Positions 1-64,000 of a stretch of DNA of 64,000 nucleotides are shown in pieces. Under the pieces are notes generated by a model. That model had not been told where the DNA came from and made no database searches. It worked only from the letters and a program-made list of their open reading frames with translations. A program made the translations under genes and the position numbers. Positions within the stretch are counted from its first letter, which is position 1. Each line of letters begins with the position of its first letter. The stretch comes from Lytechinus pictus (taxonomy: Eukaryota), in assembly GCF_037042905.1 (NCBI RefSeq), contig NC_087250.1, forward strand, positions 6,450,001-6,514,000, written 5' to 3'.

Positions 1-3000
1 ACTTGGTAGCGACCTTCCCATTTGGGTGCTAATTTGGGGCTGACTCTCTTCTTCCTGGCGTTGTTGCGGAGCCATACGAACTGTCCAGCTTCATAGAGTT
101 TCCCATCTGATTTCCGATCATAGTTCCTCTTCTGGCGTCTCAGTTCAACACCCTTACGTTCCTGGGCCCTTTGGTACGTCTCGTCCATTCTTTCCCTCAG
201 CTGCTGAGCATAATCAGTCCACTCACTTCCATCCTGTTTGGAGAATTGCAAATCGATAGGCAGTGAAACCTCTCGGCCAAACATCATCATGTTTGGAGCC
301 TCCTTGATTGTGTCGTGCGTGGAGCTTCTGTATGCAGCTGCGGCATAGGGTATGTACCTGTCCGAGTCCCGCTGGTGCTTCTCTGGATCCAGTAGAATAG
401 CAAGAATGTTGATCAGTGTCCGGTTGAACCTTTCAACCATCCCATCACTATTTGGGTTGTACGGTGTCATCCTTGTCTTTCTGACACCCAGTAATAACAC
501 ACTTCTTGGAAGATGTTGGACTCGAAGTTCCTGCCCTGGTCACTATGCATCTCATTAGGAACTCCATAGCGGCAGATGAATTCGTCCACAAGCTTCCGTG
601 CCACTGTTTCAGCTCTTTCATCTGGTATTGCATATGCCTCGACATGCTTGGTATAATAGTCAGCTACCACAATAATGTATTTGTTTCCATCATCAGTAAC
701 TGGCAATGGTCCCATAATGTCCAGGGCAATCCTCTCCATCGGATATCCACTCTGCCTCTGCTGTAGCGGAGCTCTTTTCCCTGGTCCTGCCTTCTGTCGG
801 CGAGCGCAGTCTGGACATTGCCTAATGAAGGATCTGACATCTTCCTTCATTCCTACCCAGTAGAAACGTTCCTGTACTTTGTGTAGAGTCTTCGTCAAAC
901 CAAGATGTCCTGCCATGGAAGAGGAGTGAAGGTCCTGTAGCACCTCCGGTATCAGAGCTTTAGGAAGTACATAACGCCACCTGACATCTCGTCCTCTCTT
1001 GATTCCCACCTCCTATAGAGAACACCATCTTTGACCTGTAGCTGGTCCCAGTGATCCAGAAGAACCTTGACCTTAAAAGGATATGCCGTCGTCTCTTCCC
1101 GGGATGGCTTCCTCCCTTCCACCAGTGCATTCCTGACCGGATTTATGTTAGGATCTTCCTGTTGGGCCTCTTGGATGTCAGCTAGGTTGTCATTCCTCAA
1201 CGTGATGACGTTGATATTCCCAGTGTCTCCTCCATAGATGCAGCCTTCTTCTCGCTTACACTGCCTGCATGGTCTTCGAGATAGAGCGTCAGCGTTGCTG
1301 TGAATCCTTCCAGCTCTGTGTATAATCTCAATGTCGTAGCTTGATATGACTTCCAGCCATCGTGCCAACTGACCTTCAGGTTGCCGGAAATTCACCAGCC
1401 ATCTCAGAGCTCCATGATCAGTCCTCACCTGGACGTGGCGACCATACAAATACTGCTTGTAGTGTTTGAGGTACACTACTACAGCAAGTAGTTCCTTACG
1501 GGTTACACAGTAGTTCATTTCTGGTTTGCTTAGGACTCGGCTTCCATAGACAATGACCCGTTCCTAGCCATTCTGTATCTGGGAGAGTACACCGCCGATA
1601 CCATCATTGCTGGCGTCTGTGTCCAGAATGAACCTTCCCTCCACAGTAGGGTACACCAGTATTGGAGCCGTGACTAGTCTGTGCTTCAGTTCCTCGAAGG
1701 CTTCTTGGCACTCCTGGTTCCACTCGAACTTCCGTCCCTTCTCTGTCAGTTGGTGCAGAGGTCTAGCAATTCTGGCAAAGCCTTCAACGAAGCGACGGTA
1801 ATAAGATGCAAGGCCTAAGAATCCACGGACCTCCCTCACTGACTCGGGTCTGGGCCATGTCCTGATTGTTTCTGTTTTGTCCTTCTCTGTCGATATGCCT
1901 TCTGCAGAGACGACGTGCCCGAGGTATGAAACAGAAGTCTTGAACAAGTTGCACTTCTTTGGCTTCAGTTTCAGCCCTGTCTGTCTTAGGCGTTCGAACA
2001 CCTGCTGCAGCCTCGCCATCTCCTCATCAATGGATTCCCCGAACACGATCACGTCATCCAAGTAGACCAATAGCGTCTCTCAGTGCAGTCCTCTCAGTAC
2101 CTGGTCCACATAGACCTGGCTACGGAGGATTATCTATTGTTACTGGGGGTGCTGTGACAATGCTCAGCACCCCCAGTAACAATAGACTAGTCCTCCGTGG
2201 ACAGGTCCCTGCTGGTCCATGAGTCTTTCAAACGTTGCTGGGGCGTTGCACATGCCGAAAGGCATGACCTTCCAGGCATACAGTCCCCCATCTGCTAGGA
2301 AAGCTGATTTCCTCTTAGCATCTGAGTCAAGCTCTACCTGCCAGTACCCACTAGCAAGGTCCAACGTTGAAAACCATTTGGCTCCCGAGAGTGCATCAAG
2401 GGTCTCGTCGATACGAGGGAGAGGATATGCATCATTAATGGTAACACTATTCAGTTGCCTGTAATCAACACAGAAGCGTTGGGAGCCGTCTTTCTTCCTG
2501 ACTAAGACGATGTTGGCTGCCCATGGACTGTCTGAAGGCTCGATGAGTTCCCTGTCCAGAAGGTCATTGACATGCTTCCTGATTTCATCTCTCTGTCCAA
2601 ACGGATGTTTCCGTGGCCTCTGTTTGATTGGCCTGGTCTGTCCGGTGTCAACTGTATGCTTCACCAGGTTGGTTTTCCCCAGATCATAGTCTCCTTTGGA
2701 AAAGACATCCTGGTATGTAGTCAGTAGCTTAGCAATAGGTGTATGGTACTGCTCTGGCACCTCTTGTATACTCCGCTTGTACAAATCAGTCAAGTACTCT
2801 GGTAGATCAATCTCCTCACTGGAAAGTTGAGATGATTGGATATCTGGTTCTGATACTGCCGATAAATATCCTAGCTCTGTCCCCTTCTTTATCACACGTT
2901 GTGATCCTGTAGGGTTGTACACTCTAACTGGGACTGCTCCATTACTAGTTCTGACGAGGGTTCTGGCCAAGATGATGCCTTTCTGTGTAAGTTGACGTCT

Positions 3001-3694
3001 ATCATTTGATGCTTCAACAATGCCTGTAACGTCATCTGAAACCCCGTCCAGTACTTTTCCTGTAATGATGCCTTCTCGGCCAGCCGGTATAGTGTACATC
3101 TCAGTAGCTATGATGCGGAAGCAAGTTCTAGTGTTGTCTTCATGGCGACACTGAACTGAACCCCACTTGGTTTCCATTGTAGCAGTATCCAAGTTAAGCC
3201 TTGCTCCTAACTGTAGAAGATTATCCATGCCCAAGACTCCATCGCTACAGATATCAGCGACAATCAGGGTGATTCTTGCCTTCCCCTGGCCTATTATCAC
3301 TTCTGTGTGGATCTTTCCGTCCACCTCCAGTTGTGACCCATCTGCAAGCATAACCTTCTCTGTAGTAGTTTGAATCGCATGTTTCTCTTGTAGTTTTGCA
3401 TAGCCTGACTTGGAGATGTATGTATCTGTTGCTCCTGTGTCTATCAGAAAACTCAGCTGTGTCCCACTGATAGTGACTGGCACATACATGCCCTTCAGAA
3501 TTCCTTTGTCGATTTCTCCAGTTGTAACTAGTTGTAACTATTGGCTGTGTGGCATTTGGTATTGAGGGGCTGGTGCTTCCAGGTTCCACGGCCGCGCCAT
3601 GCCCCCCTGGGGCGACCTTACTTCGTTTGTTGAGCCCTGCTGTTGTTGCTCGGCTTGATGAATCTGAGCCTCGTCTCTCATCCTCTTCTTGCAC
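1..3694 (-). pseudogene. pol: Gypsy pol (PR-RT-RNaseH-IN), disrupted
   Basis: ORFs 2164-3489, 1564-2070, 952-1518 and 467-1009; lesions: 10-bp duplication at 3521-3540, MITE at 2109-2211, TGA at 2080-2082, TAG at 1564-1566, frameshifts near 1010 and 490. Confidence 0.95.
2109..2211. mobile_element. 103-bp palindromic MITE, hAT-like, 8-bp TSD
   Basis: TSD CTGGTCCA at 2101-2108 and 2212-2219; ends CATAGACCTGG / CAGGTCCCTG; perfect 22-bp inner stem TCTATTGTTACTGGGGGTGCTG; removal restores RT ...ERLMDQVLRGL... Confidence 0.9.
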
Positions 3695-5084
3695 TTCCTC
3701 TTCATGTGGCCTTTCTTTCCGCAGTAGTAGCAGCTACCATCAAACTTATCTGAATTTCTCTGCTGCTTTTGCTGCTTGTCACTGGGTACCACAGTATGAG
3801 GTTGTGGCTGTAATGCGGTCCTGATGGCCTCCAATTCTTCCTTCAAGGTAGCTACCATGGCTTTTACTTCAGAGATTGGTTCAGGAGTTGGTTTATCTTC
3901 CTCATCCTCCTTTGTCATTGCCCTGCTGTATTTGGGTTTCCTGCTACTTCTCTGATCCTCGGAATGATGGAAGGCCTCCGCTACCACTGCAGCATGTACC
4001 ATCTCGTCCAATGTCTTACATTGGTTGTTGAACACTGCCTCTCTGAGCTTGGGTTCTACAAGGGCATCCATGAAGTGTCCCTTCGCCAATCTGTCCCGGA
4101 CATCATAATCCAGTTCTGGGTAGGCCAATGCAGTGAGCTCCCTGACGCTTTGTGCAAGCTCCTTGAGTGTCTCGCCCTCCTGTCTCTGTCTTTGCTTCAG
4201 CTCCAGTAGATGATTCTCTGCCTGTTTATTATCCGAGAACCGGTTGGCCAGCATTCTCTTCAGGTCACTAAAGCCTACTATCTGCCTTTGTTCCCGTAGC
4301 AGCCTTAGTGCCTGACCTCGTATGATGCCAGGATCCTCCCTGCTTCTTCATCATCCCAACCATTCACTGCTCGGCATGAGTCGAAATGCTGGCTGTAATC
4401 AATCCATGATGAACATCCATCATATTTGTCTGGCTTGATAAAGTGGGTACCTCTAGGCTTCTGTTTGGTATCCTGTGATGACCTTGGTTTTGACGTCTGC
4501 CCATGTTCGAGTGTATCTTCCAATGCTTGCTGGATTATGGCCTGGAGCCTACTGTCATCAATTGGTGGGTCTCGCACAGCAGTTGGTTGCACCGCTGGTG
4601 ATGCCGTTTCCTTGGCAGCATTTCGTACTGATGAATCAATAGGAATGCCTATCCTATCCCGCCACGTAGCATTGGATGGAACTTCCTCCTCCTCAGTTGA
4701 TGATGCTGTTTTCGTAGACCTATCTGTGCTTCCCTGAGTGCTCAGTTTTCTTCGTCTCCGTCTGGTAGGCCTACTCTGCTCATTAGAGATTGATAGAAGC
4801 AGCTTCTCCATATGTGATTGCATAGCTTGTGCCTGTTGCATCATCGCGACCTGGGCATTGGCTTGCTGTTTCATCATCTCGTTTTGAGCCTTGGATTGAT
4901 GTGTCATCATTTCTTCCTGAGCCTTAGATTGATGTTTCATCATCTGTGTGATCTCCATCAGAGCCTCGGTCTTCTGCCTCCTCCTCCTCCTACTGGTAGG
5001 TAACTTTCCAGAATGTGTAGAAACTGATTCATCCCCTGACGTAGAATTGCTGCCATCTGTTCCAGACATCCTCACATTCTTCAT
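3538..5084 (-). pseudogene. gag: Gypsy gag, frameshifted near 4321
   Basis: ORFs 4305-5084 and 3538-4254 join through RGQALRLL; KPDKYDG...W..Y..HF motif; zinc knuckle CYYCGKKGHMKRKC. Confidence 0.9.
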
Positions 5085-5100
5085 CCCTCTCCTGACACCA
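5083..5100 (-). promoter_or_regulatory. Primer-binding site complementary to the tRNA-Leu 3' end
   Basis: Minus strand TGGTGTCAGGAGAGGGAT, one mismatch to the tRNA-Leu-type PBS TGGTGTCAGGAGTGGGAT; the gag ATG overlaps its last two bases. Confidence 0.85.
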
Positions 5101-5102
5101 TT

Positions 5103-5765
5103 TGTGTGGCGGCCCTCCGTCTTAGAACGGGTCCTGGATGCTGGGGGCCGGCTTGTCCCTTGCCTCTATCACCGTCATATGTTGATGAATTATTAGCCAT
5201 CCTTAATACGAGCGCTTTCCGTATATATGGCCTTATGTAGAGACCCGGGCGTGTTCCGTTTTCCCAAAATATATGGGGTGGAGTGTTGAGAGGTAGTCTG
5301 AACAGGTGAAATATAGAATAACAGGGGGTTTCTATTGGAGCTGTATACTTTGTATGGGTAGGCTTATATTGTAGTAGTCAATTGGATTCCATAGATCACA
5401 CAGGTTGGAGACGATGATTACATTTGGTGTATGACAACGGTCATAATTTAATTATACATCATTGTTCAGCATTTGTACAGGTTATCACCATTAACACCGT
5501 CACCAATTATCCAGAATTGCATTTGCAGTAGTAGAAATTAAGCGAGCAATGTTCATTTCCAAACCTTTCCTTGATTCAGCCCAGTTGGAGAGGAGCGCAG
5601 GGAGTTCTTCGTCCGACTCCGACCTCCACCAGCGTCGAAGTGACGAGATCACTGCGAAACTCCGCAATTTATAGTCTCCGAGAGCTGCCTTACGCAGTGC
5701 GTTGCGTAAGTTGATAATTGAGTTCTAACGCACCAAAAGCTATAGCGCCATCTACGTTTACTGCA
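5103..5765 (-). repeat. 5' LTR of the Gypsy element (663 bp, TG...CA)
   Basis: Minus strand begins TGCAGTAAACGTAGATGGCGC where the LINE frame breaks and ends ...GCCACACA 2 nt before the PBS; no partner LTR in the window. Confidence 0.8.
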
Positions 5766-8001
5766 TTATTACCAAAACCTGTAGCATAATAGTATGGTTT
5801 ACTGTGTCGAAGGTGGAGGATAGATCGAGTAAGAGTAAAGCAGTCACACGCCCTCTGTCCATCTCATGGAGGATATGATTTGAGGTGCTCACAAGAAGGG
5901 TTTCCACACTGTGGTGTGGTCTGTAGGCAGATTGAAATGGGTCGAACAGATTATTGTCGTGAAAGTATTCAGCAAGACGAGAGAAAGCAACCCTTTCAAG
6001 GACTTTAAAGAGGAAGGGTAAGATAGAAACCGGTCGGTAATTTTGGAGAGAATCGGGATCAAGAGAGGGTTTCTTTAGCAGTGGTGTAACATGAGCGCAT
6101 TTCAGAGAGGACGGGACATGCGACTGCTCTAAACTTAAGTTAACAAGGTAAGAAAGAATAGGAGCGAACGTGGATGAACAATCCTTTAGTAACTTAGCAG
6201 GTATAGGATCCAATTGACATGACTTGGGAGGAGATTTTCGAAATAAAGACAGAATCTCAGCAGGAGAGGTAGGGCGTAAGATGTCCAAAGTAGAAGAGGT
6301 GGAAGACTGTAGAGGTGTGAGGTCAGGAGTTAGACTGTTGCAAATCCTTTGAACTTTAGTTTTAAAGAAATGTGAGAATTTACAGGCAAGTTCGTGGCTA
6401 TCTGTATTATTAGGTAGAGGTGAGGACTGACGACGATTGAGGAGTCTGTTAGCCAAAGAGTCATATTTGCACTCCTCAACAAGACCTACGAGGTAAGATC
6501 GCTTCGACCTCTTGACGAGAGAGTTGACAAGGTCGCGGTGAACTCGGAAATTATCCCTGTCAATCAGTAGTCCACTTCTCCGCCACTTCGTCTCCAGTTT
6601 TCGTCGAATACGCTTCTGTAAAGTGATGTCAGAGCTGTACCACGGACAGTCCACATGGCTCTTTACCTTTCTAGGCGTTGGTGGAGCGTGGATGTTGAGA
6701 AGCTTCTCAAGCTCACTGTTGTAGCGAAGAACAGCGGTATCGTCGTTGTCTGTAGAAGAAAGGATAATGCTGCTATCAGCCACACTCTGGGCAAAAGTTG
6801 CTCTATCTATGTCTCGGATGTTGCGGGAGATAAATCTTGATCGAGTCCGACTGGGCTTGCTGAAACCAATCCTCCAAACAATTGCAGAGTGATCTGAGAT
6901 GCCCGGAACAACATTCGGTTTAGAACACAGAGATCGGTCATCTGAATCCCGCACTATTACAACATCAAGTAGGTGACCTTTATCGTGGGTTGGAGAACTG
7001 ACAAGCTGAGACATGGTGTGGCTACTGAGAAGAGTGTCAAACCTCTGCGTGTAAGATGAAGAAGCGTTGTCGAGATGTATGTTCAAATCGCCAATAATAA
7101 TCAATAGTGTAGTTCTATACATGCTGCCATCAAGAAAGTCTGAAAATTCTTCCAAAAATCTGGAAAAGCTCTGACCGCATGGTGGCCTGTAGATTACCGC
7201 GACGTCGATGCAACCGGAGTCGCTGGAGATGGTGCCACACATGCATTCAAAACTGTCGTACCTATATGTAGGTTTAATGGCAACTTGTAGATTATCCTTG
7301 TAGAGGAAGGCCACTCCGCCACCGCGCCCGGAGGCTCTAGGACAATGTTCGAATCTGTAAGAACTTGGTCGAAGATCAGCTATTACTGCATCGGCATCGG
7401 GTGAGAGCCATGTCTCACATATACAGCCTAAATCTAGGTTATGATCTAACACAAAATCTTGGAAAGTTGTAGACTTATTGCGTAGGGAGCGAGAATTGAG
7501 AGAACCAAACTTTAAATGCTCCTTTAAACGATCACTTCCACCCCTACTCCCACGATGTGTCCTCCGCCTTCGACATGATCTACTGATTCCGAGAGACACC
7601 AAGCGATCCCAAACACCAGTGTTCTCATTACGCCATTTTAAAAAGAAACGTCTATCATTGACATGAGCATTCATGGCATGAAGAGTATGATTACTATAAT
7701 TGTGAGATTGTAAAGAGGAATCACAGGAATCATTACTATTAGGGTGGGTTGATACTTGTAAAGAGGGTCCGGGATTCGGGTTGATGTCTCCCGAGATCAG
7801 TAGAAGAATATGAAAACTTGAAAGGGCATTAGCATATCGCTGAACTGGTCTACCTATATATTTGCACTTGCGTTCAAATTTGGGTTGTGCCAGTGGCAAT
7901 GCATTGCAACAATTAACATTCAATTCAGAACAAGAGAGAGTGATACAATAGCAACATGAGTATACAATAGACACAAAGGCTATGAGAGTGGAGACCTTCA
8001 T
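5766..8001 (-). pseudogene. L2 ORF: leader, 2A-like motif, AP endonuclease and truncated reverse transcriptase
   Basis: Uninterrupted frame from the ATG at 8001 until the LTR junction, where it reads into an LTR-derived stop. Confidence 0.88.
7765..7812 (-). other. 2A/StopGo-like peptide motif HILLLISGDINPNPGP
   Basis: Matches GD(V/I)ExNPGP except N at the E position; preceded by a Leu-rich tract. Confidence 0.75.
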
Positions 8002-8329
8002 TGTGAAGATTCGCACAGGCGTGAAGCCAGATCACTGACAGTGAAAGAGTAAGCTATCTATGTACTGTGTGTACAAAACCAGCAACATGGCCACTAAACA
8101 TAGGGCAATAGGCAAAGCCAAAAATCTTAACGACTAAAAACCAAAGGAACTAAGAGTAAGAATCTCACCAAAACGATCTAGTAGCTTCCTGAAGACATAC
8201 AAAAACCACATATAGTAATTAAGAATCAGTTAATGATATAGGAAAACAAATAAAATAGATAACAAGCAGAGCTATGTGGGAGGTCATCCACCAGGCGCGC
8301 GCACCCCACAAAAATAAAAAATAAAAAAT

Positions 8330-9830
8330 AAATAACATGGAAATATAGCGTAGTCTTTCCGTCAGACCCAGATCTTTCAAATAACAAATGAATAATAATA
8401 ATAATAACAAATTAGTAATAATAAAAAGCAAACAAAGACCCACGATCCTATTTATGTTGAAAAACATGGAAATATAGCGTATTCTTTCCTCCAGACCCAG
8501 ATATTTCAAATGAGAAATGATGAATAATAATAATAAATTAGTAATAATAAAAAAAAGCAAACAAAGACCCATAATCCTCTTTATGTTGAAAAACATGGAA
8601 ATATAGCGTAGTCTTTCCTCCAGACCCAGTTATAAAAGTCATTTAAAACACAACAACAGCAAAACAAAGACCCTGCCATCTTATCAACATTGAATAACAT
8701 GGAAATATGGTGTAGTCTTTCCTCAATTTAAAGACAACACTCTAAGCCCAAGCATTTTAAGTGGGTTTAATTTTGAAGATTGGTCTAAGCTGTGATTTTT
8801 TTTCCTATATTTGTTTATCTTTTAAATAACCGGGTCTAGACGAAAGACTAAGCATAATACTCGTGTTATTCCACAAGAAAAGGAATATGACAAAGTCTTT
8901 TGCTTTTAAGATTGTTTAAATCATTTTTAAATTACTGGGTCTGGAATAAAGACAACGCTCTAAACATTTGCTTTTCTACATGCATGGTCTTAATTTGGAG
9001 GATTGTTAGTTCTTAGATTCGTTGTTGGGGGTTGGGTTTTATTGATTTTTATTCTTAAAATAATTGTGTCTGGAGGAAAGTCGATCTTCGACAATCGGTC
9101 TTCATGTTATCCACAGTAATTAGATTATTGGGTATTCGTTTTAGAATATTTGTAAAAAAATTTTTCAAATAATAACCAAGTCTGAAGAAAGGATGTTTGC
9201 TTTACCCATGCGTTATTACAATGTTTTGTAGGGGTCGTATAATTTTTTTTTTAAATGGGTGTGGGGTAAAGACATATTTTTTTGCTGGGTGAAACTTTGA
9301 AAAGTTGGTCTTAGATTTGAAGTTTTTTAATTCATTTTTTGAATAGCCGGGTCTGGAGGAAAGAGTACGTTTTAAAACTCGTGTTATTCCACAAAAATAA
9401 GAATATGATAAGGTCTTATGTTAGAAGATTTTTTTTCGTAACCGTTTTAATGATTAGGTCTGGAATAAAGACAACACTCTAAACCTCTTTTTAAAACAGG
9501 TCCTTAGGTTGAAGGTTTGTTTGGTCTTAGACTTAGATTTTTTATTATTACTATTAGCGTTATTTTGAGAAAAAAACTGGGTCGGGCTGAGAGACTACGC
9601 TATACAACCATGTTATCCAGCATTAATAAGATTATGGGGTCTTTGTACTGTTTTTAAACGGTTATTCATAATGTTTAAATAACCGGGTCTGGAATAAAGA
9701 CTACGCTTGATTCTCAATTTACTCTTAGCGCATATATTCAAATTTATACGTCGTATAAGTTGAAACAACAACAAAGACATTAATTCCACCAGTTTTAATT
9801 AACTGGGTCTGGAGAAAAAACTAAGCTCGA
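8330..9830. repeat. Degenerate 105-130 bp repeats sharing a GGGTCTGGA core; orientation flips near 8730
   Basis: Units with TAGTCTTTCCTCCAGACCCAG near 8334, 8462, 8592 and 8696; reverse-complement GGGTCTGGA units from about 8832 to 9804. Confidence 0.7.
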
Positions 9831-9894
9831 TTCTCTTTTTTTTCCACTGGAATATCATTATTGTATCTTAGTTTGGACTTATTTTATAAAATTT

Positions 9895-10320
9895 TAAACA
9901 ACCGGGTCTGAAAAAAAGACTTTGGACTTATATCATAATTTTAAAAACAATCGGGTCTGGAAAAAAGACTTTGGACGTGCATTATAATTTTTTAAACAAC
10001 CGGATCTGGAAAAAAGACTTTGGACCTATAGTATAATTTTTCAAACAACCGGGTCTGAAAAAAAGACTTTGGACTTACATCATAATTTTTGAAACAACCG
10101 GGTCTGGAAAAAAGACTTTGGATTTATATTACAGTTTTTGAAACAACCGGGTCTGGAAAAAAGACTTCAGACTTATATTATAATTTTTTAAACAACCGGG
10201 TCTGGAAAAAAAACTTTGGACGTATAATATAATTTTTTTAACAACCGGGTCTGGAAAAAAGACTTTGGACTTGTACTATAATGTTTTATTAACCGGGTCT
10301 GGAAAAAAGACTTTGCACTT
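9895..10320. repeat. 49-bp minisatellite, about 9 copies
   Basis: ACCGGGTCTGGAAAAAAGACTTTGGAC core at 9901, 9950, 9999, 10048, 10097, 10146, 10195, 10244 and 10292. Confidence 0.93.
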
Positions 10321-10389
10321 TTGTGCTATATGAACGCAATTACTATAGGATTTTAGTTTAGAACGGATTCGCCAAAAATCCCTTCAAAT

Positions 10390-10476
10390 GTATTACATTT
10401 GTGGGTGAAATTATTACATTTGTGGGTAGAGTGTTATTACATTTGTGGGCGTTATTACATTTGTGGGTGCAACAGG
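10390..10476. repeat. Four copies of TATTACATTTGTGGG, probably subterminal repeats of a DNA-transposon end
   Basis: Four direct copies ending in ...GTGCAACAGG. Confidence 0.65.
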
Positions 10477-13414
10477 GGGGTAGAAGTTAAACAATATCTG
10501 AGATTTTTTTTTTTTTACACATTGAGGTATTTCACAGGCCTAAATCAATAATGAGAACGCGAAGCGCGATCTGTATTTTTTTTCTTCATGTATTTTATCC
10601 TTAAAGATCAGTTTCGGGGGCGGACCCTGCTTCCGCAAATAAGGAGGGGGGGGGGGGTTTCACCCATATTTTCCTCGATCGGCCGCTTAATGTTGTTGTT
10701 GTTGTTTTTTTTTTTTTTTTTCTTTGAAGGGGTTGCTCCAGTGGCGTAATGAGCCAACAAGTTTAAGGGGGTTCGATATGGCGTATCACATAAAATTAAT
10801 AAGAAGTTTCCAGTGAGCGAAGCGAGCAAGGAAATATATGCTGACATTTTTTTTACAACCATACAAGGTTGTGATATATTTTGACATAATATTCGGAAAA
10901 TAATATCATATTTCATCCTGATCCCTTTTCTCTCTTTTTTTTCTTGGTCGTGATTCTTTTATTATTATTATTATTTTTTTTTTTGAGGGAGGGGGGGCAA
11001 AATGCCCATGTCCTAACAGTCATTTCCTAGCTTTACTTTATAAAAAACCTAAATGTGTAATAATCTCATAAGCCCTATGCAAGCTAAAAAAAAAATGAAA
11101 TTTCATGTATTTTGTCCTGAAAATTGAAATTTCTGGGCAATGTTTGTGAACCTGAACAGAACGCGTTATGTAACTAGATAATTACCATGAGCGCAAAGCG
11201 CGATCAGAAGTGTTAAATATGCATTCTGGCCTAGTAGAAAAGGGACCTGTTAAAGATGAGATTTCAAGCCCCCAACGGGACACTCGAGTCTTGTTTTGTC
11301 AATCAAGAAAGTGATGGGTAATTTTTGGTATCTTCATAATGCGAGAGCAAAGCGAGAGTAAAAAATTGTTGATATTCACCGGATAATTTTAGTACGTTTT
11401 GAATAAGATCAAGCTGCGTATCTCAAAAACATGCGTGCGCGTGTTTTAGAGTTAGACAGAATCTGCATTCTGAATACATTTTATTTTTCATCATGGAAAT
11501 CAATAATGCAAGCGCAGAGCGCGAATTGAAAATAATATTTGAAATTCCGATATGAAATGAGTCAATTTAAGCACTATTTACAGCACTGTGTATAATAGGG
11601 AAATTGTGACGTCGATGTGGATAGCACTAAATAAATGATGCAAGCGCGAAGCGTGAGCTGATATTTTATTATTACTTTAACCTAGGATCGTGACATTTTA
11701 GGCCTAAGGATATTTTGTCATCATATAAAAATAATGATTATCTTCTATTTCTTTTCCTAAAACGTGTCGTTATTTATTTTAAAAAAGGGACAATTTAGTT
11801 ATTATGAATTCATAAAAATTTTATTTCATATTTTTTAATCTAATAAGCCTAATGAGTGTGCGAAATTTGTTGACAGTGTATGGGGCCTGAAAACTGGAAA
11901 TTTTAAGTATTTTTGTAATCATAAAAAGGATTCATTGGTTGATATATTTTTAGCAAATAGCGCGAGCGCAAATCGCGATCCAAAATTTGTAAATGGGGGG
12001 AATTTAAGTAGTTTGTTATAGAATTAATATATAGGTGAACATAACTCACCAAAATGCGAGAGCACAGCGTAAGCATAGGCCTTCATTATTTTTAGAATCG
12101 TGACACCTGAAAAAGAATATTTAGATAATCTTATATGAAATACCAAAAAAAAAAAAAAATAGGTGGGCCTACTTAGCAAATAATGCAAGCGCACAAAATA
12201 TTGCAAATGTTGATTCACACCATAAAACGTACATTTTCCAGAGCACTTAAAAAAAAAATTGGAAAAAAAAATGAAAGATCGATGTCCGAGCTGAATTATG
12301 TTTTGTATATTGACTTCAAAACTTCATATTTTGAACTATATATCAGGCTATATTGACCAAGATATGCATCTCATCGAACAGGCAATGCAAGTGTGATGCG
12401 CGAGCAAAATTTTAGTATAGTGACATTAAATATTTTCAAAAATCATTTTCCAAGTCTTCTCATGACCTTACTTTATTCACTCGTCTTCCTTCTTTTTTTT
12501 CTCGTATCTTTCCCCTTCTTTTTTTTTTCTTTTTTTCCCTGTTTTTCCCAATTTATTTGCACCGTCAATAGGGGGAGGAGCCCTCGGGCCCCCTGGATCC
12601 GCCTATGTTAGTAGTTGTTATGATGAACACGATGCATATCTATTAAGAAATGAATGCGAGCGCTAGCTGAAAACTTTTATAATGACGAAATGAAAAATAC
12701 ATTTTTAGTTGTCAGGTTAGAATATCAAATATTTTCAGCTTGTGCTTCTCATTTGAATAAAAAAGAAACTATGAGGTCGGGATGCGTATATAACTAAACA
12801 ATTTATTGATGCCAGCGCGAAGCGCGAGCTCATTTTTTTATATACTGACTTAATAAAGGACTAAGGTATAATTCCTATTCTAATTGCTTGTTCTTTTTCT
12901 CTCCTTTTTCTCTGTTTCTTAACCCTTTTTTGCGCCACCATGGGGGGGGGGCAAATATTTGCCCCTTGGATCGGCCTATGTAGGTTGACTTGAAAAACAC
13001 TAACATTTACATGTGAGATTAATGAGAGGATGCATACCTCATTGATGAAATATTGCGAGCGCGTAGCGTGAGCTGAATTTGATAAAAACCCTTTTTTGTG
13101 ACCCTGAACAGGATATTTATCTCGCTAAACAGACTTCAAACTCGAAAACATAGTTTTTGTCTATTATCGTAAAAAGGGGATATTTTAATTCAGCCGCATT
13201 AATAATAGCTTTTTGGGCAGGACATATATTTCAATATAAACAGGCAATACGAGCAATATTGCGCCCCCGGTCGAAAATAAATTTGCATGAAGCCCCCTAA
13301 GTTCAAGGTCAATTTGGCACCCTGGGTTGAACATAAACTTGGCGCCCCCATGTGAAATATAACTTTGCCCCCCCCCCCCTCTGAAACATGTATTTGTCGC
13401 ATTATGGTCAAAAT

Positions 13415-13590
13415 TCAAATTAGCGCTCCCCTAGTTCGAACGTCAATTTGGTGCCCGCTAGATCGAACATCAATTCGGCGGTCCCATAGTTCGAACATCA
13501 ATTTGGCGCCCCCCTCCCAGTTCAAACATCAGTTCGGCGCCCTATAGTTCGAAAAGGCATTTTGGCGCCGCCTAGTTCGAACATCAAATC
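13415..13590. repeat. About 29-bp minisatellite (TTGGCGCCCC..AGTTCGAACATCAA); second copy at about 18985-19160
   Basis: About six tandem units visible. Confidence 0.8.
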
Positions 13591-13604
13591 GACGTCCGGG
13601 TCAA

Positions 13605-14470
13605 CATCTCCCTCTTTCGTTTCCCATATCCTTTTCTTTCTTTCTTTTTCTTTCTCTTATCCTCATTCCCCTTCCTTTCTCTTTTTTCTCTCTTTCTTTC
13701 CCCCTCTTCCTCTCCCCTATTCTTCTTCTCTTTTTTTCCTTCCACCCCTCTCTCTCTTTTTCTTCTCTTTATTTTCCCCTTTTCTTCTCTTTTTTCTTGA
13801 ATTCTTTTCCCCCTTTTCTTCTCTTTTTCCCCATCTTTTCTTTCCCCCTTTTCTTCTCTTTTTTCCCCGTCTTTTCTTTCTCTGTTTTCCTGTCTCTTTT
13901 CTCTTTTTCTTCTCTTCCTTCCCCCTTACCCTCTCTCTTTTCTTATCTTTCCTCCCATCTTCCTCTCTTTTTAAATATTATTCTCTTCCTTCCTCTTTTT
14001 TCTTCTTCTCCCCCCCCCCCCCTTTCTTTTCCCTCTTTCTCTTTTTTTTCTCTTTCCCCCTTTTTCTTTTTCTTTCCTTTCCCCCTTTTTCTATTTAATT
14101 TTTTTTTCTTCTCTCCCTCTCCTTCCCCCTCTCTTTTTCTTCTCTTCTTTTCCCCTTTTCCTCTCTCTCTATTTTTGTTATGTTTCTTCCCATCTTTCTC
14201 TCTATTTAAATATTCTTATCTTCCTTCGTCTTTTTTTTTCTTCTTCTTTTTCCTCCTTTTCCTTTCTCCTTTTTATTCTCTTCCTTTTCCCTCCCCTTTT
14301 TTTCTCTTCTTTCCCCCTTTTCTTCTACCTTTTTCTTTGTCTTTCCTTTCCCCCTTTTTTATCCATTCCTTTTTCCTTCTTACTCTTTTTTCTATTCTCT
14401 TATTTTCCATCTTCCTCTCTCTCTCTCTTTTTATTTTCTCCCTTTTCCCCTCCCCCCTCCCTCTTTTTTT
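13605..14470. repeat. About 860-bp polypyrimidine low-complexity tract; second copy at about 19175-20000
   Basis: Almost entirely C/T on the + strand; explains the F/S/P/L-rich spurious ORFs. Confidence 0.95.
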
Positions 14471-15787
14471 TGGAGCTGGGGGTGGGGGGGGGGTGAGGCA
14501 GTTCCCCCTCGGCCCCCATGGATCCGCACCTGTTAGAACCCCAGGTCTCGTATCATTTGACCTTTGGACCTCTCGATGACATTTGATGTATCTGATCATA
14601 ATTTTACACACACTGCGGACTCGCGGACTATCGGACCCGCGGTCTATCGGGATGTCCCCTCATCGACATATCTCGTTTTTCTTTTCTGGGACGCACTGTA
14701 AATACCTTTATTTATTTATTTATTTATTTATACATTTATTTATATAGTTATTTCATTATATTCTTAAATTACTGATTTTCCCGAAACATTCATCAATATT
14801 TTGTATTATTTTGGGAGCTATTTTACAACAAACCTTTCTTCAGGGTGAACTTTCCTTCTAAGAGCTGTTAGAATAACAGAACAGACACAGACCATCAGTA
14901 TAACAAACGAAATGGCAAATTCGCAAATCACAAAAAGTAGGAATCTGAAACTAATAAGTATAAATGCAAACATGATCGTGTTGTTTTATTCTGACAGTTA
15001 CAGCAAGAAGCACTATACTTTACGAAAACAGTAGTACAACGTAGACTATAAATACCAACCGTATACAGTCTGCCAGCCAAAATTCGATTGCTTTCGCTAA
15101 TAATGAATTGTCAAATTGTTATCAATAGTGAAAAGGTATATTTTATAAGCTTTTAATTGATAAATATTTCGTCAATTTGGTTTTCAATATCCCACACAAG
15201 GATATGTGAATTGAACTATAAAAAAAATTAAATTAATAATTCATTTGTATAAAATGTATTATACTTTATTTCATATGAATAATTTATGCCAGTATATTCA
15301 TAAAAAGGCATACTTTTGCTCTGATTCTTTAGATAAAAAGCCTAGAGGGCAATCTATTGTGAAAGTGTTCTGTATCTTATAGCATTCGAAACATATGTAA
15401 ACTAAAAACAAATCTGATACCAAATTCAATTTCATATGTATTTTTTTTGTTATTGATATGATATGTAGTACTGTTTTTTTTTCTTATCGTATTAATTGTT
15501 GTCCAACAATTATCGACTGTTTCATTATTTTGGCCATAATTCAATAGCATCGAATTTTAAGACTGCTCTCAATAATTAGTTTTTACAGTTATGTCTAGAG
15601 ATTCAATATTAGATATGATTGTTGTTATTTACTTTAGCTATATGTACCACTAAATTTGTTAATACATTTAGGATTTTCTCCTTTACGATTTGAATAATAG
15701 TTCCGTTTGAAAATCATTTCGTTTTTAATTTGATTTAATATAGCTTTATTATCATACACCCATTTTTTTTTACATTTTCCTCTTCAG

Positions 15788-16290
15788 ATTAGTCAATATA
15801 ATCTTGGTAATGACATGAATGATGAAATGACTACCAGGTTATGGAACTGTCTGAGATCCTTCAACTTATTGACCCATCTAATCATCTCAGACTCATCTCT
15901 CAGTTTCCCTCCATCACCCCCTCAACTGCTATCCGTCACAGCGCTATCGGCTAAGAGAGTGACGTCACAATGCTATGAAGGACTGATCTCATCGCTCCCT
16001 AGGTTGGTAAAGATCCATATCACCACTAATAATGCAGAGGGAGACATACATCAGATTACGGCCGGTCTCCGTCGGACAGGAGGGCAGAGACTCGATCGGA
16101 TCATTCTTCGCGGCATTCCGCTATCATTCCCGCCACGGCATGTGGTAAGACCAGGTCTGCTGTTCGGAAGACATACCGATGACACGACAATTCTTAAATT
16201 GGACGGATCTGGAGAAATGAATGAAGAAGGATGTGTTGAGCTCCTCGAGTCGTTGGCATATTTGGCATCATTCACTGATCTACAACTAAA
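15788..16290 (+). CDS. LRR gene (NLR-like), large exon A1 (503 nt, phase 0 to 2)
   Basis: Acceptor ttcctcttcag, donor gtgagt; LxxLxLxx repeats LTHLIIS, VTALSAK, LVKIHIT, LDRIILR. Confidence 0.88.
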
Positions 16291-16800
16291 GTGAGTTGTT
16301 ATTTTCTAGACGATAAATGCAAACAAATTTGATTTTGTACATTCCAAGCATCTAATTTTCAAGTGGTAGGAAAACGAATAGTTGGTTTCTTAGGTGAAGT
16401 GGAGATTAAATTAAAATTTAGTCAGCTATCAAGAATAAGCAAATTATAAAATCGTTATGTCAAATTCCAATAGTACTAGCTTACATATCGATTGCAGAAT
16501 AAAACCGTGGACTTATAAAAGTAGAGTGTATGTGCACATTACGTGTCATCATGACGATTGAAACGTTTGACCACAAGGTTTTAATGAGGTTTGCATTCGA
16601 GGGCCATCGGGTCATCTTTTCCCTTGATATAAACATGTTTTGGGATCTATTAAAATGGTAATTTTTTGACATGAGGGATTTCTATTGGACATTTTTTGAT
16701 AGTACACTTAAACAGTTCTAAAGTTTTATCGTTAAGTTTCCGACGGCAGGTATGTTTATCATAATGTTGTCATCAATCGCCATTCCTCTTTAATTTATAG

Positions 16801-16849
16801 ATTTCTCGATGGCTGGTCTTTCAACTTTAAAACAACTTTTGGTATTGAG
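16801..16849 (+). CDS. 49-nt micro-exon a1 (FLDGWSFNFKTTFGIE)
   Basis: atttatag / gtgagc; phase 2 to 0; homologous to five other micro-exons. Confidence 0.85.
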
Positions 16850-19800
16850 GTGAGCATGGGTTGTGTCGAAGTATCCAAAAAATATGGTTTCACTCACAAA
16901 TATTTGACAAGAAAAAAAAAGGTCACTAATAAATAAAGATAATTGGGGGTCGGCTCCAAAATGTAGATCATCATTTTTATTTTTTTTGGCTTGGCAGTCC
17001 AAGAAGAGAAAAAGGTGTTTAAAAAGTTCTGAATACATTTTATTTTTCATCATGAAAATCAATAATGCAAGCGCAGAGCGCGAATTGAAAATAATATTTG
17101 AAATTCCGATATGAAATGAGTCAATTTAAGCACTATTTACAGCACTGTGTATAATAGGGAAATTGTGACGTCGATGTGGATAGCACTAAATAAATGATGC
17201 AAGCGCGAAGCGTGAGCTGATATTTTATTATTATTTTAACCTAGGATCGCGACATTTTAGGCCTAAGGATATTTTGTCATCATATAAAAATAATGATTAT
17301 CTTCTATTTCTTTTCCTAAAACGTGTCGTTATTTATTTAAAAAAAAGGGACAATTTAGTTATTATGAATTCATAAAAAAATTATTTCATATTTTTAAATC
17401 TAATAAGCCTAATGAGTGTGCGAAATTTGTTGACAGTGTATGGGGCCTGAAAACTGGAAATTTTAAGTATTTTAGTAATCATAAATAGGATTCATTGGTT
17501 GATATATTTTTAGCAAATAGCGCGAGCGCAAATCGCGATCCAAAATTTTTAAATGGGAGGAATTTAAGTAGTTTGTTATAGAATTAATATGTAGGTGAAC
17601 ATAACTCACCAAAATGCGAGAGCACAGCGTAAGCATAGGCCTTCATTATTTTTAGAATCGTGACACCTGAAAAAGAATATTTAGATAATCTTATATGAAA
17701 TACCCCAAAAAAAAAAAATAGGTGGGCCTACTTAGCAAATAATGCAAGCGCACAAAATGTTGCAAATGTTGATTCACACCATAAAACGTACATTTTCCAG
17801 AGCACTTAAAAAAAAAATTGGAAAAAAAAATGAAAGATCGATGTCCGAGCTGAATTATGTTTTGTATATTGACTTCAAAACTTCATATTTTGAACTATAT
17901 ATCAGGCTATATTGACCAAGATATGCATCTCATCGAACAGGCAATGCAAGTGTGATGCGCGAGCAAAATTTTAGTATAGTGACATTAAATATTTTCAAAA
18001 ATCATTTTCCAAGTCTTCTCATGACCTTACTTTATTCACTCGTCTTCCTTCTTTTTTTTCTCGTATATTTCCCCTTCTTTTTTTTTCTTTTTTCCCTGTT
18101 TTTCCCAATTTATTTGCACCGTCAATAGGGGGAGGAGCCCTCGGGCCCCCTGGATCCGCCTATGTTAGTAGTTGTTATGATGAACACGATGCATATCTAT
18201 TAAGAAATGAATGCGAGCGCTAGCTGAAAACTTTTATAATGACGAAATGAAAAATACATTTTTAGTTGTCAGGTTAGAATATCAAATATTTTCCGCTTGT
18301 GCTTCTCATTTGAATAAAAAAGAAACTATGAGGTCGGGATACGTATATAACTAAACAATTTATTGATGCCAGCGCGAAGCGCGAGCTCATTTTTTTATAT
18401 ACTGACTTAATAAAGGACTAAGGTATAATTCCTATTCTAATTGCTTGTTCTTTTTCTCTCCTTTTTCTCTGTTTCTTAACCCTTTTTTGCGCCACCATGG
18501 GGGGGGGGGCAAATATTTGCCCCTTGGATCGGCCTATGTAGGTTGACTTGAAAAACACTAACACTTACATGTGGGATTAATGAGAGGATGCATACCTCAT
18601 TGATGAAATATTGCGAGCGCGTAGCGTGAGCTGAATTTGATAAAAACCCTTTTTTGTGACCCTGAACAGGATATTTATCTCGCTAAACAGACTTAAAACT
18701 CGAAAACATAGTTTTTGTCTATTATCGTAAAAAGGGGATATTTTAATTCAGCCGCATTAATAATAGCTTTTTGGGTAGGACATATATTTCAATATAAACA
18801 GGCAATACGAGCAATGTTGCGCCCCCGGTCGAAAATGAATTTGCATGAAGCCCCCTAAGTTCAAGGTCAATTTGGCACCCTGGGTTGAACATAAACTTGG
18901 CGCCCCCATGTGAAATATAACTTTGCCCCCCCCCTCCCCCCACCCCCTCTGAAACATGTATTTGTCGCATTATGGTCAAAATTCAAATTAGCGCTCCCCT
19001 AGTTCGAACGTCAATTTGGTGCCCGCTAGATCGAACATTAATTCGGCGGTCCCATAGTTCGAACATCAATTTGGCGCCCCCCTCCCAGTTCAAACATCAG
19101 TTCGGCGCCCTATAGTTCGAAAAGGCATTTTGGCGCCGCCTAGTTCGAACATCAAATCGACGTCCGGGTCAACATCTCCCTCTTTCGTTTCCCATATCCT
19201 TTTCTTTCTTTCTTTTTCTTTCTCTTATCCTCATTCCCCTTCCTTTCTCTTTTTTCTCTCTTTCTTTCCCCCTCTTCCTCTCCCCTATTCTTCTTCTCTT
19301 TTTTTCCTTCCACCCCTCTCTCTCTTTTTCTTCTCTTTATTTTCCCCTTTTCTTCTCTTTTTCCCCATCTTTTCTTTCCCCCTTTTCTTCTCTTTTTTCC
19401 CCGTCTTTTCTTTCTCTGTTTTCCTGTCTCTTTTCTCTTTTTCTTCTCTTCCTTCCCCCTTACCCTCTCTCTTTTCTTCTCTTTCTTCCCATCTTCCTCT
19501 CTTTTTAAATATTATTCTCTTCCTTCCTCTTTTTTCTTCTTCTCCCCCCCCCCCTTTCTTTTCCCTCTTCCTCTTTTTTTCTCTTTCCCCCTTTTTCTTT
19601 TTCTTTCCTTTCCCCCTTTTTCTATTTAATTTTTTTTTCTTCTCTCCCTCTCCTTCCCCCTCTCTTTTTCTTCTCTTCTTTTCCCCTTTTCCTCTCTCTC
19701 TATTTTTGTTATGTTTCTTCCCATCTTTCTCTCTATTTAAATATTCTTATCTTCCTTCGTCTTTTTTTTTCTTCTTCTTTTTCCTCCTTTTCCTTTCTCC

Positions 19801-21322
19801 TTTTTATTCTCTTCCTTTTCCCTCCTCTTTTTTTCTCTTCTTTCCCCCTTTTCTTCTACCTTTTTCTTTGTCTTTCCTTTCCCCCTTTTTTATCCATTCC
19901 TTTTTCCTTCTTACTCTTTTTTCTATTCTCTTATTTTCCATCTTCCTCTCTCTCTCTCTTTTTATTTTCTCCCTTTTCCCCTCCCCCTCCCCCTTTTTTT
20001 TTGGAGCTGGGGGTGGGAGGGGGGGGTGAGGCAGTTCCCCCTCGGCCCCCATGGATCCGCACCTGTTAGAACCCCATGGTCTCGTATCATTTGACCTTTG
20101 GACCTCTCGATGACATTTGATGTATCTGATCATAATTTTACACACACTGCGGACTCGCGGACTATCGGACCCGCGGTCTATCGGGATGTCCCCTCATCGA
20201 CATATCTCGTTTTTCTTTTCTGGGACGCACTGTAAATACCTTTATTCATTTATTTATTTATTTATACATTTATTTATATAGTTATTTCATTATATTCTTA
20301 AATTACTGATTTTCCCGAAACATTCATCAATATTTTGTATTATTTTGGGAGCTATTTTACAACAAACCTTTCTTCAGGGTGAACTTTCCTTCTAAGAGCT
20401 GTTAGAATAACAGAACAGACACAGACCATCAGTATAACAAACGAAATGGCAAATTCGCAAATCACAAAAAGTAGGAATCTGAAACTAATAAGTATAAATG
20501 CAAACATGATCGTGTTGTTTTATTCTGACAGTTACAGCAAGAAGCACTATACTTTACGAAAACAGTAGTACAACGTAGACTATAAATACCAACCGTATAC
20601 AGTCTGCCAGCCAAAATTCGATTGCTTTCGCTAATAATGAATTGTCAAATTGTTATCAATAGTGAAAAGGTATATTTTATAAGCTTTTAATTGATAAATA
20701 TTTCGTCAATTTGGTTTTCAATATCCCACACAAGGATATGTGAATTGAACTATAAAAAAAATTAAATTAATAATTCATTTGTATAAAATGTATTATACTT
20801 TATTTCATATGAATAATTTATGCCAGTATATTCATAAAAAGGCATACTTTTGCTCTGATTCTTTAGATAAAAAGCCTAGAGGGCAATCTATTGTGAAAGT
20901 GTTCTGTATCTTATAGCATTCGAAACATATGTAAACTAAAAACAAATCTGATACCAAATTCAATTTCATATGTATTTTTTTTGTTATTGATATGATATGT
21001 AGCACTGTTTTTTTTTTCTTATCGTATTAATTGTTGTCCAACAATTATCGACTGTTTCATTATTTTGGCCATAATTCAATAGCATCGAATTTTAAGACTG
21101 CTCTCAATAATTAGTTTTTACAGTTATGCCTAGAGATTCAATATTAGATATGATTGTTGTTATTTACTTTAGCTATATGTACCACTAAATTCGTTAATAC
21201 ATTTAGGATTTTCTCCTTTACGATTTGAATAATAGTTCCGTTTGAAAATCATTTCGTTTTTAATTTGATTTAATATAGCTTTATTATCATACACCCATTT
21301 TTTTTTTCATTTTCCTCTTCAG

Positions 21323-21825
21323 ATTAGTCAATATAATCTTGGTAATGACATGAATGATGAAATGACTACCAGGTTATGGAACTGTCTGAGATCCTTCAAC
21401 TTATTGACCCATCTAATCATCTCAGACTCATCTCTCAGTTTCCCTCCATCACCCCCTCAACTGCTATCCGTCACAGCGCTATCGGCTAAGAGAGTGACGT
21501 CACAATGCTATGAAGGACTGATCTCATCGCTCCCTGGGTTGGTAAAGATCGATATCACCACTAATAATGCAGAGGGAGACATACATCAGATTACGGCCGG
21601 TCTCCGTCGGACAGGAGGGCAGAGACTCGATCGGATCATTCTTCGCGGCATTCCGCTATCATTCCCGCCACGGCATGTGGTAAGACCAGGTCTGCTGTTC
21701 GGAAGACATACCGATGACACGACAATTCTTAAATTGGACGGATCTGGAGAAATGAATGAAGAAGGATGTGTTGAGCTCCTCGAGTCGTTGGCATATTTGG
21801 CATCATTCACTGATCTACAACTAAA
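21323..21825 (+). CDS. Large LRR exon A2 (503 nt)
   Basis: Duplicate of A1 with R>G and H>D changes; AG/GT intact. Confidence 0.88.
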
Positions 21826-22336
21826 GTGAGTTGTTATTTTCTAGACGATAAATGCAAACAAATTTGATTTTGTACATTCCAAGCATCTAATTTTCAAGTG
21901 GTAGGAAAACAAATAGTTGGTTTTTTTAGGTGAAGTGGAGATTAAATTAAAATTTAGTCAGCTATAAAGAATAAGCAAATTATAAAATCGTTATGTCAAA
22001 TTTCAATAGTACTAGCTTACATATCGATTGCAGAATAAAACCGTGGACTTATAAAAGTAGAGTGTATGTGCACATTACGTGTCATCATGACGATTGAAAC
22101 GTTTGACCACAAGGTTTTAATGAGGTTTGCATTCGAGGGCCATCGGGTCATCTTTTCCCTTGATATAAACATGTTTTTGGATCTATTAAAATGGTAATTT
22201 TTTGACATGAGGGATTTCTATTGGACATTTTTTGATAGTACACTTAAACAGTTCTAAAGTTTTATCGTTAAGTTTCCGACGGCAGGTATGTTTATCATAA
22301 TGTTGTCATCAATCGCCATTCCTCTTTAATTTATAG

Positions 22337-22385
22337 ATTTCTCGATGGCTGGTCTTTCAACTTCAAAACAACTTTTGGTATTGAG
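22337..22385 (+). CDS. 49-nt micro-exon a2
   Basis: Duplicate of a1 with one synonymous change; AG/GT intact. Confidence 0.85.
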
Positions 22386-22539
22386 GTGAGCATGGGTTGT
22401 GTCAAAGTATCCAAAAAATATGGTTTCACTCACAAATATTTGACAAGAAAAAAAAAGGTCACTAATAAATAAAGATAATTGGGGGTCGGCTCCAAAATGT
22501 AGATCATCATTTTTATTTTTTTTGGCTTGGCAGTCCAAG

Positions 22540-23117
22540 AAGAGAAAAAGGTGTTAAAAAAGTTCAATATCTGCTCTTTCATTTGATACCTTAATAAAAA
22601 AAAAAATGGTCAAGAACTAAAACAGTTCTGTTCCCCCAAAACAATGATTCTATTTCAATAATTTCATTAAATTTCACCGGTTTCCCAAAGAAGCTATCAC
22701 ACGGTAAAAAAAAAAGACTTAATGAATGGCTGATCGTCAACAACAGAGCGGAGTGTTGAGTTAGCCTGAACGCTAGCCTGTTAAACCTGACATTCAAGCC
22801 TTAATTTAAACAACCAGAACTTTTCTTTTTTCTAGCCCATTTTCTGTAATTGAGGTATCAAATTAAAGAGCAGATGTTCAACTTTTTAAACATATGGTTT
22901 TCTTTTTGAAACCCAGATACAGCCCGCCAAGTGACTTTTTGGTATCCCTTCTTCAAACCTTTTTGCTCACTCATGCTTAAATGAGGACTAATGTAAATAT
23001 TTTTAGATGAAAGAGGAGATTTTAAGCTTCACAGTGGTAGGTCATTTGTCTATTACATTTGTGATTAAGTTATGATAAATTATCGATAAATCTCGGTTCC
23101 TTTTTTTGGAAGCACTG
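22540..23117. mobile_element. Partial Tc1/mariner-like MITE, same family as 45180-45965 with the internal part in opposite orientation
   Basis: Ends ...GCACTG followed by TA; shares blocks such as AAGTTCAATATCTGCTCTT and GGTCATTTGTCTAT with the 45-kb copy. Confidence 0.7.
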
Positions 23118-23232
23118 TAAATGCCTTTAATGATTTTTTATTCATTCATTTATTTACATATTTATTTATTTATATTCTTCAAGTCATTCGCTGGAATGCC
23201 GATTAAAACTAGAAATCAGTGCTAAACGTTAA

Positions 23233-26200
23233 AGGGGTAGTTCACCATGAAAAAAAGTTTCTTGTCAAAATAATAACCAAAAAATATTGCCGAAACTTTG
23301 AGATAAATCAATCGAAGAAATAAAAAGTTATTACAATTTTGATTATTTGGTTTGTGACGTCGTATGCAAGCGGCATTTCCACATAGCGAATAGTAAAAAT
23401 AAAAAAATCAATGAAATGTCATTTAGTCAGAGAATTGAAAATGCTTGTTATTGTACCTGTTCTATGCCAATAAAAAAATCATTTTACACCCGATCATCAA
23501 AATAAAGAAAATAAGTAATGTAGTCCAGGATAAAATGGGTCAAACCTTGTTTTTTTAGATATACAATGTTTTTTGATGATTTCTTGTCAATTCGAGGGTG
23601 CTGATTCCGAATCTGAATGATGTCACTCGTGTAACCTTGAACATTTTTCTGCAAAGTGGCAAAATCCAATCAGGCCGCCAAAATATTCAAATTACCCATG
23701 AAACTCATTAAATTGTCCGCACACTGGCTATAAAGTACATGAAATAATATCTGAAAAAATGATTTTTAACTAAATATTTATTTTCTTGATATTGAAAATG
23801 GCCGCCATAGACCCCTGTACAATATGAAGGGGAAAATAATTTTTACAAAAGTGAGCACTGAAATGCAAGTAATAATGAGTTATGAGTGAAGTAATGTCTG
23901 AAAACATGATTGCTAACGATATACCTCATTTGTCATTTGTTATGTCATGTGTGTGATAATCCTGTATTTTGATATTCAAAATGGCCTCTAAAAGCCCTTA
24001 CACTATTATGTACAATGTGAATAGTGGCAAAAGAAGTCGCAAGAGTGAGCACTAAAATGCATTTTGTTAAGATAAACGAGTGGAATACGGACCAAAACAT
24101 ATTATTATTAATGATATTTATTATTTAACATGCCATTAATGTGATAAATCCTGTATTTTGATATTTAAAATGACCGCCTAAGGCCCTAAGATTATAATGC
24201 ACGATGTGAGAGAGGACAAAAACAATCACAAGGTGAGCACTAGAACGCATGTTTTAGTGGTAAATTAGTGGAATACTGCATTAAAGTATTCAAAATTTCA
24301 AAATGGCCGCCAAAGACATTGACTGTATTATGTACAATCATTCTGGGAAACCATTTTTCACAGAGGTCAGCACCATAAAATACACATAATTTTGATTTAA
24401 GAGTAAAATATTGTCTGAAAACATAATTTCAAACAAGATATATGAATTTTCCTGCCAGATAGGTGATAAATGATTTATTTTGAAAGTCAAAATTGCTGCT
24501 ACAGGCCCTACTGGTAGGCCTTTTATGTACTATGTGAATGTGAACATATAATTTTCAACATAATTTGGCTTTGACTGACTAAATGGTGTTGCATGTATAA
24601 GTGAAATATCGTCTGAAAATATGATATTTAACGAAATAGATAATTTCATATGTTATTTAGGTGATGCATAATATATTTTAAAAATTAAAATGGCTGCAAT
24701 ATGCTTTTTGCGGAAATTATCTTCCCCCATTCAATATTTTCATATTAAGATAAGGTTCTATGGCAACCATTTTTAAATTTTAGATTGCAGCATTCATCAC
24801 CTTTATGACACAAGCTATGATATAATATTTTGTTCGAAATCATTGGGTTTAGACAATACTTAACATTTACATCAAAATTAAGCAATTTTTATCGTAAAAA
24901 TTATGTCAAAATTATGTGCCCCCAGTTATAATGTACCTACTACTTTGGGCTATTGCAACCATTTTTAATTTCAAAATAAGGCCTTTATTACCTTATCGAC
25001 CAATATGTAATGTATTTAGTAAGAAATCATGCTCAAGACAAAATTTTAACTATACATCGCATAGTTACACGTACGTGCGTTTTTGGTTCTCAATTCGGGT
25101 GATAATTAGTTTCCCTATATGCATGTTGCATAATTTATTAAGGGCTTGTATCGGCCGTTTTGAAAGTCAAAATACAGTCACCTACATGGGAGGGGAAATA
25201 CTAATCACGTTTTCAAACAATATTTTCCTTATAAAACAGAATTATATGGATTTCATAGTCAGGCAAATCCTAATTCTTTCAAAAGTATTTGTCCACATTT
25301 ACATTGTAGATAATACTGTAAGGGCCCATAGGGGCCAGTTTGAAATTTACAATACAGCATTTATCTCATGCATGAAAAAAGACATGATATGTTTCGCTAG
25401 AAAACGTGTTTTTAGACAATATTTCACTCGTAAATTACAATTACATTCATTTTATCGTTCTTACTCTTGTAAAAATTAGTTTCTTCGTTTGTATTGTTCA
25501 TAATACAGATAGGGCCTATGGCAGTCATTTTGAATGTCAAAATGCAGCATGATTACCGAAATTGCAAGATAATTTATATGTTTCGTAAGAAATCATTTTT
25601 GTCAGACATTGTTACACCAATATTTCGCAATTATTGGCATTTTATAGTCAAGCAAATTCAAATATTGTGAAAATTATGTGTCCCCTTTTATATATTGTAC
25701 ACAGTATAAGGGGTCTATGACGGCCATTTTGAATATCATGATACAGCATTTATCACATTAGATAGTATACAAATGACATAGTTTTGTTAATAATCGTGTT
25801 TTCATACAGTAGTCCACTTGTAGGTCGCAATCACATGCAGTAATATTGCTCTTGTTTAAAATTTACTTTTCCACATTCATATTCTACATGATAAAGAATA
25901 CAAGGGTTATGGCGGCCATTTAGAATATCAATAGAATAAATATTTTGTCAAATGTCGTTTTTCCAATGAGTATTTCACTTTTGCACAACAACTACATGCA
26001 TTTCATAGTTAATGTGTGGGCAATTTTATGTTTTTCATGGGTAATTTGCATATTTTGGCGGCAATATTGCACTTTGCGAATTTGCGGAAAATGCTCAAGG
26101 TAACAAGAGTGCCATCATTCAGATTCGGAATCAGAACCCCCGAATTGACAAGAACCTTCAAAAAATATTGTATATCTAGGAAAACAAGGTTCGATCCGTT

Positions 26201-26445
26201 CTCTATGGGGCCTATCCTGGACTAATTAGGAAGCATTAACAAATGCCATTCATGCATTTTATATTATTATGGGACAGCTGCCCATTTATGACGTCAAAAA
26301 CTTAAATTCTAATAACTTTATTACTATTTAACGGATTTCCCCCCAAACATTCACCGATATTTTTATTTTATTTTTATTTTTTATTTTTTTTGTTGGGGGG
26401 GGGGCTATTTTTACAACAAATCTTTCTTCAGGGTGAACTTCCCCT
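23233..26445. mobile_element. Kolobok-like non-autonomous element carrying a nested 2.7-kb insertion
   Basis: TTAA|AGGGGTAGTTCACCATGA ... TCAGGGTGAACTTCCCCT|cataa; the right TTAA is degenerate. Confidence 0.7.
23521..26224. mobile_element. 2.7-kb foldback non-autonomous DNA transposon with Academ-like termini
   Basis: TAGTCCAGGATA...TATCCTGGACTA, about 180-bp imperfect TIRs, mirrored internal repeats of about 190 bp; possible degenerate 3-bp TSD (ATG/ATT); superfamily tentative. Confidence 0.8.
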
Positions 26446-28840
26446 CATAAGAGCTGTTAGAATAACAAAACCGACACAGACCATCTGTAACTACCGAAAT
26501 GGCAAAATCACTAATCATAAAAAGTAGGAATCTGAAATTAATAAGAATAAATGCAAACAACATCGTGTGGTTGTTTTTTTCAGACAGTTAAAGCAAGAAG
26601 TAATATACTTTACGAAAAGAGTAGTACAACGTACTCTATAATTACATATGCAAAAATATTAAATCAATTAAAGGAAATCTCTAGAGTATGATTGAATTGA
26701 CAGAATATTCTGGTAAAAATATGTTTTCATTTTCTTCTCAATTTCTAGAAAAAAACTATAAAACATATCTATCATGAAGTTCTTTGTTGTAAATGTTATA
26801 CAACCAAATGTATAGAACCTGCCAGCCAAAATTTGATTGTTTTTTTGCCAATAATGAGTTGTCCAATTTGTATCAATAGTGAAAGAGTATATTTTATACG
26901 TTTTAAATTGATAAAAGAACTCGTCAATTTGGTTGCCAATATCCCACACAAGGATAGGTGAATTTATCTATTGAAAAAATAGAATTAAATAATTCATTTG
27001 TATAAAAATGTATTGCACGTTAGTTCATATGAATAGATTATGCTAATATATTCATTAAAATACATTTTTTGGCTCTGATTCATTAGATAACGAGCCTAGA
27101 AGGCAATCTATTGTGAAAGTGGTCTGTATCTTATTGCATTCGTAACATAAGTAAACTATAAACAAATCCGTTACCAAATTCAATTTCATATGTATTTCTT
27201 TTGTTATTAATATGTTATGTAGTTTTTTTTTTTTTGGCTCTTTTTATATTAATTGCTGTCCAACAAATATCGTCTGTTATATTATTTTGGCCAAAATTTA
27301 ATAGCATTGAATCTTAAAGACTGCTCTAAATAATAAGGTTTTACAGTTATGTCTAGGGATTCAATCTTAGATATAAGATTTGTTTATTTATCTCAGCTAT
27401 ATGAAAAGCTCACTTGCAAAAGGGGTTAGGTGCATTTTTATCAAATTTGATTTTTATGTCTTAATGTATAGATTTTTAGTAGCTCTATTAACTCTTACTG
27501 TGCCAGTACGAATACCCTTTGACTGCCAAGGGTATTCGAGGGAATCCTAAATTGACCGAAACGTAAGCAGAGACTGATTTTAAAACGGTCATAACTCTTT
27601 ACCCGTACATTGTTTAATAAAACCTTCTACACACGAAATCATGCATGGTACATGAACTTTATGATCGTGTTATTATCTTTCTTATTCGCAGTTTTAAAAA
27701 AATGAGAAAAAATTAATATTTTACGTTTTTTTTTTTTCAATAAGTAAAACCTAGAAATTATAATTTCATGAATATTTCAACGAGCAAATAACCTGATGAA
27801 TTGTAGAGATACCAGGAAATTAAGATGATAGAATAAAAGTTCAATGTTTACCCTTTTAAATGACGTAGATATTGATGAAATTAAACGAACAGAAATAACA
27901 AAAAATAATGCTCTTTTGAATGAAATACTATTTTGGCTATTTAAGTTGCTTCCTCTGAAGAATACACACACAATTGAAAGCGTTCTTTTTCAAAAATGGG
28001 CATCGTCTTCGATCAAGTGACCAATCGTAGAACAGCTCTGATCCCCACGCGAACACACACAATAATATATCAGAACCCTGTATCTTCAAAGTGTGGCCAA
28101 CCGTATACTTTTATTCGTGTAGTCTTCAAAATAAGACCCTGTGTATTTTTATTCGTAGTGTAACAAACAAAGTTATTGCCAGTCAGGAGACAAAATATAA
28201 ATTTAAAGATGATATATCAAAATATAGATAAAGAGGGAACGGACAGATTCACTACTAACAAATTTGGGGTATAAAATCCCACAAAATGATAAGCGTTCTT
28301 GGCAAAGTACAAAAAAGCAAGAAAAAAAAACCGTTTATTTTTCGTGAATCAAAGAAGAGGAAATGCAGATCAGTTACAAACAAAAATTCAATACAAATTT
28401 TCAAAAAAGAAAATAGGCCTATTTGTTCTGTATTACTGGTCTGACCAATGTAGCCACCTGTTAACATTCTCTGCGACTACATTCTTTTGTTCATGCCACC
28501 AAGTCATGAACAATAGATGCCCAGACTCTCTTTCATGAGGAATCTCTAATCCGCGCTCCCTCCTGACCTATTATCTAGGATAGCAATTTAGCACAGGATG
28601 TTCTTAGAAATCGGGGCTCACGCACGTCTTTTGATTTGACTATTCAATACTTTCAAAGGTTCCGATATTTATTTCTTTTTACATTTTACTTTTTTGTGGG
28701 TGACCCAGGTAAAAAGAAAACAATTAGCCCCCCCCCCCTACATACAAATCCGGCATCCACCCAGGGTCTCCCCAGCTCGTAGCACTATCCGTAGTAAAAA
28801 AAGAATAATTTGTTCAGATAACATGATGTACAATATATAA

Positions 28841-29033
28841 AGGCCTGGTCACACCGCCCGAGCGTTGTTGGAGCGGAGAGAAAAAATCATCACCGCTCGT
28901 TACTGTTCACCATTTTCGATATCGATTTTTTTTTTTTTTTTTTCGATTCCCCAATTTTGTGAGCGAAATTCGACCCTCTCTCCCTACCGCTCCACGACCA
29001 CTCCAGCAACGCTCGGGGGGTGTGACCAAGCCT
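28841..29033. mobile_element. PIF/Harbinger-like MITE (193 bp, TAA TSD)
   Basis: TAA|AGGCCTGGTCACACCGCCCGAGCGTTGTTGGAG ... CTCCAGCAACGCTCGGGGGGTGTGACCAAGCCT|TAA. Confidence 0.85.
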
Positions 29034-29598
29034 TAAGAAATTCAATATTCAACCCGTTATCGTCATCATTTTCATTTCTACTCTCTAAAGTCGTTTTAAA
29101 ATCTCCTTGATAGTGAAGTCAATGCAGCAACTAACAGGTCGGTCTGATCGGTTTTGTTAATGTAACTGGCAGCTGTCCCGCCTTATCCCTTTCTTTATTT
29201 TCCTCAAAACATCTGATATTGCTGTACATACTCCGTTTACATTTTCTATTACCAATGGTTGGATTTAGTAAAGAAAAAAACATCCACTTTGAAAAAAGAG
29301 ATAAATCTTTAGAGGAATAAAGCGTTATTATCACATTTTTTGCTTCTTCCTATTTTATTCGAGGAGAATATTGAACGATTCACATCTTTGTAAGAAGTTT
29401 AATATGATACTGATAAGCATAACAATGTCAATCATTTCTTTAAAAATGGTTTGGGTTATAAAAAGACAAACGAATATGGCCCGTTATTTACCAGATCTTA
29501 ACTTTATGAAGAGAGAGTTTGGCTGCAGAAGAAATGCAATTGGTATGATCACAACAATTATTTTTGAATGATGATGACTCTGATCGCAATAACATTAA

Positions 29599-30159
29599 AG
29601 TGATTAAAGGAAAATATTCATATCTTTATACATATAATAGAATTCACTGAGCAAAATGCCGAAAATTTCATCAAAATCGGATAACAAATTGTAAAGTTAT
29701 TAAATTTAGTAATATTTTGTGAAAAAGAGTCGTCATGAATATTCATTAGATGGGCTGGTGATGTCACATCCCCACTTTCCGTTTTCTTATGTTATTACAT
29801 AAAATCATAATTATTTCATTATTTCATACTTGTGTGAATAATATGTCTCCCTTATAATGAAATAAATATCTAATGCATTAAATCAGTTGTCAATTCAATT
29901 TTTCTAGTGCTTGGAGGAAAAAAAGATTGAATAAACCTAATTTCATATAATAAAATACAAAAGATCAAGTGGAGATATGACATCATCAGCCCACCTAATG
30001 AATATTCATGACGACTGTTTTCACAAAATATTGCTAAACTTTAAAATTCAATAACTTTATTATTTTATTATCCGATTTTGATGAAAATTTTCAGTATTTT
30101 GCTTAGTGAATTATGCTCTATTTATAAAAATATAAATACTTTCAGCCCAGACAATCCCT
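29599..30159. mobile_element. Palindromic Kolobok-like MITE; second copy at about 36855-37415
   Basis: Long inverted arms (TTTCATCAAAATCGGATAA / TTATCCGATTTTGATGAAA; GTCGTCATGAATATTCATTAG); right end ...CAATCCCT|TTAA. Confidence 0.75.
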
Positions 30160-31698
30160 TTAATAATAATAAGAAGAAGGTGAAGGAGAAGAATAATGAT
30201 AATAATAATTACAATAACAATAACAATAATGATAATAATGATCATGATGATAATCATACTAATAATGATAATAATAATGACAATAATACATGAATAAATA
30301 AATAATGTGTGATGATTGTAGTGCGCAGACGAGAGTTGGAAATGACAGCCTTCTTTATTCATATATTCATAGCGAGAACAATTGTTTGAGAATGCTAAAA
30401 ACAAAGTATAAGACCTTTCTCCCGCCCCCCCCCCCAAAAAAAAAAAAAAAAAAAAAAATCTTCTACAAATCGTGCACATTTGCAGGCAGAAAAAAGCCTT
30501 GACACAAGAATACTACCATACCGGCTTGCAAAAGACCCGATCGATAGCTCATGAATATTCATGTAACAATAGCGAATGGGCGAGAAGTGTTGGGTGAGGA
30601 ACATCGTACCACTCTGTCATTTGTCAATTCCGAGCTGAATGCCTTCGCACATTCGCCTTTGCTCTGCCCACAGAAGTACGTGTATTGCTACACACAACCG
30701 TTATATCACACGTGTCTATAGGGGAAATCTCGATTCAGATCGCGGCAATATCCGAAATCAACTCTTCAAAATATTGATGCAAAAATACAATTTTACTCAA
30801 AAAAATGTCTATGTAAACCACTATTTTTTATATGATGAAATGAATTGTGTATTCCTTGCCAGTATAACAACATAAAAAGCACAGAACATGGTGTTGATTT
30901 TCTGGCTGTAAAATTGGTTAAACAAAAAAAAAAGTTACTTGGGCACGTATACATGCCAATGGCATTAGAGGCCTAAGGGCACAAATAGCTGTCAATGGCT
31001 CTTAAAGAGTTAAATTATACCAAAGAAAAGTTCAAAATTCTTATTAAAACGTGAACTAAAATGGCAAAGAAAAATACTTTTTTTTAAATGGGTTATTTCC
31101 TATTTCAGTTTAGTTGCAAAGGGGTTAGGTCCACACAGATTTTTTTTTTTTGGAAAAGAATAAAAATTTTGAAAACAGGTAGATTTCTCTTATAACCAAT
31201 TGTATGTACTCATGGTAGGGTATCATAAAAATTCAGTTTCGCATAAGAATATTGCAATATGGGAGAATTAAAAATAAACGATTTTCTTGGAGTGGACCTA
31301 ACCCCTTTTGCAACTAAACTCTTCTAAAGAATTCATTTGTCAAAAGGGGTTTGGTACATTTTTAATAAATTTTATTGTTTTCTGTCTCTAAACCTCTAAA
31401 TTTTCAATAGTCACTCTGATGATACCAAAAACAATTGGAAATTCAAATGAAAACGTGAATGAAAGTGGCAAAGAAAAAAAAAATCGCTTTTTTTAATCAA
31501 AAGCGATTGGATTCATTTCAATTTCCTTGCAAAAGGGGTTAGGTCCTTAATGACAATTATTTTTTTAATTATAGAAAAAAAATGAAGACAGGTAGATGTC
31601 TTTTATACCCAATTTTATGTTCACATGATAGGGTAGGACATTTGATTTAATATAGCTTAATCATCATATACACTAATTTGTTTCCATTTTTTCTTCAG

Positions 31699-32219
31699 AT
31701 TAGTAAACATAAGCCTGGTAATGACGTAAATGATGAGATGACTATCAGGTTGTGGAGCTGTCTGAGATCCTTCAACTTACTGACCCATCTAAGCATCTCA
31801 GACTCATCTCTCAGTTTCCCTCCATCACCCCCTCAACTACTATCCGTCACAGCGCTAACAGCTGAGAGAGTGACGTCACAATGCTATGAAGGACTGATCT
31901 CATCGCTCCCTGGCTTGGAAGATATCGATATCGCTATCGATGATGCAGAGGGAGACATACCCCAGATCACGGCTGGTCTTCGTCGGACAGGAGGACAGAA
32001 CCTCACACGCATCAAACTTTGCGCACCGCAATCAATCTCATCAGAAAATAAGTCTATATCGAGAGAGACCGTGAGAGGACTGGGTCTGCTGATCAGACAA
32101 CACACCAAGAACTTGCAGTGGATTGGTTTGTCTGGTGTTATTGGTTTGAATGAAGAAGATCTTGCTGAATTCCTTGAGTCGTCGACATCTTTGGCATCAT
32201 TGGCTCATCTGAATCTAGA
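31699..32219 (+). CDS. Large LRR exon B1 (521 nt, phase 0 to 2)
   Basis: ttcttcag / gtgagt; LTHLSIS, LEDIDIA, LTRIKLC, LQWIGLS, LAHLNL. Confidence 0.9.
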
Positions 32220-33013
32220 GTGAGTCATTTTTTTAAATTTTAATCAACCATACAGCTTTATCTCTTGCCGATATCAACAGTTACTGTCACTGTACGGAAT
32301 GTCAGAAAACAAGGTACATTGTATTTGTTTTTTTATTTCAGGTTTAATTTCCGCAGGGTATTCCTTTCAGTTATAGAACTGATTTACAAAGAGGCCCTTC
32401 AACGATGAAAAGAACATACATATTTTACAATGGACATATAAACAGGATAAAATCATACTATGAAAACAATATTAGGAAACATATACATGCAAAAACAAAA
32501 ACAAATATATAAGAAAACAAGGTACATGTATAGATAGATATTTGCTTCCATAACAGCATGTTAGATCTAGTCTGCTATGCAGACTCTGAATGGCTCGTAA
32601 AGTGGGATCTGCAGCTGGTTTGCGAAGCAAACCAGCCTGAAAGGGCGAGCGAAGCGAGCCACTTCCACATCTGTAGCTCCAGTAGACCTAGTCTGCTATG
32701 CAGACTCCTTGAATCAGCTCAGCTGCTGTGATACACACACTGCAGATGTGGGTCTACATTTGTAGACTTTGTTAGATCCATGTTAACAGGAAGGCGACTC
32801 TGACTTGTAAATTGTAACTTAGATCGGCTACAAAGATTTGGCACATAATTTAGTCCGTCTTTTTTTTAATATTACTAAATTGACTTTGCAGCAGCCATTC
32901 GGATGTCCTCAGAATAGCTCGAAACCATAACCTACATCCCTCTGACCCTATCTATATCGGGAGTGACAAAAGCAATTTGAAGTAAAACAATAGTAGTAGT
33001 ACTACTACTACTA

Positions 33014-33048
<35 letters not shown>

Positions 33049-33221
33049 CGCAGTAGTAGTAGAATAATGATATTAGCAATAACAATACTTAATTGCCCAG
33101 GTGCTCTCTGCGTTATTACGACATTAATTTCACGATGATTTATGTGGTTGGCAAAATAAATATATGCCCCCATATTTGTGGCTTATCTGTATTATGTCTT
33201 CCCACTTGAAGAGGTCCGTAA

Positions 33222-33522
33222 ATACTACTAATAATAATACATGTGATTTGTAATGTGCCAAATCCACTCTGCAGAGTGCCCAAGGCGCAGTAAAAGAAAA
33301 AGAGATAGAGAACAGTACAAATAAAAAAGATAAATTAAGGAACAATCAAGAACAGGAAGCATTAAACAGACGAGGTGCAATCACGGATAAGCAGGGGAAG
33401 GTCATTCCAGTGAACAGGGCCAGCGTGAGCAAAAGCCCGTGCCCCCATCTCTTAGCAGATAAGGGAACAGCTAAGAAACCAGAGTTGGATGAACGAAGGG
33501 ACCTGACAGGAGTGTATTTGTT
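33222..33522 (-). mobile_element. 5'-truncated L2 3'-end fragment; second copy at about 40675-40985
   Basis: Minus strand encodes KYTPVRSLRSS..FLAVP...GARAFAHAGPVHWNDLP (one small indel), followed by a GCGCCTTG...ATTACAAAT...(TAT)n tail typical of L2. Confidence 0.85.
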
Positions 33523-34311
33523 AATCTAATTAGTATCGTGGAGCAGAATAAATAATTGCAAAGAATACTAGAAGGTCAACTGAGGGCCTACGAGACCGCT
33601 GTTATTTAATTGCTTTATGTTACTAATATCGAATGGTAGTCAATTGCATAAGAAGATTTTACCACATTACCCATATAAATGTAAACAATTTAAAGTCTAC
33701 AATCATTATTACCTTTTGATACCGGCACAGAGTAAAATAACCTCAAGGCACTCGTTGAAGTTTTATTAACAACCCTAAAAGGAACATTCACGATTAGCTA
33801 CTTAAAGAATGTTTATCCAGAAAAAATACCTCAGCAGAATAATCTCCGGGATGTAATAAATTTTTTATTTTTTTTTCTTTGGGGGCGGGGGGGGGGGGCA
33901 GACATGACGAATGGAACCAAAACAAATATTTTCAAACAATCTGGGAGTTAGCAAAACTATTTTTGATACAAAAATATAATTTGGTCATATGGATTTCGGC
34001 ATATTATTCAGAAAATAATATAATTTTCACGTTGTTCCTTTCCATTTTTCTCAAAGTTCCGGGGGCCATGACCCGCATGTCCTTCCTATCTGTACTTTAG
34101 TGGCGAAAACGATTTAAGTAGTTGATGAAAAGTTCAACGTTATATGAGCTTACGATTTCGACGGCATAAACACATCAATCGTTTTGTGCATCAGTGGTAT
34201 CAGGATCAAAATCGACATCAAGATTCCGATGACACAGGTTCTCACCTGAATAATGTGCCACTATTTTCCCTCTAACCAATTTCGATTTTCTATATTATTA
34301 CCATTATACAG

Positions 34312-34360
34312 ATGTCTTCATAGTTGGTGTTTCAACTTTGATGAACTGTCAGGCGTTCAG
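34312..34360 (+). CDS. 49-nt micro-exon b1 (CLHSWCFNFDELSGVQ)
   Basis: tatacag / gtaggt; phase 2 to 0. Confidence 0.87.
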
Positions 34361-34912
34361 GTAGGTATATTGTCATGATTGTGTCGGTCCTGTACTTACC
34401 GAATATCGCCTTGAATTCCAAAGATGTTTTAACCAACTTATATCAGGCTAAGTGATATATGGGTATAAGAATATAGGAATATATTCCTATATCAACAATT
34501 GATTTTAAAAAATCGTCATTAAAAAGATTTTTTTTTAAATATATGTTTGGTGGGGACACATTATTGCCATGGTCCAATTGAAATGTTATATTTTCAGATT
34601 TGCGAAACAAAATCCTTTTAAACATAATCTTCATTGATGAGTTTTATATTTCACAGGTTTTTTGTGTTTTTTGTTTATATTTCTGTTATTTTAAAATATC
34701 TGATTAATTTCAAACAGATGTAAAGCTTTGTTGATTGGTCAGTAATGTAAACCTTATTCGAATATTTCATTAGCTATTCAATGCTTTTTTCCCCCAGTAG
34801 AATATAAATTTGGCATTTTTTCGCCCCATATGAAGAAATTTAGATCTGGTGTCCTGTTTTTGATGCTTTCATGTTTATTTGAAATAGCAGTTAGAATACC
34901 TTCCTTACATAT

Positions 34913-35573
34913 CGTCGGCGTTCATCCGAACCGTCGTATCAGTCAATTTTTGTCAAAAAAATCGATTTTGAGATATTTGCAGAAAATTAATGTACAAGTC
35001 CTATTCAATTCATAAATTAATTTCTAGGCAGCAATTTATTTTAGTTTGTGAGATATGATGGAATTTTCACGGCGATGACATACATTTTTTTTTATTAAAT
35101 GCGCAAATCCCATTGGAAACGTGTACTGTAACAGAGCGATACGACGTTTTGACTGACCGCGATTTCAGTGCGCGCGGTCAACCAAACTGTCTATCGGCCA
35201 TCTGCGCTGCATTGACTTTGCACGTGAAAAGCGATACGACGTTTTGACTGACCGCGCGCATTCAAATCGCGGTCAGGGTTGTTGTTTTCCCTATGGCGTT
35301 TTCGTACAGGGGAAATCTAAACCGCTCAAACCGAAATTACAAGCCCGGAGCTCTTTTGAGATATTTTCTATAATTCTTGGTTTTGTGCAAAGATAAGGAT
35401 ACCATTGTCAAGCAATTACCTTGGTCTTTCCAACCATGTATTTTTCTAGCAATGAATATGCTGGAAGCCCGGAGAACTAAGTGTGACAATTATAGTAACT
35501 TTAAAGTCGATTTTCTCTGAAATGGGTTTTCAACCTTCGTATGTGGATACGTCGGTTTGGATGACCGCCGACG
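34913..35573. mobile_element. 661-bp non-autonomous TIR element with ATAT TSD (alternatively TA); possibly Sola1-like
   Basis: 28-bp TIRs CGTCGGCGTTCATCCGAACCGTCGTATC with 3 mismatches; the empty site TTACATATGTATT is present in the duplicate at about 42348-42360. Confidence 0.9.
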
Positions 35574-36110
35574 ATATGTATTGATTGGATATTAGAAAGC
35601 GACTTAAGAAGATTGGCTGAGATTTTCAACCAATCCCATGATCGAGACTTTACTTAGTCAAGTCAAGAATACGCGAGGGGGTAGGTTGCATCGTTTTGGA
35701 TTAAGGCTTTTATTTAAATCGTTTAATTCACTTAATTATTGACCCTACTAATTTTTATCTAAAAAAAATCACACCACAACCATTTTGGGAGCACATGCAT
35801 TAAGAAGGTATGGTAAACACATTGTATAATGACACACGATTTCGGGGATTCAGCTAATCAAAAGATTCGCTTCTATTTTTTTGTGAAAAAAAAAAGTTAT
35901 CCATATATCACTTTCAACAGGATTTCCCCCAGAATGTCTCCCTTTAATTGATTTTTTTTTAAAGTGTATAGATATTTTTTTTTTTGCTGAAATACCTGCA
36001 ATTTTCTTCATGAAATGCATAAAACTGTTGAGAATAAACATTATCGTAAACTTATCGGTTTAACACAACATAATTGTTATTCATCTTTTCTATATTATAT
36101 TTTCCTTCAG

Positions 36111-36293
36111 ATTACCAAATGTTGTTGGAGCGGAGAGAAAAAATCATCACCGCTCGTTACTGTTCACCATTTTCGATATCGATTTTTTTTTTTTTTTTTT
36201 CGATTCCCCAATTTTGTGAGCGAAATTCGACCCTCTCTCCCTACCGTTCCACGACCACTCCAGCAACGCTCGGGGGGTGTGACCAAGCCTTAA
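36111..36293 (+). other. Chimeric pseudo-exon at the duplication junction: intact acceptor, 5 LRR codons, then MITE sequence to a stop
   Basis: tttccttcag|ATTACCAAATGTTGT matches the exon C1 start and then switches to the 28864 MITE sequence; TAA at 36291-36293. Confidence 0.75.
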
Positions 36294-39150
36294 GAAACTT
36301 AATATTCAACCCGTTATCGTCATCATTTTCATTTTTACTCTCTAAAGTCGTTTTAAAATCTCCTTGATAGTGAAGTCAATGCAGCAACTAACAGGTCGGT
36401 CTGATCGGTTTTGTTAATGTAACTGGCAGCTGTCCCGCCTTATCCCTTTCTTTATTTTCCTCAAAACATCTGATATTGCTGTACATACTCCGTTTACATT
36501 TTCTATTACCAATGGTTGGATTTAGTAAAGGAAAAACATCCTCTTTGAAAAAAGAGATAAATCTTTAGAGGAATAAAGCGTTATTATCACATTTTTTGCT
36601 TCTTCCTATTTTATTCGAGGAGAATATTGAACGATTCATATCTTTGTAAGAAGTTTAGTATGATACTGATAAGCATAACAATGTCAATCATTTCTTTAAA
36701 AATGGTTTGGGTTATAAAAAGACAAACGAATATGGCCCGTTATTTACCAGATCTTAACTTTATGAAGAGAGAGTTTGGCTGCAGAAGAAATGCAATTGGT
36801 ATGATCACAACAATTATTTTTGAATGATGATGACTCTGATCGCAATAACATTAAAGTGATTAAAGGAAAATATTCATATCTTTATACATATAATAGAATT
36901 CACTGAGCAAAATGCCGAAAATTTCATCAAAATCGGATAACAAATTGTAAAGTTATTAAATTTAGTAATATTTTGTGAAAAAGAGTCGTCATGAATATTC
37001 ATTAGATGGGCTGGTGATGTCACATCCCCACTTTCCGTTTTCTTATGTTATTACATAAAATCATAATTATTTCATTATTTCATACTTGTGTGAATAATAT
37101 GTCTCCCTTATAATGAAATAAATATCTAATGCATTAAATCAGTTGTCAATTCAATTTTTCTAGTGCTTGGAGGAAAAAAAGATTGAATAAACCTAATTTC
37201 ATATAATAAAATACAAAAGATCAAGTGGAGATATGACATCATCAGCCCACCTAATGAATATTCATGACGACTGTTTTCACAAAATATTGCTAAACTTTAA
37301 AATTCAATAACTTTATTATTTTATTATCCGATTTTGATGAAAATTTTCAGTATTTTGCTTAGTGAATTATGCTCTATTTATAAAAATATAAATACTTTCA
37401 GCCCAGACAATCCCTTTAATAATAATAAGAAGAAGGTGAAGGAGAAGAATAATGATAATAATAATTACAATAACAATAACAATAATGATAATAATGATTA
37501 TGATAATAAGCATACTAATAATGATAATAATAATGACAATAATAAATGAATAAATAAATAATGTGTGATGATTGTAGTGCGCAGACGAGAGTTGGAAATG
37601 ACAGCCTTCTTTATTCATATATTCATAGCGAGAACAATTTTTTGAGAATGCTAAAAACAAAGTATAAGACCTTTCCCCCGCCCCCCCCCCCCCAAAAAAA
37701 AAAAAAAAAAAAAAAATCTTCTACAAATCGTGCACATTTGCAGGCAGAGAAAAAGCCTTGACACAAGAATACTACCATACCGGCTTGCAAAAGACCCGAT
37801 CGATAGCTCATGAATATTCATGTAACAATAGCGAATGGGCGAGAAGTGTTGGGTGAGGAACATCGTACCACTCTGTCATTTGTCAATTCCGAGCTGAATG
37901 CCTTCGCACATTCGCCTTTGCTCTGCCCACAGAAGTACGTGTATTGCTACACACAACCGTTATATCACACGTGTCTATAGGGGAAATCTTGATTCAGATC
38001 GCGGCAATATCCGAAATCAACTCTTCAAAATATTGATGCAAAAATACAATTTTACTCAAAAAATTTCTATGTAAACCATTATTTTTTATATGATGAAATG
38101 AATTGTGTATTCCTTGCCAGTATAACAACATAAAAAGCACAGAACATGGTGTTGATTTTCTGGCTGTAAAATTGGTTAAACAAAAAAAAAGTTACTTGGG
38201 CACGTATACATGCCAATGGCATTAGAGGCCTAAGGGCACAAATAGCTGTCAATGGCTCTTAAAGAGTTAAATTATACCAAAGAAAAGTTCAAATTCTTAT
38301 TAAAACGTGAACTAAAATGGCAAAGAAAAATACTTTTTTTTAAGGGGTTATTTCCTATTTCAGTTTAGTTGCAAAGGGGTTAGGTCCACACAGATTTTTT
38401 TTTTTTGGAAAAGAATAAAAATTTTGAAGACAGGTAGATTTCTCTTATAACCAATTTTATGTACTCATGGTAGGGTATCATAAAAATTCAGTTTCGCATA
38501 AGAATATTGCAATATGGGAGAATTGGAAATAAACGATTTTCTTGGAGTGGACCTAACCCCTTTTGCAACTAAACTCTTCTAAAGAACTCATTTGTCAAAA
38601 GGAGTTTGGTACATTTTTAATAAATTTTATTGTTTTCTGTCTCTAAACCTCTAAATTTTCAATAGTCACTCTGATGATACCAAAAACAATTTGAAATTCA
38701 AATGAAAACGTGAATGAAAGTGGCAAAGAAAAAAAAATCGCTTTTTTAATCAAAAGAGATTGGATTCATTTCAATTTACTTGCAAAAGGGGTTAGGTCCT
38801 TAATGACAATTATATTTTTATTATATAGGAAAAAAATGAAGACAGGTAGATGTCTTTTATACCCAATTTTATGTTCACATGATAGGGTAGGATATCATGA
38901 CAATTTAGTTTCTCATAAGAATATTGCAATAAGTGAGAAAAAACATATTTTTTTCTCGGAATGGTCCAAAGTGGATCTTACCCCTTTCGCAACTCAACTC
39001 TTTATATGTACTACTCAATTTGTTAATACCTTTAGGATTTTCTCCTTTAAGTTTTGAATAATAATTCCGTTTGAAAAACATTTCGTTATTCATTTGATTT
39101 AATATAGCTTAATCATCATATACACTAATTTGTTTCCATTTTTACTTCAG

Positions 39151-39671
39151 ATTAGTAAACATAAGCCTGGTAATGACGTCAATGATGAGATGACTATCAG
39201 GTTGTGGAACTGTCTGAGATCCTTCAACTTACTGACCCATCTAAGCATCTCAGACTCATCTCTCAGTTTCCCTCCATCACCCCCTCAACTACTATCCGTC
39301 ACAGAGCTAACAGCTGAGAGAGTGACGTCACAATGCTATGAAGGACTGATCTCATCGCTCCCTGGCTTGGAAGATATCGATATCGCTATCGATGATGCAG
39401 AGGGAGACATACCCCAGATCACGGCTGGTCTTCGTCGGACAGGAGGACAGAACCTCACACGCATCAAACTTTGCGCACCGCAATCAATCTCATCAGAAAA
39501 TAGGTCTGTATCGAGAGAGACCGTGAGAGGACTGGGTCTGCTGATCAGACAACACACCAAGAACTTGCAGTGGATTGGTTTGTCTGGTGTTATTGGTTTG
39601 AATGAAGAAGATCTTGCTGAATTCCTTGAGTCGTCGACATCTTTGGCATCATTGGCTCATCTGAATCTAGA
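39151..39671 (+). CDS. Large LRR exon B2 (521 nt)
   Basis: Duplicate of B1 with S>N, A>E, K>R and I>V changes; AG/GT intact. Confidence 0.9.
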
Positions 39672-40462
39672 GTGAGTCATTTTTTTTAATTTTAATCAAC
39701 CATACAGCTTTATCTCTTGCCGATATCAACAGTTACTGTCACTGTACGGAATGTCAGAAAACAAGGTACATTGTATTTGTTTTTTTATTTCAGGTTTAAT
39801 TTCCGCAGGGTATTCCTTTCAGTTATAGAACTGATTTACAAAGAGGCCCTTCAACGATGAAAAGAACATACATATTTTACAATGGACATATAAACAGGAT
39901 AAAATCATACTATGAAAACAATATTAGGAAACATATACATGCAAAAACAAAAACAAATATATAAGAAAACAAGGTACATGTATAGATAGATATTTGCTTC
40001 CATAACAGCATGTTAGATATAGTCTGCTATGCAGACTCTGAATGGCTCGTAAAGTGGGATCTGCAGCTGGTTTGCGAAGCAAACCAGCCTGAAAGGGCGA
40101 GCGAAGCGAGCCACTTCCACATCTGTAGCTCCAGTAGACCTAGTCTGCTATGCAGACTCCTTGAATCAGCTCAGCTGCTGTGATACACACACTGCAGATG
40201 TGGGTTTACATTTGTAGACTTTGTTAGATCCATGTTAACAGGAAGGCGACTCTGACTTGTAAATTGTAACTTAGATCGGCTACAAAGATTTGGCACATAA
40301 TTTAGTCCGTCTTTTTTTAATATTACTAAATTGACTTTGCAGCAGCCATTCGGATGTCCTCAGAATAGCTCGAAACCATAACCTACATCCCTCTGACCCT
40401 ATCTATATCGGGAGTGACAAAAGCAATTTGAAGTAAAACAATAGTAGTAGTACTACTACTAC

Positions 40463-40502
<40 letters not shown>

Positions 40503-41761
40503 CGCAGTAGTAGTAGAATAATGATATTAGCAATAACAATACTTAATTGCCCAGGTGCTCTCTGCGTTATTACGACATTAATTTCACGATGATTTATGTG
40601 GTTGGCAAAATAAATATATGCCCCCATATTTGTGGCTTATCTGTATTATGTCTTCCCACTTGAAGAGGTCCGTAAATAATAATAATAATAATAATAATAA
40701 ATGTGATTTGTAATGTGTAAAATCCATTCTGCAGAGTGCTCAAGGCGCAGTAAAAGAAAAAGAGATAGAGAACAATACAAATAAAAAATATAAATTAAGG
40801 AACAATCAAGAACAGGAAGCATTAGACAGACGAAGTGCAATCACGGATAAGCAGGGGAAGGCCATTCCAGTGAACAGGGCCAGCGTGAGCAAAAGCCCGT
40901 GCCCCCATGTCTTAGCAGATTAGGGAACAGCTAAGAAACCAGAGTTGGATGAACGAAGGGACCTGACAGGAGTGTATTTGTTAATCAAATTAGTATCGTG
41001 GAGCAGAATCATTAATTGCAAAGAATACTAGAAGATCAATTGAGGGCCTACGAGACCGCTGTTATGTAATTGCTTTGTGTTACTATTATCGAAGGGTAAT
41101 CAATTACATAAGAAGATTTTACCACATTACCCATATAAATGAAAAAAAAATTAAAGTCTACAATCATTATTACCTTTTGATACCGGCACAGAGTAAAAAA
41201 ACCTCATAGCACTCGTTGAAGTTTTATTAACAACCCAAAAAGAACATCCACGATTAGCTACTAAAAGAATGTTTATCCAAAAAAAATACCTCAGCGGAAT
41301 AATCTCCGGGATGTAATAAAAAGTTTATTTTTTTCCTTGGGGGGGGGGGCAGACATGACGAATGGAACCAAAACAAATATTTTCAAACAATCTGGGAGTT
41401 ATCAAAACTATTTTTGATACAAAAATATAATTTGGTCATATGGATTTCGGCATATTATTCAGAAAATGATATAATTTTCACGTTGTTCCTTTCCATTTTT
41501 CTCAAAGTTCCGGGGGCCATAACCCGCATGCCCTTCCTATCTGTACTTTAGTGGCGAAAGCGATTTAAGTAATTGATGAAAAGTTCAACGTTATATGAGC
41601 TTACGCTTTCGACGGCATAAACACATCAATCCTTTGTGCATCAGTGGTATCAGGATCAACATCGACATCAAGATTCCGATGACACAGGTTCTCACCTGAA
41701 TAATGTGCCACTATTTTCCCTCTAACCAATTTCGATTTTCTATATTATTACCATTATACAG

Positions 41762-41810
41762 ATGTCTTCATAGTTGGTGTTTCAACTTTGATGAACTGTC
41801 AGGCGTTCAG
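41762..41810 (+). CDS. 49-nt micro-exon b2
   Basis: Identical to b1; AG/GT intact. Confidence 0.87.
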
Positions 41811-42949
41811 GTAGGTATATTGTCATGATTGTGTCGGTCCTGTACTTACCGAATATCGCCTTGAATTCCAAAGATGTTTTAACCAACTTATATCAGGCTA
41901 AGTAATTATGGGTATAAAAATATAGGAATGTATTCCTATATCAACAATTGATTTTAAAAAATCGTCATTAAAAAGATTTTTAAAAATATATATGTTTGGT
42001 GGGGACACATTATTGCCAAAGTCCAATTGAAATTTTATATTTTCAGATTTGCGAAACAAAATACTTTTAAACATAATCTTCATTGATTGGTTTTATTTTT
42101 CACAGTTTTTTTGTTTGTTTATATTTCTGTTATTTCAAAATATCTGATTAATTTCAAACAGATGTAAAGCTTTGTTGATTGGTCAGTAATGTAAACCTTA
42201 TTCGAATATTTCATTAGCTATTCAATGCTTTTTTCCCCAGTAGAATATAAATTTGGCATTTTTTCGCCCCATATGAAGAAATTTAGATCTGGTGTCCTGT
42301 TTTTGATGCTTTCATGTTTATTTGAAATAGCAGTTAGAATACCTCTCTTACATATGTATTGATTGGATATTAGAAAGCGACTTAAGAAGATTGGCTTAGA
42401 TTTTCAACCCATCCCATGATCGAGATTTTTACTTAGTCAAGTCAAGAATACGCAAGGGGGTAGGTTGCATCGTTTTGAATTAAGGCTTTTACTTAAATCG
42501 TTTAATTCACTTAATCATTGACCCTAATATATTTTTATCTAAAAAAATCACACCACAACCATTTTGGGAGCACATGCATTAAGAAGGTATGGTAAACACA
42601 TTGTATAATGACACACGGTTTGGGGGATTTAGCTAAACTAAAGATTCGCTTCTATTTTTTTTTGTGAAAAAAAAGTTATCCATATATCACTTTCAAAAGG
42701 ATTTGCTCCAGAATGTCTCCCTTTAATTGATTTTTTTAAGTGTATAGATATTGATTCGAAAAACTCTCTCTGATTTCGGCGGTATCCCCCATTTTCATTA
42801 CTATTATTTTTTCTTTCTTTTTTTGCTGAAATACCTGCAATTCTCTTCATGAAATGCATAAAACTGTGGAGAATAAACATTATCGTAAACTTATCGGTTT
42901 AACACAACATAATTGTTATTCATCTTTTCTATATTATATTTTCCATCAG

Positions 42950-43251
42950 ATTACCAAATGTTGTCTATCTTCTGATATGACTACTAGAATATGGTCCTGT
43001 CTCAGATCCTTCACCTCACTTAACCATCTCAGAATCTCAGATTCATTGCTCAGTTTCTCTTTATCACCTCCTGAGCTACCGTCCGTCACAAAGCTATCAG
43101 CTAATAAACTGACGTTACAATGCTATAAAGGGTTAATCTCATCACTACCTGGGCTGCAAGATATTGATGTCCAAGATGCAGCTAGAGATGACTTTGTTGA
43201 ATTTGTCGAGTCTTCAACACGTTTCTCATCACTGCTTCGACTTGAGATAAA
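42950..43251 (+). CDS. Shortened LRR exon C1 (302 nt, phase 0 to 2)
   Basis: ttccatcag / gtgagt; ITKCCLSSDMTTRIWSCLRSFTSLNHLRIS...LLRLEI. Confidence 0.88.
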
Positions 43252-45072
43252 GTGAGTTTTCATATTCTCATTATTTGCCAAGGATGTTCATTGTTACAAT
43301 AGCCGTATACAATGTTCTGGTTATGTGTTCAAGGCGCTCTTATATTAAACCGATAGAGTCAAGCGCCCCGCCCTTTTCTTAAAACGGTCATTTATAATCG
43401 GACATCACGCTGAATGTAATATGTTGGCCTATTGTAATATCCTAAACTGATTAAACAAATCGTTTTAGGTAAACTTTAATGATATCACAATACGTAGTAG
43501 GTTACACGTAGTTTAAAGTAGTTCCAATTAAACTGAATTCCGTTTTCATCGCTCTCATTTATACCGATACAGGATGTGCAGGCAGGAGGCAACATTATTC
43601 GGAAAATATGTTAAGAAAAATGGTCGAGGTACCCTTAAGGATTTTCCTCGCTCGTAGTCAAAATTCACCTTTACAGCTGGTTGGTTGGAAATTATTAATT
43701 AAAATAGGAGCCATAAGGTATATCTTACAAAGTTATACGTCTATTACATCACGCACAGCCCTTTCTCGCATATCAAGATGCGGAATTATAGTTCAAAGTG
43801 TAATTAGAGTTTTACAAAATAGCCCAGATTTAGAGGGCTATTTATTCCATCATTCTAGTTAACGAGATGGTCGAATGTATAAATTTCATTTGTACCAACG
43901 TAAGCTTCATCTGATGACAGTAGATAGGTATCTCAGGGAAGTGAAAATCTGAGACTATGTTGTTTGTTCGGAGAGTTACAAAGTCAAGTGCCAAAAGAGT
44001 CATATTCCGTTTTTGCCGGTAGCCTGAAAATTTATGATCGTTTGTCATATTGATCTTTCTTAAAGTATAGTTATCTCCTAATGTGGATACTCTTTTGCCT
44101 TTTCGCTTTAATCGGTTGTAACATAAAATAACATAGTTCATAATAGCAAGTTGGATAAACTAGGCAATAAAGTAATAACGATCCTTTAATAATATCCTGA
44201 AAAATAGCGGAGATTCTCTTATCTCCATACACTAACCTGAATACAAAACACACTTCATGGGCTAAATAAGCGACTCGCATGCCTTCCGTTATTTATAAGT
44301 TCATTGGTAGCTAGTTGGGCACTGCTTTCCGAATGGTTTTCTATCATCATAGCTCCTAGAGATGACTTTTGTATCTTCTCTATAAATCGATTTTCCTAAA
44401 TTCATCTCACTACGATGTGTTGACGCTTGAAGTGATTATTGCACATTACCTTCATAACAATATCTAACATGTCTAACTATTGAAAATTCAACCATATCTT
44501 TCGTGTTTTGTCTATTCGATTGAATTCTGAAGTCGCTTGTCTAATTTCCTCCATCACAATGGCGATTTCTTTTTCCTCCATGAATTATATGTTCTGTTAT
44601 GTTTTATCGACTACGCTTATGAAAATAATGATACGAGGTAAAAAAAATTGTAATGTGATGAAGTCTCATTCTGATCAATATGATCACGATGATCACCATG
44701 ATCAGTAATGAATCTCGAAATACCTCTTTTATCAAGCATCAGTTTTGTATATACCGAGATAGTGACTTGTTTACTGCGCTTGATATGAAAATAATCATCG
44801 GAGAATCGACAACAGACATTTTGTTTTTGGTCCTCTCTCACTTTATCTCTCTCTTACCGGTCACAATTCCAATGTTAGAACATCCAAAGAGCAACCCATT
44901 ACAGTGTTTGTCACAATATTATTGTCGTTATACCTATAATTATGAAAATATCATTATGATTATCAAAATAACTTTAAAGCTTGTAACAATTTTCGAGGCA
45001 CTTAGTACACATCTGAATAATGTTTTATGGTTTATTATCATTCAGAGGAATTTCATTTTTTCTACAATTTAG

Positions 45073-45121
45073 AACTCTTGATGAATGGCATTTCGACTTT
45101 GATATCGCAGAAGGTGTTCAG
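45073..45121 (+). CDS. 49-nt micro-exon c1 (TLDEWHFDFDIAEGVQ)
   Basis: caatttag / gtgagc; phase 2 to 0. Confidence 0.87.
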
Positions 45122-45179
45122 GTGAGCATAGGTGTATTAAGTGGATGTATATCATTTGTGTAACTTGGTGGTTACTATA

Positions 45180-45965
45180 CAGTGCGTCCTTTATCACAAA
45201 TACAATAGACAAATGACCTACCATTTTAAAGCTTAGAATCTCTTCTTTCATCTGAAACTACTTAGATTATTTCTCATTCACGCATGAGTGAGCAAAAACA
45301 ATTTGAAAATGGGATATCAAAAAAGTGACTTGGCCTGCCGTATTTGGGTTTTAAAAAGAAAACCACATTCTTAACAAGTTCAATATCTGCTCTTTAATTT
45401 GATACCTCAATTACAGAAAATGGTCAAGAAATAAGAAAGTTTTGGTTATTTGAAAAAAGGCTTGAATTTCAATAATTTCATAAACTGAGGAAGTTTTACA
45501 GGCTATAGCGTTCAAATTCACTCGACACTCCGTTTTGTTGACGATCAGCCATGCATTAAGTCTTTTGTTACCGTGCGATAGCATCTGTGGGAGAACGGTG
45601 AAAAAAACCCCGTTTATTTAATGAAGTTATGGAAATACAAGCGTTGTTTCGAGGGATCATAACTTTTTTACTTCATGGCCATTTTCTGTGATTAAGGTAT
45701 CAAAGAAAAGAGCAGATATTTAACTTTTTATTCATACGATTTTCTTTTTGAAATTGAGATACGCCCCGTCAAAATGAGTTTTTGTCATCCTTTATTAGAA
45801 TTGTTTTTGCTCACTCATGCATGAATGAAGAATGATCTAGGTAATACCAGATGAAAGAAGAGATTCTAAGTTTTACATTGGAAGGTCATTTGTCTATGTT
45901 ATTTATGATTAAGTTATGATAAATCATCGCTAAATCTCGGTTTCGTTTTTTTCTGGGACGCACTG
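45180..45965. mobile_element. Tc1/mariner-like MITE (TA TSD)
   Basis: TA|CAGTGCGTCC ... GGACGCACTG|TA with long imperfect inverted arms. Confidence 0.88.
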
Positions 45966-46759
45966 TATAACTGTAATGATATCATGGGCAGATCCAGCTT
46001 TCATCAATTGAAAGGGGGATATTTTCCACATGTCCCCCACCCCCGGCCGCTAAAAGCTGATATTTGCTTCTTTTAGAGGGTAGGCAAAAGAAAGACTTAT
46101 TTATAAAGAATATCTCAACTTTATTAATGCGAGCGCAGAGCGCCTGTTCTTTTTTTTTCATGTTTCCATACCTTGAAATGGAATATTCTAAACAATTTTG
46201 TAATGTTAAACTTGTGTATATGAGTGCGCAAAGCTCTAGTAGAAAATGTTCATGCAGTGACTTTGAAATGAATCTGTTTGGAACTGTTTGCAGGGAAACA
46301 TTTTGAAGGAGAATCAGACATATTACGTGAAAGTTTGAATTATATCAGACAACAAAGATTAATTTTCAAAAGCTTTAACAATTTCAATTACAATAGATAT
46401 GGAAACTTTAGATTGGTCCCATTGGGTATTTAATAGTGGTGTAAGACGAGGAATACTCCTCACTAAAACATTTAATATGACTAAAATGCCATTGTTTTTA
46501 AAGTTCAATTCGAATTCTTTTTTTTTTCATGAAGTCATTTACTAAGATAAGCTACTTTGTTGATATTTTTACTACCCCAGGGGAATAGTTACATCAAAAA
46601 ACCGTGATATTAATTTAAATGGCATAATATGATGCGGTTTTCTTACTACTAGTCATAATTTTTTCACCAAGTTCACAATTCGACATTTGAATTGTCTTAC
46701 CGTTCTTGATTTTAAAGCATCCAAAACTTTCACCTGTGTATTTCTTTTTTTTAATCACA

Positions 46760-46925
46760 TACTGTAAAAAATTAAGTGCTAATTTAGAACTGAAAGTGCT
46801 TGTAGAGTGAGTGCACTACGAGTGCTGATTTTCTTCTTCAAATTTAAACTAAAAAATCGGCACTCGTCGTGCAGTCACTATACAAGCAGTGTAAGTGCTT
46901 AATTAGCACTTCATTTTTAAATTGT
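46760..46925. mobile_element. About 165-bp palindromic MITE with CACTA/EnSpm-like ends
   Basis: About 75-bp imperfect inverted arms (AAGTGCTAATT...GCACTACGAGTGCTGATTTT / AAAATCGGCACTCGTCGTGC...AATTAGCACTT). Confidence 0.65.
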
Positions 46926-48301
46926 AAGGTCCTTACCGTTTGTGGTTATAAAAAGGCATAGAGTGTTTTGCTTTCAGGCTGGAATATCTTTTTAGCTCGC
47001 GCTTCGCACTCGCATTATTCGATGTATTCTATTTATTCATGAGTCACTTTTCTGGTCAGTATATTTCAGCTTCGCGCTCGTGTTAATCATTTAGTTAGAT
47101 GCACATTTTTTTAATTATTGTAAAAAGAACTCAACATGTTTTATTTTCATTTCTTATTGAAATTTTCCAAGAGTTTGAGCTTGCGATTCACGCTCGCAAT
47201 ACCTCCCACGGATGCCCTTTTAGCAGTAATTGACCCACCCCCCCCCAAAAAAAAAAAAAATTAATAATAAAAAAATACGAGTTTTACAACATCAGCTTTT
47301 AATTTCTTTCCAAACCTCTCGCTCGTTACACTCCCTCGCGAAAAATAAAGTCTAAATATATATCTTACCGTAATCAGAAATCACTTCAAAAAGGCTTTGC
47401 TCTACTTTACTTTTCTTCTCTTTTTTGCCTTCTTTTGCCGCTTTTTTGCCTTAACCACAAACGGTGAGGACCTATAGCTGACTTGAAAAAAAAAGATATT
47501 CTAAGCACAGACTGAAATCACGAAAAGGATGAAGATCTCACTAAACAAATAATTCGAGCGTAAAGCGCAAGTATTCAAGAAAAACAATGTCATGAATATT
47601 GAATGTCTAAACATAACTTGTAAGAGTAAACAGGATATCATGTTTATTCATTAGTAATACAAAAAAGGTATATGAAATTAATTTGAATACTCATTGTATT
47701 GATCTAGTTTCGTAACAATATGCTGACGAAACATAATAGTTATTCAAGCAATTTGCGCCGTGATTTTTTTTTCATTTTGGGGCACTAAGGATTCAAATTT
47801 AGATCTGGCCCCCAGATTCGGTATTTTTCTAATGTTTATTAAAAAAAAACCCGCTAAAGTACTTACTTGACGTATTAAGAAATTTTATATTAGAAGACAA
47901 CTTATAGGCCTATAGATCAAATACTGAGATTTTAAGTTAATCCAATGATTGAGAAACCCTTTTTAAAAGACAAGACAAGATTACGCAGGGATTTTATGCA
48001 TCCTTTTTTTTTTTGTATTAAAGTTTGATGTAAAATGGGTAAATTTGACGATCAAACAATTTTTTTATCTTTGAAACTTCACACCACAGCCGTTTTGGTG
48101 CATATGCATTAAAAAGATATGACAATGGAATAGTGACATGTCATATGGGGATGGGAAGTTTACCCAAACTAAACGCTTCCATTTTTTTATCTATTTTATA
48201 AAACAAATATGTATATACACTGTATTTCTTGGTTTTTCTTTCAGATTTTTTTCAAATAAGTGTATATTTTCAAGCGTCTAAATAATTAATATTTCCTTCA
48301 G

Positions 48302-48603
48302 ATAACCAAATGCCATCTGTCTTCTGAGATGACTGCTAGAATGTGGTCTTGTCTGAGACCCTTCACCTCACTGAACCATCTCACCATTTCAGACTCATCG
48401 CTCAGTTTCTCTCTATCACCTCCTGAACTACCGTCCGTCACAAAGCTATTAGCTAATAAACTGACGTCACAATGCTACCAAGGGTTGATCCCATCACTAC
48501 CTGGGTTGCGAGATATTGAGGTCCAAGATGCAGCTAGAGATGACTTTGTTGATTTTGTAGAGTCTTCAATACGTTTGACATCACTGCAACGACTCAAGAT
48601 AAA
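48302..48603 (+). CDS. Shortened LRR exon C2 (302 nt)
   Basis: tttccttcag / gtgagt; older duplicate of C1 whose downstream intron is still alignable. Confidence 0.88.
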
Positions 48604-50494
48604 GTGAGTGTTCATATTCTGAGCTCATTATTTGCCAAGGATGTTCATTGTTACCATAGCCGTATACAATGTTCTGGTTATGTGTTCAAGGCGCTCTTAC
48701 AGGGTGTATATTAAACCGATAGAGTCGATAGAGTCCCTTAAAACGGTCGTTTATAATCGGACATCACGCTGAAAATAATATGTCGACCTATTATAATATC
48801 CCAAACTGAAAAAAAACCCGTTTAAGTCAACTGTAATGAGATCCCAATACGTACTAGGTTACACGTAGTATTATATGTATAAAGCATTTCAAATTAAACT
48901 TTATTCCGTTTTTCATCGCTCGCATTTATAACGATACAGGATGTGCAGGCTGGAGGCAAAATTATTCGGCAAACATGTTGAGCAAAGTGGTTGAGGTACT
49001 TTTAAGAATTTTCCTCGCTCATAGTTAAAATTCACCTGGACAGCTAGTTATTTGAAAATTATTAATTAAAATAGGAGCCATAAGGTATATTAATGCAAAG
49101 TTATACGTCTATTACATCACAAAGTCCTTCTCACCCGCTCAGCCCTTTGTCTTATATCAAGATACGGAATTATAGTTCAAAATATAATTTGATTTTTTCA
49201 ATATAGCCCAGATTTGGAGAGGTATTTATTCCATCATTGTAATGAACGAGATGGTCGAATGTATAAATTTCATTTGTACCAGCGTAAGCTGTATCCGATG
49301 ACAACACATACGTATATGTGGAAAGTAAGAACCTGAGACTATGTTGGTTGTTCGGAGAGTTACAAAGTCAAGTGCCAAAAAGAGTCATATTCCGTTTTTG
49401 CCGGTAGCCTGACAAATTCATGATCGTTTGTTATAATGATCTCTCTTAAGGTAAAGTTACCTCATAATGTGGATTTTTTTTTTTGCCTTCTCGCTTTACT
49501 CGGTTGTAACATAAAATACCCTTGTTCATAATAACAAGTTGGATGAAATAAGCAATAAAGTAATAACGATCCGTTGAGAATTTTAATGGAGAAAATCGGG
49601 GGATATTCCCTTATCTCCTTACAACAAACTGAATACCGCACTCCACGGGCTCAATAAGTGTCTAGCCTGTTTTACGTTATCTTAAGTTCAGCAGTAGTTA
49701 ATTGGATAATGCTTTCGAATGGTTTTCTATCATCATTAGACCCAGGTATGTACATTCTCTTTAAATCGCTTATTCTAAATTCATGTCGCAATGACGTGAT
49801 GACACTTGAAGTGATTATTGCAGATGACCATTCACAACACTATTTAATGATGGTACTTGATATTAAACTAAAACGAACCATATTTTTCCGGATTTTTTAT
49901 CATTATTATTATTTATTTATTATCATAATTATTTATTTATTTTTTTTTTTTTTTTTTTTGGGGGGGGGTCAATTCTAAATGAAGTATAAAGTTGCTTGTT
50001 TTATTACCTCCATGGCCACGGCGATTTCTTTTTTCTCCAAGATATATTTGTTCTCTTATGTTTTATTGTTAATGATTATGATAACACTGATACGAGGTAC
50101 ATATTGTTTATATTGTGATTCGAATTGTATTTCTGAGAATTATGATCACGATGATAACTCTTATTGGTGATGTAATCTATTTTGATCGCCAAATACATCA
50201 CATTGTATGTATCAAAAACTTATATTTTTACTGCGCTGGAGCTAAAAAATGGTCATCAAAGATATGGGGAAAAAACCCGATAGACTCCCGTTCTTGTTCT
50301 TCTTCTTCTTCTTGTTCTTCTTCTTCTTCTTCTTCTTCTTCTTCTTCTTCTTCGTCCTTTACTTAGTCATAATTTTAATGAATAGAACATTACAAAAGCA
50401 ACTGGTTGCAGTGTTTGTCACAATAACATTGTTGTTACATATGATTATTAATTATCATTTATGTTATATATATATCTTTTTCTCTACAACACAG

Positions 50495-50543
50495 ATCTCT
50501 TGATAAATGGCAATTCGACTTTAATACAAGCTCAGGTATTAAG
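50495..50543 (+). CDS. 49-nt micro-exon c2 (SLDKWQFDFNTSSGIK)
   Basis: aacacag / gtaagc; phase 2 to 0. Confidence 0.87.
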
Positions 50544-53076
50544 GTAAGCATATATGTACTATATCGCTGTGTATTAATTTTGTAATGGAAAGGGGGGGGT
50601 ATCTTACACATGTTCCCCGATAGGTCCCTAGAACCTGATGTTTTCTCTTGTAGGGGTATTCATAGCTAAACACTATTTTTTTACAAACATCTTAACTTTA
50701 TTAATGCGAGCGCGAAGAGTCAACTCTTTTTTTTTTCATGCATTTAGACCTGGTAATTGAATATTCTGAACAATTTGTAATCATGATCAAGGTATATCAA
50801 ATAATATTTGAGTGCGCTAAGCTCTGGCAGAGAAATTTCATTATTTTGAATGATTACTAATTGTATTGATCTAGTATCGTAACAATATATTGACGAGACA
50901 TAATAGGTATTCAATGCATTTTTACCAAGTAAAATTTAAATTTGTCAGTTTTTTGTGATCACCATATTAAGATCTAGCGCACAGATTAGGTAATGTTATA
51001 ATGTACATCAAAATTAGCCGTTAGAGTACCTACTTTACATATCTACTAATTAAAAATTGGGAAACAACTTTTTTCCCAATATAAATATCATTTCCTAAGA
51101 TTTTCAGCCCACCCCATGATGTATTTAATATAAACAAGACAGGAATACACAAAGGGATGTAGCCGTTTACATTAAAGTGTGATGTAAAATGGGAAAATCT
51201 TTGTTCAATAAAACAAATTATCATCTTAAAAACTTCACATCACTAGCATTTTGGGGGCACTTAAATTGATAAGATATCGTAATCAATTGGGACAGTGACC
51301 AGGGGCGGATCCAGATTTCGCCAAGGGGGGGGGGTTCGAAAAAATTACCAATGTTTTCCCCGATTGGCCTCTCAAAAATTATTTGCATTTGTTTAATTGA
51401 AGGAGTAGTCCTAACAGTCACTTTTTACATTTATTCTCACAAACAGATAAATAATAATCTCGTATAAGCCCTAATTGAAAAGTTAGAGGGCGAAGAACGA
51501 TCTGATTTTTTTTAGGAACTATGATCTAAAAAATTGAACATTCTGAACAATGATTGTGATCGTGAACAAGATGTGTATTTAACTAAATAATTACTCCGAG
51601 CAGATTTCTTTTTATCGGAAAGGGACCAGTTATTGACTGCTTGCAATTACCCATGAAAACGATACACATTTCAACAATAAAGAAATGCATTGTGATATTT
51701 AAAAAAATACATTCTAAAGCACTTTTTCTAATCATGAATAAAATAGGCATATGAATAAATAATGAGAGCAGGAACCACATAAAGAGATGTTTAGACCTAG
51801 AAAAGGGACACGCTATTCATGCTTTGTAAACCATGAAAAGGATAACTATTTGGGTGTCTTCCTACATGAATAATGCGAACACGAAGCGCGAGATTTTTTT
51901 TTAAATTCTGATATGAATCTGGATAATTTAAGCACGTTTTGAATAAAAAACAAACTACATATCGCAATAAACAAGTGTGCGCGCTTTTTTTCGGGTGTGG
52001 GGTGGGGGGTTGAATCTGGGCATTCTAAATACATTTCTTTTTATATGAAATTCAATAATGCACGAGCGCGAGCTGATAAAAAATGATATAACGATCTGAA
52101 AAAAGGGCCAAATTAAGCACTATTTCAAGCATCGTAGGAGAATTGTGAAGTAGATATGGATCATACTTAACAAACAATACAAGAGCGAAATGCTAGCCGA
52201 TATTTTTAATTGTCCTCCTGTGATATTTGTAAGGACATTTTTCCATCGTATGAATATGACTATCTTCCTTATTACTCTTCCTAACCGCGAGGTGAAACTT
52301 GTCGATATTCCATTCTGCAAAGAGAGACAATTTCATTATTAGGAATTCATAAAACTGTTATCTTTCTCATGTTTCTTATCTGTTGATATTAAGTCCTGAA
52401 GACCGGACATTTTAAGCATTTCTTTTTAAATATTGTTGTAATGCCTACTTATGCACATATGGTAAACAACATGTGCAGAGCTACTCGGCCGTCGATGGAC
52501 CCTGAGTGCAAGAAACCCATGTGCAGTAGAATGTCTTTCATTGATGCGCACTCAGTTGCGGTAGCGTGGTTTGCGTATATGTGAACTAACATAAAGCGGT
52601 GTCACTGCGAGTAAGTCTATGGGGGTCAGGTCGGTCATTACATGGCCGTAAATTAAACATAGATATAATACCCCTTTCGTCATTTTCGTACTTTTTTTTG
52701 GTTCTTTTTTTCAGCTTTTCTCTCAATTTAAAAAGGACACCTTTTTTTGGTTGCCAAAAAATAAGGGGCGAGGCCGGAGAAATGCTATTGGGGGGGGGGG
52801 GGGGTGGTTAAGCTAAACTAGAGGTACGCTTCCATTTTAATTTGTTTCTTTTATTTAACAAAATTATCACTCGGTATTTGTTCAAAATTAATCCTCTGAA
52901 TTAATACATTTTGTTTAAATGTCTAAATAATATCTAATATTAAAAATTACCTTTGATTTATGTACTATCGTGTTTTTTCGGGGGGGGATATTTTTGTTTT
53001 CACGACATGCATGAAAGGTGTGAAGAATAATCTTATCCCAAAATTATCCGTCTTTTCTATTTATATTTTCATTCAG

Positions 53077-53579
53077 ATAACCAAATGTCGTCTGTCTTCT
53101 GAGATGACTTCTAGAATGTGGCCATGTCTCAGATCATTCACCTCACTGAAGCATCTCACCATCTCAGACTCATCTCTCATTTTCTCTTCATCACCTCCTT
53201 CGCTACCATCGGTCACAAAACTATCAGCCGAGAGAGTGACGTCACAGTGCTATGAAGGTCTGATATCATCGCTCACTGGTTTAGTAGATATTGATATCAC
53301 TGTCGATGTTGCAGAGGAAGACATATCCCATATCACTGCTGGTCTTCATCGGACAGGAGAGCAGAAACTAAAAAGCATCTATCTTCATGGTCCATCTTCA
53401 CTTTCACCAGAGAGGAGCCGTGTATCGAGCAAGACAATGATAGGACTGGGTCTGGTCATCAAAGAACATACACAGAACCTGAACCGCCTCCATCTACGAT
53501 GGGTGAAGTGTACAAACGAGGATGACTTAGTTTACCTAATAGAGTGTTGCAGACGTGTGAAGATGATGCAAAACGTTTT
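53077..53579 (+). CDS. Large LRR exon D (503 nt, phase 0 to 2)
   Basis: ttcattcag / gtaagt; LKHLTIS, LVDIDIT, LKSIYLH, LNRLHLR. Confidence 0.9.
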
Positions 53580-54510
53580 GTAAGTTCTTGCTTATGAAAA
53601 AAAATATTTTGTTGATATAATTTAATTATTAATCCAATGCGATGGTTCAATTCCTACAGGGTTCATATTACATCCAAAATATTTCCTGTAAATATTCGGA
53701 TACATCCAGAGAAGAAACGGTTCCATTCTTTTTTTAGCCATTAATAGTGTCAGGTACTCTTAGAATTGCCATGAATATGTCAGGTCCTCAAATACACTTT
53801 TTTACTAAAAAATTGGAGTTTGATAGCATTACCTTGTCATTAAATGTTACTCTTAGATAATAGCACAAGCATGCACATTTTAATTTTACTGCTAGTTCGA
53901 TCGTAACTCTTGTATAAGCTCCAGTAGCCTACTATCAATAGTATTTCATACCTGACTCGTACTCAATGTGAAATAATCGATTTGTTTATTGTATTAAAAA
54001 TGTCCTTTTAAATATTTATCAATATTTCGTATGTACTAATTTTCTTTTATTACTTTAATAGATGTTACTTCAGTCATAATATTTTGTTATAAAGATTACG
54101 TTCCCGATCATCATAAATCCCAAATGTACCCTGCATTTCAATTTGATTCAAATTTTAAATCATCCCCACCGCAATATATATCACAGGTACATTATTGTAA
54201 TAATAAATTGCAAAAATTTCTGACATTTTGGGGAAGATAAGCCAAACTTATTTGATACTCTCACCTAATATCCTGCATTTTTCATACGTCAAAGTCAAAG
54301 TAAAGATATTCAAAAAACTCTTATATCATGATATATGAATTTTCATTTCGGGAGAAAAAACAAAAAAGTATTCAATCAAACGAAAGTGTTACATACTACT
54401 AGCGTTTTAACCTGAAACATACAATACACACAGACACGCAAACACTTCTTATACACATTCCCCATCTTCTTATAATTTATTACACCCATCAGTTTGTTTC
54501 ATGATTGCAG

Positions 54511-54772
54511 GTTCTTTTACTGTGGGACGACGAGGAATGGCAGGCTGCAGTCTCACCTCGAGCAACTTCACCGTGGATCTTCCCACGGTCTCAATGTGCA
54601 TGTTTATTATGTAAGATATACTGCTATGCTTCTACACTGTGTAATTTCAATGTCACAATATTATGCATACCAGCAATATAATTTATGGTTAAAAAGACGT
54701 ATAACGTGTGAGTCTATTAGAATATTATTGTTTATCATTCACATTGAAAGCAAGCACAAGGATGCAATATAA
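54511..54772 (+). CDS. Probable terminal exon (FFYCGTTRNGRLQSHLEQLH...)
   Basis: gattgcag acceptor in phase 2, matching exon D; TAA at 54770-54772; AATAAA at 54823-54828; an alternative donor gtaaga at 54611 is possible. Confidence 0.7.
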
Positions 54773-57700
54773 AACACTATAGGCCTATGTATTATTGTAT
54801 TTATTTTAAAATTCAACAATACAATAAAATGGATCCCACTATGTTTTATAGTAGATTTCTACATCTTTACTTAGGATTAAAGAAATGAATCCACATTATT
54901 CTTTTTGTAATTCATGTTTTACTGAACCTTTTCATCAAAGTTTACATAACAAAACATTCATGAAACAATGGATCACATATAAAAGTTAAGATGACATTGG
55001 CATATAAAATAACATGTCTAATATACAAAAGTAGTATAACATAAAAAAAACTAAACATATATCCACATTATTCTCTTTTAACCTTAGTATACATAAATTT
55101 TCCCACAAATTTTGTGATATTGAATAATATGACAACGTTTAGATCAATTCAGACGACCAAAAAAAAAACAGCAAGTGTTATAAACGATGAAAGAGAGGAC
55201 GTGGTATAATTTCTAGTGTGCAATTTTTATTTCTTTAAAGTGCACAAAACGTAAATACGTTTTTGTTTTGTTTTGCTTAAATGTAGCTTCTGTTGTCGGT
55301 CTTCGAAAAGAGGGGTGGGGGGGAGCAGATACAAAATCAATCATAACGTCGCCGTCTTGAGTCCGGTGACGTCACGGTTAATTTTGTTTTTCCTCTTTTC
55401 CAATAACACATTTTAATTTCTTCACTTTATCCCTTGGAGATATCATACATATATTTTCTAAAAGCTTGAATTGATGCACTATAAAGCTTTTGTCAATTTT
55501 TTTTCCCGCATATTTGGCGTAGCTTTACCATTCTATATGCATTCAAATTATATAAACCAATTTTTTCCGAACATCAATTTAGGCCCAATGAGAGCCCCAA
55601 GCCAGGCAATCACCCCCCCCCCCTTAAAACAACATAGGTTGGCTATTTTGGGGGACAAAGTTTCCTATTGCACAACCTTTCAATCAGATCTTCCCCTTTT
55701 AGTGATTTGATTGAAAGACGCACTTATCAAGCGACATACATGCAATAGTAGCCTCGTTCAGATTTGGATACTTCCCAGTCGGGTAAAATTCTATTGTGCA
55801 TGGATTAAAATTCTAAAAATATATTTATTATCTCATCACTACCCAGACGTAGTTGGTCAGTGGAATCCCAAATGGAGGAAAGGTCGAAGTAGTGTCCGTC
55901 TGGACAGAATTACTGCAGCCATCCTCTGACCAAGATACACCTTCCACTGACCAAGACAGTAGCCATTGTTCTGTCTAGTTTGTAAAGCAAGATGTAGCTG
56001 GTTTTAAACGTAGTCTTATTCAATCTGCAGTAATGTACATCCCCTAATCTGATGAAAAGTACTTTGCAAGGGTTGTTTATTCGTAACTGCGAAAGTTTTA
56101 ATATAGAAATTCATATCAATATTTTTTCATTGGATAATTACTCTCTCCTGTCTGTACAATGGTTATAAAAATAAAGAAAAAAAATTACACGATACAGTGC
56201 GTATAAAAAAGGTTTTTATCTTGCAAAAGTTATGATCAAATAAAATATGTGTAATATTGTTAGAGATATTCCGCATGTATGTATTGGTACAAGGCTCATT
56301 AAGGAAATGATAGTGTTAGTGTCGACATAAGTTTCATCCGAGTGAGCACCACTATGAAGTTCGTAAAAAAAGCTTGTAATTAAGAATTTTATGGATTAAA
56401 TTGGACGTTAATAATGAAGAGCACACGCACTTTAGATAAGGAATCAATTCATATATTTTCCCATTCTACCATTCTCACACGCCCATGCCCCCCCCCCCCC
56501 CATCCCATATACACACCATCATAGACAGATAGACCACGCCAAGACCATTACGAAATCTTCTTGCACATGTAGTTGGGAAAGGCATGGAACTGGCCTTACT
56601 CTTCATTTTATTTCTTGAATTCGTGATTGGGAACATGTACTTGTGGGAAAGATGAAATGAAATGAATGATAAAAAATAATGTAGATTACCCATCATCAAA
56701 GGACAGAATATGGTAATGACAAAGGCAGGAGATGTCAGAAATTTCTTGTTTCATTTTTCATATCATTAAATCCAGCTGGCATAAAAATATAAATGTTTAC
56801 CTAGGGTTATAGTGTTGGTTTTTTTGTAGCAAAGGAGTTCAGCTAGTTTCAATGACTCTGTTTGATTTACATGAACGAAGAAAGAAAAATAAAAGTAAAC
56901 TTTTTATTGATATGCACTGTAAATCGTTCGATAGCGATAAATAATATGCGAACATTAAATCGTAGCACGTCTCCATCTACGATGTTTCCTAAAGTGATAG
57001 AAAAATATCCATCATACGATGATCGGAGAAAATTTAAACCATGCAGACGAAACAAAAGTAGCCAACCAATGACAAATCATGGCGTTGAAAACTTATGTCT
57101 AACTTGTAAATCGAGGCAAATTTCGTAATTTCACAGAATCTGAGTATTAATGTAAAGCCATTTCTATATATGTTTACATTTCTTGTCATTTTTAGGAAAA
57201 TGTTCATCGGAGTAATTATCGCATCCCCCTCATCGATCATGTCAATTGAGCAATTGCCACATCAGCGGATCCTCATCTCACGGAGTCACAATGAGTGCAC
57301 AGCAGGATGAGGTTAACCTGAAAGCACTATGGTGTAGTCTAAATTAATTTCTTTTTTTCATCCCGGATCTAAATGTTGGATGTAGGGAGAAGGTCTACTT
57401 TGCTTCAGCGAATAGCACATTGAACAAGAATTCTGGAGCCTTGCTAAATTGAATACAACACCAACGGAACCGATCCGCGAAATAACGTAATATCGGTCTG
57501 GAGTCAACCTCATCGATGTGACATTGACAGAGTTAAGCTGACTAAAGCTTTTATTTCGATCTGTTATGAATCATCGAGAAAAGGGATGTCAAATTTAAAT
57601 AATAAGGTCGTTGCCAGTGCCTTAGGAACGATTTGTTGGGTTCGGGTGCTGAAGTAAACTCGACAAGCAAAAAAAAGGTTTCACTCGAAATACGCAAAGG

Positions 57701-58791
57701 TCGTTTTGGTCCCAAGAAAATTGAAAATAAAAAAGAAAAAGAGGGGGATTAACACAAAAAGTTTGTCTTTCTACACACATTTCTCAAATTTTACCCACCT
57801 ACCAGAATTATAAAAAAATAATACTCGCAACATCCCCAGCATCCCCGCTTCCCAGGGCCATGATCATCGTATCCTTCTAAAAATAATTATAAGGAAAAAA
57901 TACAGATAATTATAGTAGTCTTCTTGGGAGGGTATACCGAACTAAAAGCAAAAGAAAAGATGTGTTGCATATAAATAATATCACTTTGTTGAATAAGGAT
58001 ATACTTTGAGTAATAAGCGATATAAAGGCAGTCACACTATTTTCTTGTATATTGCTAATGAATTGAAAGGTTGTTCCGTTAGAAATCAATTACACTCGCG
58101 TCAATTTACTTGGAAAGATTGAACGTTATGAATTTATGTATTTGAGCTCATCACAGTGGACTATTGTGAAATTATAGGGAGGAGTCCTCTATGAAATCAA
58201 GTTGGTTAGTATACAGGTAGAGAGAAGGTGAGCGATATTGATATAAAGTGGTTATTACTGCCCTCATATTTCAAGCACATGTTAGGCCTGTATGAATTCT
58301 AATATCCAACTTTGAGCGGATGATAGCAATGCTTTCCCAAAATAATCTTGAGTGTGGATATGCATAGGAACATAGTTTATTGTGTTTGTATAATAACCTC
58401 TTATTTATCTACCTTTTCTGTCATGACATTAAAACATATATACTAATTACATGTACCTTATTGACAGAAAGCCACGCCTATTATTAAGGAAACGTTAATT
58501 TTGTTAGAAAATGGTCAAAAATAAGGTAAGATGTGCCCAAAATCACTGACTACTCTGGGGCCGAACGAAATGTTGCCTGAAAAGCCCCCATATGACTACT
58601 TTCAGCATCAAATGGTTTTCGCCAACCTCAAGTGTGTAGGCGAACTAAGCCTTATAATTCGTTAAACTTTTCAGACGTGTTCATTAGAAGTATAGTTTGT
58701 CCATTTTACAAAAAAATGCAGCAGGTTGTCAGATTAATTATTGTCATATAAAAACACACAAAGTAAATATATATTAGTAGATGTAATGATG

Positions 58792-58822
<31 letters not shown>

Positions 58823-59056
58823 CAATATTTGTACTAATAGCAGCAGAAGCAGTATAGTAATAGAAAAAGAAGTAAAATCAGAAGTAATGGTGTAACTAGT
58901 AGTAGTAGTATTAGTTGTTGTTGTAGTAACGGATGTCGTAATTGTTGTAATATCAGCAGTAGTTGTTGTTGTAGTAGTGTTTCATAATAGTGATCATAGC
59001 TGCCTGTAGGCTAAATAGCATTCAGTTCACTCTCTAATATTCTTACAATGAAAAAG

Positions 59057-59375
59057 ATTGCGATCAGGAACGAATCAAATGTTGCATTCACGTTTTCAAT
59101 CTTGTGGAATTAGAATTCAGTCTTATTCGATTGAAATGTTCGATCCAACATTCAATTGGTCCCTGGCCACAAACTGTTATATTGACTTTCAATCTACGGA
59201 AGTTAAAGAGTGCACGAGAATTGCGATCAGGGACCAATCCAAAGTTGGATTGAAGTTTCCAATCTGATTTAGAATTCAATCTTATTTAATTAAAACGTTT
59301 GATCTAACATTGGATTGGTCCCTGACTACAATCTATTAGATTGACTTTCGATCTACGAAAGTTAGATAGTGCACA
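59057..59375. repeat. Two diverged tandem units of about 163 bp, each internally palindromic
   Basis: ATTGCGATCAGG...AGTGCAC occurs twice; CAGGGACCAATCCAA / TTGGATTGGTCCCTG inverted pair. Confidence 0.75.
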
Positions 59376-61077
59376 AGGTATAGAATAAATAGCAATCAAT
59401 GATATAGGCCCTAATAAACATGATTAACAAAATACATAACTAACTACTATATATTTACGATAGTGATCGCGGAACAGGCATGTAAATACCCTGTACCGTA
59501 CTGAATGAACCGATCACGTGATCCACTCAATATTTTTTTTATCGCAATAATTATATTGCCTAGTCTTGCTCATTCTGCTCATGCTTCTTGCCAAACAAGG
59601 AAAATAACAAAACTTCCTAAAACTATCATGGTGCAATTTGTAAATACAACGTTTTGTCGTGGCGAATACCAATGTACAAAAGTGGAGAGATGAAATTACA
59701 TGCATGTGAAGTGGCTAAAAACTAGAATAGATAAGCTGTCAGATATGCCAGGTTTTGTAAAGAAGTATTATATTTATGCACTATTTATCCGTGTGTTTCA
59801 CGCAAATAAAGTAATTTCAACAATTAAACTGTCATAAATCGAGACTGGTCGATAGAGTTGATGAATCTTATCGTATATTTTTTATATTATTTACAATGAC
59901 GTCAGATCGTAAATTGTAACATATTGTGTGTAGGTCGTCATGATCATAAACATGGCTATTGCAACGAGATAAACTGTCATATACATGTATATTTACACAT
60001 ACTTTCAAGTTTTTACTTGATGTATCCAATTGGGAATTTTTAGAATGTTAAAAATTGAATATTTCAATGTTTCAATGTATTATAGTAGGCTCCTATAGAA
60101 AATAATATATATACTATAGAATGATATGTAACAGTAAATTGTTAAAAAGATATAATGGAATAGAACGTGCTTCGTAAAATAACGTATATATTTCCTGAAA
60201 ATGATAGCTCTTCTCTTAATGCTGAATTGTCTTTTGTGTATGGAATTGAATTATGATGGCAATCATTTTCTCACTCATGAATATGTCTACATTCTCCCAA
60301 CTGGAATTCTAATTTAAGCTGTATGCATTAAATGCTGATATTGTTGTCTTTAAATAAAAGCCTGTTTTTTTTTCTATATGTACTTTTAAATTCCCACGAT
60401 GACGTATTATGTGAAGTTTGTTATCTAAGATAAATTAAAAAGCAATATTTGAAACTGAATTACATTTTCGTAGCCATTCTTAAATAGTTTTTCGTGGGTT
60501 AATACGTGTTACAGTGCTACATGTAGGTGCCATGGCCGAATGCCAAGTGGTCTTACGTGTACGCCCAGCGCACGTAACACGATCCGTTTCGATCAGTAAA
60601 TTATAAAAGCATTTGATATAAACCTTTCAAGCTATGAAGTCTGAACGATCAAAGTTGCAAAAAGTTGAATGAATAAATTTCAGTCTATTTCGAGCCTCTT
60701 TGAAAAAGATAAATCACTGTTTAAAAGGACAAGACGCCCTCATCGGCTGCGACCACAAGGCTCATTCCGCACTTTACACCAAATTATTTTGTTTTAATTT
60801 CAAAGAGAAAATTTTCCATGTTCTATGTAAAGTTTTATTATTTTAGTCATTGCCATGAAATGTTTGTTCATTTTTGTGTAATGTTAAAAACACTTGCTGT
60901 AAGCATAAATGACCATGTGTATACTTTTGTTATTCAAATGTGTAAATTAACTCATATCAATACAAATAAATCATGTCAGATCAAAAATACTCGTTTTGAT
61001 CATTGGTAACACAATTATTGAGGTACGAATGAATCGAGTAGAGAATTAGAGAAATGTAACATTTTCATATTCAACTG

Positions 61078-62122
61078 TAACCCAGGGAGCTCCCGCCCGC
61101 GCGGGCGGGAGCCCAGGGGCTTTCCGTGTATTTGACCATACTCACGGGACTAGCGTGATTTATGGTCTAAATATTTCTCCAAATGAATTGTGAAAATAGA
61201 AATTATGCACTTACCACGATTATATGGATGAAGGTCTAACGAGTGGCAGTTTCCTGACATCTGGGCACAAACTGGAACCTCAAAAAAACGAAAAGTTCTC
61301 TCCTTCTACCCCAGTGTCGATCGGCCATTTTGTTACGATTCATAACAAAAATGGCCGATCGAGACGGGGGCCACTTACATTGACGAGTGGATATCATGCG
61401 CGACCAAAAAAAAAACACGCAAAAAGGATGTCTTTTTCACGATAGGGCACGATACGTACGTAACGTGATAAGGGTGTCAAAAACACAAAAATAATGAAAA
61501 AAGGGTATCTATTTTGCTAGGAAAGCTATGTGTTTGGGGTCAAATTTGCAGGGATTATAAAACAAAATTAAAAAGGTTTTATAAAGGATGTCCTTTTTGC
61601 CCCAACACTACGTGTTTAGAGTCCGGTTTGCGCGAGGTGTAAAAGGTGGGGCCCGACTAAACCAAGTGGTGTGTAAATTCGGTAAAACCTTCGACCGACG
61701 GACCCGTGACATAAAATATCGCTGTTCTTGTTTAGGGGTTCATTTCAGGGAATACTTGAGTATCGTTTTGTTTCCAATACTTGTTAAGGGTAGGGTTTCA
61801 CACGCGCATTTTCAGAATATGGAAAATACGTGTTTATGGTGCTTTTCGAGACCCCATGGTCGCGCATGGTATCCACTCGTCAATGGAAGTGCCCCCCCCC
61901 CCCGGGGGTAGAAGGAGAGAACTTTTCGGTTTTTGAGGTTCCAGTCTGTGCCCAGATGTCAGGAAACTGCCACTCATTATACCTTCATCCATATAATCGT
62001 GGTAAGTGCATAATTTCTATTTTCACAATTCATTTGGAGAAATATTTATACCATAAATCACGCTAGTCCCGTGAGTATGGTCAAATACACGGTAAGCCCC
62101 TGGGCTGGAACTCCCTGGGTTA
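61078..62122. mobile_element. Young foldback DNA transposon with 9-bp TSD (AcademH-like or Mutator-like)
   Basis: ATTCAACTG|TAACCCAGGGAG ... CTCCCTGGGTTA|ATTCAACTG; near-perfect inverted arms of about 230 bp. Confidence 0.92.
61365..61908. mobile_element. Nested TIR element of about 540 bp inside the foldback element
   Basis: GGGGGCCACTTACATTGACGAGTGGATATCATGCGCGACCA / TGGTCGCGCATGGTATCCACTCGTCAATGGAAGTGCCCCC inverted ends. Confidence 0.85.
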
Positions 62123-62799
62123 ATTCAACTGGTACATAATCGACAGGAACAGTGTCCTGTATTATATCGAACTATAGATTTCCTACACTTGAGACGCTTT
62201 GCCTAATTTATAATCGCTCACTCGTAAATAGGCCATACTGTAATGTGCTTTGTTACTTCGTAATAAATTGCCAATTTAGTAGGCATAGTAATTAACTTCT
62301 TTTAGACATTTCTTATTCAGGAATTACACAAATGACCTCACTGAAAATAATAACAAATTTCTTCAGAACATAAAAATAAATAATTTTAATCATATTCCTT
62401 TGTGTGATTGTTATCAATCATGATGAATAAAACAACAATGTGTCTAAAAAAGGAGGCATTGTCATCTAAACCTGAGAAGCTGTATTGTTCACATGAAGAG
62501 TGTTGAACCTACTACGTTTAGTCGGTTTCGTTCATTTCATCTATAGGCCCTATATTTAATTCTTATTGATTTATTTATCTTATTATTCATTAATTTATTT
62601 GTTTGTTGCAAATCGTTATCCGAAGAAGCTTGTTCAGTTCAAAATTATATTCATGAATATTTGCATGTATTATGTTTAGGCCCAGGACATCTATTCTAAC
62701 ATAACCTGTCGTCTGATAATCAGTTGAATGAAAGTTGAAAGATTATGTCTCTTTACGGCGTTTTTTTTTTTTCTTAAGTCTTCATTCAACTTCAGAAGA

Positions 62800-63383
62800 G
62801 GAAAATTTGAATATAGAGGGGAGATAGGGAGAGAAAACAAGATAAATGAGAGAGAGAGGGGGAGAGATTAGAAAGATTAAGAGAAAGGGAATATTAGGAA
62901 AACAGAGAGACCCTAAAAGAGATAGAGGAGCTTGAAAGAGAAAGAGGGTAGATAAGGGTAAAGAGATGCAGTAATAACGACAGAGAGTTAGGGGAAGAAA
63001 GAGACAAGAGACAAAGAGAGAGAAAGGGGGGAGATTAGAAAGATTAAGAGAAAGGGAATATTAGGAAAACAGAGAGACCCTAAAAGAGATAGAGGAGCTT
63101 GAGAGAGAAAGAGGATAGATAAGGATAGAGAGATACAGTAATAAAGACAGAAAGAGAGTTGGGGAAGATGGAGATAAGAGACAGACAGATAGGGGAAGAA
63201 AGAGATAGAGACAAAAAGAGAGAGGGGAAGAAATAGATAAGAGACACAAAAATATAATGGATAGAGATCGAAAAGGAATCGGAAACAAAATAGAAGAGCC
63301 ACAAACAGGACATAGCAAGCTAGATAAATTTGGAGAGGACTAAAGAAGATGGGAGACAAAAAGGAAGATAGGGAGAGATATGT

Positions 63384-63419
<36 letters not shown>

Positions 63420-63560
63420 GAAATAGAATGAGAGTGGGGAAAGCAAAAAGGAGATGACGGAATATAACTTTGGAACAGAAACAAGGTATTGCCGCCATCT
63501 GGAGTCAATGCAAAGAGAGGGCTATAGGGAGAGAGACAAGGATAAATGATAAGAAATAGA
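62800..63560. repeat. Polypurine tract with an internal duplication of about 167 bp and a (TA)n run
   Basis: GATTAGAAAGATTAAGAGAAAGGG at 62866 and 63033; (TA)n at about 63386-63416. Confidence 0.85.
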
Positions 63561-63595
63561 TGATGATGACTAGAGGAATTTAGGTTGTCAAAGAA

Positions 63596-63865
63596 ATGGC
63601 TGACAATGAAGCGTTAGACAAACAAACGTCAAACCAAGGCAGGTTTTTCATAAGATTATTACAAAGTATAAAAGAGACAATAACAAATGATAAGGTTAAT
63701 TTACTTGTAGAAATTAATGATAAAAAATCACAATTTGAATCATACCGTTTGAAAATTATTGATGGTATTAATATGACATCCAAGATAAAGTGGATGGAAT
63801 TTGGTGAAAAGCCATCGCAATATTTCCAGAATTTAGACAAACAAAATAAAGTTAATAAGATTTAG
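63596..63865 (+). pseudogene. Fragment of an L1/Tx1-type LINE ORF2
   Basis: GINMTSKIKWMEFGEKPSQYFQNLDK resembles the Tx1/L1 linker GxxxRSxxxWxExGEKxSxYFxNLEK. Confidence 0.7.
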
Positions 63866-64000
63866 ATTTGTAGATTTAATTTTTATTCATTTTCCGTTCA
63901 CAAAGCACAACAAAATCAAACAATACATAGTCAAATTTAAAGAACAACGTCAATCGGAATAAGGTATAAACAATGAGAACTAATGCAAACTAAAGTAACT

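Follow-up and report, generated by a model that had tools for sequence, protein, structure and literature searches.

A run of similar exons coding for leucine-rich repeats (LRRs) in Lytechinus pictus raises the question of how such an array is built, and whether its layout amounts to a system for receptor diversification, as an earlier note on this DNA had proposed. Within the window, the whole 64,000-nucleotide stretch that was analysed, the spliced exons match LOC129263472, an annotated but uncharacterised gene, letter for letter. The region is probably this one plus-strand LRR gene made of tandemly duplicated cassettes, without evidence for a dedicated mechanism. The gene would comprise 15 plus-strand coding exons encoding ~1,200 residues of irregular LRRs. 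Its array would hold seven cassettes, each a large exon running from phase 0 to phase 2 followed by a 49-nt exon running from phase 2 to phase 0, and in the last cassette a 100-nt exon would replace the 49-nt exon. The coding exons are as follows.

15788..16290, plus strand: E1, large exon of cassette 1, 503 nt, phase 0 to 2; annotated start Met at codon 10
16801..16849, plus strand: m1, 49-nt exon, phase 2 to 0; peptide KFLDGWSFNFKTTFGIE
21323..21825, plus strand: E2, large exon, 503 nt; recent copy of E1, 2/503 nt differ, both nonsynonymous
22337..22385, plus strand: m2, 49-nt exon
31699..32219, plus strand: E3, large exon, 521 nt
34312..34360, plus strand: m3, 49-nt exon
39151..39671, plus strand: E4, large exon, 521 nt; recent copy of E3, 5/521 nt differ, 4 of them nonsynonymous
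41762..41810, plus strand: m4, 49-nt exon
42950..43251, plus strand: E5, large exon of a short cassette, 302 nt; an RNA contig spans 42946-43199
45073..45121, plus strand: m5, 49-nt exon; spliced joint to E6 in RNA-like runs X1 and X2
48302..48603, plus strand: E6, large exon, 302 nt; older copy of E5, 12% nt divergence
50495..50543, plus strand: m6, 49-nt exon
53077..53579, plus strand: E7, large exon of the terminal-type cassette, 503 nt; type positionally conserved in three urchin species
54511..54610, plus strand: T1 exon, 100 nt, phase 2 to 0; equivalent of a 49-nt exon in the terminal cassette
57196..57249, plus strand: T2, last coding exon of isoform X2, with the stop

The exon sizes, phases and AG/GT sites listed in the earlier note proved base-exact when checked by script. 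The seven large exons (503, 503, 521, 521, 302, 302 and 503 nt) all run from phase 0 to 2 and the six 49-nt exons from phase 2 to 0, and each of these 13 cassette exons has an AG acceptor with a pyrimidine tract and a GT donor. The equal phases are not seven independent coincidences, since the cassettes are paralogous copies. Chance 49-nt open AG..GT candidates occur 2-10 times in each intron; the real exons are set apart by the common peptide xLDxWxFxF...G(V/I)x and by tblastn matches from relatives. Joining the 13 cassette exons to 54511-54610 and reading on to the stop at 54772, as isoform X1 does in ignoring the T1 donor, gives 3711 nt, or 1236 codons and a stop, in agreement with the stop-free frame of about 1236 residues that had been proposed. 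Counted from the first Met, this reading frame is identical to NCBI isoform X1 (P0077, 1227 aa), and the frame that continues through the last exon at 57196-57249 is identical to isoform X2 (P0001, 1191 aa). The two isoforms keep all 13 cassette exons and differ at the 3' end only.

The encoded repeats are recognised by fold more readily than by sequence. Neither the exons nor P0001 gave an above-threshold match to any LRR family of Pfam, and the best sub-threshold matches on single exons were LRR_4 at 14.3 bits (cut-off 27) and LRR_2 at 13.6 bits (cut-off 20.9), so that the curated LRR models of clan CL0022 found nothing at their gathering scores. Sequence and profile searches of the PDB gave weak matches alone, to FBXL17 (E 0.034) and ribonuclease inhibitor (E 0.64), and a further weak profile match was to an LRR_6 protein. 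The case for LRRs is therefore made by the predicted fold together with a reading of the motif. An AlphaFold2 model of a 498-residue part, the structure prediction that the earlier note had suggested, was confident (pLDDT 89.1, pTM 0.78) and shows a regular alternation of strand and helix. As modelled, this is an LRR solenoid, with alternating strand and helix-or-loop rungs of ~20-30 residues. Foldseek against the PDB returned 245 matches at E <= 0.001, led by ribonuclease inhibitor (4per_A, 4.6e-8), NLRP2, NLRP5 complexes, NLRC4, NAIP, internalins and the Roco LRR; the TM-scores are low (0.17-0.34), as is usual between long solenoids of differing curvature. The predicted fold and the Foldseek matches also support the reading of these exons as a single multi-exon LRR gene.

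In the AlphaFold2 model the borders E4/m4, m4/E5, E5/m5, m5/E6, E6/m6 and m6/E7 all fall within predicted beta-strands, and a cassette would therefore be a whole number of rungs. The short cassette (117 aa) is predicted to form five rungs of 28+22+23+26+18 residues, and the 49-nt exon a single short rung without a helix. The modelled rungs are irregular, at 18-37 aa, and some of them, that of the 49-nt exon included, lack a helix.

The identity of the gene as an NLR is less straightforward. The repeats belong to a lineage-restricted type, the one of which the C-terminal arm of echinoid NACHT (NLR) proteins is made: in a search of 1.84 billion representatives a profile of the large exons found just 63 proteins at E <= 0.001, and of 76 E3 homologues 43 have the NACHT domain PF05729, the other 33 being annotated without it. 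In P0038, P0103 and P0109 a NACHT domain is followed by the same cassette type, P0109 having the order Death, NACHT, cassette, and a Death domain is present in the relatives P0075 and P0109. Judged by sequence similarity, the LRR arm is homologous to the C-terminal arm of these NACHT-bearing relatives. The NLR label given earlier thus holds for the repeat family only. A domain search of the annotated protein P0001 found no NACHT and no N-terminal effector domain (Death, CARD or PYD). The proposed search for an upstream NACHT exon, run within the window by tblastn with 76 family proteins, 43 of them NACHT-bearing, matched only the 15 exons listed above. As annotated, the product would be LRR-only, and, judged from its relatives, it may serve in innate immunity as an LRR arm that binds ligands or has a regulatory role.

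A different reading, which we consider unlikely but the most serious of the alternatives, is that the window holds the 3' part of a Death/NACHT-LRR gene, with the NACHT domain more than 15.7 kb upstream past retrotransposons and the NCBI model truncated at its 5' end. Besides the frequency of NACHT among relatives, it is favoured by the intact acceptor and pyrimidine tract of E1, by the 9 open codons before the first Met, by the first cassette following directly in the NACHT exon of NACHT-bearing relatives, and by the first 8 kb of the window, where retrotransposon sequence lies on the opposite strand, as is typical of long introns. However, an intact acceptor at E1 follows automatically, since the entire E1 unit duplicates that of E2. 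In neither of two annotation rounds did Gnomon place a coding exon upstream, no database protein couples NACHT with cassettes more than 76% identical to E3, and the many relatives annotated without NACHT show the same form. LOC129263468 (P0038, NACHT and cassettes) and LOC129263469 (P0083, terminal cassette) look, by adjacency of their ids, like a separate complete gene.

Returning to LOC129263472 as an LRR-only gene of tandem cassettes, self-BLAST and the sequence at the junctions record how the array would have been assembled.

11468..22565, plus strand: duplication A, units 11468-17029 and 17027-22565 (5.56 kb), from self-BLAST
28832..29042, no strand assigned: small inverted-repeat element with 45-nt arms, 84% complementary; high-copy in read contigs
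28864..42964, plus strand: duplication B, units 28864-36125 and 36121-42964 (~7.3 kb), from self-BLAST
36111..36125, plus strand: remnant of E5, its first 15 nt with the acceptor, at the junction of duplication B
42933..49847, plus strand: older duplication of cassettes 5 and 6, 42933-44467 against 48285-49847, 83% identity

Duplication A shows 0.89% substitutions and a junction at ~17027 with the 3-bp microhomology TTC; duplication B shows 2.12% substitutions and a junction at ~36125 with the 5-bp microhomology GTTGT. Errors of replication or end joining would be expected to leave such short microhomology, which is present at both recent junctions. On its left side duplication B breaks inside the inverted-repeat element at 28832-29042, and the remnant at 36111-36125 marks its right-hand breakpoint, inside exon 5. 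Both recent duplications carry introns along with exons. Cassettes 5 and 6, at ~20% DNA divergence, are an older pair than cassettes 1/2 and 3/4. The cassette tree places c1 and c2 as sisters (support 100/99) and c3 and c4 as sisters (100/98), and the paralogue LOC129263010 has a colinear five-cassette order without the two recent copies. Between the recent copies the exons diverge less than the non-coding sequence (8/1122 vs 180/10968, Fisher p = 0.015). The array would thus have grown through tandem duplication of genomic blocks, introns included, with one older event (cassettes 5/6) and then two very recent ones (1/2 at 0.9% and 3/4 at 2.1%). Of the suggestion that the array is still expanding, these two young events support that it has grown very recently. 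This is growth by ordinary tandem duplication of two-exon blocks and by itself no new mechanism.

Copies this young could arise in assembly if c1/c2 and c3/c4 were two haplotypes of a highly heterozygous genome placed in tandem, the real gene then having five cassettes. Divergence of 0.9-2.1% falls within allelic divergence in sea urchins, the older NCBI model P0078 has a single cassette of the c1/c2 type, and none of the reads and contigs shown bridges either recent junction. One contig from run X1 begins its exact match at 36126, preceded by 40 unmatched letters, a break that could reflect a path switch in the de Bruijn graph or a haplotype that lacks the duplication. Several observations nevertheless make an artefact improbable. 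The window sequence contains no N, and both junctions are clean, with 3-5 bp of microhomology that an overlap assembler could not create without spanning reads. The junction of duplication B retains the 15-nt stub of exon 5 expected of a genuine breakpoint. Both c3 and c4, recognisable by the residues diagnostic of each, are present in P0078, a protein with 4 differences from that of the window over 921 aligned residues. Finally, sister neighbouring cassettes recur across other genes and species, in S. purpuratus and L. variegatus.

The tandem duplications leave the question of whether the cassettes are also a unit of splicing. Frame neutrality, on which the proposal of a diversification system was built, is real at the level of pairs: a large exon and its 49-nt exon add up to 552, 570 or 351 nt, all multiples of 3, as originally described. 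Taken singly the exons do not preserve the frame, 503, 521 and 302 nt leaving a remainder of 2 and 49 nt a remainder of 1. This neutrality would have come down from the ancestral cassette. It does not point to a dedicated mechanism, because any surviving internal duplication must satisfy it, and the principle of frame-preserving LRR exons is already published for vertebrate NLRs in the available part of PMC6642158. The idea that cassettes are skipped found no counterpart either; no cassette-skipping isoform was seen among the current NCBI isoforms and the listed RNA joints. The spliced joint 45121 to 48302 (m5 to E6, GT..AG) occurs in one contig each of the RNA-like runs X1 and X2, which come from two studies, and is the single clear RNA joint among the 15 of 478 joints listed; the remaining splice junctions rest on Gnomon models and sequence.

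One form of splicing diversity has a concrete candidate in the sequence. An internal phase-0 donor, GTG/GTAAGA, is present in both E1 and E2, and P0078 joins this donor directly to E3, skipping 65 residues that include m2, although this join may stem from an assembly gap and not from RNA. It is doubtful, on balance, that haplotype-polymorphic cassette number and in-frame cassette-level splicing, the E1/E2 internal donor included, together yield LRR arms of varied length from a NACHT-less gene. If they did, NLRP3 LRR exon skipping would have a parallel in an invertebrate, with multi-rung two-exon modules as the units concerned; in-frame skipping of LRR exons can be functional in human NLRP3, according to the available part of PMC6642158.

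A fuller system would combine haplotype copy-number variation with free joining of large and 49-nt exons to any downstream partner, in either order, and would, if true, provide a repertoire of LRR arms from one locus. By arithmetic, joining a large exon to any downstream 49-nt exon, or vice versa, always keeps the frame; the modelled cassettes are whole numbers of rungs, and shortened arrays should therefore still fold; and one gene has two duplications below 2.2% divergence. We regard such a working system as very unlikely all the same: both current NCBI isoforms use every cassette exon, most simple skips would shift the frame, the sole clear RNA joint among those listed is canonical, and of the 120 shorter database proteins listed none is more than 84% identical to P0001, so that the matches listed include no shorter isoform.

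Read as a gene grown by tandem duplication, LOC129263472 shows at base level how the LRR arm is constructed and enlarged in an expanded NLR family of sea urchins. What is added each time is a two-exon cassette, a whole number of solenoid rungs in the predicted fold, that is copied in tandem with its introns. Two copies within this one gene are younger than ~2% divergence, and cassette copy number is a concrete target for genotyping urchin populations.

LRR modules are the unit of variation in lamprey VLRs, as in the urchin cassettes. VLR genes are assembled somatically from flanking cassettes through gene-conversion-like copying, whereas in the urchin a germline gene carries the cassettes as ordinary exons flanked by canonical splice sites. 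The strongest structural match is to ribonuclease inhibitor (4per_A, E 4.6e-8), and the cassette start, read by eye, resembles the RI-type consensus LxLxxCxLSxxxxxxLxxxLxxxxxLxxLxIS. The weak profile matches to the LRR_6 protein and FBXL17 point the same way, to ribonuclease inhibitor and F-box (CC-type) LRRs, but the urchin repeats are irregular, include helix-less rungs and show sub-threshold sequence similarity.

The expansion of the echinoid NACHT-LRR multigene family is described in the available parts of PMC2858798, PMC4852459 and PMC3879445. Members from S. purpuratus, L. variegatus and L. pictus share with our gene a conserved terminal cassette type, repeats 40-76% identical to E3 (75 matches outside its own cluster) and cassette periods of 184-192 aa (both genera) and 117 aa (Lytechinus). 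LOC129263472 differs in that its model has no NACHT or Death domain and in having seven cassettes, which is among the higher counts obtained. The zebrafish NLR-B30.2 genes (Howe et al. 2016, PMC4852459), as far as the available text goes, have likewise expanded greatly within one lineage, have their LRRs on separate exons and bear signs of exon shuffling and recent duplication; each fish LRR is a single exon recognised by Pfam, whereas the urchin cassette escapes the Pfam LRR models.

The closest parallel is with vertebrate NLRs. In the available part of Hoss et al. 2019 (PMC6642158), their LRRs are repeated exons with borders at a fixed place within the beta-strand, and loss or gain of a module preserves frame and fold. 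Alternative splicing is shown there for NLRP3, and not in LOC129263472. The vertebrate module in that account is a single frame-preserving exon of 84 or 171 bp with one or two 28/29-aa repeats. The urchin module is two exons (302-521 nt and 49 nt), frame-preserving as a pair only; its rungs, irregular at 18-37 aa, number about five in the short cassette and exceed that in the long cassettes. In the predicted model the urchin borders also lie inside beta-strands, which would carry the exon-equals-structural-module rule beyond vertebrate NLRs to a repeat of echinoderms that goes unrecognised as an LRR by sequence models.

The same repeated peptide recurs in open frames of the plus strand, with seven occurrences between 15.7 and 53.6 kb of a window that contains zero N. 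The exons that encode it are paired in cassettes (c1 to c7), each made of a large exon (E1 to E7) and a 49-nt exon (m1 to m6), with a 100-nt exon, T1, taking the place of the 49-nt exon in c7. Each cassette exon is preceded by a pyrimidine tract and an AG acceptor, and its GT donor usually reads GTGAGT or GTAAGT.

Exons of LOC129263472 in the window (E and m exons placed by the border script)
15788-16290, plus strand, E1, 503 nt, phase 0 to 2
16801-16849, plus strand, m1, 49 nt, phase 2 to 0
21323-21825, plus strand, E2, 503 nt, phase 0 to 2
22337-22385, plus strand, m2, 49 nt, phase 2 to 0
31699-32219, plus strand, E3, 521 nt, phase 0 to 2
34312-34360, plus strand, m3, 49 nt, phase 2 to 0
39151-39671, plus strand, E4, 521 nt, phase 0 to 2
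41762-41810, plus strand, m4, 49 nt, phase 2 to 0
42950-43251, plus strand, E5, 302 nt, phase 0 to 2
45073-45121, plus strand, m5, 49 nt, phase 2 to 0
48302-48603, plus strand, E6, 302 nt, phase 0 to 2
50495-50543, plus strand, m6, 49 nt, phase 2 to 0
53077-53579, plus strand, E7, 503 nt, phase 0 to 2
54511-54610, plus strand, T1, downstream of E7, 100 nt, phase 2 to 0
57196-57249, plus strand, T2, last exon after T1

Open 49-nt candidates with AG..GT ends arise by chance at 2-10 per intron; two features distinguished the true 49-nt exons, namely the common peptide xLDxWxFxF...G[VI]x and tblastn matches from relatives. In the relatives P0003, P0005 and P0013 the peptide reads SLDGGCFEYDRQSGVQ in S. 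purpuratus and FLDGWSFNFxTxFGV in L. variegatus. A search with E3 returned a 100% identical protein, P0001, the NCBI 'uncharacterized protein LOC129263472 isoform X2 [Lytechinus pictus]', which clusters with P0077, the isoform X1, and with P0078, an older model of the same gene. NCBI has thus already annotated the gene, which is so far uncharacterised. The exons spliced by our script are identical to both current isoforms letter for letter, and the exon lengths, phases, splice sites and frame of about 1236 aa described in the earlier note proved exact. Isoform X1 follows the path proposed there, in which the donor at 54610 is read through to a stop at 54772, giving 1236 codons, or 1227 counted from the first Met. 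Isoform X2 ends via the last exon at 57196, and this 3' end is the sole difference between the two, with 13 of 13 cassette exons present in both. A reading of the exons as parts of separate genes was rejected because of the single ORF, the single gene model and a spliced joint.

The assignment of the repeats to the LRR class comes from predicted structure. Pfam searches with single exons and with P0001 gave no significant LRR match, and a PDB search with P0001 returned only chance-level HSP90 rows. The search profile from alignment A3 matched PDB entries weakly (FBXL17, E 0.034; ribonuclease inhibitor, 0.64). When a profile built from all seven large exons was run against 1.84 billion representatives, no more than 63 proteins reached E <= 0.001, and the repeat is thus lineage-restricted; the weak tail of this search contained two canonical LRR proteins, P0127 (LRR_6) and P0129, the former aligned by hhalign at a probability of 28%. 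LRR-like clusters in the ESM Atlas, at 0.85-0.91, serve as leads only. We then folded 498 residues (the end of E4, m4, E5, m5, E6, m6, E7, T1 and T2) with an alignment of 35 relatives. In the resulting model (pLDDT 89.1, pTM 0.78) strands and helices alternate regularly, and Foldseek gave 245 PDB matches at E <= 0.001, headed by ribonuclease inhibitor (4.6e-8), NLRP2 and NLRP5 complexes, NLRC4, NAIP, internalins, a Roco LRR, SKP2 and COI1. The TM-scores, at 0.17-0.34, are of the low order commonly obtained when long solenoids differ in curvature. We accept the LOC129263472 repeats as a predicted LRR solenoid; structure prediction of the spliced protein was among the checks that the earlier note had asked for, and the fold of the 498-residue part backs its LRR call.

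The further claim that this is an NLR gene holds for the family and not yet for the gene itself. The PF05729 NACHT domain is found in 43 of 76 E3 homologues, with the other 33 annotated without it, and a Death domain is additionally present in P0075 and P0109; in the NACHT-bearing relatives the first cassette comes directly after the NACHT-associated region. P0001 has no NACHT, and in tblastn of the 76 family proteins against the window only the 15 listed exons matched, with none on the minus strand. Minus-strand retrotransposon genes occupy the window's first 8 kb. The open frames of an LTR retrotransposon at 3-5165 (minus strand), running off the window's start, encode aspartic protease, reverse transcriptase, RNase H and integrase as well as a gag-like zinc-knuckle protein. 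At 5758-8031 (minus strand) a LINE-type frame of 757 codons contains an endonuclease domain together with the beginning of a reverse transcriptase. Rfam returned no family for the window. Among the neighbouring gene ids, LOC129263468 (P0038) carries NACHT and two cassettes and LOC129263469 (P0083) a terminal cassette; by gene-id order alone, they look like a separate gene.

Self-BLAST of the window revealed two head-to-tail segmental duplications, A and B, and one older event.

Duplicated segments and their divergence
11468-17029 matching 17027-22565, duplication A (c1/c2), 0.89% substitutions overall; exons 3/552, other sequence 46/4970
28864-36125 matching 36121-42964, duplication B (c3/c4), 2.12% substitutions overall; exons 5/570, other sequence 134/5998
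42933-44467 matching 48285-49847, older event (cassettes 5 and 6), 83% identity; about 20% substitutions overall between the cassettes

With A and B pooled, exon divergence lies below that of the remaining sequence (Fisher p = 0.015), which hints weakly at constraint on both copies. The ratio of nonsynonymous to synonymous changes is 2:1 for c1/c2 and 4:1 for c3/c4, and dN/dS for older cassette pairs is 0.34-0.79. Between cassettes 5 and 6 the 49-nt exons (45073-45121 and 50495-50543) differ at 13 of 49 nt (26.5%). The numbers are small, but this divergence exceeds that of the large exon (12.3%) and even the 21% of the aligned non-exonic surroundings.

Young copies of this kind might be assembly artefacts, a reading we consider improbable. 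Both junctions are clean, through TTC for duplication A and GTTGT for duplication B, a pattern that marks tandem duplication mediated by microhomology and not misassembly through overlaps. The right breakpoint of duplication B falls 15 nt into exon 5, leaving a stub and acceptor at 36111-36125, and its left breakpoint lies within a small inverted-repeat element. The older model P0078 and the window's protein disagree at 4 positions in 921 aligned residues, and P0078 still includes c3 as well as c4, recognisable by the residues diagnostic of each; a second assembly or haplotype thus supports duplication B. Of the c1/c2 type, P0078 has a single cassette, and it starts at a later Met, which may reflect a gap in that assembly, and it therefore says little about duplication A. 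On the other side, one contig from sequencing run X1 matches copy 2 perfectly from 36126 on and has 40 unmatched letters before it. This break could be a graph path switch through a 121-nt stretch common to the copies of duplication B, or it could come from a haplotype without duplication B.

In the paralogue LOC129263010 the cassettes are colinear, in the order A-B-short-short-terminal, and the two young copies are absent. In a tree of 32 cassettes from S. purpuratus, L. variegatus and L. pictus, c1/c2 (100/99) and c3/c4 (100/98) are sisters, the terminal cassettes of the three species form one clade (95/92), and a Lytechinus clade (100/98) unites the 117-aa cassettes. In other genes too, adjacent cassettes are sisters (Sp311 c1/c2, Sp913 c3/c4, Lv863 c1-3), and duplication of cassettes within a gene is thus a recurrent habit of the family. 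The description of the array as still expanding is well supported, with two events at such low divergence.

Several repeats accompany the duplicated units. Each duplication A unit has a C+T-rich low-complexity block of ~2 kb (12500-14600 and 18000-20100), where GC skew falls as low as -0.43, and a 232-bp tandem array occupies 19434-19852. The duplication B units each contain inverted repeat arms of ~200 bp and 81% identity (29610-30143 and 36866-37399), probably a high-copy transposable element since their contig depth is very high in 4 of 4 runs. Further tandem arrays lie at 9872-10320 (49-bp unit, 9.2 copies) and 8334-8633 (129-bp unit, 2.3 copies).

Splicing was assessed from read contigs, for which uncovered parts of the window are uninformative; no run among those listed is recorded as RNA. 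Contigs of runs X1 and X2, from two studies, contain a joint of 45116 to 48297, for which the equivalent cut 5 places on is 45121 to 48302, that is m5 to E6 with GT..AG ends. These runs thus contain spliced RNA of LOC129263472. Cassette skipping was not seen among the 15 of 478 joints listed. When P0001 was compared with shorter proteins (127 at E <= 1e-20), none of the best 120 of 127 was more than 84% identical, indicating no shorter isoform on record. As a gene model, P0078 joins an internal phase-0 donor, GTG/GTAAGA (slash at the cut), to E3, skipping 65 residues including m2; this consensus-like donor occurs in E1 (16130-16150) and E2 (21665-21685). The alternative last exon of P0078 has no letter-for-letter match in the window. 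Read-through of the E1 to E6 donors (GTGAGT) meets an immediate in-frame TGA (AAG TGA or GAG TGA, e.g. 16289-16294) and that of E7 a TAA (TTG TAA), so a retained intron would cut the protein off where the exon ends. Exactly this kind of ending, '...RLEIK', is found in P0038.

The proposal that frame neutrality makes the array a diversification system is not supported. The copies have equal phases because they descend from a single ancestral cassette, and neutrality is no proof of such a system since any surviving internal ORF duplication must be a multiple of three. VLR-like somatic assembly was rejected in view of the ordinary introns and splice sites. Isoform diversity through modular frame-preserving LRR exons has already been proposed for vertebrate NLRs (PMC6642158). 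Within partial coverage of the literature on sea urchin and L. pictus NLR, NACHT and LRR genes, no account of echinoid LRR-array exon structure was found. The novelty may be descriptive: a two-exon, multi-rung cassette as the growth unit of echinoid NLR-type LRR arrays, together with two duplication events under about 2% divergence within one gene.

Mapping the exons on the DSSP string of the predicted model placed all exon borders inside strands, e.g. HLNL/EC, GVQ/ITK and RLEI/K (slash at the border). Strand spacing in the short cassette is 28, 22, 23, 26 and 18 residues, a sum of 117 or five rungs, and the short helix-less rung is the 49-nt exon. By our own reading, the cassette start across the small-to-large exon border fits an RI-type consensus (VQITKCxLSxEMTxRxWSCLxxxxxLxxLxISDSSL). 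On this model a cassette is a whole number of rungs, and gain or loss of one should therefore preserve both frame and fold. Hoss et al. 2019 (PMC6642158) describe exons of 84 or 171 bp in human NLR genes that are strictly frame-preserving, with the exon borders at a fixed position in the beta-sheet. Relative to that account, the urchin gene follows the same rule of borders within strands and modules that preserve frame; it differs in that the frame is preserved by the exon pairs (552, 570 and 351 nt) and not by single exons.

Follow-up and report, generated by a model that had tools for sequence, protein, structure and literature searches.

The gene LOC129263472 of the sea urchin Lytechinus pictus, listed in RefSeq as an 'uncharacterized protein', hosts a direct tandem duplication of 7.26 kb (28864-36120 / 36121-42964; period ~7.26-7.45 kb by repeat finding), the joint of which places an intact copy of a host splice acceptor in front of transposon sequence. 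This feature is best read, with somewhat better than even confidence, as an ordinary scar of a microhomology-mediated duplication that is probably skipped in most transcripts. Through the same event, the gene gained an in-frame module, E4 plus the micro-exon b1′ (570 nt, the length of E3 plus b1, and hence exactly 190 residues), and acquired as a by-product a full copy of the b1-to-C1 intron, including its acceptor and a 15-nt exon stub, inside a new 4.8-kb intron between b1 and E4. Judging from a divergence of ~2.2% between the two copies, the duplication would be fairly recent. Positions given without a contig name count from the first letter of the window, i.e. the 64,000-nt stretch analysed here, which is the plus strand of C6:6450001-6514000 in an 812-Mb genome (Table 1).

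Table 1. Features of the duplicated region, in window coordinates
Feature	Position	Strand	Basis or remark
Dispersed repeat, 3.5 kb, hosting the MITE, in the intron before E3	27486-31013	.	
TAA target-site duplications of the complete MITE	28838-28840 and 29034-29036	.	
Complete MITE, 193 bp, terminal repeat to terminal repeat	28841-29033	.	sequence read
Duplication copy 1: most of the MITE, E3, b1, intron through the first 10 nt of the C1 stub	28864-36120	+	
Exon E3, repeat module copy 1	31699-32219	+	isoform X2 mapping
Micro-exon b1, 49 nt, donor CAG/GTAGGT	34312-34360	+	isoform X2 mapping
Orphan 3′ splice site: pyrimidine tract and AG (36109-36110)	36081-36110	+	29/30 nt as in the real C1 acceptor
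C1 stub, 15 nt (ATTACCAAATGTTGT)	36111-36125	+	identical to 42950-42964
Open frame, 60 codons and TAA	36111-36293	+	translation
Duplication joint, microhomology GTTGT	36121-36125	+	same GTTGT at 28864-28868 and 42960-42964
MITE copy without its first 23 nt	36121-36290	+	99% identical to 28864-29033
Duplication copy 2: truncated MITE, E4, b1′, first 15 nt of the real C1	36121-42964	+	
Weak candidate donor TTT/GTGAGC	36216-36221	+	GTRAG scan; in zero gene models; absent from the initial annotation
Weak candidate donor CAG/GTCGGT	36395-36400	+	284-nt cassette with TAA if joined to 36111
First AATAAA after the stop, then a T-rich stretch	36572-36577	+	hexamer scan
Exon E4, repeat module copy 2	39151-39671	+	acceptor joined to b1 in RefSeq models
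Micro-exon b1′	41762-41810	+	sequence as b1
Real exon C1	42950-43251	+	

Host gene and its repeat modules

The translation of E4 (39151-39672) is 100% identical to isoform X2 of LOC129263472 (1191 aa), which maps to the plus strand between 15815 and 57246 as large exons alternating with 49-nt micro-exons. On the genome, this isoform uses the junctions 34360>39151 and 41810>42950, and exon C1 begins at 42950, a small correction to the initial annotation. The first 8 kb of the window belong to mobile elements, namely an LTR retrotransposon with frameshifts and an APE-type LINE on the minus strand.

A total of 76 echinoid proteins match E4 (isoform X2 of LOC129263472 included), many of them with a NACHT domain (PF05729), and the repeat modules are homologous to the C-terminal region of such NACHT proteins. 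By language-model features, LRR families form the nearest clusters, with scores of 0.90-0.91 that serve as a lead only. Pfam LRR models gave no match, a Pfam search with the isoform X2 protein returned three weak unrelated matches only, and a sequence search of the PDB yielded no meaningful match. The NACHT domain that would mark an NLR occurs neither in the window nor in the RefSeq models of LOC129263472. Elsewhere on the contig, NACHT frames on the plus strand start at C6:6.239, 6.387, 6.672 and 6.853 Mb, as part of a cluster whose repeat exons come tens of kb after the NACHT frames; the nearest such frame on the plus strand (C6:6386942-6388441) lies ~77 kb before the first mapped exon of LOC129263472.

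The gene contains two independent module-sized tandem duplications, both in frame. The other one, at 11468-17029 / 17027-22565 (98.1% identity), has a joint overlap of 3 nt and two intronic breakpoints, and it adds the module E2 plus m2 (552 nt).

The joint and its transposon partner

Two homologies meet at the joint. Left of 36126, the sequence is that of 42814-42964, i.e. the end of the intron and the first 15 nt of C1 (97% match over 35975-36125), while from 36121 rightward it is the sequence from 28864 onward (99% match between 36121-36420 and 28864-29163). Because the flanking bases on both sides differ between the two parents, the microhomology in which they overlap is exactly 5 nt long. 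At least 5 nt are shared in 0.86% of random position pairs (200,000 drawn from the window; P = 0.0086), and the microhomology at the joint thus exceeds chance. The copies lie head to tail with a single novel joint and zero inserted bases, and GTTGT falls within the 2-15 nt that define microhomology at a joint whose parents share no longer homology. The breakpoint inside exon C1 and its GTTGT joint, both proposed in the initial annotation, were recovered at the same coordinates. Global alignment of 28864-36125 with 36121-42964 gave 97.82% identity over 6568 columns (143 substitutions), with large indels of +198 (38893-39090), -665 (34909-35573) and +63 nt (42751-42813), the 665 nt being found in copy 1 only.

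The upstream breakpoint falls on base 24 of a 193-bp element with terminal inverted repeats of ~36 nt, of which 32/36 are paired in the complete copy (28841-29033). The genome holds at least 86 matches to this element; besides the two window copies, 20 places cover at least 160/197 query bases at 81-93% identity. The ten best copies have the same flanks as the window copy, since the element sits inside a 3.5-kb dispersed repeat, copies of which are 91-94% identical on contigs C6, C8, C13, C1 and C4; all of them start near 27486 and one extends to 31013. In 10 further copies with unrelated flanks, the ends of the element are conserved. Among the nine copies with both ends readable (window copy included), six are flanked on either side by the same triplet, TAA or TTA, whereas in three the flanking triplets show a one-base difference, 17/18 triplets fitting TWA, the 3-bp target-site duplication that characterizes PIF/Harbinger (Tourist-like) transposons. 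By its terminal inverted repeats, TWA duplications, short noncoding sequence and many dispersed copies, the element fits a PIF/Harbinger-type (Tourist-like) MITE, and the Harbinger-like partner named in the initial annotation is borne out by the inverted repeats and the TWA target sites.

Microhomology-mediated tandem duplications can arise by end joining or by template switching during replication. Either route may have joined the two ends here via the 5-nt microhomology, one breakpoint lying 15 nt into C1 and the other 23 nt into the PIF/Harbinger-type MITE of the upstream intron.

The orphan acceptor and its likely use

Within 30 nt, the orphan site differs from the real C1 acceptor at a single position, T36106 versus A42945 (tttccttcag versus tttccatcag). 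T at -5 is found in two paralogous acceptors (48302 and 53077) as well, so the A at the real C1 is the derived base; the orphan acceptor, which kept the T, is predicted to be at least as good as the real one. Since b1 ends on a full codon, 36111 is in phase (phase 0), and the frame that opens there translates to 60 residues, ITKCCWSGEKK...GVTKP, its stop TAA (36291-36293) being the right target-site duplication of the MITE. From the donor of b1, the orphan acceptor is 1.75 kb away and the E4 acceptor 4.8 kb. The intact, in-phase acceptor and the 60-aa extension with a stop ending at 36293 hold as initially annotated, and AATAAA at 36572 is indeed the first such hexamer downstream of that stop; equally, the full-length RefSeq protein uses 34360>39151, in agreement with the earlier statement that the long protein needs 36111 to be skipped. 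The 151 nt before the joint contain four differences, which matches the background of the whole duplication (143/6568), and the acceptor region therefore gives no sign of selection to keep or to disable it, too few changes being expected for any to show. Predicted RNA folding of 36081-36300 is unremarkable (z = -0.62).

Each of the 12 donors mapped in the gene agrees with the U1 consensus at six or more positions, and 10/12 contain GTRAG. On the plus strand, GTRAG occurs within 36111-39150 at 36216, 36646, 37853 and 38933, and in the first two of these sites TTT precedes the GT. The donor at 36216, which together with 36111 would give an in-frame cassette of 105 nt (35 codons, no stop), reaches ~0 bits with a rough matrix, a figure worked out by hand, compared with 3.0-8.9 for the true donors. 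The candidate donors after the stub are thus predicted to fall short of each of the 12 mapped ones, and with transposon sequence downstream as well, the stub would be poorly defined as an exon, its exon-definition partner apparently being present only in weak form. Definition of a terminal exon by AATAAA is possible. At this AT content, the hexamer is expected about every 800 nt, and its occurrence at 36572 is not beyond chance. On the level of sequence only, all elements of an alternative last exon are present, namely a 3′ splice site, an in-frame stop and a poly(A) signal.

The stub is skipped in all three RefSeq models of LOC129263472 (X2, 1191 aa; X1, 1227 aa; an older model of 964 aa), with the caveat that annotation pipelines often leave out truncated or NMD-prone isoforms. 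The 60-residue peptide had no match among proteins of 106-2000 aa or 33-105 aa in a collection of 5.8 billion clusters, where a blank result of the shared-word search is weak evidence, and it matched no Pfam family. Sixteen public runs match 33800-43300, none of them listed as RNA. Contigs from four of these (X1, X2, X4 and X15), which give no transcript starts, ends or levels, were compared with 33800-39800: neither 34360>36111 nor 34360>39151 appears among the 15 joints listed, which is uninformative either way as a further 282 joints, 1888 loose ends and 45,620 pieces lie outside that list. None of the listed pieces bridges 36121, and gaps in contig cover prove nothing; contigs of run X4 (organism B) represent mainly repeated elements, with depth 0 over the bin of b1. 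A 323-letter contig from run X1 that matches 36126-36408 with 0 mismatches and carries 40 unmatched leading letters was initially suspected of having a different left flank. Immediately before the position equivalent to 36126, the main MITE family carries 11 additional bases, and the 40 letters approximate the length of the left arm of that family; the break in this contig may be explained by a walk-in from another family member via shared 31-mers.

If the joint is a plain scar, the orphan acceptor, which is followed by transposon sequence, would now be mostly skipped, and occasional cryptic use is likely, as noise rather than as an evolved switch. Several points count against skipping: the acceptor is strong, of the ancestral type and nearer to the b1 donor than that of E4; a terminal exon can do without a donor, and AATAAA is at hand, trailed by T-rich sequence; and GTGAGC at 36216 would make a tidy exon. 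On such grounds the site might serve in a sizeable share of transcripts, which we consider unlikely although it deserves some weight. It could then form a last exon (stop at 36291, polyadenylation after 36572) that yields a protein of three modules and 60 transposon-derived residues, a 284-nt poison cassette leading to NMD, or the 105-nt in-frame cassette, and the intact, in-phase acceptor, the 60 open codons, the hexamer and the candidate donors at 36216 and 36395 would suit these forms. Yet none of the three RefSeq models includes the stub, the peptide lacks a counterpart in the protein collection, the candidate donors fall below every mapped donor of the gene and an AATAAA is due about once per 800 nt anyway. 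The idea put forward in the initial annotation, a regulatory switch that sets a short or NMD isoform against the full-length form, has found no support so far, considering the three models, the unmatched peptide and the neutral divergence, and remains speculation.

Use of the stub without its inclusion is quite improbable too. As a decoy exon, it would engage the donor of b1 or splicing factors unproductively, promote retention of the 4.8-kb b1-E4 intron and lower the output of the gene. An intron of >1 kb with a full-strength acceptor and weak donors offers the ingredients named in work on such exons (PMC6097662), but the decoys described there and in a related study (PMC7373989) are conserved and need both splice sites, whereas the stub is new and its donors are weak. 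Slightly less credible again is the idea that the duplication installed its own brake, with the orphan acceptor and its transposon tail competing with the acceptor of E4, whether by inclusion as an exon (terminal, poison or in-frame cassette) or by detaining the intron as a decoy, and with tissue or infection state setting the ratio of truncated to full-length product. Least of all do we expect the joint to be an assembly artefact in which two haplotypes of an unduplicated locus were set in tandem. Heterozygosity is high in sea urchins, and a pair of alleles would be compatible with 2.2% divergence and large indels; in addition, the joint sequence (35975-36300) is present in full only once in the assembly, and no independent record was seen to bridge it. 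However, an overlap assembler should be unable to join haplotypes via 5 bases at non-homologous positions, for which a spanning read would be required. The older 964-aa model, whose residues differ slightly, likewise has two tandem ISKHKPGN modules in the order E3-b1-E4-b1′-C1, and the duplication adds exactly one in-frame module, both of which speak against an artefact.

Significance and comparison with known systems

If silent, which is judged more likely, the locus cleanly illustrates the growth of NLR-type repeat arrays in echinoids. If used, it would provide a dated natural case (~2% divergence) in which one duplication added both a module and a competing, truncating splice site to an immune-type gene, and would help in work on how splice sites compete and what the expansion of an array costs. 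Should the brake exist, it would be an animal counterpart of the transposon-controlled dosage of plant NLRs, made in a single mutational step. Even if silent, the locus calls for caution in annotation: as the stub begins with 15 nt identical to those of C1, short junction reads may be assigned to the wrong site.

The arrangement shares with other microhomology-mediated tandem duplications a short microhomology at a single novel joint. It also resembles the exonization of transposable elements, as known from Alu or MITE exons, in that the body of the would-be exon is transposon sequence in an accidental open frame. In contrast to such exons, the acceptor did not come from the transposon but is a copy of a constitutive host acceptor supplied by the duplication.

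Among intragenic duplications, that of exons 2-4 of human TRPS1, which is described as altering splicing (PMC6913153), is similarly a direct tandem copy within one gene, for which consequences for splicing are to be expected. Unlike in TRPS1, the sea-urchin block is an in-frame module that leaves the long product intact, and its breakpoints lie in an exon and a MITE. The decoy exons described as promoting the retention of introns (Parra et al. 2018, PMC6097662; PMC7373989) are cryptic exon-like units with a good acceptor in a long intron that are rarely or never included, a description the stub would share; those decoys are conserved, with two working splice sites and measured retention, whereas the stub is a young scar with weak donors. 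A third parallel is RPP7, an NLR gene of Arabidopsis in which the transposon COPIA-R7 supplies a proximal polyadenylation site; this site is located in an LTR, has been mapped experimentally and is under the control of EDM2 and H3K9me2 (PMC7529245). Here too, transposon sequence within an intron of an NLR-family gene could terminate transcripts prematurely and thereby determine how much of the full-length form is made, although all that this animal gene offers is a hexamer downstream of an orphan acceptor. Without being classed under either, the orphan site would work most like a cryptic or decoy exon (PMC6097662) and, should the hexamer be used, like the proximal poly(A) site that a transposon supplies in RPP7 (PMC7529245).

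NACHT frames and the 5′ flank of the repeat-array gene

On contig NC_087250.1, plus-strand NACHT open frames are clustered between positions 6239445 and 6853980, with starts at approximately 6.239, 6.387, 6.672 and 6.853 Mb, and at least three of them have related repeat exons tens of kb downstream. The RefSeq model of the window's array (LOC129263472) lacks a NACHT domain and starts at an internal methionine, meaning it may be missing its 5′ end. Just upstream of this gene, an LTR retrotransposon adjoins an APE-type LINE fragment (see table), and the two may lie between the array and its own 5′ exons.

Repeats and insertions

Within the main 7.26-kb tandem duplication, a second MITE-like element is nested in the same 3.5-kb dispersed repeat that hosts the first MITE. 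Across window 33800-39800, contigs from each of four public sequencing runs reach their greatest depth, by a wide margin, over this element, which marks it as a member of a very abundant family. Numerous contigs, again from each of the four runs, were placed on the insertion found in copy 1, which is thus probably a transposon: either it arrived once the two copies already existed, or copy 2 has lost it.

Mobile and repetitive elements in and around the repeat-array gene (window positions)
Feature	Position	Strand	Characteristics
LTR retrotransposon, frameshifted	3-5165	minus	zinc knuckle, aspartyl protease, reverse transcriptase, integrase
APE-type LINE fragment	5758-8031	minus	endonuclease and reverse transcriptase
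Tandem repeat array	9823-10361		49-bp unit, ~11 units
Second MITE-like element, ~370 bp	29686-30057 and 36942-37313		55-nt inverted arms, 91% complementary
665-nt insertion	34909-35573		copy 1 of main duplication only; in intron between micro-exon b1 and the C1 stub

A second intragenic duplication

Another, independent tandem duplication lies within the gene (duplication A; window 11468-17029 versus 17027-22565, 98.1% identity). Its joint, a 3-nt overlap, is intronic and falls 178 nt past micro-exon m1; the module E2 + m2 (552 nt) was gained in frame, and no exon stub was left behind. Long CT-rich low-complexity tracts (13490-14579 and 19058-20094) were copied together with it.

Sequence change at duplicated exons

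At position −5 of the real C1 acceptor (window 42945) stands an A, where the orphan copy at the joint of the main duplication and two paralogous acceptors (48302 and 53077) have a T, which makes the A of the functional site the derived, slightly weaker base. The large-exon copies of the main duplication (31699-32219 and 39151-39671) differ at five bases. Since the corresponding modules of P0001, the 1191-aa isoform X2 model, differ at four residues (S/N, A/E, K/R and I/V), about four of the five base changes are residue-altering, a pattern consistent with a repeat surface whose evolution is relaxed or diversifying.
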